Shown here: positions 1-64,000 of the stretch, in pieces | Position numbering within the stretch: position 1 is the first letter of the stretch | Layout: each line of letters begins with the position of its first letter | Assembly: GCA_945877765.1 (NCBI GenBank) | Contig: CAMDWQ010000010.1 | Span: 5,679-69,678, forward strand | Reading direction: 5' to 3' | Source of the DNA: Candidatus Omnitrophota bacterium | Lineage (GTDB): Bacteria > Omnitrophota > Gorgyraeia > 2-02-FULL-51-18 | DNA length: 64,000 nucleotides | Notes under the pieces: model-generated | Databases searched by the model: none | The model's input: only the letters and a program-made list of their open reading frames with translations | What the model was told of the DNA's origin: nothing | Position numbers and translations under genes: made by a program

Positions 1-247
1 GAACATCAAGGAAGCTACCGCAGACGCTTCGATCAAAAAGGGCGAAGTCATTAAGGGTGTTGTTGTTCGAACTAAAAATAAGATTCGCCGCAGCGACGGG
101 ACGTCGCTTCGCTTTGATTCAAACGCATTGGTAATTATCGATGCTCAAATGAATCCTCGTGGAACTCGTATTTTTGGACCTGTTCCCCGCGAACTTCGCG
201 ACAAAGGATTCATGAAAATTATTTCATTGGCACCGGAGGTTATTTAA
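1..247 (+). CDS. rplN: 50S ribosomal protein L14, 3' portion (gene starts upstream of window)
   Basis: Frame 2 reads ...[70 protein letters not shown] then TAA at 245-247. Sits in the conserved position before rplX. Confidence 0.9.
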
Positions 248-249
248 GC

Positions 250-567
250 ATGTCACTAGGAATTCGCAAGGGCGACAAAGTAAAGATCATAGCCGGCCGC
301 GACAAAGGAAAAACAGGGAAAGTGATTCATGTTTATCCTAAAAAAGGCAGGGCGTTGGTTGAAGGTATCAACATGGCAAAAAAACATGTACGGCGCAGTC
401 AGCAAAATCCGCAAGGCGGCGTGTTGAGCAAGGAAATCCCTATTCAATTATCTAACTTAAGTCTATTGGACTCTAGCACCAACAAAACAACCCGTATCCA
501 GACGCTCGTGGCCAAGGATGGATCCAAACAAAGAGTAGCGGCAAAAAGTAAGGCGGTATTCGCTTAA
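250..567 (+). CDS. rplX: 50S ribosomal protein L24 (KOW domain)
   Basis: 105 aa; GDKVKIIAGRDKGKTGKVI KOW motif; operon position. Confidence 0.95.
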   Translation: MSLGIRKGDKVKIIAGRDKGKTGKVIHVYPKKGRALVEGINMAKKHVRRSQQNPQGGVLSKEIPIQLSNLSLLDSSTNKTTRIQTLVAKDGSKQRVAAKSKAVFA

Positions 568-570
568 ACC

Positions 571-1167
571 ATGGAAAGAAAACTGACAACTCTTCAAAAA
601 ATGTACGAGAAGGAACTAGTTCCCCAGCTGGTTAAAAAATATGGGTATCAGAACGCGATGGAGGCTCCGCGCCTCAAAAAGATTGTTGTGAATATGGGTG
701 TGGGAAAAGGCGCCGAGGATATTAAAATTGTTGAACAGGCGCAGAATGAACTATCAAATATCACGGGTCAGCGCGCGGTGATTACTCGCGCCAAGAAAGC
801 AGTTTCGAATTTTAAAATTCGTGAAAAATCTCCCGTTGGCTGCCGCGTCACGCTCAGACGCCGCATGATGTATGAATTTTTGGAAAGATTGACTCGTGTC
901 GCACTTCCTCGTGTCCGTGATTTTCGCGGGTTGAATCCACGCGGCTTTGATGAAGCGGGAAACTTTACTTGCGGTATCCACGAGCAGAATATTTTTCCTG
1001 AAATTGAGAGCGATAAGGTCACACGTACTCAAGGAATGGACATTACCTTTGTGATTAACTCCAAGTCAAGAGAGGCCTCCTACGAACTCTTGGCTCTCTT
1101 GGGCGTGCCTTTTAGGCAGCGTGTAGAGAAACCAGTAACCCCTAAGCCTCAAGTAGTATCGGCTTAA
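571..1167 (+). CDS. rplE: 50S ribosomal protein L5
   Basis: 198 aa with conserved L5 sequence; operon order. Confidence 0.95.
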
Positions 1168-1180
1168 AGCAGGAACAATC

Positions 1181-1366
1181 ATGGCCAAACTTTCTTTAAT
1201 TATCAAGCAGCAAAGGGCCCCCAAATTTAAGACACAGGCTTATAATCGGTGCCAGCAGTGCGGTAAGACGAGGGGATATTATCGTAAGTTTAAATTATGC
1301 AGGATCTGTCTTCGCGAATTAGCCTCCAAGGGAGACATTCCGGGAATGGTTAAAGCGAGCTGGTAG
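1181..1366 (+). CDS. rpsN: 30S ribosomal protein S14, type Z (zinc-ribbon short form)
   Basis: 61 aa with a CxxC...CxxC zinc ribbon (CQQCGK...CRIC). Confidence 0.95.
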
Positions 1367-1429
1367 CAATAAAGAGAAAATATAAAAGATTAAAAATTAA
1401 AGATTAAAAAAGATAAAAGGGAAAAAAGT

Positions 1430-1828
1430 ATGTCGCTAAGTGATTCAATTGCAGATGGTTTGACGTGTATTCGAAACGCTAATCGCGTAAAAAAAGAGCG
1501 GGTAGACATCAAGGCCTCCAAAGCGCTTGTTGAGATCTTAAAAGTGATGCGCCAAGAGCGTTTCATCTATGATTATCGTTTGATTGACGATAAAAAACAG
1601 GGTATTTTACGTATTTATCTTCGCAAAGCCAGCGAGTCATTAAGAAAAATTAATAAGATAGTACGGGTTTCGCGCCCGGGCCTGCGTATTTATACGCAGA
1701 AAAGTGAAATACCAACCGTATTAAATGGTTTTGGAATTTGTATTCTGTCTACTCCCCAAGGCATTCTTTCTGGTGATGAGGCCCGAAAAAGAAATGTTGG
1801 CGGGGAAGTACTCGCAAAGGTCTGGTAG
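1430..1828 (+). CDS. rpsH: 30S ribosomal protein S8
   Basis: 132 aa; S8 signature; operon order. Confidence 0.95.
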   Translation: MSLSDSIADGLTCIRNANRVKKERVDIKASKALVEILKVMRQERFIYDYRLIDDKKQGILRIYLRKASESLRKINKIVRVSRPGLRIYTQKSEIPTVLNGFGICILSTPQGILSGDEARKRNVGGEVLAKVW

Positions 1829-1831
1829 ATT

Positions 1832-2371
1832 ATGTCAAGAGTCGGAAAAAAACCTATTGAGATACCAAAGGCAGTCAAGCTTTCTTTGGATCATGCAATG
1901 GTCAATGTGGAAGGCCCCAAGGGAAAACTTTCATTTCGTGTGAACTCACGAGTAAAAGCCTCTTCCAAAGAAGGCGTATTTACCGTACTTCCTTTTAGTG
2001 ACTCAAAAGTTGATCGTGCTCTTCAAGGGACTACACGTAGCTGTGTTTTTAATATGATTAAGGGTGTTACCGATGGATTTTCGAAAGAATTAACCATTGA
2101 GGGTGTCGGATTCAAAGCGGCAATTCAGGGCAAGTCTCTTAATTTGGCGCTTGGATTCACACACCCCGTTATATTTAACGTACCTGAAGGATTGACGGTT
2201 GAAACTCCAAAGCCCACAATTATTGTGGTCAAGGGTATTGATAAAGTGCTTGTCGGCCAATTCGCCGCCAAGATTCGTAAAGTATACGAAGCGGAACCTT
2301 ATAAGGGCAAAGGCGTACGCTATACAGGCGAAGTGGTTCGAAGAAAAGCCGGAAAGACGGTAACCAAATAA
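1832..2371 (+). CDS. rplF: 50S ribosomal protein L6
   Basis: 179 aa; operon order. Confidence 0.95.
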   Translation: MSRVGKKPIEIPKAVKLSLDHAMVNVEGPKGKLSFRVNSRVKASSKEGVFTVLPFSDSKVDRALQGTTRSCVFNMIKGVTDGFSKELTIEGVGFKAAIQGKSLNLALGFTHPVIFNVPEGLTVETPKPTIIVVKGIDKVLVGQFAAKIRKVYEAEPYKGKGVRYTGEVVRRKAGKTVTK

Positions 2372-2745
2372 TGAGACCAAAGATTAGAGAGAATTCGAGC
2401 CGTATCATTCGCCATTACCGTTTGCGTAAAAAAGTAGTGGGAACACCAGAACGACCAAGGCTTTGTCTATCACCAAGCATCAAGCATCTTGAAGCTCAAG
2501 TCATCAATGACTATGATCAAAAAACTTTGTTTGGAATTTCTACCAAATCGGAAGAATTTCAGAAAAAGTCAGGGATTAAATGCACGGGCAATGTGAAGGC
2601 AGCCGAAGCATTTGGAAAATATTTTGCCGAGCAAGCGAAAGCTAAGGGCATCTTGAAGGTAGCCCTAGATCGCTCGGGATTTTTGTACCATGGTCGCGTG
2701 AAGGCATTTGCCGAAGCGGCCCGGGCTCAAGGTCTTTCGTTTTAA
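2371..2745 (+). CDS. rplR: 50S ribosomal protein L18
   Basis: 124 aa; start overlaps the rplF stop; operon order. Confidence 0.9.
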
Positions 2746-2768
2746 CAAACAACCAAAAGGACTCTTTC

Positions 2769-3380
2769 GTGGATAAAAAAGATTTTAAACCTAAAGGCAT
2801 GGGAAAAGCACCAGCTAATTCCGATGTTATCAATACACCGTTAAATCAGGCAGCTGTTAGCGCCGTCGCGGCTGAGGTTGTTGAGACGGTAAAAAAGAAA
2901 GACCGACGCCCCCGTCGTAATAGCCAACAAGAAACTCAATCTGAGTTTATGGAAAAGGTTGTGGCTGTAAACCGAGTTGCCAAGGTAGTAAAAGGTGGAA
3001 AAAGATTTTCTTTCTCAGCTTTGGTAGTGATGGGCGACATGAAAGGACGCGTTGGTTTTGGACTGGGCAAAGCCAATGAAGTTCAGGATGCCATCCGAAA
3101 GGGAATTTTTCAGGCAAAAAAAAGTATGTTTAATGTCCGCATCAAGGGAACGACAATTCCTCATGAAGTCATGGGGCATTTCGGGGCGGCTAGAGTTTTA
3201 ATGAAGCCGGCGATGCCTGGAACTGGCGTTATTTCTGGGGGTGCTGTTCGCGCGGTGTGCGAATCCGCTGGGATTAAAGATATTTTAACGAAGTCACTCG
3301 GGTCCGATAATGCTCTCAATGTCGTGAGAGCCACGGCCGATGGTTTGATGCAGTTAATGGAGAGTACGACCAATGCTTGA
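2769..3380 (+). CDS. rpsE: 30S ribosomal protein S5, with a roughly 50-aa N-terminal extension
   Basis: 203 aa; core [25 protein letters not shown]...; the N-terminal Lys/Arg-rich extension is atypical. Confidence 0.9.
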
Positions 3381-3843
3381 TCAGCTAAAAAGACCCAAAG
3401 GGGCAAAAAAAAGACATAAAGTGGTGGGTCGCGGGCGCGGTTCAGGACATGGCAGAACCTCAGGACGCGGAAACAAAGGTCAAAACTCTCGTGCTTCAGG
3501 CGGAGTGCGTCCCGGATTCGAAGGTGGGCAGATGCCTCTTATACGTCGTATCCCCAAGCGCGGATTTACGTTTACGCCAAAAGCAAAATATGAAGTCGTT
3601 TCCTTGGAAAGTCTTTCAAAATTTAGTGCTGGTACTGAAATTACGCCCGAATTTTTGAAATCGGCTCGGTTGGTCAATCGCAAGGACCCCAAAGTTAAAA
3701 TTTTGGGAGACGGCATGCTCAAGCATGCATTGACGATTAAAGCGCACGCTTTTTCGAAATCCGCCCTTGAGAAAATTAAAAAATCCGGCGGCAAGGCCCA
3801 TATCATCGCAGCGGCCGGAAGTTCGGAACCCTCGGCGTCCTAA
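3373..3843 (+). CDS. rplO: 50S ribosomal protein L15
   Basis: 156 aa; Gly/Arg-rich N-terminus; overlaps rpsE by 8 nt, with no L30 gene between them. Confidence 0.9.
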
Positions 3844-5210
3844 TGCTCCAGGCATTTGTCGATTCGTTTAAAATTCCGGATTTAAAAAAGAAAATATTAA
3901 TTACATTTGGTATTTTTATTGTCTACCGCCTTGGCACATTTATTCCGACACCCGGGATTGATGGAGCGAAGCTGGCGATTTTCTTTGATAATTTAACCAG
4001 GACCCAGGGCAACAATTTGTTTGGGGTCATGAATTTATTTTCGGGCGGAGCGATTCACCGTTTGACGATTTTTGCATTAGGGATCATGCCTTATATTTCA
4101 AGCTCCATTATCATGCAGCTTTTGACAGTCGTGATTCCTGCTCTTGAAAAAACCGCCAAAGAAGGTGAGATGGGCCGCCGTAAAATTAATCAGTACACTC
4201 GTTACGGCACGATCATTCTTTCAATTATCCAGTCATTTTTTATCGCGTTATGGCTAGAAAATCCAGCGCGTTTTGGCGGCCTTGAGATCGTTCAGTTTCC
4301 TGGCTGGTCGTTTCGTCTGCTAACGGTATTAACGTTGACCACTGGTTCAGCATTTATTATGTGGCTGGGTGAGCAGATTCAGGAAAAGGGTATCGGCAAC
4401 GGGATGTCTCTTTTGATTACCGTGGGTATTTTGTCGAGGGTCCCAACGGCTGCTTTTCAGATGATTGAGCTGATGAAGCCGGGACATGCGGCTGCAAGCG
4501 GTGCGGGCCAGGTGGATGCGATTAAAATTATTTTTATGCTGGGTATTATGGTTGCCTCCATCATGGCGGTAGTGCTTTTGACTCAGGGCGAACGAAAGAT
4601 TCCCGTTCAATACGCCAAGCGCGTGGTGGGGCGTAAGGTGTTTGGTGGACAGTCCACTTTTATTCCTTTTAAGGTCAATAACGGTGGCGTCATGCCGATT
4701 ATTTTTGCGCAGTCTATTATTTTATTTCCAGCAACAATCGGTGTATTTGTGCCGAACCAATTTATTCAGCAGGCAGCATCAGCTCTTTCGCACGGGCATG
4801 TTGGGTACCAGTTATCCATCATGTTTTTGATTGTATTTTTTAGCTATTTCTATACGGCTATTGCCTTTAATCCAGTGGATGTGGCCGAGAATATGAAGAA
4901 ATACGGAGGCTTTATTCCTGGGGTGCGTCCGGGGACGCCAACAGTAGAATACTTTGACTACATCATTAATCGCATCACATTACCGGGCGGAATTTTTTTA
5001 GCAATCGTTGCAGTGACGCCTGATTTTCTAAGTTATGCTCTGCGTATTCCACCTCAAATTGCGGATTTCTTTGGCGGCACTGCGCTTCTGATTGTCGTGG
5101 GCGTCAGTCTTGATACGATTAAGCAAATTGAGTCGCAGCTCATTATGAGACACTATGAAGGATTTATGAAGCACGGCCGCATCAAAGGTAGACAGCGGGC
5201 GGCTTATTAA
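3843..5210 (+). CDS. secY: Preprotein translocase subunit SecY
   Basis: 455 aa polytopic membrane protein; conserved position after rplO. Confidence 0.95.
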   Translation: MLQAFVDSFKIPDLKKKILITFGIFIVYRLGTFIPTPGIDGAKLAIFFDNLTRTQGNNLFGVMNLFSGGAIHRLTIFALGIMPYISSSIIMQLLTVVIPALEKTAKEGEMGRRKINQYTRYGTIILSIIQSFFIALWLENPARFGGLEIVQFPGWSFRLLTVLTLTTGSAFIMWLGEQIQEKGIGNGMSLLITVGILSRVPTAAFQMIELMKPGHAAASGAGQVDAIKIIFMLGIMVASIMAVVLLTQGERKIPVQYAKRVVGRKVFGGQSTFIPFKVNNGGVMPIIFAQSIILFPATIGVFVPNQFIQQAASALSHGHVGYQLSIMFLIVFFSYFYTAIAFNPVDVAENMKKYGGFIPGVRPGTPTVEYFDYIINRITLPGGIFLAIVAVTPDFLSYALRIPPQIADFFGGTALLIVVGVSLDTIKQIESQLIMRHYEGFMKHGRIKGRQRAAY

Positions 5211-5228
5211 TAATTTAAGGAAGACTGT

Positions 5229-5909
5229 ATGAGGCTTGTTCTTCTAGGCCCTCCGGGCGCAGGCAAAGGAACGCAAGCGCAGGTTCTTTCTAAGGATTTA
5301 AATATTCCGCATATCTCAACGGGGGATATGCTCAGAGAAGCATTGCGAGCAGCTTCTCCTCTAGGGTTGAAGGCTAAAGGGTATATGGATCAGGGGGCTT
5401 TGGTACCCGATGACCTGGTGATTGAGCTTGTCAGGGAAAGGCTCTCGAAGCCGGACGCTGCTAAAGGATTTATTTTAGATGGTTTTCCGCGAACAGCAGA
5501 GCAGGGTGAGAGCCTCGGGAAAATGCTTGCAGGCTTAAGCATGCCTCTGGATGTCACGCTTTATTTTAAAACAAGCATGCTTGTCATTATTCGCCGCTTA
5601 GGTGGGCGTAGAATTTGCAGTAAGTGTGGTAAGACATACCACATGACCAATTTTCGACCGAAGGTTGATGGGGTTTGTGATGTTTGCCAGGGAAGCCTGA
5701 TGCAAAGACCCGATGACCGCGAAGAAGCGATTGAAAATCGCCTTGTAGTTTACGAGAAACAAACAGCACCGCTCATTGATTATTATAAAAAGAAAAATCT
5801 TCTTGAGGAGATTTCAGGCGACCTGGAAGTGGACGACCTGAACATCGCTCTAGAAATTATCTTTAAGAAAAGAAACCTTGTCGGGAATAGAATACAAAAC
5901 GCCGGCTGA
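5229..5909 (+). CDS. adk: Adenylate kinase (zinc-binding lid, CxxC...CxxC)
   Basis: GPPGAGKGTQA P-loop; lid CSKCGK...CDVCQ. Confidence 0.9.
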   Translation: MRLVLLGPPGAGKGTQAQVLSKDLNIPHISTGDMLREALRAASPLGLKAKGYMDQGALVPDDLVIELVRERLSKPDAAKGFILDGFPRTAEQGESLGKMLAGLSMPLDVTLYFKTSMLVIIRRLGGRRICSKCGKTYHMTNFRPKVDGVCDVCQGSLMQRPDDREEAIENRLVVYEKQTAPLIDYYKKKNLLEEISGDLEVDDLNIALEIIFKKRNLVGNRIQNAG

Positions 5910-6627
5910 GTTGTCCAAGATGCGTCAAGCAGGGCGCATTGTTTCTGAGCTATTAAAGCTCATGGAAAAAGAAGCCAAGCCTGGGGTAAAGACAATCACC
6001 TTGGACAAAATTGCGGAAGATTTTATCCGCTCTCAAGGCGCGCTGCCAGCGTTTAAGGGGTATTACGGCTTTCCGGCATCCATTTGCGCCTCAGTGAATG
6101 AAGAGGTTGTTCATGGAATACCGGGCCAAAAAATATTAAAAGATGGCGATGTCATTGGTATTGATGTCGGCGTTAAGCTTGATGGTTATTTTTCAGATGC
6201 AGCGCGAACATTTGGTATTGGAGTGGTGGATGCCGAAAGTCGCAAGCTCATGGAAGTAACACGAGCGGCTATGAATGAAGGAATAAGGCAAGCGGTGATT
6301 GGAAATCACGTATCTGATATTTCATGGGCCGTCCAGTCTTATGCCGAAAAAAATGGCCTCTCCGTGGTGCGTCAGTATGTAGGACACGGGATCGGCAGGA
6401 ATCTTCACGAAGATCCTCAGGTGCCCAATTTTGGAAAACCGCACCAGGGACCGAAACTCGTGGAGGGGATGGCGCTGGCGATTGAGCCGATGCTAAATTT
6501 GGGCACGGCTGATGTTGAAGTATTGAAGGATGGGTGGACGGTAGTCACCAAGGACGGCAAACGCTCAGGTCATTTTGAGCAAACAATTTTTGTAGGAAAG
6601 AATCAAGCCGAAGTAGTAACGGCATAA
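5878..6627 (+). CDS. map: Methionine aminopeptidase type I
   Basis: 249 aa; KTPAELSKMRQAG N-terminus and conserved metal-binding residues; overlaps the adk 3' end by 32 nt. Confidence 0.9.
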   Translation: MSGIEYKTPAELSKMRQAGRIVSELLKLMEKEAKPGVKTITLDKIAEDFIRSQGALPAFKGYYGFPASICASVNEEVVHGIPGQKILKDGDVIGIDVGVKLDGYFSDAARTFGIGVVDAESRKLMEVTRAAMNEGIRQAVIGNHVSDISWAVQSYAEKNGLSVVRQYVGHGIGRNLHEDPQVPNFGKPHQGPKLVEGMALAIEPMLNLGTADVEVLKDGWTVVTKDGKRSGHFEQTIFVGKNQAEVVTA

Positions 6628-6648
6628 CAGGTTTAGGGAGATTTAGGG

Positions 6649-6867
6649 ATGGCTAAAGAAGAAGCGATACAAGTCGAAGGAACCGTGAAGGAGTCGCTTC
6701 CCAATGCCATGTTTCGCGTAGAGCTTGAAAATCAACACTTGGTTTTAGCGCATGTGTCGGGTAAGATGCGTATGAATTTCATTCGTATACTTCCCGGGGA
6801 CAAGGTGATGTTGGAGTTATCACCGTATGATTTGACGCGCGGGCGTATTATTTACCGCGTGAAATGA
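6649..6867 (+). CDS. infA: Translation initiation factor IF-1
   Basis: 72 aa S1-like OB fold; [40 protein letters not shown]. Confidence 0.95.
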
Positions 6868-6877
6868 CAGCGTAGCT

Positions 6878-6942
6878 GTCATCCCCGAAGTGTTTGATCG
6901 GGGATCGTAATTAAGCTTGATTCCCGCTTTCGCGGGAATGAC
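6878..6942. repeat. REP family A doublet: GTCATCCCCGAagtgtttgaTCGGGGATC followed by the short variant GATTCCCGCtttcGCGGGAATGAC
   Basis: Two 8-bp-stem hairpins in the infA-rpmJ spacer. The same palindromic unit recurs at 7 other loci in the window. Confidence 0.8.
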
Positions 6943-6957
6943 ATTTGGAGAATCAAA

Positions 6958-7071
6958 ATGAAAGTAAGAGCGAGCGTTAAGAAAATTTGTGAACACTGCA
7001 AAATTGTGCGGCGCAAGAGGGTTGTGCGCGTGATTTGCTCTAATCCCAAACACAAACAAAGACAAGGATAA
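6958..7071 (+). CDS. rpmJ: 50S ribosomal protein L36
   Basis: [37 protein letters not shown]; under 60 aa, so missing from the ORF track. Confidence 0.9.
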
Positions 7072-7079
7072 TTACCGAT

Positions 7080-7496
7080 ATGCCGAGAATTGCCGGGGTC
7101 GATCTCCCAAAGGAAAAAAAGATTTATGTCTCTTTAAGTTATATTTACGGAATCGGCCGTCATAATTCGCTGGATATTTTAAAACAAGCGAGAATTAATC
7201 CGGATGTACGCGCTAAAAATCTTACCGATGAGGAAGCCTCCAGGATTGCAGCCATCATCCAAAAGGATTACAAAGTCGAAGGAAATTTGCGACGCGATTT
7301 AGCCTTGAATATCAAGCGTTTGATGGATATTCAATCCTATCGTGGAAGCCGTCACAAAAGAAGTCTACCCGTACGCGGTCAGAGAACACGTACGAATGCC
7401 AGAACGCGTAAGGGACCAAAGAAGACGATCGGCGCTCAGAGGAAAAAAGAAACGGCACCCGCCGCCAAACCCGCAGCTGCGTCGAAAGCTAAATAG
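7080..7496 (+). CDS. rpsM: 30S ribosomal protein S13
   Basis: 138 aa; [26 protein letters not shown]. Confidence 0.95.
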
Positions 7497-7511
7497 GAGG
7501 AAGTAAAGTAA

Positions 7512-7904
7512 GTGGCGAAAGCAAAAAAGTTTAAATCCAGAAAAAAAGTAGTAAGGAACGTCACTGAAGGTGTGGCTCACATCTTAGCAACGTTTAATAA
7601 TACACAGGTCACGATCACCGATCGTACAGGCAATGTGGTGTCTTGGGCAAGCTGTGGGTCATCGGGATTTTCAGGATCAAAGAAATCAACGCCCTTTGCG
7701 GCGCAGGTTGCTGCCGAACAGGCGGCTAAGAAATCTTTGGAGCATGGGATGAAAACCGTTGAAGTTTATGTCAAGGGTCCTGGCTCTGGAAGAGAATCTG
7801 CGATTCGCGCTTTGCAGGCCGCGGGTCTTTCAATTAGTTTGATTAAGGATGTGACGCCTATTCCGCACAACGGATGCCGTCCTCCCAAGAGAAGGAGAGT
7901 CTGA
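7512..7904 (+). CDS. rpsK: 30S ribosomal protein S11 (GTG start)
   Basis: 130 aa; AGGAGG ribosome-binding site 12 nt upstream. Confidence 0.93.
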
Positions 7905-7905
7905 T

Positions 7906-8529
7906 ATGGGCCGCTATACTGGTCCCGCGTGGCGTTTGAGCCGTCGGGAAAAAATAGATCTTTTCCCACGGAGCTCTTTGGGTTCCAAGTCGAAGTTTCA
8001 GGAGCGCAGCGATGTGCCCCCGGGCATGCATGGACTCAACCGGCAGAAGCTTTCCAACTATGGCTTGCAGCTGCGTGAGAAGCAAAAAGTAAAACGCATT
8101 TATGGTGTTTACGAAAAACAGTTTCGTAATTACTACGAGAAGGCAGCCAAATCTAAAGGCGTGACCGGTGTGACGCTTTTAGTGCTTTTGGAGCGTCGTC
8201 TGGACAATGTGATTTACCGTATGGGCATTGTCAATTCTCGCCGCCAATCTCGTCAGGCGGTAAGCCACGGTCATGTGCAGGTGAATGGCCGTAAAACGGA
8301 TGTGCCCTCTTTTCAAGTTGGCATCAATGATGTGATTACTATTCACACGGGCGACAAGATGAAGGAAACATTCAAAAAAGCTTTTGAGCAACACCGGGAT
8401 ACCGATGCTACTAATTGGCTGACAGTGGATATTGAAAATTTTAAGGCCACCGTCAAAAAGCTTCCCGAAAGAACCGATGTGCACATGCCAATTCAGGAAC
8501 AGCTAATCGTCGAACTTTATTCTAAATAA
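7906..8529 (+). CDS. rpsD: 30S ribosomal protein S4
   Basis: 207 aa with an S4 domain. Confidence 0.95.
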   Translation: MGRYTGPAWRLSRREKIDLFPRSSLGSKSKFQERSDVPPGMHGLNRQKLSNYGLQLREKQKVKRIYGVYEKQFRNYYEKAAKSKGVTGVTLLVLLERRLDNVIYRMGIVNSRRQSRQAVSHGHVQVNGRKTDVPSFQVGINDVITIHTGDKMKETFKKAFEQHRDTDATNWLTVDIENFKATVKKLPERTDVHMPIQEQLIVELYSK

Positions 8530-8604
8530 GAGCAAGGCGTCCGATACTGCGGCGGGACGAATGCGTCGCCGCGGAAATGAGCAATCTTTTAAAGGAGAAA
8601 TATC

Positions 8605-9609
8605 ATGGGGATAGCGTTAAGATCGTTTGAAATACCCAAAAAACTCGAATGCGATGAAGAATCGCTGACAAATTTTTACGGCAAGTTTTTGGCCGAACCG
8701 TTTGAACGGGGCTACGGAGTCACGATTGGAAATTCCTTGCGGCGTGTTTTGTTGTCATCGCTGGAAGGCTCTGCTGTCGTTACTATCAAAATCGAAGGCG
8801 TTTCGCACGAATTTGGAACGCTTCCTGGTGTGGTGGAGGATGTTACAGAGATCATTTTGAACATCAAGAATCTTGTGCTGCGCTCTCATACGCGCTCACC
8901 CAAGACTCTGCGTATCGAAGTGAACGAAAAAGGCGCTGTTACCGCCAAAGACATCATCACCGACGATACGATTGAGGTTGTAAACCCCGAACTTCATATT
9001 GCAACACTAACCAAGAACGTCCCTTTTCGCATGGAACTTGAAGTCCAGAAGGGCCGTGGTTATGTTCCTGCAGACCGCAATAAAAAAGAGGGTCAACCGA
9101 TCGGAGTCATCGCCATTGATTCGATATTTACTCCGGTAAAGCGCGTTAATTTCCATGTGGAAGATACGCGCGTTGGACAAATGACGGATTATGACAAATT
9201 GATCATGGAAGTCTGGACCAACGGAAGCATCAGCCCTAAAGATGCGATGCTTTTTGCCTCCAATATTTTCCAGAGACATTTGGATGTGTTTGTTAATTTC
9301 GGTAAGCTTCCGGAAGAAGAGACGGCAGCCGATATAACCGATGACAAAGAAAGAGATTTTTATAAGAGACTTGGGCAGCCTGTTTCAGAGCTCGAGCTGT
9401 CGGTGAGAAGCGCTAATTGTTTGCGCGAGGCCAACATTAAGACGATCGGGGATCTTGTATTCAAGAGCGAGATGGAAATGCTTAAATACCGGAATTTTGG
9501 CAAGAAATCTCTCACTGAAATTACCAATATCCTTAAAGAGATGGGTCTTGGATTTGGTGTAAGTTTGGACGCAGATAAGTTGAAGCAATACACCGGAGAG
9601 TCGCAATAA
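8605..9609 (+). CDS. rpoA: DNA-directed RNA polymerase subunit alpha
   Basis: 334 aa; N-terminal dimerisation domain plus C-terminal domain (ELELSVRSANCLREANIKTIGDL). Confidence 0.95.
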   Translation: MGIALRSFEIPKKLECDEESLTNFYGKFLAEPFERGYGVTIGNSLRRVLLSSLEGSAVVTIKIEGVSHEFGTLPGVVEDVTEIILNIKNLVLRSHTRSPKTLRIEVNEKGAVTAKDIITDDTIEVVNPELHIATLTKNVPFRMELEVQKGRGYVPADRNKKEGQPIGVIAIDSIFTPVKRVNFHVEDTRVGQMTDYDKLIMEVWTNGSISPKDAMLFASNIFQRHLDVFVNFGKLPEEETAADITDDKERDFYKRLGQPVSELELSVRSANCLREANIKTIGDLVFKSEMEMLKYRNFGKKSLTEITNILKEMGLGFGVSLDADKLKQYTGESQ

Positions 9610-10181
9610 TGAGACACAATCGCCGCAGCAAACGTTTCGGCCGCAGCTTGGCTGAGAGACGCGCGATGCTGGAGAACATGGTCACGAGTCTAATTTCCCA
9701 TCAGCAGATCACGACGACGCTGGCGAAGGCTAAGGAAGCGAAGCGCCTGGCAGACCGAGTGATTCACTTGGGAAAGACGGATTCGTTGGCTGCTCGCCGG
9801 CGTGTTTTTGCGTACCTTCAGGACCACACGCTAACGTCGAAAATTTTTACCGAAGTAGCGCCTCGTTTTAAGAGCCGTGAGGGAGGGTATACTCGAATTC
9901 TGCAACTTTCCCGCCGTAAAGGGGATGGGGCACAATTAGCTCTTTTGGAGCTCACGGAAAAAGAAATTAAAGTTAAGACCGTGGTGAAAAAGAAAAAGAA
10001 AGAGGATGTTTCTCAAGAGCATGACCATTCAAAACATGATCATGACCATGAACACGGTCACGACCATGAGGGGAAAGCGAAGGCGAAGCCTGACGCTGCC
10101 CCCACGAAGGGGAAAGGCTCTCAAAAGTCCGGCTTCTTAAAAAACATTGGTACGTTTTTTAGAAAGCAGGGAGGGAACTAA
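9609..10181 (+). CDS. rplQ: 50S ribosomal protein L17 with a roughly 60-aa His/Asp/Lys-rich C-terminal extension
   Basis: 190 aa against a typical length near 120; tail HDHSKHDHDHEHGHDHEGKAKAK. Confidence 0.9.
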   Translation: MRHNRRSKRFGRSLAERRAMLENMVTSLISHQQITTTLAKAKEAKRLADRVIHLGKTDSLAARRRVFAYLQDHTLTSKIFTEVAPRFKSREGGYTRILQLSRRKGDGAQLALLELTEKEIKVKTVVKKKKKEDVSQEHDHSKHDHDHEHGHDHEGKAKAKPDAAPTKGKGSQKSGFLKNIGTFFRKQGGN

Positions 10182-10202
10182 GAAACTATATCGTGTCATG
10201 TG

Positions 10203-10260
10203 TCATCCCCGAGATCTTTAATCGGGGATCAAGTATGATTCCCGCTTTTGCGGGAATGAC
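10203..10260. repeat. REP family A doublet (GTCATCCCCGAgatctttaaTCGGGGATCA plus TGATTCCCGCttttGCGGGAATGAC)
   Basis: Palindromic units immediately after the rplQ stop. Confidence 0.8.
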
Positions 10261-10268
10261 AATGGAAG

Positions 10269-10305
10269 AGAGCCTCTTTTGTTTAAGCGCAAAAGAGGCT
10301 TTTTT
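10269..10305 (+). terminator. Rho-independent terminator of the ribosomal/rpoA operon
   Basis: GAGCCTCTTTTG / CAAAAGAGGCT stem with loop tttaagcg, followed by TTTTTT. Confidence 0.65.
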
Positions 10306-10375
10306 GCTATAATATTTTCTGGTTTTTCGAGCCGGAGGCGGGTCCCTCTTTGGCGGATAATCACACAAATACCTT

Positions 10376-11575
10376 ATGAGTGTACCGATGAAAAACAATT
10401 TTAATTTTAAAATAGCCCAGCGCATGGCAAAAGTTTCTCCTTCGGCCACCCTTAAGTTAACCTCTAAGGCCAAGGAGATGAAGGCCAAAGGCTTGCCGGT
10501 GATCAGTTTTGGGGCGGGCGAGCCTGATTTTGACACCCCTGGAGCGGTAAAGGATGAAGCGGTTCGTTGTCTGAACGCCGGCTTCACCAAATACACGCCT
10601 ACTTCTGGAATTCCAGAGCTTCGATCAGCGGTGTGTGAGAAGTTTTCTGAAGATCAGGGTCTTCGCTATTCGCCTGAGAATATTGTGATCTCTTGTGGTG
10701 CCAAGCACTCTTTGTACAACCTCTTTCAGGTGCTGTGTGAGGCAGGGGATGAAGTATTAATCCCGGCGCCCTACTGGGTGAGTTATCCTGAGATGGTCTA
10801 TCTTGCCGGCGGAACGCCCGTGTTTATTCCCACCTTGCAAAGTGAAGGCTTTCGCCTGACCCCCGAGAGGCTGCGTCAAGCACTCACGCCCAAAAGCAAG
10901 ATTTTGATACTCAATAGCCCCTCCAATCCCACTGGCGGCATTATGGAAGAAAGCGATTTGCGGGCGATTGCGGAGATTGTCGTTGAAAAAAACCTCATTT
11001 GCATTAGCGATGAAATCTATGAATATTATCTCTATGACAATAAAAAGCACGTTTCCATCGCGTCATTTAACGAGGAAATTAAGAAGCGAACCTTTGTAGT
11101 GAATGGCACTTCAAAAAGCTATTCGATGACAGGCTTGCGTATCGGTTATTTGGCGGGTGATGCGGAGGTCGTCAAAAAAATTGGCATTTTACAGGATCAT
11201 TCAACGTCTAATCCCACTTCTATTAGCCAAAAAATGGCCGTGGCGGCGCTGAAACTGCCAAAAACCTACCGCGAAGAGGTGCGTCAAATATTTGAAAAAA
11301 GAAGCCGCTTGATGGTGGAGCTTATTTCTAAAGCCAAAGGGTTTAAACCGTTTGTGCCGCAGGGCGCGTTCTACGTGTTTTGTGATATTGAGAGCATCGG
11401 GCTTGGTTCGGAGGTATTGTGTGACCGTCTTTTGGAAGAGATTAACGTTGCTGTCATTCCGGGAAAAAGTTTTGGATCCGACAAGCATGTGCGTTTTAGT
11501 TTTGCCTCGAGCGAGAAAGATATTTTAGAGGGTATCGGACGGATCACGGATTGGACGAATAAAATAATTGGATAA
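10376..11575 (+). CDS. Class I/II (aspartate-type) PLP-dependent aminotransferase
   Basis: 399 aa; GEPDFDTP, the PLP-lysine region NGTSKSYSMTGLRIGY. Confidence 0.85.
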   Translation: MSVPMKNNFNFKIAQRMAKVSPSATLKLTSKAKEMKAKGLPVISFGAGEPDFDTPGAVKDEAVRCLNAGFTKYTPTSGIPELRSAVCEKFSEDQGLRYSPENIVISCGAKHSLYNLFQVLCEAGDEVLIPAPYWVSYPEMVYLAGGTPVFIPTLQSEGFRLTPERLRQALTPKSKILILNSPSNPTGGIMEESDLRAIAEIVVEKNLICISDEIYEYYLYDNKKHVSIASFNEEIKKRTFVVNGTSKSYSMTGLRIGYLAGDAEVVKKIGILQDHSTSNPTSISQKMAVAALKLPKTYREEVRQIFEKRSRLMVELISKAKGFKPFVPQGAFYVFCDIESIGLGSEVLCDRLLEEINVAVIPGKSFGSDKHVRFSFASSEKDILEGIGRITDWTNKIIG

Positions 11576-11620
11576 AAGATTAAAATAATAGATAAAAAAT
11601 AGAGAAGGGCAAGAAAAAAA

Positions 11621-12706
11621 ATGGCAAAAAAAATTACATTGATCCCCGGAGACGGAATTGGGCCTGAGGTATCTCTAGCCATGCAGCGCTGCGTGGATGC
11701 TACTGGCGTGGCGATTGAGTGGGAGATAGAGCATGCCGGAACGGATATCATGGAAAAGAAAGGCACACCGTTGCCTCAGGAAGTGCTCGATTCTGTGCGC
11801 AGGAATAAAGTGGCCATTAAAGGCCCTGTCACCACGCCCGTGGGATCTGGTTTTCGTTCTGTCAATGTAGCGCTTCGAAAAGAATTGGATCTTTACGCCT
11901 GTCTTCGTCCCTGCAAACTTTATCCCGGGGTCAAGAGCCGCTACGAAAACATTAATTTGTATATTGTCCGTGAAAATACAGAAGATCTTTATGCTGGGAT
12001 TGAATTTGAAGCTAAAAGCGCCGAATGTGAGCAGCTGATTGAAAAAATTAAACAGCTAAATCCAAAAGCAGCAATGCATCCCAACCCGGCGATTAGTATT
12101 AAGCCGATTTCTGAGTTTGGAACAAGGCGTATTGTTAAGGCAGCCTTTGAGACGGCCATTAAAAATAATCGGAAAAAAGTTACTGCGGTGCACAAAGCCA
12201 ATATCATGAAGTGTACTGACGGGCTTTTTCTGCGTGTTGCGCGCGAAGTGGCTAAGGAATATGAGGGGAAGATTCAATTTGAAGAGCGCATTGTCGATAA
12301 TATGTGCATGCAGTTGGTCCAATACCCCAACGATTATGATGTGTTGGTACTGCCCAATCTTTACGGGGATATTCTCTCGGATCTTTGTGCAGGGCTCATT
12401 GGCGGGTTGGGGATAGCGCCAGGCGCCAACATTGGGGATGGCATCGCGCTTTTTGAAGCGACACACGGCAGTGCTCCCAAGTACAAGGGGCTCAACAAAG
12501 CCAATCCTACCGCGATGATTCTTTCTAGCGTCTTGATGCTTGAGTATATCGGTGAAAACAAGGCGGCCGAGCGGCTTGAGGAGGCTGTCGCGTTGGTACT
12601 CAAAGAGGGTAAGTCCGTCACCTATGATTTGAAAAAAGACCGCAACGACCCTACGGCTGTGGGCACCAGCCAGTTTGCGGATGCCATCATCAAAGCTTTG
12701 AAATAA
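11621..12706 (+). CDS. Isocitrate/isopropylmalate dehydrogenase family enzyme (NAD-isocitrate-DH-like)
   Basis: 361 aa; GDGIGPEV, SVNVALRKELDLYACLRP, NLYGDILSDL. Confidence 0.8.
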   Translation: MAKKITLIPGDGIGPEVSLAMQRCVDATGVAIEWEIEHAGTDIMEKKGTPLPQEVLDSVRRNKVAIKGPVTTPVGSGFRSVNVALRKELDLYACLRPCKLYPGVKSRYENINLYIVRENTEDLYAGIEFEAKSAECEQLIEKIKQLNPKAAMHPNPAISIKPISEFGTRRIVKAAFETAIKNNRKKVTAVHKANIMKCTDGLFLRVAREVAKEYEGKIQFEERIVDNMCMQLVQYPNDYDVLVLPNLYGDILSDLCAGLIGGLGIAPGANIGDGIALFEATHGSAPKYKGLNKANPTAMILSSVLMLEYIGENKAAERLEEAVALVLKEGKSVTYDLKKDRNDPTAVGTSQFADAIIKALK

Positions 12707-12712
12707 ATCACC

Positions 12713-13657
12713 ATGTCTCGCCTTTTAGAGAAAATCGTTGCATCCGAGCGTCGTTTACCGGATTGGTTGAAACGCGACCTTTCTCCGGGGCTGGAAGCAC
12801 CTAAAACAGACGCTCTTTTAAAAGAGCTGGGGCTTCATACCATTTGCGAAAGCGGGCGATGCCCCAACCGTAATGAGTGCTATTCCCAGAAAACCGCTAC
12901 TTTCATGATCATGGGCGATACTTGCACGCGTACCTGCAAATTTTGCTCGGTGAGCATGGGGCGCCCTGAAGTGTTGGATAAGGATGAGCCGCGCCGTGTG
13001 GCAGAGGCGACAAGCCGCTTGGGTCTTAAGCACGTGGTCGTGACGTCGGTGAACCGTGATGATTTGGAAGATGAGGGTGCGGGTCATTTTGTGAATGTGA
13101 TTTCGGAGTTAAAAAAAATATCCCCTGAGCTCATCATTGAAATTTTAACCCCTGATTTTAAACGCACCCAGATGCTTGCCGTACGAAAAATCATGGAGGC
13201 GGGCCCCGATATTTTTAATCACAATGTGGAAACAGTGCCGCGGCTTTACCGGGGCGTGCGGCCGCAGGCGGTGTATGAAAAGTCGCTTCAGATTTTTCGT
13301 GAAATTCGTGCGGTGTCCTCAAAGGTGTTGACCAAGAGTGGGCTCATGCTGGGCCTGGGAGAAAAAAAAGAAGAAGTTTTAGCTGTTCTTGGGGATTTGC
13401 GCGCGCATGGATGCGACATGCTAACGCTGGGGCAGTATTTGCAGTCGAGCACCTTTGGTCTGCCAGTCGCGGAATACATCCATCCCGACACGTTTAAGAA
13501 TTATAAGCAAGAAGCGCTCAAAATAGGATTTACTTGGGTGGAGAGCGCGCCGTATGTACGAAGCTCTTTTCATGCCAAGGAGTCTTTCGAAGCCCTGTCT
13601 CGGTCCATATCCGCCAGAAAGAAGGCGGACTCGTCCATCGGCGAGCAGCAAAGCTAG
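12713..13657 (+). CDS. lipA: Lipoyl synthase
   Basis: Cys motifs CESGRCPNRNEC and the radical-SAM motif CTRTCKFC. Confidence 0.9.
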   Translation: MSRLLEKIVASERRLPDWLKRDLSPGLEAPKTDALLKELGLHTICESGRCPNRNECYSQKTATFMIMGDTCTRTCKFCSVSMGRPEVLDKDEPRRVAEATSRLGLKHVVVTSVNRDDLEDEGAGHFVNVISELKKISPELIIEILTPDFKRTQMLAVRKIMEAGPDIFNHNVETVPRLYRGVRPQAVYEKSLQIFREIRAVSSKVLTKSGLMLGLGEKKEEVLAVLGDLRAHGCDMLTLGQYLQSSTFGLPVAEYIHPDTFKNYKQEALKIGFTWVESAPYVRSSFHAKESFEALSRSISARKKADSSIGEQQS

Positions 13658-13663
13658 TTTTCG

Positions 13664-14344
13664 GTGAAGCCCCAAGACGTCTGCGTTATTATTCCCGGGT
13701 ACAACGAAGCTAAAAATATTCCTCGTGTCGTGACCGCCGTTAAAAATCTTGGCTTCCCCGTGCTTGTTGTGGACGATGGCTCCAAGGATGATATGGCCGC
13801 CCAAGCACGCCTGGCAGGGGCCCACGTTTTTTCCTATGCTCCCAACGAAGGAAAAGGGGCAGCGATACGCCGGGGGATTGAATGGTTTCTCAAAAAAACT
13901 TCCTACCAAGCCGTCGTTTTTATGGATTCCGATGGCCAACATGATGCGGCAGATTTACCAATTTTTCTAAAAGCGCTTGAAAATCCAGAAATTGATTTGG
14001 TGATTGGTAACCGGATGAATAATCCCAAAGGCATGCCTTTTGTTCGGCGCCATACCAATGTCATCATGTCCGCCCTAATTTCAGCCGCTGCGGGGCAGAA
14101 GGTGCCGGATACTCAGTGTGGTTACCGCGCCGCCAAACGTGAGGCGATCGGACGGCTTCAGCTTGAGAGCAGTCGTTTTGAAATTGAGTCAGAAATGATT
14201 CTTGAAGCGGCGCGCACGCATTCACGCATCTCATCAGTGCCCGTCCGTTCAGTCTACGAGGGCGGCACAAGTCACATCCATCCTTTGCGTGATACAGTAC
14301 GTTTTTTTAAATTTTTATTTAAATACCTTGCTTGCCGTAAATAA
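13664..14344 (+). CDS. Family 2 glycosyltransferase (polyprenyl-phosphate sugar transferase-like); GTG start
   Basis: VIIPGYNEAKNI...VVDDGSKDD; DxD region MDSDGQHD. Confidence 0.75.
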   Translation: MKPQDVCVIIPGYNEAKNIPRVVTAVKNLGFPVLVVDDGSKDDMAAQARLAGAHVFSYAPNEGKGAAIRRGIEWFLKKTSYQAVVFMDSDGQHDAADLPIFLKALENPEIDLVIGNRMNNPKGMPFVRRHTNVIMSALISAAAGQKVPDTQCGYRAAKREAIGRLQLESSRFEIESEMILEAARTHSRISSVPVRSVYEGGTSHIHPLRDTVRFFKFLFKYLACRK

Positions 14345-14379
14345 ATTTACTAGACTGATCTCGACAATTAAATAACAAA

Positions 14380-14520
14380 GATGACGGTGAGCCCCTAACC
14401 GGGCCTTAATAGGGAAGGCTGTGAAAATCAGCCGCGGTCCCGCCGCTGTAACCTCTATAGTTTTACTTTCGTTGAGAATGCCACTGTGAGAGTTTTCATG
14501 GGAAGGCCAAACGAAAGAAG
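14380..14520 (+). ncRNA. Cobalamin (AdoCbl) riboswitch
   Basis: AATAGGGAAGGCTGTGAAAATCAGCC...GGTCCCGCCGCTGTAACC plus a B12 box GAGAATGCCACTG...GGGAAGGCC, in the leader of a TonB-dependent receptor gene. Confidence 0.7.
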
Positions 14521-14582
14521 AGGGAGTCAGAAAACCTGCCATCATCTTTTCAAGATCAACCTTTCTTTACGAGGCATAAAGA

Positions 14583-16772
14583 ATGAAAAAATCCCTATTG
14601 GTTTCCTATTCCTGCACGTTCCTACTTCTTTTTTCTACTGCAAGCCAAGTATTGGCTGATGACCCAAAAAAAAGTAAACCAAATAACAATCAAACCCTAT
14701 TAACACTTCCTTTTGACGCCGCCGAGAAATTGATTGGGGCGACGTTTGATTTGGGAGGTATTTTTGTGGGAAGTAAGCGGTTGGCGAGTCCTTTTGGTGA
14801 GTTTGTATCGGACTCGGTGAGCTCCACGAGTGTGGTCACTCGAAAAGACATCGAGCGCTCCGGCTCAAGAAATGTTCCGGAGGCTTTGAACGAAATACCC
14901 GGAGTAGCTTTGACGGATTTGGTTGGTAACGGCGAAGAGCCGACGGTTGATTTTCGCGGCTTCAATGAGGGCGGGGATGTGGTCTATCTTTTAGAAGGCG
15001 TGCGCCTGAACGAACCCAAATCCAACAACATGAATTTCCCTCTCATTCCCACCAGCCTCATCGAGCGGATCGAAATTAGCCGCGGGAGTTCGTCGTTTCT
15101 TTATGGGGAGGGGGCCGTCGGCGGGACGGTGAATTTTGCGGGCCGGGCGCCTAAAAAAGACGGCTTTTTTGGCGAGGCCACAAGTCTTGTGGGAAGTTTC
15201 GGCCAGTGGGGTGAGAGTTTAGAAACAGGTTTTAGAAAAGAAAGCGTTTCTCTGTATCTAACCGGTGATGTTTATCACACGCGGGGTTTTCGTCAAAATA
15301 CCTCCGTCGAAAAAGAAAGTTTCTATACCAAAGGGTCGTGGGAAGTCTCCGAGAAAATCGGGCTGGGTCTTACGTATCTGCATGGCAGGGCTCATTTGGA
15401 CCGCTCGGGAAGCATCCGCGAGACGTATTTGCGGCTCTACGGCCCCGAAGCCACGGAGCGGCCGCGCAACTTTTCCGAACTTCAGTCGGACCTTGGCATT
15501 CTGGATTTCCGGCTGATGCCTCTAGAGGAAGTGGCGCTGACCGGGAATGTTTTTTTAAGAGACACAGCGGAGTTGTCGGTGGCCAATTTTGCCACTTTTG
15601 AAAGAGCTGACAATGAACTGGATCTGAATACGAGCAGTTGGGGCACTACTTTCCAGGCCGAGCATTCGAAGGAAATCCCCTGGAAATTAAAAGAGGATTT
15701 TCTTGTAGGGATGGATTATACCCATCACGATATTGATGAAGAAGATTTTAACCGCTCCAAATCGACTTTGCAGCGCCTGGCGCGCACGGTGGATTCGGAT
15801 TCAACGAAAGATGCTACGGGGATTTTTTCAAAGTTGGCCGTATCTTGGAATGAACGTGCGGGCGCTTATTACGGCGCACGGTACGACTGGATTGGGTTTC
15901 GAAATAACGATAGAATCAACCTTCAGAATAATGAACCTACCGATATTTCAAAACTAAGCCAGTCGGCCGGTGCTTCCTATCAGATTTTCGAGCCCTTGGC
16001 TGCTTCCGTCACGTACAGCCATTCGTTTAAAGCGCCAGCACTTAGCGATCTTTACGCGAATCCACTTTTTGGCGGAAATCCCGCTTTGAGGCCGGAGGAA
16101 TCTTCGGATTACGAAGCGGGACTCCGCTGGAAGCAGGGCGGAGTGATGCTTAAAAATACCTGGTTTTTAATCCGCCGGACCAATGAAATTGGTTTTGATC
16201 CAGGATTGACGGATGCCGAGCATCTTTTTGGCCGTAATAATAATTTTGGAAAGACCGAGCGTGTCGGTGTCGAGAATTTTGCGGAATGGAAACCCGTATC
16301 TTCTGCGAGGCTACGTATTTCTCATACGTACACGGAAGCGGTTTTTAAATCCAACCTAACCCCGGATCCATTTGCGACAGACCCTTTTGAAAACCAGATC
16401 AGCGGCGACCATATTCCGATGGTTCCGCGTAACCGTTTTACTGCGGATATCTGGGTAGAGCCAGTCAAAAATCTAGAATTGGATTTGGGCATGGTTTCCG
16501 TAGCCAAGCAGGTCTTGACGAACGATTTAAACAACGACCGCAACGGCCGCCGGCTCCCGGCGTATTTGGTTTTTAATTTTAGGACGTTTTATACATGTGG
16601 GCAATGGCGCTTTTCTTTTGAAGTCGATAATTTACTCGATGAGCGCTACGAGAGCGGCGGTAGTCTGGGGTTGGCGCCTTCTAGTTTTAATTCGGATCAC
16701 ACCGTAGAAGACAATTTTTTTGTGCCGGCGCCTGGGCGAAGCTATGCAGTGACGGTTAGCTATTCGTGGTAA
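14583..16772 (+). CDS. TonB-dependent outer-membrane receptor (BtuB-like, given the riboswitch)
   Basis: 729 aa; signal peptide, plug region and C-terminal aromatic residue (ends YSW). Confidence 0.85.
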   Translation: MKKSLLVSYSCTFLLLFSTASQVLADDPKKSKPNNNQTLLTLPFDAAEKLIGATFDLGGIFVGSKRLASPFGEFVSDSVSSTSVVTRKDIERSGSRNVPEALNEIPGVALTDLVGNGEEPTVDFRGFNEGGDVVYLLEGVRLNEPKSNNMNFPLIPTSLIERIEISRGSSSFLYGEGAVGGTVNFAGRAPKKDGFFGEATSLVGSFGQWGESLETGFRKESVSLYLTGDVYHTRGFRQNTSVEKESFYTKGSWEVSEKIGLGLTYLHGRAHLDRSGSIRETYLRLYGPEATERPRNFSELQSDLGILDFRLMPLEEVALTGNVFLRDTAELSVANFATFERADNELDLNTSSWGTTFQAEHSKEIPWKLKEDFLVGMDYTHHDIDEEDFNRSKSTLQRLARTVDSDSTKDATGIFSKLAVSWNERAGAYYGARYDWIGFRNNDRINLQNNEPTDISKLSQSAGASYQIFEPLAASVTYSHSFKAPALSDLYANPLFGGNPALRPEESSDYEAGLRWKQGGVMLKNTWFLIRRTNEIGFDPGLTDAEHLFGRNNNFGKTERVGVENFAEWKPVSSARLRISHTYTEAVFKSNLTPDPFATDPFENQISGDHIPMVPRNRFTADIWVEPVKNLELDLGMVSVAKQVLTNDLNNDRNGRRLPAYLVFNFRTFYTCGQWRFSFEVDNLLDERYESGGSLGLAPSSFNSDHTVEDNFFVPAPGRSYAVTVSYSW

Positions 16773-16792
16773 ACACAACCTTTTAAGAAATC

Positions 16793-16821
16793 TTGTAATA
16801 GGTGTATACACATAGTATACT
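16793..16821 (+). promoter_or_regulatory. Putative sigma70-type promoter (TTGTAA-17-TATACT) with a GTGTATACAC palindrome in the spacer, acting as a candidate toxin-antitoxin operator
   Basis: Hexamer spacing; perfect 10-bp palindrome; ribosome-binding site AAGGAGG at 16834, then ATG at 16846. Confidence 0.4.
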
Positions 16822-16845
16822 TACATCAGAACTAAGGAGGCAAAA

Positions 16846-17076
16846 ATGCCCAATATGACTTTAGCGATTCCGGCTGATTTAAAAGAAACGATGGACCATT
16901 TTAAGGAAATAAACTGGTCTGAGGTAGCCCGTCAGGCTATTCGTGAGAAGGCATTCTTACTGGAGAAGATGAATCATTTTTTCTCTAAAAGTAAACTTAC
17001 GGAAGCGGATATAGAAAAATACGGTCGCCAGATCAAAAAGAGCGTCTGGAAGAAACATAAAGCGGCAACTGCTTAA
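16846..17076 (+). CDS. Putative type II antitoxin (small alpha-helical, VapB-like by position)
   Basis: 76 aa; immediately upstream of, and 3 nt from, the PIN gene. Confidence 0.5.
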   Translation: MPNMTLAIPADLKETMDHFKEINWSEVARQAIREKAFLLEKMNHFFSKSKLTEADIEKYGRQIKKSVWKKHKAATA

Positions 17077-17079
17077 AAA

Positions 17080-17352
17080 TTGGAACTAGTCGTAGACGCT
17101 AATGTTCTTTTAGCCGCTCTCCTTAAAGGAGCGCTCACTCGAGAGCTACTTTTTGACAGCCGCTTTAAACTTTACGCTCCGGAACACTTAGTACTTGAAA
17201 TTCAACTTTTGCTTAAGCGCAATCTTTCAATTCAAAGAAGAACTGGATTGTCGGGAAAGGCATTGGAAGAAGTTTTCCATTTCTTGACCCAGAAAATAGA
17301 AATGCACCCGGAAAGCACCTACTCTTTGCATGTAGTGGCCACGTCTGTCTAG
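17080..17352 (+). CDS. PIN-domain protein (VapC-like), unusually short (90 aa); TTG start
   Basis: N-terminus ELVVDANVLLAAL is a typical PIN first strand and acidic residue; shorter than canonical PIN, so possibly truncated. Confidence 0.55.
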   Translation: MELVVDANVLLAALLKGALTRELLFDSRFKLYAPEHLVLEIQLLLKRNLSIQRRTGLSGKALEEVFHFLTQKIEMHPESTYSLHVVATSV

Positions 17353-17586
17353 ACCATTTTTAATACCAGATAATATTTGACAGGGCATAGTTTCATCGTA
17401 TATTCTCCCATTAGATTTGTTCCCCGTCTGACTTGCCCAAAAGGCCTCGGACGGGGTTATTTGTTTTAAGCGTACGGGGAGGGATCGTGCCAGACAGTGT
17501 AAAGAAGGTGTAGATTTTGTTGATGACCAAAATTTATTTTATGCTATCAGGGGAGTTTTTGGTCGAGGAGTTTATTGAATGGATTC

Positions 17587-17847
17587 TTAGAGATTTTTGT
17601 AGGAGTCTTTTCTGTTTTTTACTAAGTGGATATGAATTTGTTTATCTTTTGTGTTGGGAGAGTAGAGGATTCGGTAGTCTCCCTGTTGTAATCGGTAGAG
17701 ATTGTCTTTTCCGGATATTTTCTTGGTGCCGCTTGGAAATGGATTCTCAGAGAGGCCTTTGAAAACCTCTTTTATTTTTTTGACATCGTGGTCCGGGATC
17801 TTATCGAGCTCCTTGAAAATCTTTTTCTCATAAAAAATTTGGTACAT
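17587..17847 (-). CDS. RelE/ParE-family toxin
   Basis: 86 aa; NLYRLQQGDYRILY...IHLVKNRKDSY matches the RelE core. Confidence 0.8.
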   Translation of the reverse strand: MYQIFYEKKIFKELDKIPDHDVKKIKEVFKGLSENPFPSGTKKISGKDNLYRLQQGDYRILYSPNTKDKQIHIHLVKNRKDSYKNL

Positions 17848-18098
17848 TACCGAATGTTTCTTTTGGAGAGATATTGATCAAACTCCTTCTGAGAAACATA
17901 TTCAGCTGTTTTTAGACCAGCTTGAACCATGGAAATATCCTGGCTGTCTTGAGCGGTTTCCCGAAGCATTTCCTGGATGGCTTGGGTAATAAAATAGCCC
18001 ATTTTGATCCCATGATTTTTGCAGTATTCAGATAGTTTGTTTTTCAGGTCCATTGGAATCCTAGCAGATAAGAAAACTTGTTGGGCATGAACGGCCAT
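17847..18098 (-). CDS. Cognate antitoxin (RHH/DinJ-like) of the RelE gene
   Basis: 83 aa; overlaps the toxin start by 1 nt; a minus-strand promoter TTGACA-17-TATATT lies at 18158-18130. Confidence 0.55.
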   Translation of the reverse strand: MAVHAQQVFLSARIPMDLKNKLSEYCKNHGIKMGYFITQAIQEMLRETAQDSQDISMVQAGLKTAEYVSQKEFDQYLSKRNIR

Positions 18099-18197
18099 GG
18101 TGTCCCCCTTTGTTGTGTTATTATCTAAAAATATATCATTTTATCACGCATCTGTCAATAGAGTCAGGATGTTTTTTTTAGGGTATAATGTTCTCCT

Positions 18198-18866
18198 ATG
18201 AGGACTACAACCGCCGCCATTTTATTTTCTTTTTCAGCGCATGCTTTTTTGGGGTACTCCCTATTGCCGGGCATGCTGGGTGACTCCGCGCCGACTTCGG
18301 AGCCAATTCCCATTGCTCTTGTCCGCTATGAAAAGCCTCTTTCTGTTGAAAAGGTAGTTTCCGTTCCGGCTCTCCCGGTGAAGCAGACTCCGGTTGGCAA
18401 AAAGATCGAAGCGCGCCCAGAGCCTTCAAAAGTGATTGCTGCAAAATTGGCGGCATTGCCTGTACCAATTGCAGCTAAAAAGGAAACTTCCGCGTCGGGG
18501 GCAGCTCCATTGGCCGATCGGCCTAAGACGGCCATGGATTTTATGACGGACCCCCAGAAGGGAAAAGTTTTTTTTAGCTATTTTGGAAAGCTCAAGGAAA
18601 AGATACACCTCAACCTTCGCCGAAAATACCAGCAGGCTGATGATGCTCTGGGTGTCGTAACCATCCTTTTTGTATTAAATCCCGATGGTTCTTTGGTGAA
18701 AGCAAACGTGATTACAAAGGAGTCGGATGCCGCAGAACCTCTTCAGCGCATGGCTCTGGATTCGCTCAAGCGCTCCGCACCCTTTGGTGGTTTTCCCCGT
18801 GAGTTGGGAAATGTTCCCGTGGCCTTTAGTTTGAAAGTTTACTTTGATGAATTGAGGGAGGGATAG
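18198..18866 (+). CDS. tonB: Energy transducer TonB (C-terminal TonB domain)
   Basis: N-terminal transmembrane segment, Pro/Ala-rich spacer, C-terminal GVVTILFVLNPDGSLVKANVITKESDAAEPLQRMALDSLKRSAPF. Confidence 0.75.
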   Translation: MRTTTAAILFSFSAHAFLGYSLLPGMLGDSAPTSEPIPIALVRYEKPLSVEKVVSVPALPVKQTPVGKKIEARPEPSKVIAAKLAALPVPIAAKKETSASGAAPLADRPKTAMDFMTDPQKGKVFFSYFGKLKEKIHLNLRRKYQQADDALGVVTILFVLNPDGSLVKANVITKESDAAEPLQRMALDSLKRSAPFGGFPRELGNVPVAFSLKVYFDELREG

Positions 18867-18867
18867 A

Positions 18868-20778
18868 GTGGAGATAAAAAAGATGACATCCAAAATAGCA
18901 CCTGAAATTTTAAAGCAGAAGACCCCCTTCCTTTTATGGGTCCTTTTGGTGTTGGCGCTTGCTGTCAAGATTTTGTACTTAAAATCCAGCATGGGCGGGC
19001 CTTTTTATGATCCGCTTCTTTTGGATCCTAAATATTACCACCAGTGGGCTCTGCGTCTGGTTGGGGGTCAGTGGGATACCGGCGTGTTTTATGGCTTGCC
19101 TCTTTACCCTTATTTTCTAGCACTCTGCTACAAGGTTTCCGACAATTCCCTTTTATTTGTGAAGTCGTTTCAAATCGCCCTGGGGATGGGGACGCTATTT
19201 CTTATTTATAAAATTGGCTGTAAACTTCGGGATGTAAAAGTAGGGTTGTTGGCGGTTTTTTTTGCGGGGATTTACGGACCTCTATTTTTTAATGAGACGG
19301 TCTTGATTGCCGAGACGCTCAGTTTGCCGCTTTATGCCTTGTCATTTCTGTGTGTGTTGAGATTTATAGACGAGATCAATTTTAAAAATGCTATTTTTTT
19401 AGGCTTGGCCGCGGGTCTGGCGACTCTGACAAAGGCCGGTATCTTGCTTTTTATGACGCTCTTTTTTATATATTTATTTTTTTGTACATTGGGGAAAAAA
19501 GGCAAGCTATCGGCGGTGCTTGTTTGCCTTTTGTTTTATTTTGGAATATTGGCGCCGGTCACTATTCATAATTTTGTGCGGGGACAAGATCACGTTTTTC
19601 TTACTTCCCATGCCGGGTTTAATTTTTATATTGGTAATAACAGCCAATCTCAAGGCGTCTTTGTGGCCCCCGAAGGTACTGGATCCAATGTGGAGGCTCA
19701 AATTGCCGACTCGCGGCAAGTCGCTGAGGAGGAGATGGGCCGGCCGCTAAAACCATCGGAGATTTCTAATTTTTGGGCCCAGAAAGCATGGAGTTTTATT
19801 CGCGGAAACCCCAGGCAGTTTGCGGAGCTTTGCGGGAGAAAATTGGCGCTCTTTTTTGATAGTCGCGAGATTTCTGATGTGGATGATTATCAATTTGGAG
19901 CCAAGATTAATGAATTTCTTCAGATTCCCTGGATGAATTTTGCGGTGCTGGGGCCGCTGGTGTTCATGGGTTTTGTGTCGCTCATGCGCCAGCCGGGGTA
20001 TCGGGTGGTGACTTTTGCGTGGATAGGTACGTATTTGGTGGGACTGGTGAGTTTTTTTGTGACGGCACGTTATCGGCTACCACTTTTGCCTGTGTTTTTT
20101 CCTCTGGCGGCCATGGGGGTGTTGGATTTGTGGGAAAATTTAAAGAAATTTTCACTAATCAATAGCCTATTATTGCTGGCGGCGCTGGCAGGGGGCATTG
20201 TGGTTTCGAGGATGGAATTAGTCCATACCGATTGGTCCCGGAACTATATCAACGCTGGGGACGCGCTTTTGGAAAAAAGGGATACGCTGGCGGCCAAGGA
20301 TTTCTATAAGCAAGCTCTTGAAATTGACCCTTACTCGGGAAAGGCGAATCTGGCGATGGGTTTGGTGTTGACTCGGGAAGGCTCTTATGACGAAGCCAAG
20401 GATTACTATGTGCGAGCGATCGATATTGACCCCGAAAACTCCCAAGCTTTCAATAACCTGGGGCTTTGGTATGACCGCAAAGGCGAGGCGGATTCTGCCG
20501 AGAAATATTTTCTAAAGGCGATTGAGTTAAAGCCCAATTCTTCGCAGGCGCATAACAACCTAGGCATGGTTTACGGGAAACGCGGCGACAATGAGAAAGC
20601 GCTTAAAGAGTTTGAATTATCGCTGGCCCTCAACCCTAACAGCGCTCGAGCCAATACCAATTTGGGCTTGATTCTCCGGCGAGCGGGACAGACGGAGGAA
20701 GCCAGGCGGCTTTGGGAGAGGGCGCTAGAGATAGATCCTGAGTTTAATGAGGCCAAAAAGGCTTTAGAGCTTATTTAG
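18868..20778 (+). CDS. Polytopic membrane glycosyltransferase (GT39/ArnT/PMT_2-like) fused to C-terminal TPR repeats
   Basis: 636 aa; roughly 11 transmembrane segments; C-terminal NLGLWY..., NLGMVY..., NLGLIL... TPR units. Confidence 0.7.
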   Translation: MEIKKMTSKIAPEILKQKTPFLLWVLLVLALAVKILYLKSSMGGPFYDPLLLDPKYYHQWALRLVGGQWDTGVFYGLPLYPYFLALCYKVSDNSLLFVKSFQIALGMGTLFLIYKIGCKLRDVKVGLLAVFFAGIYGPLFFNETVLIAETLSLPLYALSFLCVLRFIDEINFKNAIFLGLAAGLATLTKAGILLFMTLFFIYLFFCTLGKKGKLSAVLVCLLFYFGILAPVTIHNFVRGQDHVFLTSHAGFNFYIGNNSQSQGVFVAPEGTGSNVEAQIADSRQVAEEEMGRPLKPSEISNFWAQKAWSFIRGNPRQFAELCGRKLALFFDSREISDVDDYQFGAKINEFLQIPWMNFAVLGPLVFMGFVSLMRQPGYRVVTFAWIGTYLVGLVSFFVTARYRLPLLPVFFPLAAMGVLDLWENLKKFSLINSLLLLAALAGGIVVSRMELVHTDWSRNYINAGDALLEKRDTLAAKDFYKQALEIDPYSGKANLAMGLVLTREGSYDEAKDYYVRAIDIDPENSQAFNNLGLWYDRKGEADSAEKYFLKAIELKPNSSQAHNNLGMVYGKRGDNEKALKEFELSLALNPNSARANTNLGLILRRAGQTEEARRLWERALEIDPEFNEAKKALELI

Positions 20779-20840
20779 AAGGGGGGTTGAAAATTAATTA
20801 GAATATGATAGAATATAAATGAAGCATAAGGAGGTCTCTC

Positions 20841-21083
20841 ATGTCGAAAGTGATTACGTTGAGGTTAAGTGATGAAGAGTATGGGCGCATTTCCGCGACA
20901 GCTCTTGTGGAGCATCGGCCTATTTCAAATTTTATAACCGCTGTTGTTTTAAGAAAAATAGACGACTCTTCCTATACGGATGCGATTGAAACGGCTCAAA
21001 TCCATTCGGATAAGAAATTGATGGCAAAGCTCAAAGCGGGGCATGCGGATGCGCGCCGCCTGAAAGGGAAGTTTGCAGGCTAA
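20841..21083 (+). CDS. Putative RHH/CopG-type antitoxin
   Basis: 80 aa; MSKVITLRLSDEEYGRI; overlaps the downstream RelE/ParE gene. Confidence 0.55.
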   Translation: MSKVITLRLSDEEYGRISATALVEHRPISNFITAVVLRKIDDSSYTDAIETAQIHSDKKLMAKLKAGHADARRLKGKFAG

Positions 21084-21354
21084 GTTTAGACTATTTGAGA
21101 CAGAGAGCTATCTTAAGGACTTAGAGAGCGATTTTGGCGGGAAGAGTTTTAAAATAAAATTAAAGCTTGCCGATGTTGTGTACTCTCAAATTCGTCAGAA
21201 TCCCTATTTTGGAAAAAATATCAAAAAGCTTCGAAACTATGAGCCCGAAACTTGGCGGTACCGTGTCGGTGATTTTAGGTTTTTTTATTCGATCGATGAT
21301 AGAGGCAAGACAATCTTAATGATTGCGGCTGACAACCGAGCGGACGCCTACTAG
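21073..21354 (+). CDS. RelE/ParE-family toxin
   Basis: 93 aa; WRYRVGDFRFFYSIDDRGKTILMIAADNRADAY. Confidence 0.75.
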   Translation: MQAKFRLFETESYLKDLESDFGGKSFKIKLKLADVVYSQIRQNPYFGKNIKKLRNYEPETWRYRVGDFRFFYSIDDRGKTILMIAADNRADAY

Positions 21355-21465
21355 CAATTTTATATGAGACGACCACATGATCGATGACCAGGTAGATTGG
21401 ACCCTTGAGTTCATTGATCAATCATTTCTTGCCAATCCAATCCTGGGTCATTAAAATGACCGAAT

Positions 21466-22815
21466 ATGAAATCCAAAGAATCCGAAACGCTTGAATTCAA
21501 AACCTCCACCTCTGAGCTCAAAGAAGCTGTTATTTCCATTTCCGCTATGCTCAACAAGCACGGTAAGGGCGAGCTCTACTTTGGAATCAAGGATGATGGC
21601 AGTGTTCTTGGGCAGATGATCGGCAGAAATACGATAAAAGATATCACCGAAGCCATTTCTGCGCACATCGAGCCCAAGATTTTTCCGCAGGTGAAAACAA
21701 AGAAAATCCAAGGCAAAGACTGCATCAAAGTCGAGTTTCATGGGAATCATCGGCCCTATTTTGCTTATGGCCGTGCTTACATGAGAGTCGGTGAATCGGA
21801 TAAGCAATTAAGCATCCAGGAGATGGAGGATCAGTTTGTCCGGAAAAATAAGATTTTTTGGGAGGAAGAAATCTCGAAAAAAAAGCTTTCAGACGTGAGT
21901 GTCAAAACCGTCAGAGAGTACATGCAAAAAGCCAATGCAGCCAAGCGTATTAATTTTAAGTATACCAATGTCAAAACAACGTTAAGTAAACTGGACCTTC
22001 TCAATCGAGGTCGCTTGACCCGTGCCGCCGAGATTCTGTTTTGCAATGAAAATTCGATGGAAGTCCAAGCCGCCGTTTTTGCCACGAACGATAAGATCAC
22101 CTTTATCGACATCCAGAAGTTTAGTGGAAATCTCTTCAGCCTGCGCACTCAATCGGAAGAATACATCAAGAAACATATCATGTGGCGTGCAGACATGAGC
22201 GAGAGCCGCCGCAAGGAAATCCCTGAAATCCCTGTCAGGGCATTTTCCGAAGCCATCGGGAATTCGCTTTGCCACAGGGATTATTCCAATCCTAAAGGTA
22301 ATGAGATTGCAATCTTTAAAGACAGAATTGAGATTTACAATCCAGGAAAGTTCCCTGAAGAAATTCACCTAGAAGATTTTTTTAAGGGCAAAGGACGCTC
22401 TATTCTACGCAATCCCCTGATTGCCGAAACCATGTACAAGTCCGAAGATATCGAAAAATGGGCAAGCGGGTTAAAACGAATTTACGATGAATGCCAAACC
22501 GCCGGGATACGAGTGGAGTTTGAATCAATCAGTACAGGATTTCTTCTGACTTTTCATCGGCCTAAGTGGGAACAGGGTGGCCAGAACAGGTTGGTAGAAG
22601 GGTTGGTAGATAGGTTGGTAGAAAAGTTGGCAGAAAACCAGAAGAAAATCATCAATCTGATAAAAAAGAATTCTTCTGTTTCCAAGAAAGAACTGTCGAA
22701 TAAAATTGGCATCAGCACCACCGCCATTGACAAAAATATCGATCAATTAAAGAAAAAAGGTTTACTCAGCCGGGTTGGCCCTGACAAAGGCGGTCATTGG
22801 GAGCTTTTGAAATGA
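21466..22815 (+). CDS. AlbA_2 / Schlafen-like divergent-AAA ATP-binding protein with a C-terminal winged-HTH (RecG-C-terminal-like putative regulator)
   Basis: 449 aa; N-terminal ETLEFKTS...ELYFGIKDDGSVLG; C-terminal triple repeat VEGLVDRLVEKL plus an HTH. Confidence 0.6.
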   Translation: MKSKESETLEFKTSTSELKEAVISISAMLNKHGKGELYFGIKDDGSVLGQMIGRNTIKDITEAISAHIEPKIFPQVKTKKIQGKDCIKVEFHGNHRPYFAYGRAYMRVGESDKQLSIQEMEDQFVRKNKIFWEEEISKKKLSDVSVKTVREYMQKANAAKRINFKYTNVKTTLSKLDLLNRGRLTRAAEILFCNENSMEVQAAVFATNDKITFIDIQKFSGNLFSLRTQSEEYIKKHIMWRADMSESRRKEIPEIPVRAFSEAIGNSLCHRDYSNPKGNEIAIFKDRIEIYNPGKFPEEIHLEDFFKGKGRSILRNPLIAETMYKSEDIEKWASGLKRIYDECQTAGIRVEFESISTGFLLTFHRPKWEQGGQNRLVEGLVDRLVEKLAENQKKIINLIKKNSSVSKKELSNKIGISTTAIDKNIDQLKKKGLLSRVGPDKGGHWELLK

Positions 22816-22896
22816 GGTACACTTTGGAAAGGGCCCTAGAGCTCATTTGACACCCGCCATGCCTGCGTCTATAATAAGAGGCTAAATTTTAAACAT

Positions 22897-22966
22897 GTCA
22901 TTCCCGAAAGTTTTGATCGGGAATCAAACCTAGACGTGATCCCCGATTAAGGATTTCGGGGACGAC
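22897..22966. repeat. REP family A doublet (forward ATTCCCGA variant plus reverse ATCCCCGA unit)
   Basis: GTCATTCCCGAaagttttgaTCGGGAATCA ... TGATCCCCGAttaaggattTCGGGGACGAC. Confidence 0.8.
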
Positions 22967-22987
22967 ACTATAAGGACATTTTTGTAA

Positions 22988-24067
<1,080 letters not shown>

Positions 24068-24068
24068 C

Positions 24069-25271
24069 TTGAAAAAAACCATTCGCGATTTTAATCTAAA
24101 GGGAAAACGTGTTCTTATCCGCGTGGATTTTAATGTCCCGCTGGACAAAGAACTGCGCATTACCGATGACAATCGAATTCAAGCCTCGCTTCCAACGATT
24201 CAGCATGCGCTGGAGCAGGGCGCGTATGTTATTTTGATGAGCCATTTGGGGCGCCCTGAAGGAAAGCAAGTTTCGTCGATGAGCCTGACTCCTGCGTCGA
24301 AAAGGCTATCGGAGTTGATTGGAAAAAATGTGATTCAATGCTCTGATTGCGTGGGTGCGCGCGTGAAGGAGGAGCTGAAGGTTTTGGACGCCGAGTCTCC
24401 TGTGGCGGTGCTTGAAAATCTACGCTTTTCTCCTCTGGAAGAAAAAAACGACGCTGAGTTTGCAAGGCAGTTGGCTGAAAACGGGGACATTTACATTAAT
24501 GACGCGTTTGGTTCAAGTCATCGCGCTCACGCCTCCATCGAAGCGATCACCAAATACCTTCCGTCTGGCGCTGGGTTTTTATTGAGCAAAGAAATCGAAT
24601 ATTTCGAAAAGGCTGTCTCTCATCCGGAACGTCCCTATATTACGATTCTCGGCGGTGCTAAAGTAACGGATAAAATCAAACTCATCTTGAGTCTCATGGA
24701 TCGAGCGGATACGATATTGATCGGTGGGGCTATGGCGTATACCTTTTACCGCGTCATGGGAATCAAAATTGGAAATTCGAAGTTTGAGGAAAAAGGTCTT
24801 CCGTTTGCTGAAGAAATTTTAAAAAAAGCCAAAATTAAAAATACGGACATCCAATTTCCTGTGGATCGCGTCATTTCTCAGGAGTTTAAGGAAAACGCGG
24901 TTTCAAGGATTGTCGAAGGTGATATTCCTGACGGCTGGATGGGAATGGATATTGGACCCAAAACCGTTGCTAAATATAAAGACACCCTTTCCAAAGCCAA
25001 GCTGATTGTCTGGAACGGCCCCATGGGTGTATTTGAGATGCGGCCTTTTGACAATGGGACTCGCGCGCTCATGGAGCATGTTGCCTCTTTGACGGGAAAA
25101 GTAACGACGATTATCGGCGGCGGCGACACAGCGGCGGCTGCAGCTCATTTCCATTTAGAAGACAAGATGTCGCATGTTTCGACCGGCGGCGGCGCCTCTT
25201 TGGAATACCTGGAAGGGACTCCTCTTCCTGGCGTTGTGGCCTTGGAAGATAAGGAAAAAGTTCATGCGTAA
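24069..25271 (+). CDS. pgk: Phosphoglycerate kinase (TTG start)
   Basis: 400 aa; RVDFNVPLD; C-terminal GGGDTAAA...STGGGASLE. Confidence 0.92.
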
Positions 25272-26034
25272 ACCGATTATTGCCGGTAACTGGAAATTAA
25301 ATAAGACAATCAATGAAGCGGCGCAATTGGTGACGCTTTTAAAGCGGCAAATCCCTGATACTCAGCACGTGGATGTGGTGATTTGTCCGGTGGTCACCGC
25401 CCTTGCGGCCGTGTCGGAAATTTTGATTGATTCGGATATTCAACTGGGTGCCCAGGATTTGTACTGGGAGGAGAAGGGGGCTTTTACCGGTCAGGTTTCC
25501 GGAAGTCTTCTAAAGGACGCGGGGGCCAAGTATGTCATCGTTGGCCACTCAGAAAGGCGTCAGTTTTTTAATGAAACTCATGAGACAGTAAATAAGAAGG
25601 CGAAGGCCGCGCTAAAGAATGGTTTGACGCCGATTGTATGTGTGGGCGAGATGCTGGCCGAAAGAGAAAGTCAGACGACGTTTCAAGTCATTGAGGCGCA
25701 ACTAAAAGGCGCTTTTGCAGGATTTTCAGCCGACGAGATGAGCCGGATTATTTTGGCGTACGAGCCGGTGTGGGCAATAGGGACGGGAAAAGTGGCAACG
25801 CCGGCCCAAGCCCAGGAAGTGCATTTATTTATTCGCAAAGAAATTTCAATACTATTTGGAGAAGAGGTCGCGCGCGGCATTCGTATTCAATACGGAGGCA
25901 GCGTGAAAGCGGACAATATTGCGGAGCTGATGAGGCAAGCGGATATTGATGGTGCGCTTGTCGGCGGCGCCAGTCTCGATGCCAATGGTTTTTCTGATAT
26001 CGTTAAAAACGCCCAAGTGGCGGCGTTAAAGTAA
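25264..26034 (+). CDS. tpiA: Triosephosphate isomerase (start revised to the ATG at 25264; the track ORF from 25174 overlaps pgk)
   Basis: [14 protein letters not shown]-terminus; IVGHSERR; AYEPVWAIGTG. Confidence 0.9.
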   Translation: MRKPIIAGNWKLNKTINEAAQLVTLLKRQIPDTQHVDVVICPVVTALAAVSEILIDSDIQLGAQDLYWEEKGAFTGQVSGSLLKDAGAKYVIVGHSERRQFFNETHETVNKKAKAALKNGLTPIVCVGEMLAERESQTTFQVIEAQLKGAFAGFSADEMSRIILAYEPVWAIGTGKVATPAQAQEVHLFIRKEISILFGEEVARGIRIQYGGSVKADNIAELMRQADIDGALVGGASLDANGFSDIVKNAQVAALK

Positions 26035-26045
26035 ATTGATGCAAC

Positions 26046-26115
26046 GTTATCCCCGAAATTTTTTATCGGGGATCATGCTTAGGTTTGATTCCCGATTAAA
26101 GCATTCGGGAATGAC
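26046..26115. repeat. REP family A doublet between tpiA and secG
   Basis: TTATCCCCGAaattttttaTCGGGGATCA ... TGATTCCCGAttaaagcatTCGGGAATGAC. Confidence 0.8.
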
Positions 26116-26153
26116 AGAGGAATGACAAAAGAATGACAATAGAGGAGTTTTAA

Positions 26154-26543
26154 ATGTATATTTTTCTGATGATTGTCCATGTGTTTGTGTGTTTTGTGCT
26201 TATCGCAGTCGTTTTGTTGCAGGCAGGACGCGGCGGCGGATTTTCCGAAATGATGGGCGGTGCTCAGCCGCAGAGTATTTTTGGAACGCAAACCAATATG
26301 TTTATGACGCGTGCCACTGAAGTGTGCGCGGTTCTTTTTATCGTGACGTCGCTTTCGCTTGGAATTTTGTCAACCCAACGTGGTAAATCGCTCATGGCAA
26401 AAGGAATGGACTTAGACATCCTAAAGAAAACAAGCGCTATAATGCCGGCCCAGATTCCCGCGGCACCTGTTGCGTCCGCTCCAGTTGCTGTGGCGGCGGT
26501 TGCGACCACTTCACCGGCAGCAGCGGATGCTCCTAAAAGCTAA
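26154..26543 (+). CDS. secG: Preprotein translocase subunit SecG
   Basis: 129 aa; two transmembrane segments with LLQAGRGGG; conserved gap-pgk-tpi-secG synteny; Ala/Pro-rich C-terminal tail. Confidence 0.8.
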   Translation: MYIFLMIVHVFVCFVLIAVVLLQAGRGGGFSEMMGGAQPQSIFGTQTNMFMTRATEVCAVLFIVTSLSLGILSTQRGKSLMAKGMDLDILKKTSAIMPAQIPAAPVASAPVAVAAVATTSPAAADAPKS

Positions 26544-28158
26544 AATTCGTCTGAAAAAAAATATTTTTGTATCCCCACCAACATTACTGGTGGGGATATT
26601 TTTTTTGACCGTCTCTCCCTGTCTGGCAGCCCCGGTGGAGGGGGACGCGTTTGTTACTTCTTCCATCAGCGAACCGTCAAACCTTATTCCTTTTTTGGCT
26701 TCCGACAGTGCCTCGCACGCGGTCACCGCGCTTATTTTTAATGGACTGGTCAAATACGATGAGAATTTAAAATTGATCGGAGACTTAGCCGAGCGGTGGG
26801 AAATCCAGGACGGCGGGCTGCGAATTCTATTTTATTTGCGTAAAAATGTGCGCTGGCAGGATGGTGAGCCGTTTACGGCTGAGGATGTGAAGTTTACTTA
26901 CCAGAAGCTGACAGATCCTGCCACACCAACTCCTTACGGCGGCGATTTTGAAAAAGTGAAGTCTTTGACGGTAGTAGACCCGTACACGATTGAAGTGATT
27001 TATAAAGAGACTTTTTCGCCGGGGCTTGCCAGCTGGTCGATGGGGATTGTGCCTAAGCATCTGTTGGAAAAAGAGAATCTACTCAAGACTGATTTTACAC
27101 GCCATCCGATAGGCACCGGACCTTATCGGTTAAAAAAATGGACAACGGGCCAGTCTTTGGAACTTTGGGCCAACGCCGATTATTTTGAGGGTAAACCGCC
27201 AATCAAACGCTATATCTATCGCATAATCCCTGATCAGACCACGAGCTTTTTGGAGCTGTCCGTGGGCAACATTGACATGGCGGCATTGACACCGCTTCAG
27301 CACCAAAAACAAACAGACACATTATTTTTCACAAAAAATTATCAGAAGTTTCGCTACCCTAGTTTTGGTTACTGTTACCTTGGCTATAATCTCAAACACC
27401 CATTTTTTTCTGATCAACGGGTGCGCAAGGCTCTGGGCTTAGCGGTCAATAAGAAGGAAATTATTGAAGCGTCCCTTTTGGGGCTTGGCAAAGTCTCGAC
27501 GGGTCCGTTTTTACCTGGGACTTGGGCATACAATCCCGATGTCCCTGAGGGCGTGTTTGATCCGGCGGCCGCGCGGACCCTCTTAAAAGAAGCGGGATTT
27601 ATCGCTGTCGGTCAGGACGGAATTCTTAGCCGAGACGGCAAAAAGTTTTCATTTACTGTTCTCACCAATCAAGGCAACGACCAGCGGAAAATGGCTTGCG
27701 AGATTATTCAAAAACGGCTCAGGGATGTGGGTGTCCAGATGGATATCAGGACCGTCGAGTGGGGGACTTTTTTAAAAGAGTTCATCGATAAGAGAAACTT
27801 TGATGCCGTGATGCTGGCGTGGCAGCTTTCGTATGACCCGGATATTTATGATATTTTTCATTCTTCCAAAACCAAACAGGGTGAGTTTAATTTTATCGGG
27901 TATAAAAACCAGGAAGTGGACGCGCTTCTGGATGAAGGCCGAAGGGAATTTGACGAAACGGTGCGCGCCAAGATTTATCATCGTATTCACCAAATCTTAA
28001 GTGATGACGAGCCTTATCTATTTCTTTATGTTCCTGAAGCGCTGCCTGTGGTGCACCGACGGTTTCAAGGGGTTCGGCAGGCGCCAAAAGGGGTTGGATT
28101 TAATTTCATTCATTGGTATGTGCCAAAGGATGAGCAAAAATATAAACTCAAAGCGTAA
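26527..28158 (+). CDS. ABC transporter substrate-binding protein, family 5 (OppA/DppA/NikA-like); start uncertain (track 26470; ATG 26527 preferred)
   Basis: About 543 aa; signal-peptide-like N-terminus; first gene of the permease-permease-ATPase-ATPase operon. Confidence 0.8.
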   Translation: MLLKAKIRLKKNIFVSPPTLLVGIFFLTVSPCLAAPVEGDAFVTSSISEPSNLIPFLASDSASHAVTALIFNGLVKYDENLKLIGDLAERWEIQDGGLRILFYLRKNVRWQDGEPFTAEDVKFTYQKLTDPATPTPYGGDFEKVKSLTVVDPYTIEVIYKETFSPGLASWSMGIVPKHLLEKENLLKTDFTRHPIGTGPYRLKKWTTGQSLELWANADYFEGKPPIKRYIYRIIPDQTTSFLELSVGNIDMAALTPLQHQKQTDTLFFTKNYQKFRYPSFGYCYLGYNLKHPFFSDQRVRKALGLAVNKKEIIEASLLGLGKVSTGPFLPGTWAYNPDVPEGVFDPAAARTLLKEAGFIAVGQDGILSRDGKKFSFTVLTNQGNDQRKMACEIIQKRLRDVGVQMDIRTVEWGTFLKEFIDKRNFDAVMLAWQLSYDPDIYDIFHSSKTKQGEFNFIGYKNQEVDALLDEGRREFDETVRAKIYHRIHQILSDDEPYLFLYVPEALPVVHRRFQGVRQAPKGVGFNFIHWYVPKDEQKYKLKA

Positions 28159-28300
28159 TTTCCTCCCCTTACGAAGGGGAGGTGCCGGAGGCGGAGGGGT
28201 TGTGGGGGTTTACGTATGCTGTTGACGTGTCAACCACCCCGTCGCCTTCGGCACCACCCCTCCTTCGAAAGGAGGGGAAAGAGTGCTCAATTTTCCCCTC
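28159..28300. repeat. Family B structured intergenic repeat, copy 1 (about 140 bp)
   Basis: About 92% identical to 35540-35700. Contains hairpins TCCCCTTACGAAGGGGAG and CCTCCTTCGAAAGGAGGG flanking a long imperfect stem GGTGCCGGAGGCGGAGGGGTTG...CAACCACCCCGTCGCCTTCGGCACC. Confidence 0.8.
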
Positions 28301-28313
28301 TATGGGATGAATA

Positions 28314-29294
28314 ATGACTAAATATTTTTTAAAAAAAACAGCAGGAACAGTACCACTTTTGATTGGGATCACCCTGATCACATTTTTGGTGATCCATCTG
28401 GCGCCGGGAAGCGCGGTGGATGCGAAGGCAAGTTTTAACCCGAAAATGACTGCTCAAGCCAAAGCCAAACTTGAAAGTCTTTATGGCCTTGACCGCCCGA
28501 TTCTTGTGCAATACGCCGACTGGATGGGGCGCTTGGTGCGGTGCGATTTTGGGACGTCATTTGTTGATGGGAAGCCCGTGACGGAGAAGATTTTACAAGC
28601 GGCTCCGGTCACGCTTGCGATTAACTTGGGTACCTTGCTGCTGATTCTTGTTCTTGGGATTCCGCTGGGCGTCTACGGCGCGGTTCGGGCGGGGACTCTT
28701 GGGGACAAGGTGCTAACGGTTGTCGTATTTGCTGGTTTTTCAGTGCCGACGTTTTGGCTGTCGTTGATTCTTATGTCCTTTTTTGGAGTGAGGCTTGGTT
28801 GGCTTCCAATTTCGGGGCTTCATTCGCTTTTTTATGACGAGATGGGGACGTGGCAGCAGTACTTGGATTTGGGGCGTCATTTGATCCTGCCTATTGGTGT
28901 AGCCGCTTTTACTTCTGTCGCGGGAATTTCGCGCTACGTGCGTAGCGGCATGATTCAGGTCCTAGAAAAGCCATATATCCGTACGGCGCGCGCGAAGGGG
29001 CTATCTCGAAATCGTGTGATTTATGGGCACGCCCTGCCCAATGTTTTTTTGCCGCTGATTACAATTTTAGGGCTTTCGATTCCGGGTCTTTTGGGGGGGA
29101 GCGTCATTTTTGAAACCATTTTTTCCGTGCCAGGAATGGGGCGTCTTTTTTTTGATTCTGTTTTTACGCGTGACTATCCGGTAATCATGGGGATTTTGAC
29201 TTTGGGCGCCTGCCTGACGCTTTTGGGAAATTTTCTGGCGGATATTGGCTATGCACTTGCGGACCCGCGGATCCGGGTGGGGGAGCATTCATGA
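28314..29294 (+). CDS. ABC transporter permease (OppB/DppB-like)
   Basis: 326 aa; 6 transmembrane segments; EAA-like region RTARAKGLS. Confidence 0.85.
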   Translation: MTKYFLKKTAGTVPLLIGITLITFLVIHLAPGSAVDAKASFNPKMTAQAKAKLESLYGLDRPILVQYADWMGRLVRCDFGTSFVDGKPVTEKILQAAPVTLAINLGTLLLILVLGIPLGVYGAVRAGTLGDKVLTVVVFAGFSVPTFWLSLILMSFFGVRLGWLPISGLHSLFYDEMGTWQQYLDLGRHLILPIGVAAFTSVAGISRYVRSGMIQVLEKPYIRTARAKGLSRNRVIYGHALPNVFLPLITILGLSIPGLLGGSVIFETIFSVPGMGRLFFDSVFTRDYPVIMGILTLGACLTLLGNFLADIGYALADPRIRVGEHS

Positions 29295-30076
29295 AGGCGG
29301 CGATTATTTGGTTGGGGGCGATTTTACTGGCGGCGGTGGCGGCGCCCTTTTTTTTAAGTAGCGCGTCGCAATCGATGAATCTTTTAAGCCCGCTAGAAGC
29401 CCCTTCATTGCATCACTGGATGGGGACGGATCCGCTCGGGCGCGATCTTTTTTTTAGAATTTTGTGCGGCGCTCAAGTTTCTGTCGGTGTCGGGTTTGCG
29501 GCGGTTTTAATTGCTACTGTCATGGGGATTTTGATCGGGACGGTGGCTGGTTATTTCGGCAGCTGGGTGGATCGGATTTTAATGTCATTGACGGATGCGA
29601 TGCTTTGCTTTCCTGTTTTTTTTCTGATTCTGGCGGTCATCGCAATTCTTGGGCCTGGAATGATTCCCATTGTGGTAATTATCGGCGCCACCGGATGGAT
29701 GGGCACGGCACGATTGATTCGGGCGGAGATTTTAACTTTAAAACACCGCGAATTTGTCCTGGCGGCGCGCGCCTTTGGTGCCTCTAACCGCTGGATTCTT
29801 ACCCGACACCTAATTCCTAACGCGCTGGGCCCGGTGATTGTTCATGCGATTCTTGGTGTTTCGGCAGCCATTCTAACGGAGACAGCTCTGAGTTTCCTGG
29901 GAATTGGCGTGCAGCCGCCAACGCCCAGCTGGGGAAATATTTTGATGGATGGCAAAGCGACTCTTGGCAGTGCGTGGTGGATGATGCTTTTTCCGGGGCT
30001 TGTGATTTTCTTAACCGTATTGTCGGTCAATGTGCTGGGTGAGAAAATTTCCCATCAAATGCGGGGGAGCCGGTAG
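29291..30076 (+). CDS. ABC transporter permease (OppC/DppC-like)
   Basis: 261 aa; overlaps the upstream gene by 4 nt. Confidence 0.85.
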   Translation: MKAAIIWLGAILLAAVAAPFFLSSASQSMNLLSPLEAPSLHHWMGTDPLGRDLFFRILCGAQVSVGVGFAAVLIATVMGILIGTVAGYFGSWVDRILMSLTDAMLCFPVFFLILAVIAILGPGMIPIVVIIGATGWMGTARLIRAEILTLKHREFVLAARAFGASNRWILTRHLIPNALGPVIVHAILGVSAAILTETALSFLGIGVQPPTPSWGNILMDGKATLGSAWWMMLFPGLVIFLTVLSVNVLGEKISHQMRGSR

Positions 30077-30975
30077 TGGAAGCAAAGCTGCCGATTCTTG
30101 AAGTTTTAAATTTAAGAGTTTCTTTTCAGGATCCCGTGAATCCTTCTCAAAAAATTGAAGCGGTCCGCGGTATCTCTTTTGAGGCGGCGGAGGGCTCTTT
30201 TACCGCCATCGTGGGAGAATCGGGGTCAGGGAAAAGTGTCACCAGTCTTGCTTTGACGCGTTTAACGCAAACAAAGGATGTGACCGGACAAGTTTTTTGG
30301 CGGGGGAGCCGCACCAAAAAGGATCTTTTGACTCTCAATGACAGTGAGCTTCTCGATGTTCGTGGAAAGGAAATCGCCTACGTATTTCAAGATCCCGCCT
30401 CATCTTTGAATCCTGTTTTGCGTGTGGGTCCTCAAATTGCTGAAGCCTATCGAGCCCATTTTGATGTCAGTCGTGACCATTCAAAAAATCGCGCACTGGA
30501 ATATCTGGAGGCTGTGCAGATGAAGGACGCTCTACGTGTCTATCAGAGCTATCCGCATGAGCTCTCCGGCGGTATGAGGCAGAGGGCGGCGATTGCCATG
30601 GCACTCATTGCCGAGCCGCGACTCTTGATTGCCGACGAGCCCACAACGGCTTTGGACGCCAACGTAGAAACAGAAATATTAAACCTTCTTTTGAAAATTA
30701 AGCGGGAAAGAAAACTAACCATTTTATTTATCACGCACAATATGGCTCACGCCTGTTCTTATTCGGATGTGATTTATGTGATGAATCAAGGAAAAATGAC
30801 TGAAAGACTCACGCCGAGTGCGGACGGTTTTCACCCGCGGACGGACTATGCCAAAAAACTATTTGCGGCGAGTTTTTGGAATGTGCCGCCAAAATCGATT
30901 CTTCCCTGTGTCAGTCCAAATGTCATTCCCGAAATCTTTAATCGGGAATCAAACCTTAAAACAAATCACCCATGA
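30076..30975 (+). CDS. ABC transporter ATP-binding protein (OppD/DppD-like); GTG start
   Basis: Walker A GESGSGKS, signature LSGGMRQR, Walker B LLIADEPT; C-terminus runs into a REP unit. Confidence 0.85.
   Translation: MEAKLPILEVLNLRVSFQDPVNPSQKIEAVRGISFEAAEGSFTAIVGESGSGKSVTSLALTRLTQTKDVTGQVFWRGSRTKKDLLTLNDSELLDVRGKEIAYVFQDPASSLNPVLRVGPQIAEAYRAHFDVSRDHSKNRALEYLEAVQMKDALRVYQSYPHELSGGMRQRAAIAMALIAEPRLLIADEPTTALDANVETEILNLLLKIKRERKLTILFITHNMAHACSYSDVIYVMNQGKMTERLTPSADGFHPRTDYAKKLFAASFWNVPPKSILPCVSPNVIPEIFNRESNLKTNHP
30922..30951. repeat. REP family A single unit (consensus form GTCATTCCCGAaatctttaaTCGGGAATCA)
   Basis: Lies inside the last codons of the ATPase gene. Confidence 0.75.
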
Positions 30976-31266
30976 GAACTAAAAGTTATTACGTGTATAT
31001 CATGGCAAGCGAATCTATGACATTGTACATAGGGGTGACATCCGATCTAATTAAGCGTATGCATGAACATAGTAATGGGTTGGTGCAAGGTTTCACAAAG
31101 AAGCATGAGGTAAAGAAGCTTTTATATTATGAAATATTTTAAGATCCTAGAAGTGCGATCCTAAGAGAAAAAAAGCTTAAGAGATGGAATAGGGGTTGGA
31201 AGTTGAGCCTTATTCAGAAAATAAATCCAATGATGAAAGATTTATATGAAGAAGCTATGGTTTGAT
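30972..31266 (+). pseudogene. Small GIY-YIG nuclease (COG2827-like) interrupted by an in-frame TAA at 31140-31142
   Basis: MRTKSYYVYIMASESMTLYIGVTSDLIKRMHEHSNGLVQGFTKKHEVKKLLYYEIF*DPRSAILREKKLKRWNRGWKLSLIQKINPMMKDLYEEAMV; both halves match the GIY-YIG family in one frame. Confidence 0.7.
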
Positions 31267-31426
31267 CCCCGATTAAAGATTTCGGGGATGACGGGGTGAA
31301 GGGTTCGGGGATGACACATTTAGAGTTTCGGGGATGACATCTTACTCCAACGTCATTCCCGAATGTACTTATCGGGAATCAAGCTTACGCAGCGTATGAT
31401 CCCCGATTAAAAATTTCGGGGATGAC
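31263..31426. repeat. REP family A cluster (3 full units plus 2 half-sites)
   Basis: Full units at 31263-31292, 31352-31381 and 31397-31426; TCGGGGATGAC half-sites at 31303-31316 and 31326-31340. Confidence 0.8.
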
Positions 31427-31437
31427 ATGTTGTTGTT

Positions 31438-32151
31438 TTGGGGATGATGGGGGTGTTTGTGTTACTTGAAGTCAAAAATTTAGCTAAGAGTTTTAAAAAA
31501 GGCGGCGTCAAAGCGCTTGAAGAGGCGTCGTTTTCTTTGGTTTCTGGCCGGACTCTGGGGATTATTGGTGCATCCGGGTCAGGAAAATCCACACTTTTAA
31601 AAATTATATTAAGGCTTGTGCCTGCCGACAGCGGCGAAATTTATTTTGAAGAAAAAAGAATTGATAACTTAAGCGAGAAAAAATTGAGAGATTTTCGCAA
31701 AAAAACGCAGATTATATTCCAAGATCCGTATCTATCGCTGGACCCGCGGATGAAAGTGGCTCAGCTTTTAAGAGAGCCTTTTATGATTTCTGGCGAGGAC
31801 AAAAAAACGCAGAGTGTGGATGAGAAAATTAGGGCGCTCTTGGATGCGGTGGGTTTGGCGGAGCGTTTTTTGGCCCGCTTTCCTCATGAATTGTCGGGGG
31901 GTGAATGCCAGAGGGTTGCCATCGCGCGGTCGATTAGTTTGGGGCCGAGGCTACTGCTTTGCGATGAGGCTGTTTCTTCACTGGATGCCGTGACAAAAAT
32001 TCAAATCTTAAATCTGCTTTTGACGCTGCAAAAGGAGCGTGCAATCAGCCTGCTGTTCGTCTCCCACGACGAGCGGGCGGTGCGCCATATGAGCGATGAA
32101 GTGCGGGTGATGAAGGATGGGATTCTTTCTTCGGCGATTTCCTTGAATTAG
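31438..32151 (+). CDS. ABC transporter ATP-binding protein (OppF/DppF-like); the true start is probably the GTG/ATG a few codons downstream
   Basis: Walker A GASGSGKST, signature LSGGECQR, Walker B LLLCDEA. Confidence 0.85.
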   Translation: MGMMGVFVLLEVKNLAKSFKKGGVKALEEASFSLVSGRTLGIIGASGSGKSTLLKIILRLVPADSGEIYFEEKRIDNLSEKKLRDFRKKTQIIFQDPYLSLDPRMKVAQLLREPFMISGEDKKTQSVDEKIRALLDAVGLAERFLARFPHELSGGECQRVAIARSISLGPRLLLCDEAVSSLDAVTKIQILNLLLTLQKERAISLLFVSHDERAVRHMSDEVRVMKDGILSSAISLN

Positions 32152-32218
32152 ACCTTCATCGGGATTATAATGACGAGACTTGTAAGTTTTCTAACCCATT
32201 TTCGGATAAATACTTAAG

Positions 32219-33448
32219 ATGAAAAAACTACTGACGTTTGTCATGGCTGGCGGCAAGGGAGAGCGGCTGTCTCCATTGACCAAAGACCGTGCAAAGCCTG
32301 CGGTGCCGTTTGGCGGCATTTACCGCATCATTGATTTTACCCTTTCCAATTGCATTAATTCTGGACTACGCCGTATTCATATTTTGGTGCAGTACAAATC
32401 CATGTCCCTTTCGCGGCATATTCGTATGGGATGGAATATTTTAAATGCGGAGGTCGGTGAGTATATCGATGTCGTGCCAGCCCAGCAAAGAGTTGATGAG
32501 CATTGGTATCAGGGGACAGCGGATGCGATCTATCAAAATCTTTATTCCATTGATATTGAAAATCCCGATCAGGTTTTAATTCTGGCCGGAGACCACGTGT
32601 ATAAAATGAATTATCAACCGATGATCGATCTTCACCGCGCGTCGAAAGCGGATCTTACGATCGGTGTGGTCCCCATGCCGATTGAAGAGGCGCCGCATGT
32701 GGGCGTGATAGAGACGGACGCGGCGGGCGTCGTGATTGGCTTTGAGGAAAAACCCAAGCAACCCAAGACGATTCCGGGGGATGCGGCGAATGTGTACGGC
32801 TCGATGGGCATTTATATTTTTGACCGCAAAGCGCTCGAGGAAGAATTGACCGAGGATGCCAAAAAAGACACGGCTCACGACTTTGGAAAAAATGTGATTC
32901 CTCAGATGATTCAAAAAGGCCAGCGCAAAATCATGTCTTACAATTTTGTAGATCCCAACACCAAAGAAGCTTTGTATTGGCGTGACGTCGGAAGCTTGGA
33001 TGCTTATTACGAGGCCAGCATTGATTTAGTCAACGTGATGCCGCAGTTTAATCTTTACGACCGTGATTGGCCGATTCGCACTCACCAACTACAGTATCCG
33101 CCCGCTAAATTTGTGTTTAATAATCAGCTCACCGGCGGCCGTCGCGGCGAGGCGCTGGACTCCATGGTGGCTGATGGATGCATTATCTCGGGTGGCTCGG
33201 TGCGCCGCTGTATTTTGTCTCCCAATGTTCGGGTGAACAGCTATGCCGAGGTGGAAAATTCGCTTCTTCTGGAAAGTGTGGAAGTGGGCCGTTACGTCAA
33301 AATTAAAAATGCGATTATCGACAAGCATGTCAAGCTCATGCCTGGTGCCACGGTAGGACATGATTTGGAATTGGATAAAAAACGTTTCACCGTGACGCCC
33401 AAAGGCATCGTGGTGGTTGAGAAGGGTGCGGTGGTAGAGGCGGTATGA
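32219..33448 (+). CDS. glgC: Glucose-1-phosphate adenylyltransferase
   Basis: 409 aa; [14 protein letters not shown]...RIIDF N-terminus; left-handed beta-helix C-terminus. Confidence 0.85.
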
Positions 33449-34236
33449 GCTCCCAGGATATTTTAAAAATAGGCTCTTATTCGCTCAAGTCCCGCTTGAT
33501 TGTCGGCACTGGCAAATATCCCACGTTCCAGATCATGGAAAAGGCGTTGGAGATATCCGGCGCCGAGATGGTGACGGTAGCGGTGCGCCGCGTGAACCTC
33601 GACAGGTCCAAAGAATCTTTGCTTGATTTTGTAGACCCCAAAAAGTATATTCTTCTTCCCAATACCGCGGGCTGCTATACCGCGGAAGAGGCGGTTCGCG
33701 TGGCTCGGTTGGGGCGGGCGGCAGGGCTTTCTAACCTCGTGAAGTTGGAGGTTATCGGCGATGAGGTAACGCTCATGCCGGATGTGTTGGGCCTCCTGGA
33801 AGCGACCAAAATTTTGGTCAAGGAAGGTTTTGTAGTGATGCCTTACACCACAGATGACCCCATCATGGCCAAGCGGCTTGAGGATGCCGGCGCCGCGTGT
33901 GTGATGCCTCTGGCGGCTCCTATTGGATCGGGGCAGGGCATTCAGAATTTATTGAATTTACAACTTTTGATCGAAAAAGTAAAAATTTCGGTGATTGTGG
34001 ATGCCGGCGTGGGGACGGCTTCTGACGCGGCGATCGCCATGGAATTGGGAGCGGATGGTGTCTTGATGAATACGGCCATCGCTGGTGCTAAAGATCCGGT
34101 GAAAATGGCCGAAGCGATGAAATTGGCGGTACACGCGGGGCGCTTGGCGTTTGAAGCGGGGCGCATTGAAAAAAAGATGCATGCCAACGCGTCGAGTCCG
34201 GCGGCGGACAAGGCGACGGCTCACGCGATTGAATAA
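33445..34236 (+). CDS. thiG: Thiazole synthase
   Basis: 263 aa; LIVGTGKY...VTVAVRR and conserved Lys region; overlaps the glgC stop. Confidence 0.85.
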
Positions 34237-34272
34237 TTTTATTAGTTGAACAGTGACACCTTGGGACAGGAT

Positions 34273-34385
34273 GTCATCCCCGAGATCATTAGTCGGGGAT
34301 CAAACCTGGGCATGATCCCCGATAAGAGATTTCGGGGATGACACTGTGTGATGTTTGATTCCCGATAAATACTTTCGGGAATGAC
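34273..34385. repeat. REP family A cluster (3 units)
   Basis: Units at 34273-34302 (forward), 34313-34342 (reverse) and 34356-34385 (reverse, ATTCCCGA variant). Confidence 0.8.
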
Positions 34386-34422
34386 GTTGGGATGAAAATA
34401 CGGACAGGAGAAGAAAGTAAAA

Positions 34423-35505
34423 ATGAAAAAAATGAATAAATCTAGAAATTATAAAATTGCGGTCATTGGCGGCGATGGCACCGGCCCTGAGGTTGTGCGC
34501 GAGGCCCTCAAGGTGCTTGCCGCGTCTTCTAAAAAAAATGGCTACAAGCTGGACCTAACTCCTTTTGATTTCGGCGGTGAGAGATTTTTAAAAACAGGCA
34601 AAGTTTTGTCCGACAAGGAAATGGCGGGACTTAAAAAATTTGACGCGATTCTTTTGGGGGCTGTGGGACACCCGGATGTGAAGCCGGGAATTCTTGAGAA
34701 AGGTCTTTTGCTAAAAGCGCGTTTTGGGCTTGAGCAGTACATCAATCTTCGCCCGGTGAAACTGTATCCCGGTGTTTGGACACCTCTTAAGGATAAAGGT
34801 CCTCAGGATATTGATTTTGTCGTTGTCCGTGAAAATAACGAAGGCTTATATGTTGGTGAAGGCAGTTTTAAAAATAAAGGCAAAAAAAATGAAGTCGCAA
34901 CCCAGATTTCGCGCAACACGCGTAAAGGGGTCGAGCGCTGTATCCGTTATGCTTTTGAGTTGACCCGCAAGCGTAACAAGAGAAAAAAGCTTACGCTTTG
35001 CGGTAAGACCAATGTCTTAACCTACGCGATGGATCTGTGGTGGAGAGTGTTTCAGGAAGTGGCCAAGGAATACCCCGACGTGACGGCGGACTACGCGCAT
35101 GTCGACGCTACTTGTATGTGGATGGTGAAAAACCCAGAGTGGTTTGACGTCATTGTGACCGACAATATGTTTGGCGATATCATCACGGATCTTGGCGCTA
35201 TGATTCAGGGAGGCATGGGAATCGCGGCGGGAGGCAATATCAATCCGGAGGGCGTGTCGATGTTTGAACCGATCGGCGGCTCGGCTCCCAAATATACAGG
35301 CAAAAACGTAATCAATCCGTTGGCTGCTATTTGCGCGGGCGGGATGATGATGGACAGTCTCGGCGAAACCAAAGCGGCTGAAGAAATTGAAAAAGCGGTG
35401 ATGAGTGTGACGCAGAATAAACTTAAGTCTTTGGCTGCGGGGAAGATGGGATATAGCACCACTCAGGTGGGTGATTTGGTTGTAAAAACACTTTCCTCCC
35501 TGTAA
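34423..35505 (+). CDS. Isocitrate/isopropylmalate dehydrogenase family enzyme (tartrate/3-isopropylmalate-DH-like paralogue)
   Basis: 360 aa; [35 protein letters not shown]. Confidence 0.75.
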
Positions 35506-35539
35506 TAAGGGGAAGTGTCGGGGGAGAAAGAGAACACAA

Positions 35540-35700
35540 TTTCCTCCCCTTACGAAGGGGAGGTGCCGCAGGCGGAGGGGTTGTAGGGGTTTACGCATGC
35601 TGTTTAATGTGTCAACCACCCCGTCGCCTTCGGCACCACCCCTCCTTCGAAAGGAGGGGAAAGGGCACTTGATTTTCTCCTCTTTTCAAAGGGAGGGGAA
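35540..35700. repeat. Family B structured intergenic repeat, copy 2
   Basis: Near-identical to 28159-28300; the track ORF 35597.. starts inside it, which is spurious. Confidence 0.8.
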
Positions 35701-35725
35701 AATAACTTTAAAATTTAGGATAATT

Positions 35726-36739
35726 ATGAAGAAAAAATCAGCTTACAACGTTGCCATTATGGGCGCCACGGGCGCTGTTGGCGAAGAAATGCTCAAAATT
35801 CTTGAGGAAAGAAAATTTCCAGTTGCCGAGCTAAGGCTTTTGGCGTCGGCGCGGTCGGTAGGGAGAAAATATTCTTTCAAGGGAAAAACCTACACCGTTG
35901 CGGAGCTAAAAGAAGATTCCTTTGATGGCATCGACATCGTACTTGCCAGCGCGGGCGGCTCTATTTCCAAAAAATTTGCACCCTTTGCAGTCAAGGCGGG
36001 GGCGGTGGTGATTGATAATACCAGCGCTTTTCGCATGGATGCCAAGGTGCCCCTGGTCATCCCGGAAATCAATCCCCAGGACATTCAGAAACACCAAGGG
36101 ATTATCGCCAATCCCAATTGTTCGACCATCATTATGCTGGTGCCGGTATTTGCCATTCACCGCAAAAACCGTGTTAAAAAGGCGATTATTTCGACCTATC
36201 AGGCTGCCTCTGGTGCCGGGGCTAAAGCGATGAAGGAGCTTGAAAACCAGGCGCGGGATATTTTGGGGGGAAAGCCAGCCAAGAAAGAGATATTCCCTCA
36301 CCAGATTGCATTCAACCTTTTTTCTCATAATAGCTCCGTCCAAGCCAGCGGCTATAATGAAGAGGAAGTGAAGATGACTAAAGAGACTCACAAAATTCTT
36401 CACGATGACAAAATCAAAGTGACTGCCACTTGCGTGCGTGTGCCGGTGTACCGTGCTCATTCCGAGTCGATCTATTTGGAGCTTACGCGTAAACCCGATG
36501 TGTCAGATATTCGTAAGATCATTAGCCGGTCGGCGGGCTTGAAGCTTGTGGATGACCGTCAGAATAATTATTTTCCCATGCCTATCGAAGCTTCCGGCAA
36601 GGATGATGTGCTGGTGGGTCGTCTTCGCACCGACGCTTCAGACCCTCACGGTTTGTGGCTTTTTGTGGCTGGGGACCAGATCCGCAAAGGGGCGGCTCTT
36701 AACGCGGTGCAGATCGCTGAGATTCTTTGCCAGAAATAA
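35726..36739 (+). CDS. asd: Aspartate-semialdehyde dehydrogenase (start revised to ATG 35726)
   Basis: MKKKSAYNVAIMGATGAVG Rossmann N-terminus; active-site Cys in IANPNCSTI. Confidence 0.88.
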   Translation: MKKKSAYNVAIMGATGAVGEEMLKILEERKFPVAELRLLASARSVGRKYSFKGKTYTVAELKEDSFDGIDIVLASAGGSISKKFAPFAVKAGAVVIDNTSAFRMDAKVPLVIPEINPQDIQKHQGIIANPNCSTIIMLVPVFAIHRKNRVKKAIISTYQAASGAGAKAMKELENQARDILGGKPAKKEIFPHQIAFNLFSHNSSVQASGYNEEEVKMTKETHKILHDDKIKVTATCVRVPVYRAHSESIYLELTRKPDVSDIRKIISRSAGLKLVDDRQNNYFPMPIEASGKDDVLVGRLRTDASDPHGLWLFVAGDQIRKGAALNAVQIAEILCQK

Positions 36740-37479
36740 AAAGTCCTCGCACCATCAAGCTTGTGCTGGGTTTTGACGGCACACGTTACGAAGGCTGGCA
36801 GAGCCAGAAAAATAACCGCACGATTCAAGAGCTTTTTGAAAAATGTCTCTGCAAAATTCTCTCTGAAAAAGTCGTTGTCTTTGGCAGCTCCCGCACCGAC
36901 AGCGGCGTCCACGCCAAGGGGTTTGTCGCTCATTTCCAGACACGCCACTTGCTTACCGATGCTAAAATTAAAGACGCGCTGAATCATTATTTGCCGGCGG
37001 ATGTGGTTGTGTTTAGCGCCAAGACAGTGCGGCCCAATTTCCATGCGCGATATAGCGCCAAATCCAAGATTTACCAATATGACATTTACAATAGCCCCAC
37101 AAGACCCCTTTTTGAGGCGCCCTTTGTGCTTTGGTACGCGGGTCCCCTTCGAATAGATCCCATAAAAAATGCGGCTAAGTTTTTTTTAGGCCAGCATGAT
37201 TTTTTATCGTTCAAGGATAGCGGGGATGACAAAAAAAATACCGTCCGCACGATCAAAAAAATTTCAGTGCAAAAAAAAGGCTGCCTTATTCGTATTCTTA
37301 TTGAGGGGGATGGTTTTTTGACGCATATGGTCCGTATTATTGCCGGGACCTTGATGGAGGTGGGTAAAGGCAGAATCGAGGCCGATAGTATTTCGGCAAT
37401 TATTCTTTCCAAGAAACGTGCGCGCGCAGGCGCTACGGCCAAAGCACAAGGCTTAACCTTGCTTAAGGTTCGCTATTGA
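36727..37479 (+). CDS. truA: tRNA pseudouridine(38-40) synthase
   Basis: 250 aa; GFDGTRYEGWQSQ, catalytic Asp in SSRTDSGVHA. Confidence 0.85.
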   Translation: MPEIKSPRTIKLVLGFDGTRYEGWQSQKNNRTIQELFEKCLCKILSEKVVVFGSSRTDSGVHAKGFVAHFQTRHLLTDAKIKDALNHYLPADVVVFSAKTVRPNFHARYSAKSKIYQYDIYNSPTRPLFEAPFVLWYAGPLRIDPIKNAAKFFLGQHDFLSFKDSGDDKKNTVRTIKKISVQKKGCLIRILIEGDGFLTHMVRIIAGTLMEVGKGRIEADSISAIILSKKRARAGATAKAQGLTLLKVRY

Positions 37480-37486
37480 GCTGATT

Positions 37487-37771
37487 TTATGAAGTTGCTC
37501 TTTTTTCCCATTCTAGGGGGGAGAAGGCACGAATCGTGATGCCGTGGATGCTGGAATTTTTGCCTATGGCGAGCGCTTCATAGATGGCGGCGTGTCTCTG
37601 AAGTAGTGATTTTCCTTCGAATCCCGCCGAAACAATCACCAAGTCCAACAGCATTTCCTTTTCTTTCATTGTCTCTGGATGACCGACGTGTGTGTGACTT
37701 TTATCCGTTAACTCCATTAGAAGGGGGGAGAAGTGACTTTCTAGCGTTGAGCGTATCTTTTCGAGGACCAT
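37487..37771 (-). CDS. BolA-family protein
   Basis: 94 aa; LDLVIVSAGFEGKSLLQRHAAIYEAL...IHGITIRAFSPLEW. Confidence 0.75.
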   Translation of the reverse strand: MVLEKIRSTLESHFSPLLMELTDKSHTHVGHPETMKEKEMLLDLVIVSAGFEGKSLLQRHAAIYEALAIGKNSSIHGITIRAFSPLEWEKRATS

Positions 37772-37861
37772 AGCATCATTGTACTACACGATTGACAGCG
37801 CACCGCTTTTGGGGGGTATAATAAAACTCTGGCGTTAGGGCGGTCAAAAAATGGAGGCTCC

Positions 37862-38647
37862 ATGAAAAAAACCTTACTTCGATTGATCGGCATCTTTTTT
37901 TTGGCCGCGGTGCTTCTGGTGGTGGGCAAGGACATGATTGCCAAGTCTGTCATTGCAAATATTTTTCAGAAGACGACAGGCTTGAGGCTGGGTATCGGCA
38001 ATTTTCACTCGAGTCTTCTTAAGTCGGTGATCAGCGTTAATGATTTGAATCTTTATAATCCAGCTGCCTATTCCGAAAAAGTGATGTTCTCTATTCCTGA
38101 GGCGCGGGTAGGTTTTGACCTCGGCTCTATTTTGACAGGCAAGCCACATCTAAAGGAAATCTACGTCCATTTGGCTGAGCTTAAGATTGAGCGCAATAAA
38201 GCAGGCAAGCTTAATCTTTCGGAGCTAAAGCCTCCCGGTGGTAAAAAGAAAGCGCCGAGAGCGGGAAGCACCGCCACAGTCAGTGTTGACGTAATGAGGC
38301 TACGCGTCGATAAGGTGATTTATAAAGATTTCTCGCGGGCGACTCCGTCGGTTCAGGAGTTTGCTCTCAATATCGACGAAACTTATCGTGATGTCAAAGA
38401 TGTCAAGGCGCTGGTTCCCATCATCATCGGCAGCGCGCTAAAAAGTAGTGCACTGCGCTCTCTAATCAATTTTAATGTGAGCGATCTTCTGTATAATTTT
38501 GAAGCTGGCGGTATTAACATCCGTGATTTGGGCCTTGATCAACTCTCCAATATTTTTAACTCCGGCGTTGGCCAGACGGCTCAGAGTGTCTTGGGTAGTA
38601 TTTCGGGTCAGTTAGACTCGTTGTTTGACTCTTCCCAAAAAAAATAA
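37862..38647 (+). CDS. Hypothetical membrane-anchored protein (N-terminal transmembrane segment; weakly AsmA-N-terminal-like)
   Basis: 261 aa; N-terminal hydrophobic anchor; no confident family assignment. Confidence 0.45.
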   Translation: MKKTLLRLIGIFFLAAVLLVVGKDMIAKSVIANIFQKTTGLRLGIGNFHSSLLKSVISVNDLNLYNPAAYSEKVMFSIPEARVGFDLGSILTGKPHLKEIYVHLAELKIERNKAGKLNLSELKPPGGKKKAPRAGSTATVSVDVMRLRVDKVIYKDFSRATPSVQEFALNIDETYRDVKDVKALVPIIIGSALKSSALRSLINFNVSDLLYNFEAGGINIRDLGLDQLSNIFNSGVGQTAQSVLGSISGQLDSLFDSSQKK

Positions 38648-38673
38648 ACCCCCGAGCCCCACATCACGCCAAT

Positions 38674-38743
38674 GTCATCCCCGAAATTATTTATCGGGGA
38701 TCATACCTTAGTTTGATTCCCGACTAGAGATTTCGGGAATGAC
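38674..38743. repeat. REP family A doublet upstream of the giant gene
   Basis: GTCATCCCCGAaattatttaTCGGGGATCA ... TGATTCCCGActagagattTCGGGAATGAC. Confidence 0.8.
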
Positions 38744-38855
38744 ACTGTGTGATGACATTGTGGGATGCGGGGTTAATCAAATTTAATCCATAACTAACGG
38801 TTCTTAAGCATTTTATATCCCACGTCATTTTATTTGATATTTAATCAAAAAAACA

Positions 38856-38884
38856 TTGACATTAAATTAATCGTGGTGTAATTT
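38856..38884 (+). promoter_or_regulatory. Putative promoter of the giant gene (TTGACA-N17-TAATTT, or TGTAAT) in an AT-rich leader
   Basis: Consensus -35 hexamer; weak -10; ribosome-binding site AAGGAG at 38951, ATG at 38962. Confidence 0.3.
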
Positions 38885-38961
38885 TAAAACCATGACAGAG
38901 GGAGCCGTTGATGGGGAGGGGTTGAGAATGATTTGTCAGAAAAGCTCTTAAAGGAGAATGA

Positions 38962-41900
38962 ATGCGCCGCTCGCCTTATTTAAAAATTATTTCGTTAGCT
39001 CTGATCATTAGCTTTTCCTTCTCCAACCTCCTCTATGCCGCCGACCCACGGGATCTCTTAAACGCCGCCAAAGCAGGCTTTGCCCTAGAAGACCAACGGC
39101 GTACCGGCGGGGAAGCGCCCCTAAATAATCAATCGCAAGGCTATGCCCAAGGATTGGTTGATCAGAAAAACAACCTAGCAGACCTAGAGCAATTAAACTT
39201 TTCTTTAACGACACAAAACGGAGATATTCTTAAGTATGCAGGCGATAAGCTAGCCCAGATCCAGCGGCCCGATGGAACGATTCTTCAAAATATTGTTTTA
39301 GCCGCGGACGGCAAAATCCAGAATGCGGATTTAAAACTCTTTGACGGTTCGATTCAGGTTTTTCAAAATGGCCAAGTCATAGGCTATGAGACTCCCGATG
39401 GAACCCAAGTCTTTTATGCCAACAGCCAGATACAAAAAACCATTTCTAAGAGTGGTGTTGAAACCCTCTACGCCTACACCAAAGACGCCAATGGGAAGGT
39501 CCTTGAGACTATCCTTGAGAACTCTCAAGCTAAAACCATCTATGATGCCCAAGGCAAATTAAAGGAAGTGTATCAGAAAGGACTATCTCAGCGGATGGTC
39601 TATCAGGCAGGAATTCTTCAAAGCATCACTCTGCAAGATGGCTCTCAAGCCCTTTTCCAAGCACAGACCATCAATAGCCAAGTCAAAGTTACGTTTAAGT
39701 CATATGTGGATGCGAATGGCAACACGTATGTGAATGATATGCAGTATCTTCTGAAAGATGGCTCTTCGCTAAAAAATATTATCTGGGGTAGTGATGGAAA
39801 AGTGGTTAATGCCTTACTCGAAAGCATCGACGGCAGCACCTACACTTTTACTAACAAGGTAATTACCGCCATTAGGCTTCCCAGCAATTGGGTACTCTCT
39901 TCCATCACCTGGGATACTCAAGACAAATTAAAAGACGGGATTCTTACGGATTTGGCTAATAACCAGTGGACCTATCAAGCGGGGGCACTGGTATCAATCA
40001 AGCTTCTGGACGGATCTATTCTATCGAGCATCACCTGGGATGCCCAAAATAAGATCAAAACTGCTAATTTAATAGACGCGCAAAAAAAGGAATACACTTT
40101 TGCCAATAATCAGCTCTCACAGCCTCTCAATGCGATCGCCTTTCAGCTTGATACCCAATACGGCCTTGTTGCCGGCAATAGCACCTACCAGTTCAACTGG
40201 GCGGGCAAGAATGAAAAATGGTTTAAGGCCAACAATAATACTTGGTATTTTATTCTCCCTGATGGCAAGGTGTATCTTTGGAATTCCGTTGCGGGTAAGA
40301 ACCTCACCACCTCCACGCTTGTAGTGACGCTAAACAGCAGTTATTGGGAAGATCCGGCATTTCTCTGTGATGCCTCCGATAGGGCAATAGTTCTCCAGCT
40401 TGATACTCAATATAGCCTTGTTCCCGGAAGCAGCACCTACCAATTCAACTGGGCCGGTCAGAATGAAAAGTGGTTTAAGGCCAACAACAATACCTGGTAC
40501 TATATTCTTCCCACAGGTCAATTGTATCTTTGGGATGCCAAGGGTGGTAAGAATCTCACCACCTCGACACTGGCAGCCACCCTCAACAGCCATTTTTGGG
40601 AAGACCCCACAAAGGTCCATCTTGCTTTTGAGAGAGCTGCTCTAGAAAGCACCGCGCTAAATCTAGATCGCCAGTACGCTCTTATTCCCAGTAGTAGTAA
40701 TTATTTCTTAAATTGGGCCGGTCAACAGGAAAAATGGTTTAAGAGTAGTAGCGGTACTGCCCAGTATTTTATACTCTCCGACGGAAGCTTGTATCTATGG
40801 AATCAACCCGCCGGAAAAAACCTCGCTACCTCCACAAAGCTTGCCACCCTCAGCGCTGATTACTGGGCAAATCCGACACTTCTTTGCCGCGCCTATGACC
40901 GCACAGTCGCAGTAGTCGTCACAAGCGCCTACACCGCAAAGATTATAGGTATCACCAAACCGCAAATTTCCGTGTCCAAAAGAACGCTCAGCGCGTCGAA
41001 ATTAAACATCGCTACTCTGAGCGCCGCTTTTTCGTTTAATTCAATTTTGTATAACACGGATGGAAGTTTTGCTCAGATCCTAGAAAAGGACAACACGACG
41101 CTTAATTTCAAAAATAATCTTTTGGTGGATGCCAAAGACGCGCAGGGAAAAATCATCCATTTTGATTTCACGGAGAGTGCTTTTGGAAATCTTTTAGGTT
41201 CAAGCCTCACGCAGAGCGGCGCGACATCCACCTATGATGAACAGGGAAATCTTTCCTCGGTAAAAGTGGGTGATACGACGATTCATTACAGCGCGGAAAA
41301 TAAAATCGAGTCCGTTGAGAAGGCGGACGGGACACGAGTGGAGAATATTATTTTTGATGCGCAAGGGAATATTCATGATGCCAAGATGACCGCGCCCGAT
41401 GGGACTCAGAGGACCTATCAGGCCAAAAAAATGATTCGTGAAAAAAAAGCTGATGGCACGGAGACTGATTTTGTGGACGGCAAGCCTTCGGTGACGCGGA
41501 TGGCGGACGGGCGGGTGTATGTCTATTCGCCGGCGGCTATTATCGGGAACTCTGCCGCTTTTAGGAGTATTTTGACGCAGTACGTCTCTGACGATGGAAG
41601 CGCTGTCTATGTCAATGACGGCATTCCCTTTAAAATCCAGACTAAGTCGGGCATGGTGTTGACAAATCTTGTGTTCGCGCTAGACGGTACTCTGACGGAT
41701 GCGATCGGATCTTTTACTGGGCCCGATGAAAATCAGATGACTTTAACCTATCAAGGTAAGGAAGTCAGGCAAATCATTTCCGCTGACGGCTCACGTCTAT
41801 TTTATGAAAATAATCGGCTTAAAAGCATGACCAAGCCCAATGGCGAGCAGATTATCTACGAATACACCCTCGATGGTGATGGGGAGATCTTGAAGATTAT

Positions 41901-44900
41901 TCTTAAAGACGCCTCTGGTACGCGGATTTATAATCCTGCTTTTGGAAAATCGTCCGAGCTTGTGGATGATGATTTGGTGAATCAGGACGGGGGAGAAGTC
42001 GATTTGGGACGCGCACTTCCTGCGATGGACCTATTGAGTTATTTCAAGGCGATCGAAAATACGACTACCCATTTGCCGGAAAGTCATGTGGGTATCAATG
42101 ACCCGCTGACTATTTCTTATACCTACGATGTGGCGCTGTATCTTTTGGCGGGAGCGTCTAGTGGCGGAGCTATTTTAGATTACATTATCAGTAACCCGGA
42201 AAAAATGATTAATACGACGTACGTCCCATCTGGCGGCATGTATAGCGATCTATCGACGTTGGGCGGTCAGGCGGGATTTGATCGAAACAGTGTGGTGGCG
42301 GGACCCAACGCGTGGATTGGTTTGGCTGCCTTGAAGCAATATCAAAAAACACAGGACGTAAAATATCTCAATTTTGCCAAAGCCCGAGCGGCCTTCATCA
42401 AGACGCTCTCGGATCCGTCAGGCGGTATCGTCATGGGGCCTGCAGGTCAATGGGGGATTCCCCCCTTCTCAGATCTTAAGTCCACGGAAAATAATCTATC
42501 CGCCCTCTATTTATACCAAGCGCTCTATACAGCGACCAATGACGCGCAATATCTTGCCGCGGCGGATAGTCTCTGGGCCTACGTAAAGACTCTTTATGAC
42601 CCGACCTTACACGCTTTTAGCCGCGGGGAACACAAGGGCGGCGGGGAGTGGCTTAAAGACAGTGCCAATGTTTTTGCCACGGACGTTTTGGCGTGGATGC
42701 CGTTTGAGCGCGTGGTGAATGATTCATTTTTTGGAGCGGATGTATTAGCCCGGCTAAAAGAAGTCGAGAATATGATTCGTGCCGCGGAGAAATACACGGG
42801 TCTTTTTACTCCGGTCGGTGATATTCAGGGTTTTAGTTATTCACCTGAGAGTAAAGATCGCAGTGTGATTTCCATTGAGTGGTCTGCTCAGATGGCCAAT
42901 CTTTATCTAAAAATTGCCCGCAGTTATAAGCAACTAGGAAATGACGTCAAATACCGTTTTTATGGATCTCGCTATCAAAAGTTGACCGCCTCGCTTGAGA
43001 CATTCGTCAAGACAGATGCTTCGGGTGTGAGTAGGGCTCCTTATGCTGTGTATCAAAATGGAAAAGGCGCTTACGGCGAGTTTACAGGGCATGGTTGGGC
43101 AACCCCTTCTCCCAAAAATCAAAATGGGGATGTTTTTAGCATGGCGAGTATCTATTATCAATTTTCACGTCAAAAAACAGATCCCTTGACCCTCGCCAAT
43201 GGATCCATCCTCTCGGCTAATTACATCAGCCAGGCCGATATTGATAAATATTCGGGCACGAGTTTACGCGATCAAAAATATTTTGACGCCGTGACCTCGC
43301 TTGAGCGCTATGAAAATGAAAAGTTTACGGCGGTATATTCCAAGGGCACTCTACGGAGTATCCAATATGAGAATATTTTGATCAACAATCCTGTGATTGA
43401 TGCCCGTGGATTTTTGGTGTCGGCAGAAATTCACACCCCTGATGGCCAGGTGTACACACTCAAAGATAGAAAATTGGCAACCCTCCTAAGGGCTAATGGG
43501 ACGCTTTTGGGTTATGAAGGAGACCTTATCGTGGATGTAACAGCGCCCAATGGAAAAAAAGTCCATTACACGTACACCAAAAATGCCCAAGGGTATGTGA
43601 CCGGCATCGCTGTGGAATACAACACCGGAAATGGGTGGATCGGTAAACCGATAGCGGAGTACTTATTTGATCCTGCCAACACCGAAGAAAAACCGATTCA
43701 TCAAACGAATTATCACTTGGCCGGTGATGACTACCGACAAGGTTCTGTTGGATCCTCAACAATTGGTAGCGGAGAATCGGAGTGGTTTGGTTCGGCGCAG
43801 GGACTGGACCCATTAGATCCCGAGGCCCGTCTTGTTTTTGATTCCAGCACGCTGGAGGGGACCGGTGACAGGAATTTTATAGATATTCAAGCGTATCGCT
43901 ACGATCTTGAATGGCCGGACAATATGCTTTCCGTCCAAAATGACAGTTTTGTATTTTTGAGAGCAAAAGAAACAAATTCTTCTACCGATGTTCATTTATC
44001 TCCCTATTGGATGACCGCGTCAGGATTATTGCTTTGGGTGCCGCTTCAAAATGGGTTTGATATCCCTCTCACTGATCAATATCAAAATCATCTGATTTCA
44101 ATCCAACCGGATGCGCTGGTTGTGGGTAGAAAAACATTTAACCTCCGCCTGGTTTTCGCGACGCCCATGCCCGCAGCCGCCCCATGGAAAATTTCTATCG
44201 CGGAGATGGATTATTTTCAATTAAAGCACATTGAGCCCGAGGATTACTTGCAGTACTTAAATCTTTCCCAAGAGCAGATGCTGGACGTTTCTAGGAAACC
44301 TTTAAAAAATGACGCCATGGATCTCCTTGAAGGGTCTCAGATCGTATCCAATTTTAATCATCAAAAGGAAGCCGAAAAGTTTTTGATCGCCATGGATCTT
44401 GACGCCAACTACAACTATTTATCCGGGACACGTGTGGATAAAAGTGTGGAGCGATATGCGGGCGGTAAGGTGGCAAGCCTGCTCAAGAATGGCTCTGAAG
44501 AGACCTACGAGTACGATGTCAACGGGCAGATCCAAAAAGTCATCAATAAAGACGCCGCGACTCAAGCGGTAAAGACAGTCACGTATTATCAATACGGACG
44601 CATCCGGCGGGTCGAGGACGCATCTGCGAAAGCGCTTTATACCTACAGCTACCAGACGGATTCTGCCAACAATGAAATTACACTCGTCAAAGATGAGGCA
44701 ACGGGGGAGCTAAAGCATTATCAAGGTAGTCGGCTCACGCAGATGGACAATGCCGACGGCACGCGAACGCTTTATTTTTATGAAAATACGGATGAGAGGA
44801 TTTCTCGCTCGCAGATCATGAGCGGTCAGAGTATCCTTGCAAAGTTTTCCTATTCCTATGAGGGCGCCAACACGCTTGTTACTGACGCTGATGGCGCCAC

Positions 44901-47900
44901 GAAAGTCTATGACGCCAACAACCTGCTTCTATCGATCATCACTCAAGGAGGTTTGGAATACCGGTTTAATCATTTAAAAGATGAGGCGGGCAATGCCGTG
45001 GAGGAGCAATTTTTGTATTCGGCCAAAACTGAGGATGGAATGACGCTCTTTTATAAAAATGACACCGTGGACAAAATTCAGCTAAAAGACGGGACCGTGA
45101 TTAATGTTTCCGAGGCGGATCAGGATTTGTATCAAAAAGTACTGATTAAGCAAGGCCTCGTGGACCAGGTGATTCATAAGACCGGGGAGCTTGCCGTTTA
45201 TATCCGTAATAATCGCGGGGATTTGAAAGAAGTCCGTGTCAGTAAAGCTGGGCAGGAGTACCGCTACACGCCCGATGGCCGTCTCGTAAGCCGCACAGAT
45301 GTTGGCGGCGTCACTTATCATTATGGATATATTTTGGATGGGGCTGGAAATATATCCAAGACGCGCGTGGTAAAGCGTACGGCAAAATTAATTGGGGGCG
45401 ATCTGCCAACAGTGGATCCGAATACCGGTGATTTTCTGAGACTGAGTGTTTTGTCTGCCGGGATTGTGGATGGGTGGAACGCAGGTCTATTTGCCAATGA
45501 CGAAGGTGTGGGGCATTTTGATACCAATTTCTGGCGGAATTCGTCGGATCAATGGACAGGCCGTGGGTATGACGTCGCCGTTGTCGATGCCAAAGGCAAA
45601 CTTATTAAGTCCGATCTTTTCGATATCTGGCAGCTTGGGGGCTCAGAAGCCGACCGGATGGCACAGTTTATTGAGCAAGTCCCTGTGGGAAATTATGTCC
45701 TCATGGCGGTCGGTGATGAAGGCGCTCTCAACATGACCGAGCGCGCTTACAAAGCCCTTGAGTCGCTGGGAAGCGCTCAGATACGAAATCTAAAGTTCAG
45801 GGGATCGTGGGGTCTTATTGGTAGAAAAGGTGCCGCTATTGGCACAGCCATCGAAGGTCTCCGAGATAGCCAAAAAGGCTACGTCTCTTTGCAAAATTAT
45901 GATACCGAGTATAGCTATTTTGATAAAAAGGGTGTTCCGATACCCTACGACCAATTCACCGCCGTTATTTCTCAAAATTGGAACAGTAGCTACCAGAGTT
46001 ATGTGGGGGATGCGGGGGAAATTCTTAAGACATCGGTCTATAGTGATGAATATGCTATCGCCTATCACAAAAATTATAATGAGCTCTATCCTGACTCCGG
46101 TTTTATTCAACTTTGGAATGACCGTTACCTTAATCAATTTACAGTCAATGAGTATGCCCAGGGAATCATAGATAAGGTTTCAACTACGGCTACCGCCAAA
46201 TATGTCTATTACGATAGCCGCTACCCGTTTAATTATGTCCACCCGCTTTTTGCAGTCGCTCTAAAAAATATTCTGGCGGCCAATGGCTTTCGGGTGATTG
46301 ATGCCAACCAGCTTGCGGAAGTCATGAAATTAGAAGGTTCTCACGCGGTGATTGTCTCGGCGCACGATGTGATGCCGGATACCATCTATGACCCCAATTC
46401 TATTTTTTCTATTTCTTATCGAAAGCTTTCGCGTACTTTTATGGAGAATGGCGGCACGCTCGTGTGGATGGGGGATCTGCCTTTTTATTACACGGGACAC
46501 GCGGACGGCAGTAAGACCATTGTCGGTGAGATCGGAGCGAAGACAGTTTTGGGGGTGATGCCTCTGGCGCGCGGCCTTCGTGCTCCGGTGAGTAGGACCT
46601 ATGTGCAAACTTTTGATGAATGGACGTTTATTAGCGGATGGATTCACGGAAATGGCGCGACGATTCAAAACGGGACTCTCCGACTGACTTCCCAATTGCC
46701 ATCAATAGTAGGCTCGGCAAGCGACCAAAACTTCAAGCCATCAACCGGGCTTTTGCGGTATACGGTTGATTTTAAAAATAATACGCTCAACTCAGGCTTT
46801 GAAACTTATCTAGAATTTCAAAATTTTACCCCTTATCAGACTCTGGGGATTCGCCAGGAAAACGGTGTGTTTAAATTTATAGGAAAGACTCCAGTGACCG
46901 GCGGATCGTCAGTGATTACCAATTTGGGCCAAGCTGCTTATGTTGCCGGCGTGGAATACACAGTGATTTTTGAAACCGAAAACAATGTCCTTAAAGTATT
47001 TTTATATCAAAAAAATCAGCCACAGCCCGAGGTGCCTACATTTTCAATCGCTAATGTGGACCCAAGCGTTGGGGCGAGTATTGGATTTAATATTCAGCAG
47101 GGTGAGGCGTTGGTCACAAGTCTTAAAAGAGATGAGAGGGAATACGAGATTATTTCTACGCAAGCGCCAAGCATTACTCCCGATTTTAGTTTGAAGGGCG
47201 GCGAGGCGGCGTTGGATACCTCCTTGCTTTATTTCGATACCAATGTCAATTTCCGGACGGTGCGTTGGGACAAGATTCAGGAATCGATTGGCTATTCGCT
47301 TGATAGCGATACGGCCGTGGTGTCCGATTACGATAAAAATGGTGATCTTATTTCCATTGCCAAGGCGGATCGCACGGTGACCACGTATGAAAACCAAAAA
47401 GTGCAGTTGGTGACGGACATCAACGGGTATGTTCTTGTGGAGTACGCTTACGATGCACAGGGTGCTTTGACTTCCATTACCAATGTCGGCCAAAGAAGAG
47501 AGCTCGCCGATCACATTGAGGACGCCAAAGACCGGGCCAATTTTGAGAAGCTATTTCTTTTTGAAGATGTTGCCATTGAGCATAATCTTACCGCTGGAGA
47601 GCCCATTGCTAAAAGTGCTCGCATCAGGTCGTTGGCGCACAGCGCCAATGTTCTCGACGGCGGACCTGAACCAGGAAGGTCATCGATGGGCATTGTTGCC
47701 GATGAGCTCATCAGTGAGCACGCAGAAAAATATCGCCAAGAGAATCCAAAGACGCTCGAGGGGGAAGTAGGAACAGACCCTTTCTGGATACAGGTTGCCG
47801 ATGGGTACTTGGCATACTCCAGCGCGAGACTGGAAGCGCTAAAAGTTTTACGTAGTACTCAAGATATCAAAGCCAAGAGCAGGGACGCCAAGAAAGAAAA

Positions 47901-50900
47901 GTCCAAGGCTCTTGACCGGGTGCGGGACATTATCCGAGATATCGACAACAGGGAAAATGAATATCACCAGACGGTGCTTCAAGCGATTTTCAATTTCAGC
48001 GCCGCTGTGCTCCAGCAGAAAAAAAATGAAATTGAGGCCGATTATCAAAAGGCATTTGATGCGCTCGCAGTGCAGACGAGCAATTTTGAAAAAGAAATCC
48101 AGAAAGAAGAGTCCAAGCCCGTCATCTCCGATTATTACCGCTCTATCTTAGGTCGCGATGCCACCAGCGCTGAGATTGAATCCTATTATCCGCAAATTGC
48201 ACAAAATGGAAAAATCAACGCCGCGGCTTTGGGCGTCAACTTGCGAAATTCAGCTGAGTTTATCCAAAGAACCAGTCGCGTTGGTAAGATTCGCGGGGAT
48301 GTCGAAGCGGCGCTGGATGAATATGTTTCTGCAGACACAGGCAAAAAAGCTACCCTTCTTGCCTCGCTAGGTCTTACTCCCTCCGAAGTCGTTAACCTCT
48401 CCGCGCAAGACATTCAAAAAATAAAAGATTACCTTCGTTCTCAAGCCCTGCATTTTGGCGAATCCGCTATCGAATCTTTGATGGCGCTGATCAAGTCCAG
48501 GGGGATTTCTCCCAACCGCGACGAATTGGCCGCCAAGCTCATTCTCATTGATATCTTCGCGGGCATCATTCACCCCTATTTGAAAGAAGGGGAGGAAATG
48601 CTCCTGTCGGCTTATTCGCTTCAGAAAGTCGCCGCTTTTTACGGGGTGGAAGCACAGACACTAAATCTTACCTATGAAGACATGCTCGCCATTTTTTCTG
48701 CAGGAACATCCTCTGCACGAGCGATTTTACACACAGAAGGTATTCATTATTCGGTGCTTACCGCGATCACCGCTGACCAAGTGACTATCCTTGAATACAA
48801 CGGTGATTCCCGCACCATGTCCAAGGCCGATTTTCTAAAATCGTGGAAGGGGGTAGCCCTTGTTGAAAAATCTACCGCCGCCCCCGTTCTCACCGGCCCC
48901 CAGAAATCAGCCACCGCACGTGTATTAAATTCAGATGAAGCCCGACAGATCAAGGGTGGATTCTTTATGTTTATCCCTTTTATCTTCACGATGCTTGCGC
49001 ATATAGCCGCGACCATCGGCGCCATCATTGCTAGCATCGGTACGATTATTGCCCAGATTGGCATCATGGTCGGCCAGATCCTACAGGGTTTGGGCGGCCT
49101 TCTATACCAGTTCGCCCAAGGCGTCGGCGCCGTTGTCAAAGGTCTCTGGACCGGCATCAAATTTGTCGGCATGAAAATTTTCACAGGCTTCGCCAAATTT
49201 TTCGGCCCGACCCTCGCCAAAGCCGCCGCCGGTGAGGCACTAAAGGTTACTGTTGGCCAGACCATTCTCAACAATGTCATCCGAATGGGTGTTAGCTACG
49301 TCGTCTCCAAAGGCCTCGACGCGCTGGGCGTGGACCCTATTGTCACGAGCATCATCTCAACGTTTGTGACAGGCGGGATGCACGGAGGATTTACCTCGCA
49401 AGGCTTCAATTTCGGCTTCAGCCTAGCCGACGGCCTCAAAGCAGGTCTCCAGTTAGGCGCCAAAACATTCCTCCAAGCCGCCGGGCTTGACCCCCAGCTT
49501 TCGGGAATCTTATCGATGACGACAGGCCCCTTGGTGAATGGGGTGTGGACGGGGAATGTGGGGGGAGAGTTATTTAAGATTGCGCCGGAGCTTACAACCA
49601 GCTTAGCTCAATACGGGATAGACAAACTCGGAAAATCGCTGGGGTTGGATCCGAGGCTGACAGGATTGATTTCAGCGCCAATCTCATTGGCGATAGGGAA
49701 AAATTTCCAGACTGGGAATATCTTCGGCCAAGATGTCATTAAGGCCGTCCAAGATGGCATTTTCCGAGGAGCTATCGCGTACGGCGTCGACTTTGCCGCC
49801 AATAGAATTACCGACAACAAGCTTCTTCAAGCCTTAAGCTCACGGCTTATCTCTGGAGCCATTGAAGGAACATTCCTTCAAAAAGATCTCTTTGCGGGAG
49901 TCGTTGGCGCCCTAAAGCAATCCGTTGTCGGCATTTTTGGAGCTAACCAAAGCGATGTTCTCGGCAATATTGTAAACTTCTCAACATTGGTGGCACAAAA
50001 TGGTTTTAAGAACGCCGCAGAGCTCTATTTGACCAATATCTTCAACAAACAGAGTATTGAAGCCATCTATCGCTTGGGCGGTATCGCAAGCGCTCTAGCG
50101 TCTCCTAAAACTCAAGTCACTCTCCCCGACGGAAGAGTTGCCTATCAGACAGTCACCTCCTCGGGAGAAGCGATAATCTTTGACGCCATGAACAACCTGC
50201 TCGGCTTTCAGAGAAACGGTCTTTATCAGATAGGAGGGTTTGGTATCACCAGCGCCGGATCCTTTGGGCTTATCAGTGGAAAATCTTTTGGAATGATCGC
50301 CGGCGGCTCATCATTTGAAGCCTCCATCCAAAATGGAAAAGTGACACAAATCACAACCTACACCGACCAAGTCCGCCTGGATATAGATTTGGGTGAAGGA
50401 ACGGATGGCATTCGTTTTGATTCCGACGGAAACCTGACCGATGGAAGGATGACGTTGGATGAGAGGATAGATTTTACGGTAGTCAATGGCACTGTTTACG
50501 GGATTGAGCTAGATAAAGAAAATCCAAATACAACCTCCGTTAACGATGCGTATGCGTTTGCTGAGCGTATTATTAGTGCTGTGCTGGATGGCTCGGGGAG
50601 TTCGAGTTCTGGGTCTAGCGTGATTGACCAATTGCAAAAAGAGCTCATCACTTACTATCTATTTGGTAATGGATTTGAGAATGAAAGAAGGAAAGAAGAT
50701 ACCCTTGATCCGCTTTTGAAGTTTTATACAGATAATCTGGAATTCGATGATCCTAAAGTGATTACTGAGGGTCAAAAAATTGTGGTGGATCTCTATGAAT
50801 TTACCAAAGTCGCCGGAAACGGTTTGGATTGGCTAGGGGATTTCAATCCCGTATTTTTAGTTTTGTTGTTAGGCGTGTTAGGCCTGACCTACGTCGCCGC

Positions 50901-51681
50901 CGATAGAATCATCCAAAAGGTGATCAACAACGAATCTCTGGATTCATCCGCCTCGGACGGAGAAAAATCTTTTTATCAAAAAGTACAAGATTACCTAAGA
51001 AAATTTAGCGAACAGACAGGTCTTGGCAATAATCTCGTACTTGAAACCATCAGACAAATGGAAGCATTGCAAGCCAAAAAAGGAAAGCTAAAAGATGCTA
51101 TCGCATTCGTTCACTCAGGGGCCACAGCCCCCGTTTTAAGTGCCATCGAGCAAATGCAATATGATGTAGAAACAGTGCTTATCTATGAAGGGCCCCACCC
51201 AAACTACACCGCACAATTTACAAATCCAAGCTTAAAGCGTATTATTCATGTCATGGGGTCGAGCCACGGCCTATTAGACAGCTCGCTCGAGGGAGACGCG
51301 CCTGTGCCGTTTTTGGGATGGGCAAACTTTAAAAACCCAGCCAACGTTGATTTTAAAAACATCAATATTGAAATTGAGGGTGCCTGGCACAGCGATTATG
51401 CCTATAACGCAGAGGAATGGGATAAAAAAATCGCTGCTGTTACAGGAAGCACCCCAACCGCGGTTGAGGCTGATCGAAATCGCATCAGAGCACTAAAGGA
51501 AAGAAATAGAAAAGTGAATTTATTCATGAGGGATTTGTATCAGGCGGCCTACAAAGATCAGACAAATCAAGGGCTCTTGGACGATTTTTTTGAAGATCTA
51601 AAAACAAAAGGCGCAGCCAATCTAGAGAGTGGCATCTGGAAAATTGATCCCACAAAATTAAGAGATGTGACCCCCCAATGA
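38962..51681 (+). CDS. Giant secreted multidomain protein (4239 aa) with YD/RHS-type repeats, a triplicated 83-aa module, a FAM3/ILEI-like domain, a DUF4214-like motif, an inactive C39-like peptidase fold, a Gly/Ala-rich hydrophobic region and a C-terminal GxSxG domain
   Basis: Uninterrupted ORF with ribosome-binding site and signal peptide MRRSPYLKIISLALIISFSFSNLLYAADP; many Y.YD..G repeats; the domain evidence is given in the findings. Confidence 0.85.
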   Translation: MRRSPYLKIISLALIISFSFSNLLYAADPRDLLNAAKAGFALEDQRRTGGEAPLNNQSQGYAQGLVDQKNNLADLEQLNFSLTTQNGDILKYAGDKLAQIQRPDGTILQNIVLAADGKIQNADLKLFDGSIQVFQNGQVIGYETPDGTQVFYANSQIQKTISKSGVETLYAYTKDANGKVLETILENSQAKTIYDAQGKLKEVYQKGLSQRMVYQAGILQSITLQDGSQALFQAQTINSQVKVTFKSYVDANGNTYVNDMQYLLKDGSSLKNIIWGSDGKVVNALLESIDGSTYTFTNKVITAIRLPSNWVLSSITWDTQDKLKDGILTDLANNQWTYQAGALVSIKLLDGSILSSITWDAQNKIKTANLIDAQKKEYTFANNQLSQPLNAIAFQLDTQYGLVAGNSTYQFNWAGKNEKWFKANNNTWYFILPDGKVYLWNSVAGKNLTTSTLVVTLNSSYWEDPAFLCDASDRAIVLQLDTQYSLVPGSSTYQFNWAGQNEKWFKANNNTWYYILPTGQLYLWDAKGGKNLTTSTLAATLNSHFWEDPTKVHLAFERAALESTALNLDRQYALIPSSSNYFLNWAGQQEKWFKSSSGTAQYFILSDGSLYLWNQPAGKNLATSTKLATLSADYWANPTLLCRAYDRTVAVVVTSAYTAKIIGITKPQISVSKRTLSASKLNIATLSAAFSFNSILYNTDGSFAQILEKDNTTLNFKNNLLVDAKDAQGKIIHFDFTESAFGNLLGSSLTQSGATSTYDEQGNLSSVKVGDTTIHYSAENKIESVEKADGTRVENIIFDAQGNIHDAKMTAPDGTQRTYQAKKMIREKKADGTETDFVDGKPSVTRMADGRVYVYSPAAIIGNSAAFRSILTQYVSDDGSAVYVNDGIPFKIQTKSGMVLTNLVFALDGTLTDAIGSFTGPDENQMTLTYQGKEVRQIISADGSRLFYENNRLKSMTKPNGEQIIYEYTLDGDGEILKIILKDASGTRIYNPAFGKSSELVDDDLVNQDGGEVDLGRALPAMDLLSYFKAIENTTTHLPESHVGINDPLTISYTYDVALYLLAGASSGGAILDYIISNPEKMINTTYVPSGGMYSDLSTLGGQAGFDRNSVVAGPNAWIGLAALKQYQKTQDVKYLNFAKARAAFIKTLSDPSGGIVMGPAGQWGIPPFSDLKSTENNLSALYLYQALYTATNDAQYLAAADSLWAYVKTLYDPTLHAFSRGEHKGGGEWLKDSANVFATDVLAWMPFERVVNDSFFGADVLARLKEVENMIRAAEKYTGLFTPVGDIQGFSYSPESKDRSVISIEWSAQMANLYLKIARSYKQLGNDVKYRFYGSRYQKLTASLETFVKTDASGVSRAPYAVYQNGKGAYGEFTGHGWATPSPKNQNGDVFSMASIYYQFSRQKTDPLTLANGSILSANYISQADIDKYSGTSLRDQKYFDAVTSLERYENEKFTAVYSKGTLRSIQYENILINNPVIDARGFLVSAEIHTPDGQVYTLKDRKLATLLRANGTLLGYEGDLIVDVTAPNGKKVHYTYTKNAQGYVTGIAVEYNTGNGWIGKPIAEYLFDPANTEEKPIHQTNYHLAGDDYRQGSVGSSTIGSGESEWFGSAQGLDPLDPEARLVFDSSTLEGTGDRNFIDIQAYRYDLEWPDNMLSVQNDSFVFLRAKETNSSTDVHLSPYWMTASGLLLWVPLQNGFDIPLTDQYQNHLISIQPDALVVGRKTFNLRLVFATPMPAAAPWKISIAEMDYFQLKHIEPEDYLQYLNLSQEQMLDVSRKPLKNDAMDLLEGSQIVSNFNHQKEAEKFLIAMDLDANYNYLSGTRVDKSVERYAGGKVASLLKNGSEETYEYDVNGQIQKVINKDAATQAVKTVTYYQYGRIRRVEDASAKALYTYSYQTDSANNEITLVKDEATGELKHYQGSRLTQMDNADGTRTLYFYENTDERISRSQIMSGQSILAKFSYSYEGANTLVTDADGATKVYDANNLLLSIITQGGLEYRFNHLKDEAGNAVEEQFLYSAKTEDGMTLFYKNDTVDKIQLKDGTVINVSEADQDLYQKVLIKQGLVDQVIHKTGELAVYIRNNRGDLKEVRVSKAGQEYRYTPDGRLVSRTDVGGVTYHYGYILDGAGNISKTRVVKRTAKLIGGDLPTVDPNTGDFLRLSVLSAGIVDGWNAGLFANDEGVGHFDTNFWRNSSDQWTGRGYDVAVVDAKGKLIKSDLFDIWQLGGSEADRMAQFIEQVPVGNYVLMAVGDEGALNMTERAYKALESLGSAQIRNLKFRGSWGLIGRKGAAIGTAIEGLRDSQKGYVSLQNYDTEYSYFDKKGVPIPYDQFTAVISQNWNSSYQSYVGDAGEILKTSVYSDEYAIAYHKNYNELYPDSGFIQLWNDRYLNQFTVNEYAQGIIDKVSTTATAKYVYYDSRYPFNYVHPLFAVALKNILAANGFRVIDANQLAEVMKLEGSHAVIVSAHDVMPDTIYDPNSIFSISYRKLSRTFMENGGTLVWMGDLPFYYTGHADGSKTIVGEIGAKTVLGVMPLARGLRAPVSRTYVQTFDEWTFISGWIHGNGATIQNGTLRLTSQLPSIVGSASDQNFKPSTGLLRYTVDFKNNTLNSGFETYLEFQNFTPYQTLGIRQENGVFKFIGKTPVTGGSSVITNLGQAAYVAGVEYTVIFETENNVLKVFLYQKNQPQPEVPTFSIANVDPSVGASIGFNIQQGEALVTSLKRDEREYEIISTQAPSITPDFSLKGGEAALDTSLLYFDTNVNFRTVRWDKIQESIGYSLDSDTAVVSDYDKNGDLISIAKADRTVTTYENQKVQLVTDINGYVLVEYAYDAQGALTSITNVGQRRELADHIEDAKDRANFEKLFLFEDVAIEHNLTAGEPIAKSARIRSLAHSANVLDGGPEPGRSSMGIVADELISEHAEKYRQENPKTLEGEVGTDPFWIQVADGYLAYSSARLEALKVLRSTQDIKAKSRDAKKEKSKALDRVRDIIRDIDNRENEYHQTVLQAIFNFSAAVLQQKKNEIEADYQKAFDALAVQTSNFEKEIQKEESKPVISDYYRSILGRDATSAEIESYYPQIAQNGKINAAALGVNLRNSAEFIQRTSRVGKIRGDVEAALDEYVSADTGKKATLLASLGLTPSEVVNLSAQDIQKIKDYLRSQALHFGESAIESLMALIKSRGISPNRDELAAKLILIDIFAGIIHPYLKEGEEMLLSAYSLQKVAAFYGVEAQTLNLTYEDMLAIFSAGTSSARAILHTEGIHYSVLTAITADQVTILEYNGDSRTMSKADFLKSWKGVALVEKSTAAPVLTGPQKSATARVLNSDEARQIKGGFFMFIPFIFTMLAHIAATIGAIIASIGTIIAQIGIMVGQILQGLGGLLYQFAQGVGAVVKGLWTGIKFVGMKIFTGFAKFFGPTLAKAAAGEALKVTVGQTILNNVIRMGVSYVVSKGLDALGVDPIVTSIISTFVTGGMHGGFTSQGFNFGFSLADGLKAGLQLGAKTFLQAAGLDPQLSGILSMTTGPLVNGVWTGNVGGELFKIAPELTTSLAQYGIDKLGKSLGLDPRLTGLISAPISLAIGKNFQTGNIFGQDVIKAVQDGIFRGAIAYGVDFAANRITDNKLLQALSSRLISGAIEGTFLQKDLFAGVVGALKQSVVGIFGANQSDVLGNIVNFSTLVAQNGFKNAAELYLTNIFNKQSIEAIYRLGGIASALASPKTQVTLPDGRVAYQTVTSSGEAIIFDAMNNLLGFQRNGLYQIGGFGITSAGSFGLISGKSFGMIAGGSSFEASIQNGKVTQITTYTDQVRLDIDLGEGTDGIRFDSDGNLTDGRMTLDERIDFTVVNGTVYGIELDKENPNTTSVNDAYAFAERIISAVLDGSGSSSSGSSVIDQLQKELITYYLFGNGFENERRKEDTLDPLLKFYTDNLEFDDPKVITEGQKIVVDLYEFTKVAGNGLDWLGDFNPVFLVLLLGVLGLTYVAADRIIQKVINNESLDSSASDGEKSFYQKVQDYLRKFSEQTGLGNNLVLETIRQMEALQAKKGKLKDAIAFVHSGATAPVLSAIEQMQYDVETVLIYEGPHPNYTAQFTNPSLKRIIHVMGSSHGLLDSSLEGDAPVPFLGWANFKNPANVDFKNINIEIEGAWHSDYAYNAEEWDKKIAAVTGSTPTAVEADRNRIRALKERNRKVNLFMRDLYQAAYKDQTNQGLLDDFFEDLKTKGAANLESGIWKIDPTKLRDVTPQ

Positions 51682-52175
51682 AAAATAAAGCTATTTTAAT
51701 ACTCGCAGGATCGCTACTCACTCTAATTTTGCTATTTATTTATTTTACAAACTCAAGAGCGACATATTCCAAGATAGCTGTTCGCTCAATCGATGAAAAT
51801 AAAATTTACGTTGGCGATGAAAAGCCAGGACTAGAATCAGCATCGGATGAGGCTAGTAGCTTTGCTAAGACTGTAGAGGGGCTTAACGAAGGTTGGGATA
51901 ATATTGGAACAGGAGAATCTTATTATAGAGCAGGGCAATATGAGGAGGCTGTAAAAGCTTATAAAAAAGCATACGATGTCGATCCTGGAAACAGGACTCT
52001 CTCAGGCAACAAATTGATCAACGTTTACGAAAAGCTCTCCCGATACGACGAAGCCATCGCCCTAGTAGATGAAATCTTAAAAACCCAACCACTTGTTGAA
52101 TATGGCATAGCGAAGTTCACCGCCATCCGCACTCGCCTCCTCGCCGCCAAAGTCCAATCTGCCAAAGCTGAATGA
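51678..52175 (+). CDS. Small membrane-anchored TPR-like protein, translationally coupled to the giant gene
   Basis: 165 aa; ATGA stop/start overlap; N-terminal transmembrane segment; helical repeats YYRAGQYEEAVKAYKKAYDVDP. Confidence 0.6.
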   Translation: MKNKAILILAGSLLTLILLFIYFTNSRATYSKIAVRSIDENKIYVGDEKPGLESASDEASSFAKTVEGLNEGWDNIGTGESYYRAGQYEEAVKAYKKAYDVDPGNRTLSGNKLINVYEKLSRYDEAIALVDEILKTQPLVEYGIAKFTAIRTRLLAAKVQSAKAE

Positions 52176-52355
52176 ATGAGTGGCAACGGATCCGCAAATC
52201 CATGCAAAATGTGAGATGATCCCCTCTAACTCGTGTTGCTGATTTTATTAAGACCTAAATAAATCGATTAATTTTTTATAAATGGTTAATCAGATAAAAA
52301 TTGGATACAATCTATATCAAGCGAATCAGTTTTTTAAAAAAATGAGGACATAGCA

Positions 52356-54437
52356 TTGACTGAAGAAATAGTTCCCATCGTATCACCCTCCGAAAGAAAA
52401 ACCCGCGCCACTAGTTACGAGTTGTCAATTAAGACTTTCTTAGAGGATCTCCAATTTAAAGATGTGGATGGGGCAAGAGATTCATTTTTAATAGGCGAAA
52501 ATCAGGTTGATGTTTGCGGAGGTCATGAGGATACACTCCTGATCATAGAATGCACGATGAAGCAAGCATTGGGGAAAAAATTGCTAATTGCCAAGATTGC
52601 GGAGTTAAGAGGAAAAAGGGATGTATTCCAAAAAGGCTTTAGAAAAAGCGAGAAGTATGGGCATTACAAAAATTTTAAATATATTCTTTCGGTGCGTAAT
52701 ATTCCGGTGCGTCGAGAAGATATTGATTATGCGAACAAAGACGAATGCAGAATTTATATATGGGATGATAACTGTATTGATTATTACAAGGATCTATATT
52801 CCAAAATCGGCGAATATGCCAAGTATGAACTTTTGGGTGAAATAGGGATTAGGCCGGCAAGTGGAAACACTGTTAGTATCCCAGCGGCTTGCACAAATAT
52901 TGCTGGATCTGATGTCTATTTATTTTTTGCAGACCCACGAACGTTACTCGAAGTTTCATGTGTCGCAAGACGTGAAAAGGGGCAAGAACGATACTATCAA
53001 AGGATCATAAACAAAAAAAAGCTTAAACAAATTGCTTCATATGTTGAGACTGGGAATATCTTACCCAATAACATCATAATAGGCATTAGTGAGCAATCCC
53101 GAAAATATTTAAAATTTACACCATGGCAAACCAAGCTTGATTACAAGCAACAATTATTGCAGTATGGTGTTAAATATGGAATTTTAGAATTTCCGAAAGA
53201 TTATCGTAGTTGCTGGATAATAGATGGACAGCATCGTCTCTACTCTTTTATAAACACAAAAAAACCTATTTATTTGCCTGTTGTTGCTTTTCATGATCTT
53301 AGCATGGAGAGACAATGCAAATTATTTTTAGACATCAATAAAAACCAGAAGCCTGTTCCTCCAGATTTAGTTTGGGATCTTAACGGTGACATGATTCCTT
53401 CCGAACCTGACGGCATTATTTCAAGCGTTGTCAAAAGTCTTAACGAAATGGAGCCGTTAGCTAGAAGAATCCACATTCCATCAAAGGGAATGCAAACATC
53501 TCACGGCTATTTAAAAATGTCGGGAATTTGTTTGAGTTTAAAAAGAACAAAATTAGGGACCCATGTTACGTATAGCAAGACTGAAAATCCATTTTGGAAT
53601 AAAAACCCCGATGAGACGGTTCGCCAACTCTCCAAAGCACTTTCAATATACTTTATTGTCATAAAAGATATTCTCAGAAAGGATTGGGAAAGGGGGGATA
53701 AGGGCTTGGCTCTTTCTAACGGGTCCAACTCGATATTAATTAGAATTTTTGAGAGAATTGTTTCCAACTGTGTGCTTAAAAAGAACGCTGTCAAAGCATC
53801 GGATTATGAAAAATATTTAAAGCCTCTTGGTAAATATTTAAACGAAAAAACGGATGAAGATTATAAAAAGATTCGTTTGATGGCCTCCAGCGAGGGCGGA
53901 AAAGATAACCTTTTGAGGGATTTTGTTTTATACATTCGAAAAGAAACAAATGACTGGCAATTTGGTGGAAATATAGATGCATCGGGATCCTCTGAAATAA
54001 AGTCTCTTGAAAAAAGATTTAAGGATTTGTTTGAATTAAAATTTAAAGAAGATAGGGCAGAGGATGTTCTTTCAAAGGATCTTTATGGCAAGGCATCAAA
54101 ATATCTTTCAACGCACGGCCTATCAAAACGTGATATTTATCGACAATTAACTTTTGGTGAGTGTGTTCGTGTTTTAAGGGAGAAAAAGGACATATTTTAT
54201 CCTAGTTTTGTTGGGTCTAATTGTGAATTTCATGCCGAAATTGATTTTGAGTCAGCATTAGGGCATATCACTAGGCACAGGAACAGCCAACTTTCACACG
54301 ATATTGGTGCGGCTGCTCGGGATACGGACGATCCGTTATTTAAAATTTACATTGATAAAATAAATAAATGTATAAATGGTATTTTGGGGGAAAGCGAAAA
54401 CGATGAGGAGGCAGAGGACGATAGTGATGAATTATAA
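52356..54437 (+). CDS. DGQHR-domain protein (DndB-like / ParB-nuclease superfamily) with an extra N-terminal nuclease-like region and long C-terminal region; TTG start
   Basis: Literal motif CWIIDGQHRLYSF at nt 53212-53250; ribosome-binding site GAGGA 6 nt upstream; acidic C-terminal tail. Confidence 0.7.
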   Translation: MTEEIVPIVSPSERKTRATSYELSIKTFLEDLQFKDVDGARDSFLIGENQVDVCGGHEDTLLIIECTMKQALGKKLLIAKIAELRGKRDVFQKGFRKSEKYGHYKNFKYILSVRNIPVRREDIDYANKDECRIYIWDDNCIDYYKDLYSKIGEYAKYELLGEIGIRPASGNTVSIPAACTNIAGSDVYLFFADPRTLLEVSCVARREKGQERYYQRIINKKKLKQIASYVETGNILPNNIIIGISEQSRKYLKFTPWQTKLDYKQQLLQYGVKYGILEFPKDYRSCWIIDGQHRLYSFINTKKPIYLPVVAFHDLSMERQCKLFLDINKNQKPVPPDLVWDLNGDMIPSEPDGIISSVVKSLNEMEPLARRIHIPSKGMQTSHGYLKMSGICLSLKRTKLGTHVTYSKTENPFWNKNPDETVRQLSKALSIYFIVIKDILRKDWERGDKGLALSNGSNSILIRIFERIVSNCVLKKNAVKASDYEKYLKPLGKYLNEKTDEDYKKIRLMASSEGGKDNLLRDFVLYIRKETNDWQFGGNIDASGSSEIKSLEKRFKDLFELKFKEDRAEDVLSKDLYGKASKYLSTHGLSKRDIYRQLTFGECVRVLREKKDIFYPSFVGSNCEFHAEIDFESALGHITRHRNSQLSHDIGAAARDTDDPLFKIYIDKINKCINGILGESENDEEAEDDSDEL

Positions 54438-54453
54438 AAGCTGAGAAGAATTT

Positions 54454-55221
54454 TTGCGCTTAAATTTTGATGTATCGGTTGTCAGGGGTTTGAGAAGCGC
54501 CTCCCAAAGAGCGCGAGTTTTAACTGAGGACTGGGTTGATAAGCAAGTTTATTGCCCTAATTGCGGGCTTGTCGATATAGATAAATATCCAAATAATAAT
54601 CCCGCCGCCGATTTTCACTGCTCGAATTGCCATGAAGACTATGAGCTCAAAAGCAAAAACTCTAAAATTGGCACAAGAGTCGTCGACGGAGCCTACAAGA
54701 CATTGATTCAGAAGTTGCGGGGCAGTACCAATCCCAATCTATTTTTGTTAAATTACGATCCGCGAAGTCTTGAAGTTCAAAATTTTTTTGTGATTCCAAA
54801 GCACTTTTTTATTCCTGAAATTATTGAAAAGAGGAAACCGCTTGTACTCACCGCTCGCCGTGCCGGGTGGGTTGGTTGTAACATTCTTCTGCATGGCATC
54901 CCGCAAACGGGGAAAATTTATTTTGTAAAAAATCGTATTGTTGAGTCGAAATCAAAGGTACTTTCCTGTTGGAAAAAAACACTTTTTTTGAGAGAAGAAA
55001 AAGAGCTTGTCGCCAAAGGCTGGCTTTTGGATGTGATGCGCTGTGTCGAGCAGCTTAGCCAAAGTTTTTCACTTGATGAAGTTTATTCTTTCGCGGGAGA
55101 GCTCGGGATCAAACACCCTGGGAATCGACACATCAAGGATAAAATCCGTCAACAGTTGCAGGTTCTGCGTGAGAGAGGCTACCTCGAGTTTATCGGGCGA
55201 GGCCGTTACCGGCGCCCTTGA
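54454..55221 (+). CDS. DpnI-family methyl-directed (Gm6ATC) type IIM restriction endonuclease
   Basis: 255 aa; strong similarity as recalled to S. pneumoniae DpnI (QRARVLTEDWV..YCPNCG...ADFHCSNCHEDYELKSK...ARRAGWVGCNI...HIKDKIRQQLQVLRE...GRGRYR). Confidence 0.7.
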   Translation: MRLNFDVSVVRGLRSASQRARVLTEDWVDKQVYCPNCGLVDIDKYPNNNPAADFHCSNCHEDYELKSKNSKIGTRVVDGAYKTLIQKLRGSTNPNLFLLNYDPRSLEVQNFFVIPKHFFIPEIIEKRKPLVLTARRAGWVGCNILLHGIPQTGKIYFVKNRIVESKSKVLSCWKKTLFLREEKELVAKGWLLDVMRCVEQLSQSFSLDEVYSFAGELGIKHPGNRHIKDKIRQQLQVLRERGYLEFIGRGRYRRP

Positions 55222-55440
55222 TCACTTGACTTGACACTTTTCCTTGATTGATCAATGATCGGATCATGCGAGTCCAAGAGTCTATAAACTTTAAAAAAAA
55301 TCTTGTTAGATTGCTAGATTATGTTTGGCGTGACGAATCCAAGCATTACCAAGAAAATCGAAAGCGTGACCATATATTTCTAACGATAAGAAGCTTGGCT
55401 CGTGAGGTAGGGTATGCCAAAAAGTGCAAGGGGTGAAAGC

Positions 55441-55701
55441 ATGACGAGGTCTTTTATTTTTATCACCGAAGAAGGGTTTACCTATCAACCCAAGTCAGTT
55501 TCACAGATGCCAGATGTTGATAATTTTCAAGTTCTTGGGTTTTCTCAGGGCCAGACAGAGGGAAAAGCGTTCAAGAATTTTTTATGTGAGAATGAATGGC
55601 TTGGTATAATGACATTTAGAAAAGTGAGCTGTTACGAATTAAAAGATAGGACCTGCAAAGAATTTTTAATTCCTAATTCTAGGGTCAAAAAATCCCCGTA
55701 G
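55441..55701 (+). CDS. Hypothetical small protein (86 aa from ATG 55441)
   Basis: ORF only; its C-terminus runs into a 65-bp repeat; no recognisable family. Confidence 0.3.
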   Translation: MTRSFIFITEEGFTYQPKSVSQMPDVDNFQVLGFSQGQTEGKAFKNFLCENEWLGIMTFRKVSCYELKDRTCKEFLIPNSRVKKSP

Positions 55702-55750
55702 AAAGAAACTTGATTATTTTTAGCCCAATTTAGCGATACCCACCGAGCTT
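55686..55750 (+). repeat. 65-bp direct repeat, copy 1 (GTCAAAAAATCCCCGTAGAAAGAAACTTGATTATTTTTAGCCCAATTTAGCGATACCC)
   Basis: About 93% identical to 58703-58768 in the same orientation. Confidence 0.75.
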
Positions 55751-55885
55751 CGACTAGCCACTTTCATAATCTTTAAATATTCCTCGTAAGAACTTAAATA
55801 TTTTTAAGAAGTGCTATTGACAGCTTGCATGCACTATGCCAGACTTCCCGCAGATTGAAAAACAAGAGCTAAAATCGAGGGGGGT

Positions 55886-56131
55886 TTGAATATGAAGGTA
55901 TTGGTGCTGGATGAGAAGAAGAACCATAGTTATTTTCTGACCTTCCCGAAAGAGATGAGTCAAAAGAATATTAAAGACATGCTAGAGGTCGACGATCACC
56001 GGTTAGCAACCTTTCTTCTCGCGAGGAAAGCCACTGGAAAAATTACTGTCCCTCCAAAAGCTCGAAAGAAAGCAAAGCTTGTGGCTAACTTTACCCTTGC
56101 CCAAGGTTATCGAATCGAACGGTTGGCTTAA
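55886..56131 (+). CDS. Hypothetical protein
   Basis: 81 aa ORF with a G-rich ribosome-binding site; no family recognised. Confidence 0.4.
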   Translation: MNMKVLVLDEKKNHSYFLTFPKEMSQKNIKDMLEVDDHRLATFLLARKATGKITVPPKARKKAKLVANFTLAQGYRIERLA

Positions 56132-56257
56132 ATGAGATCCGGTAATAATTCCTTGCCAGTGTTCTTTTAAATTCTTAAAATATCCCTTGGAATAAAAGAA
56201 TGCCCTGTTTTTTAAACAAGTGACTAAAACTTCTTGATGAATAATGATGGAGCTGCT

Positions 56258-56419
56258 AATGATTGACCTGCAGAGTCTTGTTGAAGCTATCAAAAAATTA
56301 AATGAAAATGAACAATACAGCCAGGGAGTCATCATCAAGCTCAATAAGAAAACTGCCTCCATCAAGCTTTCCGATGGACATGTCTGGAACGTATCTCCCG
56401 GGTTGTTAGAAAAAGCGTG
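56258..56419 (+). CDS. Hypothetical small protein (53 aa), stop overlapping the next gene's start (GTGA)
   Basis: MIDLQSLVEAIKKLNENEQYSQGVIIKLNKKTASIKLSDGHVWNVSPGLLEKA; its coupling to the next gene suggests a real gene. Confidence 0.35.
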
Positions 56420-57916
56420 ACCCCTCTTATCAGTCAACTGGATCGTTGTTTTAACTGCGGGGCTCGTCCGCGCAACATTTGCCCGGCAATGGACAAGGGG
56501 ATTTGCCCGTCTTGCTGCGGGTCTATGCGGGGATCTTCGATTGCCTGTGCCTCCGGCTGCGCTTATTTTCCATTTGCAGTGCCCGGATATGATCTGTGGC
56601 TTAAGACAGACAGCGCGCTTGCTCGAAAGATGCTTTCACGCATTAAAGAATGTTTTGGACAAAATCATTTTGAGAATTGGATGCATCGTATGTCTTTTGA
56701 AGACGATTCACTAGAGCATATGATGCAGACCGCGGCTGCCTCCGCGGCCTATAACATTCTTTTTATTGAACGATCTGCCAAAGGACTTAGCCCTGCCCGC
56801 GAATGGAAGGAAGAAGGCTGGCCTGGGCTGTCCAATGACGAGCGCCAGATGATGGAGTTCCGTCTGAGCTCCCGCGCCACAGTCATCGAGGTCCAAAGAG
56901 TCCTCGATCACCAGGCGATGGAATGCGTGGACGTACTCGATCCCGAAAGAGGAAGCTTTATTGTGCTGGATCGTAGCACGGCCTCTCAAGTAGTCAGATA
57001 CACCCGACTTTTGGCGTGGCTGACCCACTATCGCTATTTTAGCCGTATTGAAAACAACGGCGTTGAGATCATGGACAATATTTTTGACGATTTTTTAATG
57101 GAAACAAAAAAGCGATTGATGAAAGAAACGGTAAAAAGTCCCACCATAACCCAAAAGGAATGTCTCTCCCAAAACTTTGGTTTTTTCTGCGGCCTAGCCC
57201 AAAAGATGGCCAAAAAACGCAGTCTTATGATGTTAAGAAAAATGGATCTCTATGATTGCAAGGCCGTCTACCGGCTTTTAGTTCCCACGGAGGAGATCCT
57301 ACGGGTTTTGGAAAAAGAACCTGACTTTAAGAAAGAAAACGGACCGTCTTTTGACCAAAAACCAATTCCGGGGGCGCAATATTATTCCTGGCTACGTCGA
57401 GGCCGGTCCAAGGCTATTGAAAAAAAGATGAACAGCGCTTTTCATTCTGATGACGAACCATTTGGGGTGGGCATCCTGGGGTTCGTTGTCCTTTGTCCCG
57501 ACCGCATGATTATTGGGTCGTTTTCGAAGCTGAAATATAGATTCGCTAAAAAGATAGCCAAACAATATTTCAAAGGCATGATTTTATTGCAAGGAGAAAA
57601 AATCGTGGATTTGGCCAAGCAGATGGCTGAAAAAAAAGAGCCATTGGAGGCTGAGCACCAGGACAGGAAGCAATTGGAGAGTATGCTTGCCAGCCAATCT
57701 TATGAGCGAACCTATAAAAAATTTCCTGATGAGCCGATCCCCATGCTTGGCGGAAAAACGCCACGTGAGGCATCCCGTGATCCCCTCATGCATGCCAGTC
57801 TCGTCGAGCTTATGAAAATCCACATCAAAGGCATCGACAAGCAAAAAAAGGAAAAAGGGGTTGAGTTTAGTCTCAATGCGCTACTGGATGAATTAAATCT
57901 TCCCGAGCTTAAGTGA
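56417..57916 (+). CDS. Cys-rich (zinc-ribbon) protein with a C-terminal DUF2384-like (Xre/MbcA/ParS antitoxin-type) domain
   Basis: N-terminus CFNCG...CPSCCG...CASGC; C-terminus PIPMLGGKTPREASRDPLMHASLVELMKIHIKG. Confidence 0.45.
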   Translation: MTPLISQLDRCFNCGARPRNICPAMDKGICPSCCGSMRGSSIACASGCAYFPFAVPGYDLWLKTDSALARKMLSRIKECFGQNHFENWMHRMSFEDDSLEHMMQTAAASAAYNILFIERSAKGLSPAREWKEEGWPGLSNDERQMMEFRLSSRATVIEVQRVLDHQAMECVDVLDPERGSFIVLDRSTASQVVRYTRLLAWLTHYRYFSRIENNGVEIMDNIFDDFLMETKKRLMKETVKSPTITQKECLSQNFGFFCGLAQKMAKKRSLMMLRKMDLYDCKAVYRLLVPTEEILRVLEKEPDFKKENGPSFDQKPIPGAQYYSWLRRGRSKAIEKKMNSAFHSDDEPFGVGILGFVVLCPDRMIIGSFSKLKYRFAKKIAKQYFKGMILLQGEKIVDLAKQMAEKKEPLEAEHQDRKQLESMLASQSYERTYKKFPDEPIPMLGGKTPREASRDPLMHASLVELMKIHIKGIDKQKKEKGVEFSLNALLDELNLPELK

Positions 57917-58008
57917 TGGACAGAATTCAGAAGAATCCAGTAATGAGAGAAAACCTTGAATTCTGGCTCCCGACATGGTATTCTTACCAGTAAGAACTGG
58001 AGGATTCC

Positions 58009-58275
58009 ATGGAACATCTTGAAATTACAATGCTCTCATCCAAAGGTCAGATAGTGTTGCCCCAGACGATTCGGCTCAAGCTTCATCTGACCCAAGGTGA
58101 GAAGTTTATCGTTCTGGGTGAGAAAGACACCGTTATCCTAAAAAAGATCGAGCGCCCCGCTCTTGAAAGAGCCAAGAAATTGGTTAAAGAATCAAGGGCC
58201 TGGGCCAAGAAGGCGGGACTCACCCTGTCTGATGTCAGCGATGCTATCCGTAAGGTAAGAGCTGAATCAAAGTGA
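58009..58275 (+). CDS. AbrB/MazE/SpoVT-type antitoxin
   Basis: 88 aa; SSKGQIVLPQTIR swapped-hairpin motif; overlaps the PIN gene. Confidence 0.7.
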   Translation: MEHLEITMLSSKGQIVLPQTIRLKLHLTQGEKFIVLGEKDTVILKKIERPALERAKKLVKESRAWAKKAGLTLSDVSDAIRKVRAESK

Positions 58276-58676
58276 GGGTCGTTTTAGACACCAACGTCCT
58301 TATCTCGGGAATCTATTTTGGTGGAATTCCAGGCCGCATTGTTGATGCCTGGCTTGACGCCAAATTTACCGCGTGCATAACGCCGGACATCTATGACGAG
58401 TATCTTAAAGTCATTGATAGATTCAACAAAAAAGGCGCGAGTCCGATCATTGAACGTGATTGGCCAACCCTTCTTCCGGAGATATGTTATATGATCTCCG
58501 ACCAAAAATTAGCCCATCCTATCTCACGGGATACCAGTGATGATAAATTCATCGCCTGCGCCATGGGCGCAAAAGCTGGCCACCTTGTCACCGGCGACTT
58601 GGATTTAAAAACAATCCCCCCGCAGCCAGGCTTTAAGATCGTCTCCGTGGAAGAGTTTTGGAATATTTTAAAGTAG
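58272..58676 (+). CDS. PIN-domain toxin (VapC-like)
   Basis: 134 aa; MRVVLDTNVLIS...; acidic residues at the conserved positions. Confidence 0.75.
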   Translation: MRVVLDTNVLISGIYFGGIPGRIVDAWLDAKFTACITPDIYDEYLKVIDRFNKKGASPIIERDWPTLLPEICYMISDQKLAHPISRDTSDDKFIACAMGAKAGHLVTGDLDLKTIPPQPGFKIVSVEEFWNILK

Positions 58677-58702
58677 CCGACCACAAATTATTATTCTCGG
58701 TC

Positions 58703-58768
58703 TTAACGGCGTCAAAAAATCCTCGTAGACAGAAATCTGATTATTTTTAGCCCAATTTAGCGATACCC
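58703..58768 (+). repeat. 65-bp direct repeat, copy 2
   Basis: Matches 55686-55750; followed directly by the transposase remnant. Confidence 0.75.
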
Positions 58769-58774
58769 GCTTAG

Positions 58775-58900
58775 GAGTCTGGAGTCTGGGGACACGTACC
58801 TAATTCACCCTAACTTACTTTGGTTTTGGCCCAGGTTTGATTTTCCTCAATAAACTCGTCAGAGTCCAGAGGTCCGACTGACCAGGTATTGTTGTAGTGC
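58775..58900 (-). mobile_element. Decayed remnant of a second REP-associated tyrosine transposase (RAYT) element (left inverted repeat plus the 3' end of the transposase gene, with an internal deletion)
   Basis: GAGTCTGGGGACACGTACCTAATTCACCCTAACTTACTTTGGTTTTGGCCCAGGTTT...CTCAATAAACTCGTCAGAG matches 60140-60260. Confidence 0.7.
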
Positions 58901-58955
58901 TTGACATAGTATCTGCTGTAATGTATGCATAAAGAAGCCACTTATAGGAGACGCC

Positions 58956-59183
58956 ATGCTACATCTAAATATCACATTCCCTGAGGATTTGAAAGAGGCT
59001 TTGGATCAAGAGGTTAAGCGGGAGCATACTCAGCGTAGTACGCTAATCCAAAAAGCGGTCTGGGTCTACCTGGAAACAAAAAAGCAAAAAGACCTCAGAT
59101 CTAATCAAGTCCTCAAAAGTAAAATGCCATCAAGTCCGCTCTGTAGACAAGCAGAGGCTTTGAAGTTGCATTTGGGGTTTTAG
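58956..59183 (+). CDS. Putative RHH/CopG-family DNA-binding protein (orphan antitoxin-like)
   Basis: 75 aa; LKEALDQEVKREHTQRSTLIQKAVWVYLE. Confidence 0.45.
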   Translation: MLHLNITFPEDLKEALDQEVKREHTQRSTLIQKAVWVYLETKKQKDLRSNQVLKSKMPSSPLCRQAEALKLHLGF

Positions 59184-59244
59184 AAAATTTGAAAGCTTGG
59201 TGTGTCGCCTCGTCGCTGTGTGGTGATCGAGGATTCGATAGGAG

Positions 59245-60108
59245 GTGCTGATGGATATACTAAAAGGGATGATTATGGATATGCAGAAGTTTTACGATAT
59301 GGCAATTCTTTATTCTGTGAAGTACGGTTTGCAGGCGATCGTTGCGCTGATCATCCTTTTTATTGGATGGAAGTTGGCGGCCTGGGTTTCACGGCTCAGC
59401 TACGAAGCGCTTCAAAAAAAGCATCTGGACATCACGCTTAGTCATTTCATTGCGGGTATCGTGAAAATGGTCGTCATGGCCTTCGCGGTGCTCATGGCGC
59501 TGGATAAACTGGGCATCACGATCAATCCGCTTATCGCGACGATCAGTGCCGCGGTATTTGGCGCGAGCTTTGCCATTCAAGCCCCGCTATCGAATTATGC
59601 AGCCGGGTTATCGATCATCCTCACGAGGCCCTTCGTCGTCGGCAATACGATCACCGTCAAGAGCTACAGCGGTGTCGTGGAAGAAGTAAAACTCCCGTGC
59701 ACGGTTCTTCTTAACGGCGACGGCGAGCGCATCACGATCCCCAATAAGGATATTGTTGGCGAGGTCATCACTAATTCGTTCCTCAATCACGCGGCGGATA
59801 CGGTGATCGGGATCAGCTATTCGGACGACCCGGAAAAGGCGATCGCTGTGATTTTGGAGGCACTCAAAAAAATCCCCGCCGTATCGCAAGAGCTGGGACC
59901 GTTTGTGGGTGTTCAGTCGTTTGGCGAGTCTTCCATCAACATCAGTGCTCGTTATTGGGTGCCGACCACACAAGCGCGTTTGGCACAGCATGATGTTAAT
60001 CTTGCCATCTATAAGGCAATTCAAGCGGCGCGTATCACCATTCCGTTTCCGCGCAGGGATTTGCATGTGTTTCCCGCAGATAAGGCCTCGCTCTTGACCG
60101 GAAAATAA
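59245..60108 (+). CDS. Small-conductance mechanosensitive channel (MscS family)
   Basis: 287 aa; 3 transmembrane segments, then a conserved beta domain. Confidence 0.75.
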   Translation: MLMDILKGMIMDMQKFYDMAILYSVKYGLQAIVALIILFIGWKLAAWVSRLSYEALQKKHLDITLSHFIAGIVKMVVMAFAVLMALDKLGITINPLIATISAAVFGASFAIQAPLSNYAAGLSIILTRPFVVGNTITVKSYSGVVEEVKLPCTVLLNGDGERITIPNKDIVGEVITNSFLNHAADTVIGISYSDDPEKAIAVILEALKKIPAVSQELGPFVGVQSFGESSINISARYWVPTTQARLAQHDVNLAIYKAIQAARITIPFPRRDLHVFPADKASLLTGK

Positions 60109-60142
60109 GGAAGAATTGTCACACTCCGATAGTGCCCGAGTC

Positions 60143-60938
60143 TGGGGACACGTACCTAATTCACCCTAACTTACTTTGGTTTTGGCCCAGGTTTAATTTT
60201 TCTAAGCATTCTTCCAGTTTTATCTTCCAGCATCTCAATAAACTCGTCAGAGCCCAGAGGTTTGCCGCTGGAGAGATGCCCCTGGATTAGGTTTATTTCT
60301 TTGTTGCTTGCCGAGGCTAGGTAATCTGACCAATCTTGGATTTCTTCGGTAAGAAAAAAGTCACTAAGCAGTTCATCTTTAAGCTTTAGGACTCTTGTTC
60401 TGGCGCTAGACCAGGGGTAATCTTGAGCCTTGATTACGATAGCTGCTTTGACAGGGTTTGTCTCAACATAGCGAACCGCAGCATAAAGATGCTGTTGATC
60501 TAGAACATAGCTTAAGAATCGTCCCTGCCACAAATACCCACGCCATCTCTCCCGAAAATTAATCATTCGTGTATATCGTCTATGGGTTTGACCGAAAGCT
60601 GATCGGAGCGACTCTTCTTTCTTGGGAACGGCTACAAAATGGACGTGATTATCCATAAGGCAGTAGGACCAGATAACAACTCCAAAGCGTTCACATTGGG
60701 CTTTTAAGATCTCCAGGTAAGCTTTTTTATCGCTGTCAGCAAAGAAGACCCGTTGTCTTCGATTCCCGCGCTGGATGATGTGATGCGGTAGTCCCGGAAC
60801 TATGAGTCGTGCGATTCTAGGCATGTAAGTGTCCCTCCACCATACAGGACGACACAGAACCTCACTTTCGTCATAAATAAATCGGAAATTTTAGAACTAC
60901 TTACAACAAGTAACGTGGCGGTGTGGGAATTAGGTACG
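60143..60938 (-). mobile_element. RAYT / IS200-like HUH element, bounded by 22-bp inverted repeats TCTGGGGACACGTACCTAATTC
   Basis: Left inverted repeat at 60143-60164, right inverted repeat (reverse complement) at 60917-60938; CAGATGC repeats follow at 60939-60960. Confidence 0.75.
60171..60824 (-). CDS. REP-associated tyrosine transposase (Y1 HUH, COG1943/IS200-like)
   Basis: 217 aa; HUH motif LMDNHVHFV; catalytic Tyr region RYVETNPVKA; C-terminal WQGRF...DYPWSS. Confidence 0.8.
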   Translation of the reverse strand: MPRIARLIVPGLPHHIIQRGNRRQRVFFADSDKKAYLEILKAQCERFGVVIWSYCLMDNHVHFVAVPKKEESLRSAFGQTHRRYTRMINFRERWRGYLWQGRFLSYVLDQQHLYAAVRYVETNPVKAAIVIKAQDYPWSSARTRVLKLKDELLSDFFLTEEIQDWSDYLASASNKEINLIQGHLSSGKPLGSDEFIEMLEDKTGRMLRKIKPGPKPK

Positions 60939-61150
60939 TGTCCCCAGATGCGTGCAGATGCCCAGATGCGAAAAAGAAAAGGGCTCAAGCGACCCCTTTG
61001 TTGTTTGTTGGATTATAGGTATATACCCATAGAGCATTGAATTTTTTAGCGCTTAAAAAGTTCAACTCGCCCGTTAATCGAAAAAAAATCTAAATAAAGT
61101 TTTGACGAAAAGCAGGCCCTCTGTCGTCAAGTAAGTAAGGGGAGGGTATC

Positions 61151-61354
61151 ATGCAAATAAAAATAATCTTACGAGGTTTGAAATTTGTGGAGGCTTGCCA
61201 CGCGGCGCAGGCTTCGTATGAGGAATGGATCCAATGTTTCAGCGAGCCCGAGCTGAATCAATATTTTAGCCAGTTAGCCGCTATCCGGCAGGGCTTGGTC
61301 GAATTAGCCTCCAATGCCGCAGAAATTGTTGATCGATCTGAAATAGATGACTAG
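61151..61354 (+). CDS. Hypothetical small protein
   Basis: 67 aa ORF with ribosome-binding site GGGGAGGG; no family recognised. Confidence 0.3.
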   Translation: MQIKIILRGLKFVEACHAAQASYEEWIQCFSEPELNQYFSQLAAIRQGLVELASNAAEIVDRSEIDD

Positions 61355-61404
61355 GAGGCTAATAAAATATAAATTGTATATACAAATATATTGACATATA
61401 ATAC

Positions 61405-61662
61405 ATGAAAACCGTGCGTTGGCATTTTCTTAAGAATGAAAGGCTTAAAAAACTTAGGGGCGTGGGCTTCGAAGATATTCTTGGCTGGAATCATATTCAG
61501 ACGCTTCAACACCCCCTTAAATCCTATGAACAAATAATGTTGTATGAGCGGAATGGGCGCATTTGGGCAGTGCCCATCGTAGAAACGGAACGGGAGATTG
61601 TCCTAAAAACATTATATCCGAGTCGAAAGTTTACTAAAATGTACAAACAGGGGCGGTTGTGA
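61405..61662 (+). CDS. BrnT-like (DUF497) toxin
   Basis: 85 aa; VRWHFLKNERLKKLRGVGFEDI ... YPSRKFTKMY. Confidence 0.55.
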   Translation: MKTVRWHFLKNERLKKLRGVGFEDILGWNHIQTLQHPLKSYEQIMLYERNGRIWAVPIVETEREIVLKTLYPSRKFTKMYKQGRL

Positions 61663-61904
61663 GACGAATTAAATTATCAAAATATGAAAAATGGATTGAG
61701 GGGCATGCGGATGAGTATGTGCCTGTATCCAAAGAAGATCACCAGAGTATCGCGGATATCATTAAATCTTATCGAAAGAATGCTGTTCTTAATATCCGAG
61801 TTAACAGCACGGATCTTCAATGTCTCAAAGATAAAGCTAAAAAACTGGGAGTTAAATACCAGACATTTATTTCCCAGATTCTTCACCAGGTGGCTCAGAG
61901 CTAG
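61659..61904 (+). CDS. BrnA-like antitoxin
   Basis: 81 aa; NIRVNSTDLQCLKDKAKKLGVKYQTFISQILHQ; overlaps the toxin stop. Confidence 0.55.
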   Translation: MRRIKLSKYEKWIEGHADEYVPVSKEDHQSIADIIKSYRKNAVLNIRVNSTDLQCLKDKAKKLGVKYQTFISQILHQVAQS

Positions 61905-61956
61905 TTTGCGCAGGGTTGCCGCGCAAACTAGCCGTCAAGCGTTGCTTCGTTTCCCT

Positions 61957-62214
61957 CTATCCAGGTGAGCGTCTTGGGTCTTCCAGCAACCTCTGGACTT
62001 CCGAGGTGGTGGCTCCGAACTCCTTGGCGACGGCGATGATGTCGCTGCAGACTTCGTAACGTTCCTGACGCAGGGCGTCTTTGAGATAGAGGAGAGCGGT
62101 CAGCTTCACCGGGTGCTTTAAGCCCCCGACTCGCGCGCTCCCCGTATAAGGGATGGTTTTAATCATTTTATTTCTCCTTGTTGTGAATGTTCCGAAAACA
62201 AAAACCCCCGCCAC
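61957..62214 (-). CDS. Hypothetical protein
   Basis: 85 aa ORF (probably shorter, starting at MIKTIPY); no family recognised. Confidence 0.3.
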   Translation of the reverse strand: MAGVFVFGTFTTRRNKMIKTIPYTGSARVGGLKHPVKLTALLYLKDALRQERYEVCSDIIAVAKEFGATTSEVQRLLEDPRRSPG

Positions 62215-62245
62215 CTTTATCAGGTAGCGGGGGTTTTGGAACCTT
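62198..62245. terminator. Bidirectional rho-independent terminator
   Basis: CCCCCGCCACC / GGTAGCGGGGG stem flanked by poly-A on one side and poly-T on the other. Confidence 0.5.
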
Positions 62246-62487
62246 CGTTGTTTAGTGCTTGTTAGCTAGCTAAACCTTCCTTCACCCCGCCACCCGAGAC
62301 TTGCTTCGCCATAAGACGATAGCAATGGCAAAAAGACGCTGCCATAACCGGCCATACGGCGGTCGTAGCACGCTTCGCGGATAGAACGTTGTGAATTCGG
62401 TTTGAGACTAACATAGTATTGAGTATAATCATTTTTTGGCTGTTTTCAATGGTTTTTTTGAAATATTTTAGGAGGGTTGCTAACTCT

Positions 62488-62925
62488 TTGAAACGTATTA
62501 CGTTAGCTCTGTTAACTGGATTGCTTGTGGTCTCTATTTCCTTTGGGCTTTTAAAGCAAGTCAAAAAAAACTTTGATTGGTACCACCCATCCGCTCATCA
62601 AGAGCCAGGATCGGATCTAGTTTTGTGGCGAGATCGGATTCTGGGATTAATGAGTCCGGCGTATCGAACAAAGCCCATGCTGTATGTCCGAGAGCCTCGC
62701 TTGCCAGAATCCGACATTATTGCCGGGGAAGCTGGCTATATCGCCCAATATGCGCTGGCACCAATTTTAATCTTCAGGGGAAATGGTCAGCCCGGCCCCT
62801 ACGTATTTTTAGATTTTTTATCCAATGAAGAAGCCCAGGTATACGCTAAGGGTCAGAATTTGAGAATATTAGAAAAGGAAGCGGGTAGGGCCTTGGCGGT
62901 TCGGGAAGGGGAGTTTAGAGCATGA
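62488..62925 (+). CDS. Hypothetical membrane-anchored protein (TTG start after AGGAGG)
   Basis: N-terminal transmembrane segment LALLTGLLVVSISFGLL; stop overlaps the next start (ATGA). Confidence 0.4.
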   Translation: MKRITLALLTGLLVVSISFGLLKQVKKNFDWYHPSAHQEPGSDLVLWRDRILGLMSPAYRTKPMLYVREPRLPESDIIAGEAGYIAQYALAPILIFRGNGQPGPYVFLDFLSNEEAQVYAKGQNLRILEKEAGRALAVREGEFRA

Positions 62926-64000
62926 TGATTGAGATTTTTTTAATCTACGGACTTCTCCTATTGTGCGGATGGTTGGTTTGGCCGGGCAGCCAGTCAGAAG
63001 ATTGGAAGCTTTTACGCGTTTGCGCGGCGCCGCTTTTTGGATTTGGGCTCGCGGCGGCTATTTTATTTTTTAATCTCCTTATTTCGGGGTCTATTTTTTT
63101 GATGGCAGATCTATTGGTACTGATCTTTTTTTCAGTTGGTATATTTTTTAAAAATAAAAAAGCGCCAGTCTTTCCAATTTTTACTAAGAATGGATTTGGT
63201 TTTATGGACTGGTTTGTTTTGATGCTCTCAATTGTTTTATTTACTACCTGCTTTTTGAAATCTCCTTATGGAAATGGACTTGATGTCTGGGCGATATGGA
63301 AGCTTAAAGCCCGCTTTATTTATAGTGGATCCTGGCAGAGCCTATTCGACCCCAATGTGGATTTTTCGCACAACGCTTATCCTGTTTTGTATCCGCTTCT
63401 GCTTTGTTGGGGATGGATAGCCTCTGGCGGGGAGAGTATCGCCGCATCATTTTTAATCCTAGCGATCATCAATGTTGTTACGGCGGTTCTTTTGATCGCC
63501 GCTTCCAAAAAAATGGGTATCAAGCACTCATGGATCCCGGCTCTTTTTCTAGTTTCAGCGCCCGCGTGGACAGGTATCTCTTCGTCGCAGTATGCGGATG
63601 CGATTGTTGCCTGTTACACGCTTGGCGGAGTGGTTTATATGTATTTTGCTGTCAAAGAAGGGGAGGGTAGGGCTGCGTTTGTTTCCGGGCTGATGTTTGG
63701 TATAGGCACATTGGTAAAGAGTGAGGGGCAGATGATCATTTTCGCTGCGGCGATGGCTCTTTTGGCCGTCTTGTGCGTTGAACGTGACAAGCGGAGCGCC
63801 ATGAGGCTTTTTATTTCATTTCTTGCAGGAGCTTCTATTTTTTTGGTGGTGACACTGATCTTTAGGTTGAGATCGGGGGCAGCGGATGAGATGGTTTCCT
63901 GGGGTCATTTTACCGACCTTTGGATTCGGCCAGACAAATGGGAGAGATTGGGCGTAGTCGCGCACGCCTATTGGAGGGAAATTTTTGAGGAGAATAACTG
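62922..64000 (+). CDS. Polytopic integral membrane protein, 5' partial (continues beyond the window; absent from the ORF track)
   Basis: 359 codons with no stop; at least 8 hydrophobic helices. Confidence 0.55.
   Translation, partial: MMIEIFLIYGLLLLCGWLVWPGSQSEDWKLLRVCAAPLFGFGLAAAILFFNLLISGSIFLMADLLVLIFFSVGIFFKNKKAPVFPIFTKNGFGFMDWFVLMLSIVLFTTCFLKSPYGNGLDVWAIWKLKARFIYSGSWQSLFDPNVDFSHNAYPVLYPLLLCWGWIASGGESIAASFLILAIINVVTAVLLIAASKKMGIKHSWIPALFLVSAPAWTGISSSQYADAIVACYTLGGVVYMYFAVKEGEGRAAFVSGLMFGIGTLVKSEGQMIIFAAAMALLAVLCVERDKRSAMRLFISFLAGASIFLVVTLIFRLRSGAADEMVSWGHFTDLWIRPDKWERLGVVAHAYWREIFEENN

Follow-up and report, generated by a model that had tools for sequence, protein, structure and literature searches.

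The window, as we call the whole 64,000-nucleotide stretch of DNA that was analysed, contains palindromic repeats of about 30 nt. Sequence comparisons make it very probable that these repeats are Ssn-related motifs (SRM; NTS, dRS3, CGTC-tagged REPs) and that the window carries their cognate gene, ssn. An initial annotation had counted roughly 19 units in 32 kb and had described them as short multi-copy extragenic hairpins, arranged in inverted doublets like REP or BIME elements. This description was borne out by site reading and folding: between 6878 and 38743 there are 17 complete hairpin units and two half units, i.e. 19, in nine intergenic places. The core CCCGA-N9-TCGGG, with at most one mismatch allowed, occurs 15 times in the window, whereas 1.85 occurrences (sd 1.33, maximum 5) were expected from 100 dinucleotide-preserving shuffles of the window. 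The units and the gene are the following.

6878-6907, plus strand: SRM-type unit with 9-nt loop (GTCATCCCCGA-N9-TCGGGGATCG), infA-rpmJ spacer
6918-6942, minus strand: short-loop NTS-like unit (reverse complement GTCATTCCCGCGAAAGCGGGAATCA), heterotypic-doublet partner of 6878
10202-10231, plus strand: unit with 9-nt loop, rplQ stop on one side and terminator hairpin (10266-10305) on the other
10236-10260, minus strand: short-loop NTS-like unit (reverse complement GTCATTCCCGCAAAAGCGGGAATCA), partner of 10202
22897-22926, plus strand: unit with 9-nt loop, downstream of a 12/12 sigma-70-like promoter (22847-22875), upstream of gap (23000)
22937-22966, minus strand: unit with 9-nt loop and degenerate tag GTCGT, partner of 22897
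26046-26075, plus strand: unit with 9-nt loop and degenerate tag GTTAT, tpiA-secG spacer
26086-26115, minus strand: unit with 9-nt loop, partner of 26046, followed by degenerate GAATGAC copies (26116-26140)
30922-30951, plus strand: left unit of the ssn gene, 9-nt loop, overlapping the lengthened 3' end of the ABC ATPase ORF 30076-30975
30972-31265, plus strand: ssn gene, single-domain GIY-YIG nuclease, 97 codons, bracketed by units 30922-30951 and 31263-31292
31263-31292, minus strand: right unit of the ssn gene, 9-nt loop
31304-31338, minus strand: two tandem 5'-half units (GTCATCCCCGAA; 31304-31315 and 31327-31338), 23-nt period, on the tag side of unit 31263
31352-31381, plus strand: unit with 9-nt loop, left half of a doublet adjoining the ssn element
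31397-31426, minus strand: unit with 9-nt loop, right half of the doublet with 31352, just upstream of the second ABC ATPase gene
34273-34302, plus strand: unit with 9-nt loop, first member of a triplet, thiG-leuB-like spacer
34313-34342, minus strand: unit with 9-nt loop, second member of the triplet
34356-34385, minus strand: unit with 9-nt loop, third member of the triplet
38674-38703, plus strand: unit with 9-nt loop, between a DUF748/AsmA-like gene and a 4239-codon ORF
38714-38743, minus strand: unit with 9-nt loop, partner of 38674

Each unit consists of an 8-bp palindrome (ATYCCCGA/TCGGGRAT) around a 9-nt loop, with the tag YGTCAT on the 5' side and the tail ATCAAACC on the 3' side. The 8-bp stem that had been claimed for the family is present, together with the 9-nt loop, in 15 of the 17 full units, the other two being short-loop variants (GTCATTCCCGCRAAAGCGGGAATC), but the loop, which had been called conserved, is biased rather than fixed (consensus AAATCTTTAAT in the window, A-W-K-Y-T-T-T-W-R in other genomes). 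Position 3 of the stem covaries: it is C-G or T-A in 12 of 12 window units and in 83 of 84 units of other genomes. The tag reads TGTC in 11 and CGTC in 3 of the 14 units matched by the pattern GTC[AG]T. Two GATC sites had been ascribed to each unit, but only three of the 17 have two, seven have one and seven have none.

The prevailing arrangement is the inverted doublet, with the GTCAT ends pointing outward and a spacer of 5-16 nt; the exceptions are a triplet at 34273-34385 and the pair 30922 / 31263, whose members have a gene between them. Folded as DNA, a single unit gives a hairpin with an 8-bp stem and a 9-nt loop (-6.9 to -7.7 kcal/mol). Homotypic doublets are predicted to form very stable hairpins (about 31 bp and -25 to -27 kcal/mol for units 34273 and 34313 together), the heterotypic doublet 6878/6918 two separate ones. 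The units lie between genes, as annotated, except for 30922-30951: ORF 30076-30975, which the insertion itself has lengthened, overlaps this unit with its last ~18 codons. The infA-rpmJ site is indeed in the ribosomal operon, but it is not the only one there, a second site being located just after rplQ.

According to the initial annotation the cognate enzyme could not be identified here. Units 30922 and 31263, however, enclose a GIY-YIG gene, which shares its TGA stop with unit 31263. The product matches the Pfam GIY-YIG domain alone (E 1.5e-14) and is 50% identical to SsnA of N. gonorrhoeae (BLASTP, E 2e-30). In this alignment Y9, Y19 and E66 of the window protein correspond to Y6, Y17 and E64 of the Neisseria protein, the residues mutated in the Neisseria study (PMC11893778). 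A tblastn search of the N. gonorrhoeae chromosome with the product (E 9e-21) led to an ORF of 94 aa, which carries Y6, Y17 and E64. Because a gene with this degree of identity to SsnA lies between the units, we assign the repeats to the GTC-tagged class (CGTC-REP/NTS/dRS3/SRM), whose partner is the Ssn single-strand DNA nuclease and not a RAYT tyrosine transposase (PMC11893778).

Ssn proteins, single-domain GIY-YIG enzymes of ~95 aa, are site-specific ssDNA nucleases. Their targets are GTCAT-tagged hairpin repeats (NTS/SRM, Neisseria dRS3 among them), to which they bind only if the DNA is single-stranded and the strand is the tagged one; they hydrolyse this strand at a distance of a few nucleotides on the 5' side of the tag (PMC11893778). 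Cleavage is governed by the GTC tag and binding by the C just past the palindrome, and in Neisseria the role of Ssn is to trim incoming single-stranded DNA in transformation (PMC11893778). Tag, palindrome and 3' C are all retained in the window units, and the ssn gene flanked by two inverted units reproduces the SRM-ssn-SRM architecture described by Chenal et al. (2025, Nat Commun; PMC11893778). The published SRM search pattern gave 0 matches on the window units because of their 9-nt loop and ATCA tail.

Comparable flanks were seen elsewhere. The sequence 3' of the N. gonorrhoeae ssnA ORF (CCGTCATTCCCGCTCAGGCGGGAATCCGG) is an NTS-like repeat, which differs from the published NTS consensus in the loop only, and a half-unit array similar to that of the window is found upstream of ssnA (L180 300-350). 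In locus L035 the order is GTCATTCCCGCGAAGGCGGGAATCC, ssn, GATCCCCGCCTTCGCGGGGATGAC, L075 is similar, and the closest metagenomic homologs (L100-L102, L104, L106, L111) have repeats on both flanks. Under a strict definition, which probably undercounts, a tagged hairpin is present on both sides in only 8 of 71 metagenomic homologs.

Alternatively, a RAYT tyrosine transposase (Y1, HUH), such as the product of 60171-60824 (minus strand), could mobilise the units in trans, and these would then be classical REP/REPIN elements. This gene is similar to Y1_Tnp / REP-associated tyrosine transposase genes (Pfam E 5.7e-14; 59 bits with NCBIfam REP_Tyr_transpos, under the 80-bit cut-off), and the REPIN-like doublets and the hairpin shape would fit. 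We consider this explanation highly improbable: the gene between the units codes for a GIY-YIG protein, not a RAYT, the units are tagged GTC and RAYT-associated REPs GTAG, and Di Nocera et al. (BMC Genomics 2013, PMC3733652) never found tyrosine transposase genes associated with CGTC-tagged repeats. Moreover, as had been correctly noticed, the RAYT-like gene is flanked by a different sequence, its own unrelated 30-nt inverted repeats (60133-60162 / 60927-60956), of which a third copy is near 58786. The partner enzyme of CGTC-tagged REPs was not known in 2013 (PMC3733652).

The ssn copy of the window is a nonsense allele, broken by a TAA (31140-31142, codon 57) upstream of the codon of the catalytic Glu66, therefore it cannot act in the window strain. 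Sibling strains have TCA (Ser) at this position (intact allele P0001, L079/L080, same locus). The TAA allele was found in six contigs, including GCA_947444795.1, and the TCA allele in two contigs of other samples, which show just 3 to 6 further differences from the window in the rest of the 561-nt element. Two hairpin subtypes (9-nt and 4-nt loops) and one ssn gene are visible in the window. Unless there is a second ssn copy elsewhere in the genome, the repeats of the window strain are probably orphaned relics.

A test for insertion polymorphism between related genomes had been suggested initially. Four orthologous sites, the ssn-carrying site included, have no repeats in related Omnitrophota. 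The infA-rpmJ spacer is 90 nt in the window and 15 nt in relatives L093/L094, the spacer downstream of rplQ is 194 nt and 109 nt, respectively (unit 10202 is absent in L093/L095), and the thiG-leuB spacer is 186 nt in the window and 45-46 nt in L098/L099. Where the window has ~550 bp inserted between the two ABC ATPase genes, three relatives have nothing, the genes overlapping at TGATG. Comparison of filled and empty sites revealed no target-site duplication or clean insertion boundary. It is presence/absence comparisons only that support mobility; they favour gain of the repeats by insertion, loss being possible in principle.

Units, doublets and the SRM-ssn-SRM element probably all entered their sites by insertion, which would make the system IS/MITE-like, analogous to RAYT/REPIN. 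An inverted doublet would present one cleavable unit per strand and would be cut at its two outer borders; since the nuclease is hydrolytic, the copying step would have to rely on host replication or repair.

One could also think that a site-specific recombinase encoded by another element uses the units as its attachment or target sites. Neisseria dRS3 is a documented phage recombinase target, used by the IS110-type integrase of the filamentous Nf prophages (PMC11893778), and both short-loop units contain the dRS3 core, ATTCCC-N8-GGGAAT. This possibility appears extremely unlikely, as the insertions at the filled sites consist of nothing but the units themselves, no recombinase or prophage gene adjoins any of the nine sites, and the exact motif had 0 matches in 2.9 million viral contigs.

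For E. coli REPs a role in mRNA stabilisation or processing has been proposed. By analogy, the units could be mainly RNA elements, transcribed hairpins stabilising, processing or punctuating polycistronic mRNAs, with a secondary link to ssn. Every site is in a transcribed or likely transcribed same-strand operon spacer (infA-rpmJ, between the ABC genes, the gap 5' UTR with its units downstream of the 12/12 promoter), homotypic doublets fold very stably, and many tagged REPs have been argued to function as RNA (PMC3733652). Nevertheless, we regard a primary RNA role as improbable. No unit has a T-run after it or was called terminator-like, no Rfam family was matched, and Neisseria SsnA does not bind the RNA form (PMC11893778). 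The unpaired tag and tail and the biased loop, conserved across phyla, fit strand-specific protein recognition better. Assignment of the repeats to Ssn is compatible with side effects of the units on mRNA.

The motif is, as supposed initially, not confined to the window, whose host is a Candidatus Omnitrophota MAG. In a scan of 596 Gb the exact 30-nt pattern, for which we estimate a chance expectation of ~1, was found at at least 78 loci in at least 52 assemblies of many phyla; the carriers include Omnitrophota, Planctomycetia, Nitrospirota, Ignavibacteria, Elusimicrobia, Desulfobulbaceae, Colwellia and Gracilibacteria.

It is instructive to compare the repeats with known systems. REP/BIME/REPIN elements and their RAYT transposases, reportedly described by Nunvar in 2010 and by Bertels and Rainey in 2011, likewise combine a single-copy enzyme gene between inverted hairpin repeats with dispersed intergenic singlets and inverted doublets, and their hairpin is also recognised by the enzyme in single-stranded DNA. 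They differ in the tag (GTAG vs. GTC) and in the enzyme: RAYT is an HUH tyrosine transposase forming a covalent intermediate, whereas Ssn is a hydrolytic GIY-YIG nuclease, for which we know of no transposition chemistry.

With the CGTC-tagged REPs (PMC3733652) the units share the short palindromic extragenic character, the unpaired (C)GTC tag at one end and the short unpaired tail at the other, the frequent dimers, the occurrence in many phyla and the lack of association with RAYT genes. In contrast, the window tag is mostly TGTC (11/14), the tail is CAAACC, not CCA, and none of the four described CGTC families has so long a loop. Neisseria dRS3 and the neisserial intergenic mosaic elements are similar in the ATTCCC-N8-GGGAAT core of two units, in intergenic clustering and in the half-unit arrays adjoining full units (31304-31338 in the window, L180 300-350 in N. 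gonorrhoeae). The phylum and the dominant loop type are different, and there is no RS-type filler between paired window units, whose spacers are only 5-16 nt.

The described Ssn/NTS/SRM systems (PMC11893778) have in common with the window the ~95-aa single-domain GIY-YIG protein (50% identity to Neisseria SsnA, catalytic Tyr/Tyr/Glu aligned), the gene bracketed by inverted hairpin repeats, and multi-copy intergenic repeats with a GTCAT tag, an ATTCCCG...CGGGAAT palindrome and a 3' ATC. They differ from it in the host, here Candidatus Omnitrophota, and in the nonsense codon of the window gene. In most window units the stem is closed by an A-T pair (CCCGA/TCGGG) and the loop is A/T-rich and 9 nt long, against 2-4 nt in NTS, and the tail is ATCA instead of the ATCY of published SRM; this 9-nt-loop hairpin is unlike every Ssn substrate tested so far. 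Units 6918 and 10236, on the other hand, are almost the Neisseria NTS itself.

The GTCAT-tagged hairpins are Ssn-related hairpin motifs (SRM) accompanied by their ssn gene, a kind of system that is already known. With at most one mismatch allowed, the window has 15 matches to the core CCCGA-N9-TCGGG, compared to 1.85 expected and a maximum of 5 in 100 dinucleotide-preserving shuffles, and all 15 lie within 6884-38737. When the sites were read individually, we counted 17 complete units in 32 kb and two half units, in agreement with the count, the coordinates, the stem length and the doublets described in the initial annotation. Fifteen of the 17 have the form GTCATYCCCGA-N9-TCGGGRATCA, the exceptions being one GTCGT tag, one GTTAT tag and one ATCG end; there are two short-loop variants, GTCATTCCCGC(G/A)AAAGCGGGAATCA, at 6918-6942 and 10236-10260. 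The GTCAT tag is present in 15 of the 17 units, the 8-bp stem and the 3' ATC in all of them. The units come in inverted pairs, 5-16 nt apart and with GTCAT facing outward, except for one triplet (34273-34385) and one pair, 30922 and 31263, separated by about 310 nt. They lie outside coding sequence; a single one touches the end of an ORF, which owes its extra length to the insertion. Downstream of 38743 the window contains no hairpin units. The following smaller features were seen next to the units or in their vicinity:

6866-6870, 10194-10198, 26116-26140 and 38744-38760: GAATGAC, GATGAC or GTCAT fragments adjoining units
22847-22875 (+): 12/12 sigma-70-type promoter (TTGACA-17-TATAAT), 22 nt upstream of the doublet 22897-22966, which would therefore belong to the 5' UTR of gap (23000)
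26111 and 26133: ATGACA ends of units, weak -35-like hexamers by score, upstream of secG
31304-31315 and 31327-31338 (-): two tandem 5'-half units (GTCATCCCCGAA, 23-nt period), on the tag side of unit 31263-31292, which is the side of Ssn cleavage

A degenerate half-unit array is also found upstream of the N. gonorrhoeae ssnA gene (positions 300-350 of the retrieved locus), where GGGAATGAC, GGGAATGAT and GGGGATAAC follow each other at a spacing of about 20 nt.

As had been proposed, the units fold as hairpins: a single unit, folded as DNA, has an 8-bp stem and a 9-nt loop (-6.9 to -7.7 kcal/mol). Homotypic doublets favour a single extended hairpin with about 31 bp (-25 to -27 kcal/mol; z about -7 to -8), and the heterotypic doublet 6878-6942 folds into two separate hairpins. 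Stem position 3, both sides of which were left free in the search pattern, is C-G or T-A in 12 of 12 window units and in 83 of 84 units of other genomes, the remaining one being a T-G wobble. The loop is biased to approximately A-W-K-Y-T-T-T-W-R, alike in the window and in other phyla, which suggests that it is read by the protein or is otherwise constrained. It is quite unlikely that the units are primarily RNA-level elements. Their sites are transcribed or probably so, and an RNA effect is possible as a side effect, but T-tails and terminator-like calls are absent from all units, none matches an Rfam family (the gathering scan of the whole window detected the cobalamin riboswitch only), and conservation of the unpaired tag and tail speaks for recognition of a specific strand by a protein. 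The terminator reading was rejected for want of T-tails and terminator-like calls. A role connected with Dam methylation was also dismissed, since the two GATC sites that the initial annotation had ascribed to each unit are present in only 3 of the 17, with one site in 7 and none in 7. The window has no tRNA genes.

The partner enzyme, which the initial annotation could not find in the window, had been overlooked between two of the units:

30922-30951 (+): left-hand unit
30972-31265: ssn open reading frame, 97 codons, whose stop TGA is the TGA of the right-hand unit
31140-31142: in-frame TAA in ssn, codon 57
31263-31292 (-): right-hand unit

The sole Pfam match of the product is the GIY-YIG catalytic domain (residues 6-76, E 1.5e-14). 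As in the Ssn family, whose members have about 94-100 residues, the protein consists of a single domain and lacks a further one for DNA binding, the gene has inverted hairpin repeats on both sides (SRM-ssn-SRM), and the units have the 5' GTC tag, the hairpin palindrome and the C right after the palindrome that characterize SRMs. NCBIfam models gave no match to the protein, and a PDB search found only the remote UPF0213 structures 1ywl and 1zg2 at E about 1e-3, thus it is not a close UPF0213 member. A tblastn search of a plasmid collection, in which two N. gonorrhoeae chromosomes are entered as plasmids, matched both of these (E 9e-21), well within the SsnA homology criterion of the source paper (tblastn E < 1e-10; PMC11893778). 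The N. gonorrhoeae ORF at this locus is 94 aa long and shows 50% identity to the window protein over 86 residues (BLASTP, E 2e-30). It contains Y6, Y17 and E64, the SsnA residues mutated in PMC11893778; their counterparts in the window protein are, by alignment, Y9, Y19 and E66. The ORF is followed by an NTS-like repeat, CCGTCATTCCCGCTCAGGCGGGAATCCGG, identical to the published NTS consensus except in the loop.

The ssn allele of the window should be inactive because its stop codon precedes the codon of the catalytic glutamate (E66). The 56-aa truncated product is recorded in six contigs, including NCBI assembly GCA_947444795.1, and the intact 97-aa sibling allele, P0001, is found at this locus in two contigs that come from further samples of the series. 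In the alignment the two alleles are distinguished by a single C-to-A difference (TCA to TAA, Ser57 to stop), and the rest of the 561-nt ssn element of the TCA contigs has only 3 to 6 further differences from the window. No difference was found between the repeats around ssn in the intact-allele strains and those of the window.

The view that the units are REPs mobilised by a RAYT is disfavoured. The Y1 transposase-like gene of the window, as the initial annotation already noted, is flanked by a different sequence, an unrelated 30-nt inverted repeat of its own with a third copy near 58786, and the units lack the GTAG tag of RAYT-associated REPs. Of the mobile REP family suggested originally, what holds is that this is a real multi-copy repeat family; its likely partner is the Ssn nuclease and not a RAYT. 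The Y1 gene and its repeats form a separate small repeat system of the TIRYT/TIRtron kind sensu Di Nocera et al. (PMC3733652):

60171-60824 (-): Y1 (IS200-like / REP-associated tyrosine transposase-like) gene
60133-60162 and 60927-60956: its inverted repeats, 30 nt, 90% complementary
58786-58800 (about): third copy of the repeat core

The motif is not confined to the window. The exact pattern GTCATYCCCGA-N9-TCGGGRATCA, for whose 19 fixed and 2 two-fold positions we estimate about one chance match in 596 Gb, was found at 78 or more loci, in at least 52 assemblies as counted from record names. The assembly labels among the matches listed include Omnitrophota, Planctomycetia, Nitrospirota, Ignavibacteria, Elusimicrobia, Desulfobulbaceae, Bacteroidetes, Colwellia, Gracilibacteria and others. 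At least seven of the loci are in GCA_964492015.1, an assembly labelled Planctomycetia whose SecY is 92% identical to that of the window. A search of 2.9 million viral contigs for the exact motif returned no match, and no recombinase gene adjoins the units, so we regard it as highly improbable that they are recombinase attachment sites. Two loci retrieved solely for having the 30-nt motif, from an Omnitrophota MAG (L035) and from Nitrospirales (L075), each contain an ssn homolog (57% and 55% identical, respectively) flanked by GTCAT-tagged hairpins. The closest of 80 metagenomic homologs (L100-L102, L104, L106, L111) have hairpin flanks on both sides, and the long-looped hairpin of L106, GTCATTCCCGCAATCTTTTAGCGGGAATCTA, corresponds to that of the window, its closing pair having changed in a compensatory manner. 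Around the 80 homologs, a strict detector reported tagged hairpins at both flanks in 8 of 71, which is a lower bound rather than a measured rate because the detector requires perfect stems. In L035 (4481-5873) the ssn homolog lies between short-loop, NTS-like hairpins, with a 9-nt-loop unit about 1 kb away; the two hairpin subtypes co-occur there too. GCA_964492015.1 (L097, about 3230-3470), the closest relative, has a different GTCAT-tagged hairpin, reverse complement GTCATTTCGAGGCCAAAGGCCGAGAAATC, between ABC ATPase and NTP-transferase genes, adjoining a masked N run; this site is empty in the window, hence several hairpin subtypes are found at different places in related genomes.

Insertion polymorphism between related genomes, suggested by the initial annotation as a check, was indeed found. 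We compared the window with orthologous regions from contigs with a SecY 83-92% identical, and from contigs with ABC ATPases 69-77% identical, to those of the window. None of these orthologous loci contains a unit, and four sites filled in the window are empty in the relatives:

infA stop to rpmJ start: 15 nt in the relatives L093 and L094; 90 nt in the window, 65 of them the doublet
rplQ to aminotransferase spacer: 109 nt in relatives; 194 nt in the window, with a doublet between the stop codon and the conserved terminator hairpin
two ABC ATPase genes: overlapping at TGATG in the relatives L097, L098 and L099, upstream protein 270-278 aa; in the window about 550 bp inserted, in the order unit, ssn, unit, two half units, doublet
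thiG to leuB-like spacer: 45-46 nt in relatives; 186 nt in the window, holding the triplet

At the third site the upstream ABC ATPase ORF of the window extends into the first unit (299 aa) and the downstream gene has a new N-terminus. Because the compact, translationally coupled state is common to several relatives, gain in the window lineage is the simpler reading, although loss is formally possible. As judged from the sequences, the four sites support arrival of the repeats and of the ssn-carrying element by insertion. A clean target-site duplication could not be defined at any of the four. Degenerate half units or unit fragments are present at borders, among them ATGAC by the infA stop, GTCATGT ahead of 10202 and GAATGAC copies following 26115. 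A look-up of the exact InfA sequence returned only contigs of the same population, with identical spacing and no strain-level polymorphism.

By analogy, the units and the ssn-carrying element may spread by insertion, like an IS with its MITE-like derivatives. Experiments on relatives suggest that Ssn would recognise the hairpin on the tagged single strand and hydrolyse it just 5' of the tag. An inverted doublet has one cleavable unit per strand, so the cuts would be at its two outer borders, and since a GIY-YIG nuclease works without a covalent intermediate, copying, if it occurs, would have to go through the replication or repair machinery of the host. It is possible that the tandem half units at 31304-31338 are by-products of such a copying process. 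We also considered whether the doublet spacer is what is left of the ssn element's inner ends; this was rejected because the shared AAACC is the tail of every unit and hence no specific sign of such a derivation. Our most far-reaching proposal, that SRM-ssn-SRM and the gene-less doublets are a currently or recently active pair of autonomous and non-autonomous transposable elements driven by a hydrolytic GIY-YIG single-strand nuclease, is tentative, and we think it has perhaps a modest chance of being right. If true, it would mean a transposition route distinct from those of DDE, HUH, serine and tyrosine enzymes, and the window, with its filled and empty sites and the intact and nonsense ssn alleles of its siblings, would be natural test material.

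Other features of the window were as follows:

14368-14557 (+): cobalamin riboswitch (RF00174, 105.9 bits), directly upstream of a TonB-dependent receptor gene (14583-16772)
17587-18098 (-): toxin-antitoxin-type pair, ParE toxin at 17587-17847
20841-21354 (+): candidate toxin-antitoxin-type pair, small overlapping genes
38962-51681 (+): 4239-codon ORF with RHS repeats, ILEI domain and Peptidase_C39 domain
52356-55221: low-GC stretch (0.38-0.40, about 0.47 elsewhere) with a DndB-like gene (52356-54437) and a gene of the DpnI / Dam-replacing family (54454-55221)
58009-58676 (+): toxin-antitoxin-type pair, MazE-type antitoxin and PIN domain

The product of the 4239-codon ORF is a giant protein, probably secreted and toxin-like or adhesin-like, and the low-GC stretch is probably an acquired island.

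This work ties a repeat family filed as REP without a known enzyme to the recently described Ssn/SRM system, and extends that system to Candidatus Omnitrophota. The SecY of the host MAG is 80-83% identical to proteins under NCBI names of Candidatus Omnitrophica/Omnitrophota. What is new is modest: a member from Omnitrophota, a motif whose long loop puts it beyond the published pattern, ssn alleles that occur naturally in intact and nonsense form, and four sites supporting insertion. One of the filled sites lies between two genes that are translationally coupled, and another is within the ribosomal-protein operon. P0001 together with the 9-nt-loop unit is a candidate for a new ssDNA cleavage specificity.

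It is instructive to compare these repeats with the systems described previously. In the definition of Chenal et al. (2025; PMC11893778), Ssn proteins (CDD cd10448) have a single GIY-YIG domain and a length of about 94 aa; they bind their hairpin repeat as single-stranded DNA only, on one strand only, and cleave a few nucleotides upstream of it, with activity on neither dsDNA nor RNA. Cleavage is governed by the three bases upstream of the palindrome, and binding critically needs the C after it (PMC11893778). The repeat, NTS (CGTCATTCCCGCGMAVGCGGGAATCYRG), contains the Neisseria dRS3, and the general name is Ssn-related motifs; ssn genes are typically bracketed by repeats, on both sides in 42% of homologs (PMC11893778). 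The N. meningitidis enzyme trims incoming NTS-carrying single-stranded DNA and lowers transformation, and the analogy to IS and RAYT-REPIN systems, with arrival by insertion, was put forward as a hypothesis only (PMC11893778). The published SRM pattern, HGTCWYN(0-2)YYVSBRHN(0-5)WNVSBRGN(0-2)RNCYNB, which is the authors' search heuristic and no biological definition, had no match on either strand of the window, and a relaxed version matched unrelated sequence only. The units miss it because their tail is ATCA where ATCY is required, and those with a 9-nt loop also because of CCCGA and the loop length. Since the pattern misses the long-loop variant, surveys built on it undercount. Repeats that are probably of this kind appear in a 2013 catalogue as CGTC-tagged REPs, reported there to lack a dedicated transposase and never to flank tyrosine transposase genes (PMC3733652). 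They have unpaired CGTC at one end and a short unpaired tail, consensus CCA, at the other, whereas the window units have CAAACC as their tail, and the window tag is (T/C)GTC (among the 14 units matching GTC[AG]T, 11 have TGTC and 3 have CGTC). The two short-loop window units are nearly identical to the Neisseria NTS; the dominant units, unlike those of the described Ssn/SRM system, close the stem with A-T (CCCGA/TCGGG) and have a 9-nt loop, and their host is a Candidatus Omnitrophota MAG.

Follow-up and report, generated by a model that had tools for sequence, protein, structure and literature searches.

A small open reading frame inserted between the two ATPase genes of a peptide-type ABC operon very probably encodes a member of the Ssn family of site-specific single-stranded DNA (ssDNA) nucleases, arranged in an SRM(+)-ssn-SRM(-) unit in which two inverted hairpin repeats exactly bracket the gene. 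In the strain analysed, the gene is interrupted by an in-frame stop, TAA in place of TCA (Ser57), that reflects true variation between strains. We use "the window" for the whole 64-kb stretch of DNA that was analysed. The features of the operon and of its insert are as follows.

26470-28158: SBP_bac_5 gene of the peptide-type ABC operon (Pfam)
28314-29294 and 29291-30076: two BPD_transp_1 permease genes (Pfam)
30076-30975, + strand: ATPase D, whole reading frame (Pfam ABC_tran)
30076-30903, + strand: codons 1-276 of ATPase D, the portion homologous to relatives (Pfam ABC_tran, orthologue ends)
30904-30975, + strand: 23-codon tail of ATPase D (codons 30904-30972) from inserted DNA, comprising the junction and the first SRM unit (C-terminal alignment with L088, L089 and L090)
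30922-30958, + strand: left SRM hairpin unit (30922-30950, GTCATTCCCGA-N9-TCGGGAATC) with its AAACCTTA flank; left inverted arm of the ssn element
30972-31265, + strand: ssn, single-domain GIY-YIG nuclease gene of 97 codons, interrupted in this strain (Pfam PF01541)
31140-31142, + strand: in-frame TAA at codon 57, C-to-A at 31141 relative to TCA (Ser) in sister strains (alignment with L002, L003, L005 and L006)
31256-31292, - strand: right SRM hairpin unit (core 31264-31292) in inverted orientation
31303-31342, - strand: two half-units, GTCATCCCCGAA only (31305-31315 and 31328-31338)
31352-31426, no strand: convergent SRM doublet of 75 bp (+ unit 31352-31380, - unit 31398-31426)
31436-31448, - strand: degenerate half-unit TTTTGGGGATGAT (half-site 31438-31448)
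31459-32151, + strand: homologous part of ATPase F (mechanical ORF 31438-32151; Pfam ABC_tran)

The original prediction, made from the sequence, described an operon split between its two ATPase genes by repeats and a stand-alone GIY-YIG gene of about 97 aa. This description holds: Pfam ABC_tran domains lie on both sides of an insert of about 555 bp, and the 97-codon gene matches PF01541. The predicted tie between the nuclease and REP-like repeats also stands, with repeat units on both flanks of the gene.

Both ATPase genes are affected at their ends. The orthologues of ATPase D are 270-277 aa long and terminate two residues past the equivalent of ...KSIL; in the window the reading frame passes through the first repeat unit and its TGA stop overlaps the ATG of ssn (as ATGA). 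Among named relatives of ATPase D the nearest, from a Candidatus Omnitrophica MAG, is 51% identical, too distant to be informative. The homologous N-terminus of ATPase F (MLLEVKNL) starts at GTG 31459 by N-terminal comparison with L088 and L089, and two potential ATG start codons for this gene (31444 and 31447) lie in the degenerate half-unit.

The single unit anticipated upstream of the nuclease gene is present at 30922-30950, with 21 nt between its end and the ATG. The two arms of 37 nt (30922-30958 and 31256-31292) are 92% complementary and delimit an SRM(+)-ssn-SRM(-) element of 371 bp (30922-31292), with the TGA stop of ssn falling within the GGTTTGAT flank of the right unit. Downstream of the gene, a cluster of five repeat units had been proposed; there are indeed five copies of TTCGGGGATGAC, but not five full palindromes: the region holds three full hairpin units, two clean half-sites and one degenerate half-site. 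The half-units at 31303-31342, for which no structure is predicted, form a 3-copy array of period 23 together with the right arm of the preceding unit. A scan of the insert for promoters and terminators returned nothing above chance, and Rfam gave no family match in the insert and only a cobalamin riboswitch in the whole window.

The gene product and its likeness to Ssn nucleases

With the stop masked, the ssn product matches the Pfam GIY-YIG domain PF01541 over residues 6-76 (53.4 bits, E 3e-14), and NCBIfam holds no model for it. The AF2 model (pLDDT 89.7) is a single compact domain with the GIY-YIG fold, whose best PDB folds are UPF0213, Slx1 and UvrC-N; a PDB search by sequence gave marginal UPF0213 matches only (E about 1e-3) and no Ssn structure. 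The small GIY-YIG proteins of the UPF0213/YhbQ type (PDB 1zg2, 1ywl) and Slx1, the top PDB matches by sequence and by fold, share the core fold but lack the conserved C-terminal W-x-R-x-W-K...N-P...D-L-Y helices, and no repeat association is reported for them. Homologues of 94-100 aa (n=223) were collected. Y9, Y19, R29, E66 and K67 are invariant in homologues, with Y9, Y19 and E66 followed across 45 of them; in the 94-aa homologues the catalytic tyrosines and glutamate take positions 6, 17 and 64. An intact allele (P0001, 98% identical to ssn) carries all three catalytic residues, whereas in the window allele E66 lies beyond the TAA.

The Ssn family (cd10448) has been defined by its architecture and biochemistry (Chenal et al., Nat Commun 2025; PMC11893778). 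Its members are small single-domain GIY-YIG proteins whose target, a hairpin repeat (NTS/SRM), is bound only in single-stranded form; cleavage is strand-specific and takes place a few nucleotides 5' of the repeat's GTCAT flank, and the characterised members leave dsDNA uncut (PMC11893778). In the SsnA of N. meningitidis (NMV_0044), mutation of Y6, Y17 or E64 abolishes cleavage (PMC11893778).

The local unit shares with SsnA a single domain of about 94-97 aa, without any extra DNA-binding domain and within the ~94-100 aa of the family, and the same conserved Tyr, Tyr and Glu (Y9, Y19, E66). As in the NTS-ssnA-NTS layout, oriented hairpins stand on both sides of the gene with GTCAT outermost and a C directly after the stem, and copies of the repeat are scattered between genes (15 units in 64 kb). 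It differs in its repeat, which has a shorter stem of 8 bp ending in CCCGA and not CCCGCG, an A/T-rich loop of 9 nt and the 3' flank ATCA instead of ATCC. It also differs in its place within an ABC operon, the start of the gene overlapping the stop of the extended ATPase, and in that the local allele is a nonsense mutant. By extension from the 2025 paper, we infer that the intact protein would cleave at the local repeat specifically in ssDNA and that it may have a role in controlling ssDNA uptake or recombination.

To place the gene in a broader context, we surveyed the flanks of its homologues. In 88 ORFs, the flanking inverted match scored at least 12 in 68 and at least 15 in 54, against a null with a mean of 7.6 and a 99th percentile of 13, and the flanking arms are GTCAT...ATCCA hairpins. 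Among 83 homologues drawn from many phyla, the published SRM pattern occurs on both flanks of 27 and on one flank of 25 more, and the strict Neisseria NTS on both flanks of 5. The ssn product shares 47-62% identity with homologues whose flanks carry the exact Neisseria NTS motif, and it is on homologues carrying the published motif, not on direct comparison with a tested Ssn, that the assignment to the family rests. We would annotate the ORF as a pseudogene of ssn, a gene that sister strains keep intact, and the repeats as SRM units, rather than as a homing endonuclease with generic REPs.

The repeat family across the window

The local hairpin unit is 29 nt long and reads GTCATYCCCGA-N9-TCGGGRATC (sequence form GTCATCCCCGAAATCTTTAATCGGGGATCAAACC). 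Searched as GTYATYCCCGA-N9-TCGGGRATC with at most one mismatch, it occurs as 15 units in the 64-kb window and in none of 100 shuffles, and all units but one are intergenic. The second stem position is a compensatory T:A or C:G pair in 14 of the 14 exact units. As ssDNA the left unit is predicted to form a hairpin with a stem of 8 bp and a loop of 9 nt (-6.9 kcal/mol), and the predicted folds of the SRM units have z values from -2.8 to -3.8. Away from the operon insert the repeat is found as doublets, none of which is assigned to a strand.

6878-6942: hybrid doublet of a local variant unit and a canonical NTS-like unit (GTCATTCCCGCGAAAGCGGGAATCAA, - strand)
10202-10260: hybrid doublet of a local variant unit and a canonical NTS-like unit
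22897-22966: dispersed 70-bp SRM doublet, intergenic
26046-26115: dispersed 70-bp SRM doublet, intergenic between tpi and secG
34273-34385: 70-bp SRM doublet and a third unit, intergenic between thiG and the Iso_dh gene; missing from the relative L088
38674-38743: dispersed 70-bp SRM doublet

The 70-bp doublets match the joined ends of the ssn element, and the junction of the doublet at 38674-38743 (...ATCATACCTTA/GTTTGAT...) is that of the ssn element with its interior removed. Within the 64-kb window, the part of the genome analysed, the gene has one copy and no paralogue, and other intact ssn copies may exist elsewhere in this strain. Across 120 metagenome contigs with the variant repeat, ssn neighbours the repeat only on the L090/L174 contig, L182 and L129, in the last case as a disrupted, split match.

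The published SRM pattern, HGTCWYN(0-2)YYVSBRHN(0-5)WNVSBRGN(0-2)RNCYNB, has no match in the window. The local units miss it through the A in CCCGAA at the B position, the length of the loop and the ATCA at the Y position; they retain GTCAT and the C that follows the stem, which are reported to be critical for cleavage and for binding (PMC11893778). Since the pattern misses this variant, surveys based on it undercount Ssn/SRM pairs. An intact allele with such a distinct target could offer another specificity for ssDNA-cutting tools.

Two further repeat systems resemble this one. The dRS3/NIME arrays of Neisseria likewise contain palindromes of the ATTCCC-N8-GGGAAT type bracketing short intergenic spacers, and the window has two such canonical units (6917-6942 and 10236-10260); most local units are instead the CCCGA-N9-TCGGG variant, and the host is an uncultured bacterium unrelated to Neisseria. 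The RAYT/REPIN systems (REP-associated tyrosine transposases, related to IS200/IS605) share the placement of one gene between inverted REP hairpins, the scattering of that hairpin as convergent doublets, long-term vertical residence under purifying selection and recognition of the repeat as an ssDNA hairpin, which for the local unit is predicted. The local protein differs in being a GIY-YIG nuclease and not a HUH/Y1 transposase: the sole Pfam match of the flanked ORF is GIY-YIG, and we know of no transposition chemistry for Ssn. We also considered the locus as an undescribed RAYT/REP analogue and rejected this, the association of gene and repeat being already described in the 2025 Ssn paper (PMC11893778).

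The stop at codon 57

The frame at 30972-31265 contains one stop only, the TAA at 31140-31142. Seven contigs, assembled independently and from different samples, carry this allele, and an A at 31141 is read in the window, ERZ27280191, ERZ27280287, ERZ27280310, ERZ27280245 and GCA_947444795.1. Two sister strains, 1-2% divergent, have TCA (Ser57) and an intact gene. The original prediction offered a pseudogene or a sequencing error; the former stands as a real loss-of-function allele, and the seven TAA contigs set against the two TCA strains dispose of the latter. The prediction was right that TAA is a normal stop in neighbouring genes and that recoding is not involved: TAA is the commonest stop of the 47 long ORFs in the window (25 TAA, 13 TGA, 9 TAG), and Rfam gave no recoding signal.

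The TAA falls directly past beta-strand 3, and its product would lack the helix with the conserved Arg65-Glu66 (REK) and everything downstream. In N. meningitidis SsnA, E64, the equivalent of Glu66 in ssn, is required for cleavage (PMC11893778). Because Glu66 is lost, the window allele should yield no active nuclease. A second in-frame stop in ssn, a TGA at codon 74, is found in L090, on a contig labelled cov_1 where it may be an error, and extra copies elsewhere have stops at a third and a fourth position. The intact and nonsense alleles, a natural pair in one population, can help to ask what Ssn does outside Neisseria.

It is extremely unlikely that the gene is intact in this strain, whether because the TAA arose in assembly or sequencing or because it undergoes readthrough or recoding. 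That the frame has a single stop and that the 40 codons past it are perfectly conserved, all invariant residues included, would suit such a reading; the recurrence of the same A in contigs of several samples, the presence of the allele on two different downstream backgrounds and the use of TAA as an ordinary terminator speak against it. Alternatively, the stop could be a switch from nuclease to binder, with the 56-residue N-terminal fragment kept as a non-cutting binder of the repeat. Catalytic mutants of SsnA do keep NTS ssDNA binding (PMC11893778), the sampled population frequently carries TAA (7 contigs against 2), and another lineage has an in-frame stop too. The fragment, however, ends without four of the five helices of the compact domain, so that a stable fold is unlikely, and the stops in extra copies resemble ordinary decay; we consider this alternative very unlikely.

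Insertion history and mobility

The D and F genes abut in three syntenic relatives (L088, L089 and one ERZ27296333 contig), and these empty sites bear out the view of the locus as an insertion relative to related genomes. In an ancestor, an SRM-ssn unit and extra repeat units may have entered the junction of the two translationally coupled ATPase genes; the SRM-ssn unit would then have passed down vertically, with purifying selection acting on it. Its repeat would have spread to intergenic sites as 70-bp convergent doublets resembling the gene element with its interior deleted.

The L090 lineage has ssn at the same site between D and F, with ATPase D 76% and Ssn 72% identical to those of the window. 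Between the two, pN is 0.138 and pS 0.737 for ssn, compared with 0.162 and 0.677 for ATPase D; synonymous sites are saturated and the dN/dS of ssn is about 0.05. The shared site in so divergent a lineage and this low ratio indicate that ssn is old and selected, and the mobile insertion originally proposed does not hold up as a recent arrival.

GIY-YIG homing endonucleases consist of an N-terminal GIY-YIG domain, a linker and a C-terminal DNA-binding domain, and occur in introns or free-standing in phages. The GIY-YIG domain, small size and position between conserved genes could suggest a free-standing enzyme of the I-TevI or Seg type targeting the ATPase junction, and the original prediction had called the gene homing-endonuclease-like. 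This comparison fails on both layout and context: all 97 aa are nuclease domain, with linker and DNA-binding domain absent; the context is a chromosomal operon, with no intron or intein found (Rfam); and the closest relatives are the repeat-flanked family of 94-100 aa and not the phage Seg/Tev proteins. Characterised family members also do not cut dsDNA (PMC11893778), and this reading has next to no likelihood. An active or recent selfish IS-like element, with the GIY-YIG protein as transposase, recently inserted in the operon and now decaying, is unlikely. Its terminal inverted hairpins are IS-like, a layout of Ssn units on which the 2025 paper itself remarks (PMC11893778); the 70-bp doublets resemble MITE-type internal-deletion derivatives; relatives have empty sites; and homologues stand in unrelated contexts of other genomes, with 2-3 copies per locus at most. 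Against this stand the occupied site in L090, synonymous saturation with constraint like that on the neighbouring ATPase, one copy in 64 kb and no visible target-site duplication at the unit ends, and strand-transfer activity has been shown for no Ssn (PMC11893778).

Apart from long vertical residence of the SRM-ssn unit, it is conceivable but doubtful that Ssn is or was the mobiliser of a GIY-YIG-driven, ssDNA-hairpin-based class of transposons, a claim that exceeds that of the 2025 paper. If so, the 371-bp SRM-ssn-SRM unit would represent the autonomous element and the 70-bp doublets, with their ...ACCTTA/GTTTGAT... junction, non-autonomous MITE- or REPIN-like forms. The tandem half-repeat arrays (31280-31342 in the window, and L182) would be scars of cleavage and repair, and the segregation of nonsense alleles would reflect the cost of the nuclease after the repeats have spread. 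The doublets and half-repeat arrays bear on how SRM repeats multiply.

The interrupted nuclease gene and its flanking repeats

The window carries a peptide-type ABC operon, whose genes were assigned with Pfam:

26470-28158, family-5 solute-binding protein gene
28314-29294, permease gene
29291-30076, permease gene
30076-30975, ABC ATPase gene (D)
31438-32151, ABC ATPase gene (F)

The original prediction described a split ATPase pair with a GIY-YIG gene interrupted by TAA and repeats in between, and the Pfam calls, the translated frame and the repeat count bear it out. The frame at 30972-31265, between D and F, translates as MRTKSYYVYIMASESMTLYIGVTSDLIKRMHEHSNGLVQGFTKKHEVKKLLYYEIF, a stop (TAA, 31140-31142), DPRSAILREKKLKRWNRGWKLSLIQKINPMMKDLYEEAMV and a final stop. 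With the internal stop masked, the protein matches GIY-YIG in Pfam with 53.4 bits; we refer to the gene as ssn. Its ATG and the TGA of the extended D frame overlap as ATGA (30972-30975), and no Shine-Dalgarno-like sequence lies upstream of the ATG. Translation of ssn in the window lineage may be coupled to D.

The local repeat unit, GTYATYCCCGA-N9-TCGGGRATC (29 nt), has 15 occurrences in the window when up to one mismatch is allowed, versus 0 in 100 shuffles. All but one are intergenic; the unit at 30922-30950 lies within the tail of the D frame. Each unit folds as a single strand into an 8-bp stem with a 9-nt loop (-6.9 to -8.0 kcal/mol, z -2.8 to -3.8), and the second stem position in the 14 exact units is T:A in six and C:G in eight, with no mismatches. 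Two inverted copies exactly bracket the ssn ORF (arms 30922-30958 and 31256-31292, 37 nt, 92% complementary). The outer ends of this element are GTCAT and ATGAC and its inner flanks are ATCAAACCTTA and GGTTTGAT, with the ssn TGA stop located within GGTTTGAT. On the 3' side of ssn we count three complete units and three half-units, two clean and one degenerate; the cluster of five units proposed earlier therefore holds as five copies of TTCGGGGATGAC, only three full units being present. Elsewhere in the window, the units are arranged as convergent doublets:

22897-22966, 26046-26115, 34273-34342 and 38674-38743, doublets of exactly 70 bp
6878-6942 and 10202-10260, mixed doublets of a local unit and a canonical unit (GTCATTCCCGCGAAAGCGGGAATCAA)

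The junction of the 70-bp doublets, for example GGGGATCATACCTTA followed directly by GTTTGATTCCCGA, is what joining the two ends of the 371-bp gene element would give. The canonical, Neisseria-like units of the mixed doublets are on the minus strand (6917-6942 and 10236-10260), each doubled with a local variant unit, and thus two repeat subtypes coexist in one genome. Half-units made of GTCAT and the left stem arm only form a tandem array at 31280-31342 (three copies, period 23), for which no structure is predicted. On the reverse strand of an unrelated metagenome contig, some 60-190 nt past the ssn of that contig, five copies of CTCGTCATTCCCGAAGTCTCACCGT with a period of 25 stand beside a full unit. 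Tandem half-unit arrays are not mentioned in the Ssn paper (PMC11893778). The doublets and half-unit arrays seen here hint that Ssn may multiply the repeats but do not decide the matter.

A second repeat of about 146 bp, unrelated to these units and without a match in Rfam, is present in two copies (28157-28301 and 35538-35683, 90-96% identical) containing the GC-rich internal hairpins CCTCCCCTTACGAAGGGGAGG and CCCTCCTTCGAAAGGAGGGG. One copy occupies the gap between the binding-protein gene and the first permease gene of the same ABC operon and the other follows the Iso_dh gene. Directly 3' of a repeat doublet, a single ORF of 4239 codons (38962-51681) contains an internal 212-nt repeat (40144-40355 and 40396-40607, 79% identical).

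Correspondence with the Ssn/SRM system

SsnA of N. meningitidis is a single-domain GIY-YIG protein of 94 aa (CDD cd10448) that binds the NTS repeat CGTCATTCCCGCGMAVGCGGGAATCYRG solely as ssDNA and cleaves one strand only, a few nucleotides upstream of the NTS (PMC11893778). The Y6A, Y17A and E64A mutants lose cutting and keep binding; cutting gives most weight to the three nucleotides before the palindrome and binding to the C after it (PMC11893778). The enzyme reduces transformation of Neisseria with NTS-bearing DNA, and the authors call the NTS-ssnA-NTS layout IS-like, likening it to RAYT/REP (PMC11893778). Ssn homologues from different phyla have 'Ssn-related motifs' (SRM) at their flanks, at least one in 71% and on both sides in 42%, and four homologues have been demonstrated to cut their own repeats (PMC11893778).

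Judged by sequence, the window ssn and its repeats match this Ssn/SRM system of Chenal et al. 2025 (PMC11893778). The local unit retains GTCAT and the C that follows the stem but differs in its inner stem CCCGA, its 9-nt loop and its 3' flank ATCA, and the published SRM pattern has no match in the window. The feature is a further example of the Ssn/SRM kind, with a repeat variant overlooked by the published pattern and a segregating null ssn allele. At least 120 metagenome contigs contain this variant unit in exact form; ssn lies nearby in only three of these.

The intact protein has 223 homologues, mostly of 94-100 aa. We fetched 80 homologue loci (47-62% identical) from Alpha-, Beta-, Gamma- and Deltaproteobacteria, Patescibacteria, Planctomycetes, Cyanobacteria, Nitrospirae, Omnitrophota, Ignavibacteria and Dehalococcoidia. 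For each ORF, the upstream 120 nt were compared with the reverse complement of the downstream 120 nt. The score reached at least 12 in 68 and at least 15 in 54 of 88 ORFs, seven of which are the window locus itself (random positions of the same geometry: mean 7.6, 99th percentile 13). The matching arms are almost always GTCAT-stem-loop-stem-ATCCA hairpins. Among 83 homologue ORFs, the published SRM pattern is found on both flanks of 27 and one flank of 25, and the strict NTS on both flanks of five. As in the window, a plus unit usually lies 3-20 nt 5' of the start and a minus unit 0-10 nt past the stop; convergent doublets are the commonest arrangement of adjacent units (18 versus 10 and 2). 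The 94-aa homologues conserve Tyr, Tyr and Glu at positions 6, 17 and 64 (positions counted on P0054). Of the two identities first suggested, that of a REP-associated nuclease proves right and that of a homing endonuclease does not.

The stop codon as a strain allele

Records of the truncated 56-aa product come from six contigs assembled from different samples, among them NCBI assembly GCA_947444795.1, while two other samples encode an intact 97-aa protein (P0001) at the same place. DNA alignment shows that codon 57 is TCA (Ser57) in the intact strains versus TAA in the window, a single C-to-A change at 31141, with three more SNPs within ssn. These four differences in 294 bp are in line with the 1.1-2.3% divergence of the intact strains from the window across 3-8.5 kb. 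The TAA allele is carried on two downstream backgrounds, that of the window and that of another strain (L006), and TAA normally terminates 25 of the 47 long ORFs of the window. The presence of TAA in independent contigs and on two backgrounds, the TCA alleles and the common use of TAA as terminator lead us to reject both a sequencing error and a recoded sense codon. Of the earlier reading as a pseudogene or sequencing error but not recoding, the pseudogene and the absence of recoding stand.

Residue 57 varies within the homologue family. All invariant residues past the stop (A62, I63, R65, E66, K67, K70, W72, R74, W76, K77, N85, D90 and L91) are still encoded, and the TAA mutation is therefore young. 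The population remains polymorphic for the null ssn allele.

Modelled with AF2 (pLDDT 89.7, pTM 0.80), the intact allele shows strands at residues 6-12, 18-23 and 49-56, with helices at 26-34, 41-44, 59-71, 74-84 and 91-95; the best-matching folds in the PDB are those of UPF0213 BH0048, Slx1 and the N-terminal domain of UvrC. In this model, the stop directly follows strand 3 and removes the helix bearing R65 and E66 and all C-terminal helices, suggesting that the truncated product would be inactive. In-frame stops are found in two of 83 homologue copies, both at loci with extra ssn copies, so that decay of ssn copies is not unusual. Some genomes have two or three copies inside a few kb (L009 9395-9688 and 9998-10291; L026 9998-10288, 15355-15645 and 16287-16580), with one copy at each of these two loci containing an in-frame stop.

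Insertion site and its age

We compared the site with three relatives sharing the order permease, D, F, nucleotidyl transferase, ThiG and Iso_dh, and with a groundwater metagenome locus, L090. D and F abut in all three relatives, with a TGATG overlap (L088), a 3-nt gap (L089) and a 2-nt gap (ERZ27296333 contig). Their D proteins have 270-277 aa and end in ...KTILEI or ...KSYLGA. The window D has 299 aa, with homology to the relatives ending at codon 276 (30903) and the last 23 codons lying in the junction DNA and first repeat unit; the homologous F N-terminus, MLLEVKNL, starts at GTG 31459. This puts the insert at about 555 bp (~30904-31458). The interval between thiG and the Iso_dh gene is without the repeat units in L088.

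The D|F site of L090, whose D is 76% identical to that of the window, is filled: after the D terminus ...KSILEI and TGATG come three units of the same variant, then an ssn 72% identical to the window's, then further units. Nei-Gojobori counts between window and L090 give pN 0.138 and pS 0.737 for ssn (dN/dS ~0.05) and pN 0.162 and pS 0.677 for D (dN/dS ~0.10). Constraint on ssn is present both 5' and 3' of the stop. Consequently, ssn was at the D|F site before the split of window and L090 and has been under selection for nearly the whole time since; the filled site and low dN/dS speak against the recent mobility originally implied. The L090 ssn (677-967) has another in-frame stop, TGA at codon 74, beyond which the frame is conserved; this may be a sequencing error (contig label cov_1).

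Elsewhere in the window, a cobalamin riboswitch (RF00174, 14368-14557, 105.9 bits) lies upstream of a 729-codon ORF (14583-16772). Near the 3' end are two two-copy direct repeats, one of 58 nt (55684-55741 and 58711-58768, 93%) and one of 66 nt (58782-58847 and 60138-60203, 97%).

Follow-up and report, generated by a model that had tools for sequence, protein, structure and literature searches.

A giant YD-repeat protein of Candidatus Omnitrophota with an internal C39-fold domain, a double-glycine-type motif and variable C-terminal tails: a putative polymorphic-toxin-like architecture

The question raised by the locus described here is what a single 12.7-kb gene, found within a 64-kb stretch of DNA from a Candidatus Omnitrophota bacterium (hereafter the window), is built to do. 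An original prediction had read the gene as encoding a secreted mosaic protein of 4239 residues, which matched no single described toxin, adhesin or S-layer family and whose order of parts was reminiscent of polymorphic toxins or giant surface proteins. Following comparison with relatives, profile searches and structure prediction, the balance tips modestly towards a Sec-exported, YD-repeat, polymorphic-toxin-like protein which would free a C-terminal fragment by means of a serine-variant C39 domain.

The gene and its repeat-rich stalk

The ORF is exactly as originally given, and its coordinates are collected with those of the other features in Table 1. A GGAG ribosome-binding site is indeed present, and the N-terminus (MRRSPYLK, then a hydrophobic core at aa 9-27 with KD 1.91, then LYA/AD) looks to be of Sec type, as had been proposed. 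The claim of an AT-rich promoter region fares worse, in that a simple scan called neither a sigma-70-type promoter nor a terminator around the gene, although inspection by eye reveals a perfect TTGACA near 38856. Beyond these start signals, nearly all of the domains originally assigned hold up against Pfam, AlphaFold, Foldseek and the relatives.

Table 1. Features of the giant gene and of its downstream neighbour, with positions in the window.
Feature	Position	Strand	Remarks
GGAG ribosome-binding site	38953..38956	+	5 nt before ATG; read directly from sequence
Giant ORF, 4239 aa	38962..51681	+	ATG start, stop codon included
Predicted Sec-type signal peptide, aa 1-27, LYA/AD	38962..39042	+	from hydropathy and sequence
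Conserved N-terminal YD-like region, aa 28-390	39043..40131	+	phmmer, 90/152 relatives; weak RHS_repeat match
Three tandem ~84-88-aa modules, aa 391-650	40132..40911	+	weak choline-binding/cell-wall-binding-repeat similarity
YD/RHS-type repeat region, aa 651-1039	40912..42078	+	Pfam RHS_repeat 1.3e-4 and 0.0086; common to 82 relatives
Alpha-helical insert with weak GH76 (alpha/alpha-toroid glycosidase) similarity, aa 1040-1410	42079..43191	+	Pfam sub-cut-off, PDB weak
YD/RHS-type repeats and beta-rich insert (aa 1560-1800), aa 1411-2160	43192..45441	+	Pfam RHS_repeat 1.1e-10
ILEI/FAM3 domain, aa 2201-2291	45562..45834	+	Pfam PF15711
Inserts without Pfam match, aa 2300-2740	45859..47181	+	comparison with relatives
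YD/RHS repeats, aa 2741-2860	47182..47541	+	Pfam RHS_repeat 8.4e-8
Charged helical region, possibly coiled coil, aa 2861-3035	47542..48066	+	composition: K+R 0.14, D+E 0.18
DUF4214-like helical domain, aa 3036-3140	48067..48381	+	opens conserved C-terminal module; Pfam E = 0.015, sub-cut-off
C39-peptidase-fold domain, aa 3141-3310	48382..48891	+	S3168 at nucleophile position, H3262, E3278
Double-glycine-type leader motif VLNSDEARQIKGG, aa 3320-3333	48919..48960	+	family conservation; putative cleavage site after G3333
Hydrophobic Gly/Ala-rich region with IGxxIAx heptads, aa 3334-3463	48961..49350	+	hydropathy, composition
Conserved ~320-aa Gly-rich region with GLDP motifs, aa 3464-3783	49351..50310	+	found in 117/117
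Beta-rich linker, aa 3784-3933	50311..50760	+	homology to other-tip relatives ends here or just before
C-terminal tip, Ser/His hydrolase-like, aa 3934-4239	50761..51678	+	VHS4052GA, H4143
Partner gene for 165-aa TPR-repeat protein, membrane-anchored at its N-terminus	51678..52175	+	overlaps giant gene's stop codon (ATGA)

The contig is metagenome-assembled, and a chimeric join or a collapsed repeat might in principle have produced an artificial fusion, a suspicion helped by the fact that the second assembly available covers 43428 onward and not 38962-43427, where the triplicated module lies. Such an artefact is barely credible, however. The second assembly (Logan contig L084) is 100% identical to the window over 43428-54621, that is 11.2 kb taking in the last 8.25 kb of the giant gene, and a different genome (L001) contains an orthologue of 32-38% identity which aligns collinearly from aa ~637 to the end, its sole break being a 10-N scaffold gap, and which is followed by a homologous TPR gene. 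Moreover, the N-terminal 300 residues and the overall domain order are seen again in relatives, and collapse of a repeat is unlikely because identity among the three copies of the module is no higher than 52-70%. The ORF is real and not an assembly chimera.

The greater part of the chain is a stalk of YD/RHS-type repeats into which other domains are inserted. The repeats give an RHS_repeat (PF05593) match over the whole protein with E = 1.5e-18 (67 bits against a cut-off of 22), a TIGR01643 YD_repeat match of 23.9 bits against 15.8, and segment matches spread along the sequence at about aa 175-202, 740-772, 949-969, 2102-2134 and 2817-2843; the N-terminal region at aa 28-390 finds its relatives with E-values down to 1e-148. 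The triplicated module, originally put at 83 residues, is present as tandem copies at aa 391-474, 475-562 and 563-650, with 44-60 identities per 82-85 aligned residues and weak Choline_bind_1 matches in Pfam, and in the comparison with 152 relatives it is confined to the window protein. The helical insert has the weak glycosidase features that had been ascribed to it: GH76 is matched in part with E = 3.7e-4 (20.6 bits against a cut-off of 25.9) and the top four PDB matches are GH76 mannanases at E = 0.045-0.07, such that, the gathering score not being reached, the resemblance is a weak lead. The ILEI domain is matched over the entire profile (1-90 of 90) with E = 8e-24 and 84.3 bits against a cut-off of 27, and is accompanied by aa 2300-2540 in 6-12 relatives. 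Dockerin and TSP3 domains have no Pfam match in the protein, which contains just two cysteines, at aa 469 and 642.

The repeats bring to mind a canonical Rhs effector, in which a YD cocoon and an aspartyl autoprotease would be delivered by a T6SS or would form an ABC-toxin component, and to which the Pfam and TIGR matches and the pairing of a C-terminal tip with a neighbouring gene would both be suited. This candidate was rejected because the Rhs core-end motif (PxxxxDPxGL) is lacking: the pattern DP.G[LWM] has no match anywhere in the giant protein. Furthermore, Pfam scans of the protein and of the scanned window ORFs find no PAAR, VgrG or SpvB/TcdB-type domain, the scanned parts of the window hold no secretion-system genes, a Sec signal peptide is present instead, and many foreign domains interrupt the YD repeats. 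A canonical Rhs effector is accordingly scarcely tenable.

The C39-fold domain and the motif that follows it

The C-terminal part of the protein is shared far more widely than the stalk inserts. A profile built from the last 1089 residues and searched exhaustively at E <= 1e-3 finds the module in at least 563 protein clusters, mostly of 2000-7000 aa, where it sits near the C-terminus of proteins that are mostly giants. As three word-indexed searches recovered 4, 2 and 1 relatives, family size is judged from the exhaustive search; a scan of genome contigs returned the L001 contig again and, in a Pyrinomonadaceae genome, a single match that was weak and partial, and the named relatives belong to Candidatus Omnitrophota/Omnitrophica. 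The homologous giants which the original prediction proposed to seek elsewhere are hence found, and by profile comparison they form a sizeable family of giant repeat proteins, not described before, with a conserved C-terminal module.

The module opens with a helical stretch (modelled by AlphaFold at pLDDT 80-95) in which a DUF4214-like motif had been noticed; the stretch itself is conserved in 114 of 152 relatives, although the Pfam match (E = 0.015-0.14) stays under the cut-off. The C39-like fold noticed next to it is matched by Peptidase C39 (PF03412) in a Pfam segment scan with E = 3e-9, 37 bits against a cut-off of 22. In the AlphaFold model, the alignments for which were built from 7 sequences, the mean pLDDT is 77 overall and above 85 for the C39 domain, and the top Foldseek matches are the peptidase domains of PCAT1, ComA and LahT150, with TM-scores of 0.6-0.7 over the whole target domain; the StbD structure 8ssk is also among the matches. 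The family profile aligns with PCAT1 at E = 4e-8, placing H3262 on the catalytic His of that enzyme and D/E3278 on its Asp. Sequence and model together point to a complete papain-like C39 fold.

What this fold lacks is the catalytic cysteine that normally starts the central helix. The domain has no Cys at all, and the corresponding position, S3168, opens helix 138-149 of the model. Among 124 relatives this column holds Ser in 121 and Cys in 3, the three Cys members carrying N or D where H3164 stands, and the other two positions are nearly fixed in the family alignment (H3262 in 133/135, D/E3278 in 67/67). Since cysteine is wholly missing, the domain is either a serine variant or inactive. Exchanging Cys for Ser usually cripples a C39 enzyme, and some C39-like domains, such as that of HlyB, are not catalytic; for these reasons the domain may do no more than bind a double-glycine motif. 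If it is active, it may be, to our knowledge, the first natural case of Ser replacing Cys in a C39 active site.

Directly after the domain comes a candidate substrate, the leader motif LNSDEARQIKGG, a site that does not figure in the original prediction. Its family consensus is L(-12) S/T(-11) E(-8) I/V(-4) R/K(-3) G(-2) A/S/G(-1), followed by FF or FW, in which Gly at -2 is invariant (137/137), and the helix that carries it is modelled adjoining the C39 domain at pLDDT 89. The fragment beyond the site is tightly constrained in length (interquartile range 816-899 aa across the family) and begins with a transmembrane-like segment in 113 of 117 members. The long Gly/Ala-rich hydrophobic region that had been described is found there and is strongly hydrophobic, its first 130 residues being 15% Gly, 13% Ala and about 6% charged, and aa 3464-3783 are the most conserved part of the fragment. 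AlphaFold leaves the post-site region (aa 3334-4239) unfolded, at pLDDT 37, and NCBIfam returns nothing for the Gly-rich region or the tip.

These features bear on a further possibility, namely that a separate PCAT-type exporter reads the motif in trans, the C-terminal fragment being a giant bacteriocin-like cargo and the cis C39 domain an HlyB-like binder. Class II bacteriocins and microcins are themselves Gly/Ala-rich and hydrophobic, as is the post-site fragment; the motif fits the canonical double-glycine leader consensus, and the catalytic Cys is missing. Export in trans is nevertheless decidedly unlikely: the motif lies 3333 residues into a protein that bears a Sec signal, the 64-kb window has no PCAT-type exporter (its ABC genes form a set for peptide import that includes a solute-binding protein), and a nucleophile column restricted to Ser and Cys which covaries with H3164 suggests catalysis over mere binding.

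Variable tails and the gene downstream

Not all relatives are alike to their ends. Homology to some of them (P0009, P0013, P0015) stops at aa 3702-3827, while others (P0006, P0007, P0012) align to the end, and the tails fall into one major cluster and about 19 minor ones. In other words, on alignment a constant region is followed by variable C-terminal tips, as is the case in polymorphic toxins, albeit that the hydrolase-like tip occurs in about 60-70% of members and the tails are less diverse than those of classical polymorphic toxins.

The tip of the window protein had been read as carrying GxSxG. S4052, G4053 and the downstream H4143 are invariant in the tip family, the consensus of which is G/A-[YH]-S-G-G; the window protein itself reads V-H-S-G-A. 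The Asp column holds D in 59 of 75 relatives and His4102 in the window protein, so that a full catalytic triad is not evident in the latter. A strand-Ser-helix arrangement is seen only in the low-confidence model (pLDDT 37), and the tip profile, from 13 sequences, has no Pfam or PDB sequence match. The tip is read as a Ser/His hydrolase-like domain, possibly an esterase or lipase. A hydrophobic helix at aa 3961-3979 was considered as a family feature and set aside, because it is not conserved in the orthologue P0001.

As to the other tails, one protein has a PT-TG match (E = 1.2e-4, 22.5 bits against a cut-off of 23.5), and another, P0084, has an AHH-like motif under the Pfam cut-off which, having no PDB or NCBIfam match, is a motif-level lead only. 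Pfam finds nothing in five other alternative tails, nor in most of their partner proteins.

The small coupled downstream gene of the original prediction overlaps the stop codon of the giant gene and is conserved elsewhere. Indeed, tail type covaries with the gene immediately downstream: hydrolase-like tip and TPR gene occur together in 26 loci, neither occurs in 28, and 5 loci are discordant (Fisher p = 3e-11), and other tail clusters are paired with downstream gene clusters of their own. Of the distinct TPR partners, 26/27 have an N-terminal signal, lipobox or anchor. A tip-specific gene in this position is again as in polymorphic toxins, and would by analogy confer immunity. The polymorphic-toxin logic originally sensed in the protein thus gains support from the module of at least 563 clusters, the break at aa ~3700-3830, the paired tips and genes, and the toxin-type signatures of some alternative tips.

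The same C-terminus can be read in another manner, in which the protein is an adhesin or enzyme scaffold on the producer's own surface, held by a hydrophobic C-terminal anchor in the cytoplasmic membrane, with a C39-like domain that is inert or sheds the ectodomain and a TPR protein that helps assembly or export. After the signal, the window protein has no hydrophobic segment before aa 3189, and transmembrane-like segments occur at 3334-3380; following a Sec-exported chain of 3300 residues, this hydrophobic stretch could be a stop-transfer anchor in the producer's own membrane. The inserts (ILEI, GH76-like, cell-wall-binding-like repeats) are glycan-related, the literature, in the passages used here, assigns roles in attachment or in breaking down cell walls to those giants of Omnitrophota that combine C39 and ILEI with a C-terminal membrane anchor, and both the sequence and the length of the post-site region are conserved, as befits a machine part more than a toxin. 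It also counts against the toxin-like reading that the organism has an outer membrane, since the window encodes a TonB-dependent receptor, and that no route across it is evident for the giant protein. A scaffold of this kind would, however, leave unexplained why tail families switch at a fixed boundary, each with its own downstream gene, and why PT-TG and AHH-like tails occur, and near-invariance of Ser, His, Asp/Glu and Gly(-2) is not what one would expect of an inert C39 domain. It is therefore regarded as unlikely, though as an alternative to be taken seriously.

A possible release mechanism and its relation to known systems

In the preferred reading, that of a toxin-like protein releasing its own C-terminus, what is shown is the fold, the conserved residues and motif, the border between constant and variable parts and the covariation of tip with downstream gene, and the steps of self-cleavage, membrane insertion, toxicity and immunity are ones that we infer. 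The Sec signal would export the protein, the long YD/RHS-type stalk with its glycan-binding or glycosidase-like inserts (the triplicated module, the GH76-like region and ILEI) would presumably touch the target cell surface, and the C39-fold domain, through Ser3168, His3262 and Glu3278, would cut its own chain after Gly3333. The fragment of ~906 aa so released would, with its hydrophobic Gly/Ala-rich start and conserved Gly-rich region, insert into or cross a membrane, bearing at its end a swappable effector tip, here Ser/His hydrolase-like, against which the producer would be shielded by the membrane-anchored TPR protein of the gene just downstream.

Members of the Omnitrophota are suspected of living as predators or epibionts. 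It may tentatively be suggested, at somewhat less than even chances, that the conserved C-terminal module marks a new delivery route for interbacterial or predatory toxins in Omnitrophota and related uncultured bacteria, independent of type V, VI or VII secretion, in which a Ser-nucleophile C39 domain acts on a cis double-glycine site and a Gly-rich fragment carries a swappable effector into the target membrane. If correct, this would give a testable function to hundreds of unannotated giant proteins of uncultured bacteria, and would add to the polymorphic-toxin catalogue a new type of releasing peptidase and a translocation module, together with a Ser-for-Cys swap in the C39 active site accompanied by a covarying His. 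Three signatures, namely the motif HFGxSA, the site L-S/T-x-x-E-x-x-x-I/V-R/K-G-A/S/G followed by FF, and the boundary where the conserved Gly-rich region ends, could be used for annotating loci and for finding new effector/immunity pairs.

The proposed working logic is shared with MARTX, TcdA/TcdB and CdiA FHA-2, where an internal autoprotease, a hydrophobic or Gly-rich, putatively membrane-inserting region and an effector to be delivered are also combined. No sequence or fold relationship to these was found, and the window protein differs from them in its type of protease, in having its effector last and in being without an inositol-phosphate-dependent cysteine protease domain. With the exporter C39 domains of PCAT1, ComA and LahT150 it shares the fold and the aligned positions of the catalytic His and Asp, and its substrate-like motif matches the double-glycine leader consensus, LSxxELxxIxGG. 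In contrast to those exporters, the domain is internal and not fused to an ABC transporter (Pfam scans find no ABC transporter domains in the giant protein), its nucleophile column is Ser and not Cys, and the substrate that it presumably acts on belongs to its own chain, 25-60 residues further downstream; the domain would lie outside the cytoplasm, as it follows a Sec-exported chain.

Within the phylum, giant proteins with C39, ILEI, RHS-like beta structures and C-terminal membrane segments appear in the passages drawn upon from two preprints (West-Roberts et al. 2023, bioRxiv 10.1101/2023.11.21.568195; 2026 preprint 10.64898/2026.06.07.730766), which report long proteins with Peptidase_C39 as the main Pfam match, without a mechanism, and a 24-protein architecture cluster defined by PF03412 alone. 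The original statement that the protein matches no described family is to that extent too broad; the Ser substitution, the cis double-glycine site, the variable tips and the paired downstream genes are not described in those same passages. The giants of Archaeovorin/Dockerin type, as far as these sources portray them, have at least 30,000 aa, or dockerin/TSP3 or multi-enzyme content, whereas the window protein has 4239 aa and matches none of those Pfam families.

A precedent for a C39 domain in a polymorphic toxin cutting its own diglycine site is provided by StbD, a CdiA-like toxin in which the domain self-cleaves in cis after Gly-Gly, a step needed for delivery (bioRxiv 10.64898/2026.05.07.723447). 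In StbD-CT the C39 domain is the toxin itself, relies on Cys, is regulated by redox state, and has its cleavage site upstream, whereas that of the window protein is internal and Cys-free with its putative site downstream; because of this position, the piece released would, unlike in StbD, be the C-terminal fragment.

The window protein also resembles the polymorphic toxins catalogued by Zhang et al. 2012 (PMC3482391). As in these, an export signal at the N-terminus precedes a long run of repeats, a domain of peptidase fold lies inside the chain ahead of a C-terminal tip that varies, and a small cognate gene follows immediately and covaries with the tip; one relative, moreover, has a near-threshold PT-TG match. 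It differs from the YD/RHS toxins of that catalogue in having no Rhs core-end motif. The releasing domains listed there are HINT, ZU5, PrsW, caspase-like, Tox-PL1, OTU and PVC metallopeptidase, and the one role given to C39 is that of a terminal toxin domain (Tox-PL-C39) bearing a Cys-His-Asp triad. Here, by contrast, a C39 fold with Ser in place of the nucleophile Cys lies within the chain, is followed by a double-glycine-type site of its own, and is separated from the tip by a conserved hydrophobic region of ~450 aa.

The giant gene and its relatives

The giant reading frame described in the original prediction is present and uninterrupted (Table), and its ATG is preceded, 5 nt upstream, by a GGAG that accords with the ribosome-binding site claimed for it. 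On inspection, the N-terminus likewise resembles the expected Sec signal peptide, with two Arg residues, a hydrophobic core of mean hydropathy 1.91 and LYA/AD. The promoter region did not hold up as well: a simple sigma-70 scan called no promoter upstream of the gene, where inspection shows a perfect TTGACA near 38856 with a poor -10 element. The intergenic region also holds one of two copies of a ~38-nt palindromic element, GTTTGATTCCCGAyTArAGATTTCGGGAATGACA, in opposite orientation to the other; the chance expectation for this element is none, and it may be a dispersed REP/MITE-like repeat.

An assembly error had been named as what would refute the prediction. The giant ORF is not such an artefact, given a collinear relative in two ORFs and a second assembly identical over much of it. 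In this regard, contig CAZHID010000009 (GCA_964532445.1, labelled uncultured Planctomycetia), which encodes the relative P0001, carries ORFs of 2295 and 1513 aa split only by a run of ten Ns; once joined, these match the window protein collinearly at 32-38% identity, beginning at ~aa 637 and reaching its end, and a TPR gene comes after the 1513-aa ORF, the two TPR proteins being 32% identical. The stretch 43428-54621 is 100% identical to the Logan assembly of run ERR5863105, across the last 2750 codons of the giant gene, the TPR gene and the following gene; since that assembly may share the window's reads, it represents a second assembler and not a second sample. An ENA contig matches 51395-55830 at 99.8% identity. 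There is no second assembly for the first 4.5 kb of the gene; relatives do, however, share the N-terminal 300 aa and the order of domains.

Features of the giant protein (aa) and of its surroundings (window nucleotides, with strand)
Feature	Position	Evidence or remark	Relatives matched (phmmer, of 152)
Signal-like hydrophobic core	aa 9-27
YD/RHS repeats	near aa 175, 740, 949, 2102, 2817	Pfam RHS_repeat, E = 1.5e-18 overall	68-90
Triplicated module	aa 391-474, 475-562, 563-650	Tandem copies, 44-60 identities per 82-85 aligned; Pfam Choline_bind_1 within, E = 3.8e-4	1 (window protein alone)
GH76-like region	within aa 1116-1212	Pfam GH76, E = 3.7e-4, under cut-off	2
Same, against PDB	aa 1040-1410	GH76 mannanases the only matches, weak (E = 0.045-0.07)
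ILEI domain	aa 2201-2291	Pfam, E = 8e-24, 84 bits (cut-off 27)	16
DUF4214-like stretch	aa 3041-3103	Pfam, E = 0.015, score under cut-off	114
C39-like domain	aa 3215-3304 (Pfam match)	Pfam Peptidase_C39, E = 3e-9 on segment	134
Short helix	aa 3320-3329	AlphaFold pLDDT 89, flanks disordered
Putative cleavage site	after G3333
Tip	aa 3934-4239	Last ~306 aa
Giant gene	38962-51681 (+)	ATG start, 4239 codons
TPR gene	51678-52175 (+)	Start codon overlaps stop of giant gene (ATGA)
Palindromic element	38715-38744 (+)	Intergenic, just upstream of giant gene
Palindromic element	30921-30950 (-)	End of ABC ATPase gene
261-aa ORF	37862-38647	Directly upstream of giant gene; matches only the N-terminal ~170 positions of very long DUF748/AsmA profiles; could be a short AsmA-like protein or truncated gene
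Low-GC islet	52356-55221	0.38-0.40, against ~0.46-0.50 elsewhere
Cobalamin riboswitch and TonB-dependent receptor gene	14368-16772	Riboswitch (106 bits) immediately upstream of the gene
Schlafen AlbA_2, HATPase_c_4 and winged-helix in one protein	21466-22815	Among housekeeping genes
IS200-like Y1 transposase gene	60171-60824 (-)
ORFs of 499 and 168 aa	56417-57916; 62419-62925	No Pfam match at E <= 1e-5

From Pfam scans of the whole protein and of ten overlapping segments, together with PDB searches and self-comparison, the domain content first described is confirmed almost item by item: the YD/RHS repeats, the triplicated module, the weak glycosidase-like helical region, the FAM3/ILEI-like domain and the C39-like fold are all recovered, the last also in the structural model and by Foldseek. 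The DUF4214-like motif is recovered in place, but its score stays under the cut-off. NCBIfam adds only a YD-repeat match. That the protein is a canonical Rhs is unlikely, since it lacks the DPxGL core-end motif as well as PAAR and VgrG, and instead begins with a Sec-type signal.

A word-indexed protein search gave very few relatives. An exhaustive HMMER search of 1.84 billion cluster representatives with a profile of the last 1089 aa did find the homologous giant genes sought elsewhere, with 563 proteins at E <= 1e-3 (213 of them at E <= 1e-30), mostly 2000-7000 aa long and matched near the C-terminus; the few that are named are Candidatus Omnitrophota/Omnitrophica. The finding concerns a whole family and not a single oddity. 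By the phmmer counts in the Table, this family combines a scaffold of repeats, into which varying domains are inserted, with a C-terminal module that stays constant.

The C39-like domain and the site that follows it

An AlphaFold model of aa 3030-3400, built from a 7-sequence alignment, has a mean pLDDT of 77, the C39 domain lying mostly at 85-96. The top Foldseek matches in the PDB, at TM 0.6-0.7 over the whole target domain, are the peptidase domains of PCAT1 (7n87) and ComA (5xe8, 3k8u) and LahT150 with bound leader peptide (6mpz). The family profile matches PCAT1 at E = 4e-8, with H3262 aligned to the catalytic His and position 3278 to the Asp. The window protein has two cysteines in total, both in the triplicated module, and hence none in the C39-like domain; S3168 stands at a helix N-terminus in the model, the place of the Cys in papain-fold enzymes. 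Across an alignment of 124-137 family domains an H-F-G-x-S-A motif is nearly invariant, the nucleophile column holds S in 121 and C in 3, H3262 is conserved in 133/135, position 3278 is equally D or E (67 each), and D3197, G3201 and S3216 are invariant. The only relatives with Cys at the nucleophile column (P0108, P0146 and P0127) have N or D in place of H3164, the otherwise invariant His four residues upstream of S3168. A column restricted to Ser or Cys, with a neighbour that co-varies with it, suggests an active site and not a decayed one.

Each of the 137 sequences has, immediately C-terminal to the domain, a motif with L (104) or I (25) at position -12, S (70) or T (35) at -11, E (79) or Q (27) at -8, I (91) or V (40) at -4, R (91) or K (34) at -3, G (137/137) at -2 and A (95), S (37) or G (4) at -1, followed by F (97) at +1 and F, W or L at +2. 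In the window protein it reads VLNSDEARQIKGG/FFMF. Leaders cut by C39 peptidases share this consensus (LSxxELxxIxGG). The short helix modelled within the motif would fit docking on the C39-like domain.

Regions after the putative site, tips and neighbours

The distance between the site and the C-terminus varies little among family members, with a median of 873 aa (interquartile range 816-899). The Gly/Ala-rich hydrophobic region of the original prediction is borne out here across the family, the first 130 aa being 15% Gly, 13% Ala, 11% Ile, 10.5% Leu, ~10% Val and ~9% Phe, with only ~6% charged residues; a transmembrane-like segment begins at or near post-site residue 1 in 113/117 members, and the window protein has IGxxIAx heptads in this region. 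The subsequent ~320 aa, Gly-rich and with GLDP motifs, are the best-conserved post-site part and were recovered in 117/117. Neither region has a match in Pfam, NCBIfam or the PDB, and AlphaFold of the post-site regions, with five sequences as input, gave a pLDDT of only 37. A weak partial match to the ~320-aa region (29% over 84 aa) lies at 8673-8939 of the Pyrinomonadaceae contig DATMDU010000067, within a 468-aa ORF; this match, from an Acidobacteriota genome, may be a stand-alone relative of the region.

The tip domain is present in 71/117 complete relatives. S4052, G4053, G4099 and H4143 show little or no variation, and the consensus G/A-[YH]-S-G-G ... G-T-x-D ... G-A-x-H-x-D-Y resembles an alpha/beta-hydrolase triad in order and spacing. 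The GxSxG proposed for the tip corresponds to G/A-[YH]-S-G-G in the family consensus, whereas the window protein has V-H-S-G-A at the putative elbow and His4102 in the Asp column. Since a 13-sequence tip profile has no match in Pfam or the PDB, assignment to the alpha/beta-hydrolase fold is inferential. Tails fall by BLAST into one major cluster and ~19 small ones: in pairwise alignments P0006, P0007 and P0012 match the window protein through to its very end, whereas P0009, P0013 and P0015 are collinear from the N-terminus to aa 3702-3827 and then wholly divergent. As possible leads to toxin-type or hydrolase identity, the P0015 (Omnitrophota) tail has a pre-toxin PT-TG match slightly under the cut-off (E = 1.2e-4), that of P0084 a DAHHVLP...NIH motif reminiscent of AHH nucleases and a weak DUF2380 match, and that of P0091 a weak alpha/beta-hydrolase match.

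Tip type goes with the neighbouring gene. A metagenome scan gave 78 loci with flanks; among non-redundant loci with enough downstream sequence, a TPR gene follows the hydrolase-like tip in 26 and is absent in 2, against 3 and 28 for other tips (Fisher p = 3e-11, identical tails collapsed, the counts taking in contigs of a few metagenomes, with some lineages perhaps over-represented). A separate BLAST clustering, of the final 300 aa and of the first ORF downstream, pairs tail cluster 0 with downstream cluster 0 in 32/35 and tail cluster 1 with a ~120-aa signal-less protein in 6/8; tail clusters 2, 4, 5 and 7 give further pairs. The coupling claimed for the small downstream gene is seen both in the window's overlapping codons and across loci. 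A signal peptide, lipobox or membrane anchor at the N-terminus of 26/27 distinct TPR partners indicates that the partner is exposed to the periplasm, the place where a hydrolase aimed at the membrane or envelope would need blocking; an outer membrane is implied for the organism by the TonB-dependent receptor gene. The low-GC islet that comes straight after the TPR gene, probably a defence cassette gained by acquisition, holds genes for a DndB-like protein of 693 aa and for a methyl-directed restriction endonuclease resembling DpnI, and has the same arrangement in two other assemblies.

The main rival reading is of a surface protein anchored in its producer, the C39-like domain being inert or a sheddase. 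Such a protein accounts for the topology, but leaves the switching tips and matched neighbours unexplained.

A probable polymorphic-toxin plan and known systems

The polymorphic-toxin logic originally suggested fits the anatomy, including the switching tails and matched neighbour genes. On this plan an export signal would be followed by a repeat stalk with surface-binding inserts, then by a peptidase for release, a membrane-active region that stays constant and a tip that varies, with a cognate gene next door. Most likely the Ser-variant C39 domain would cut its own chain after G3333, freeing a ~906-aa fragment whose hydrophobic N-terminus would insert in a membrane and bring the tip along. 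Self-cleavage, toxicity and immunity are what we infer from sequence for this system.

The original view that no described family matches this combination is partly upheld. West-Roberts et al. 2023 (bioRxiv 10.1101/2023.11.21.568195) already report C39 with ILEI in Omnitrophota giants, together with RHS-like beta structures and C-terminal membrane segments, and suggest that C39 might cleave them; a 2026 preprint (10.64898/2026.06.07.730766) groups 24 long Omnitrophota proteins in one architecture cluster, whose sole defining domain is PF03412. Within the searchable literature neither the substitution by Ser nor the site in cis is described, nor are the constant Gly-rich region and the pairing of tips with neighbours, and a full-text search gave no hit for DUF4214 combined with C39. 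In Zhang et al. 2012 (PMC3482391) C39 figures solely among the terminal toxin domains, with a Cys-His-Asp triad. A precedent for cleavage in cis is StbD-CT, where a C39 domain cuts the polymorphic toxin to which it belongs after Gly-Gly (bioRxiv 10.64898/2026.05.07.723447); there, however, the C39 domain is itself the Cys-dependent toxin and the site lies upstream, whereas in the window protein the domain is a Ser-variant and the putative site lies downstream.
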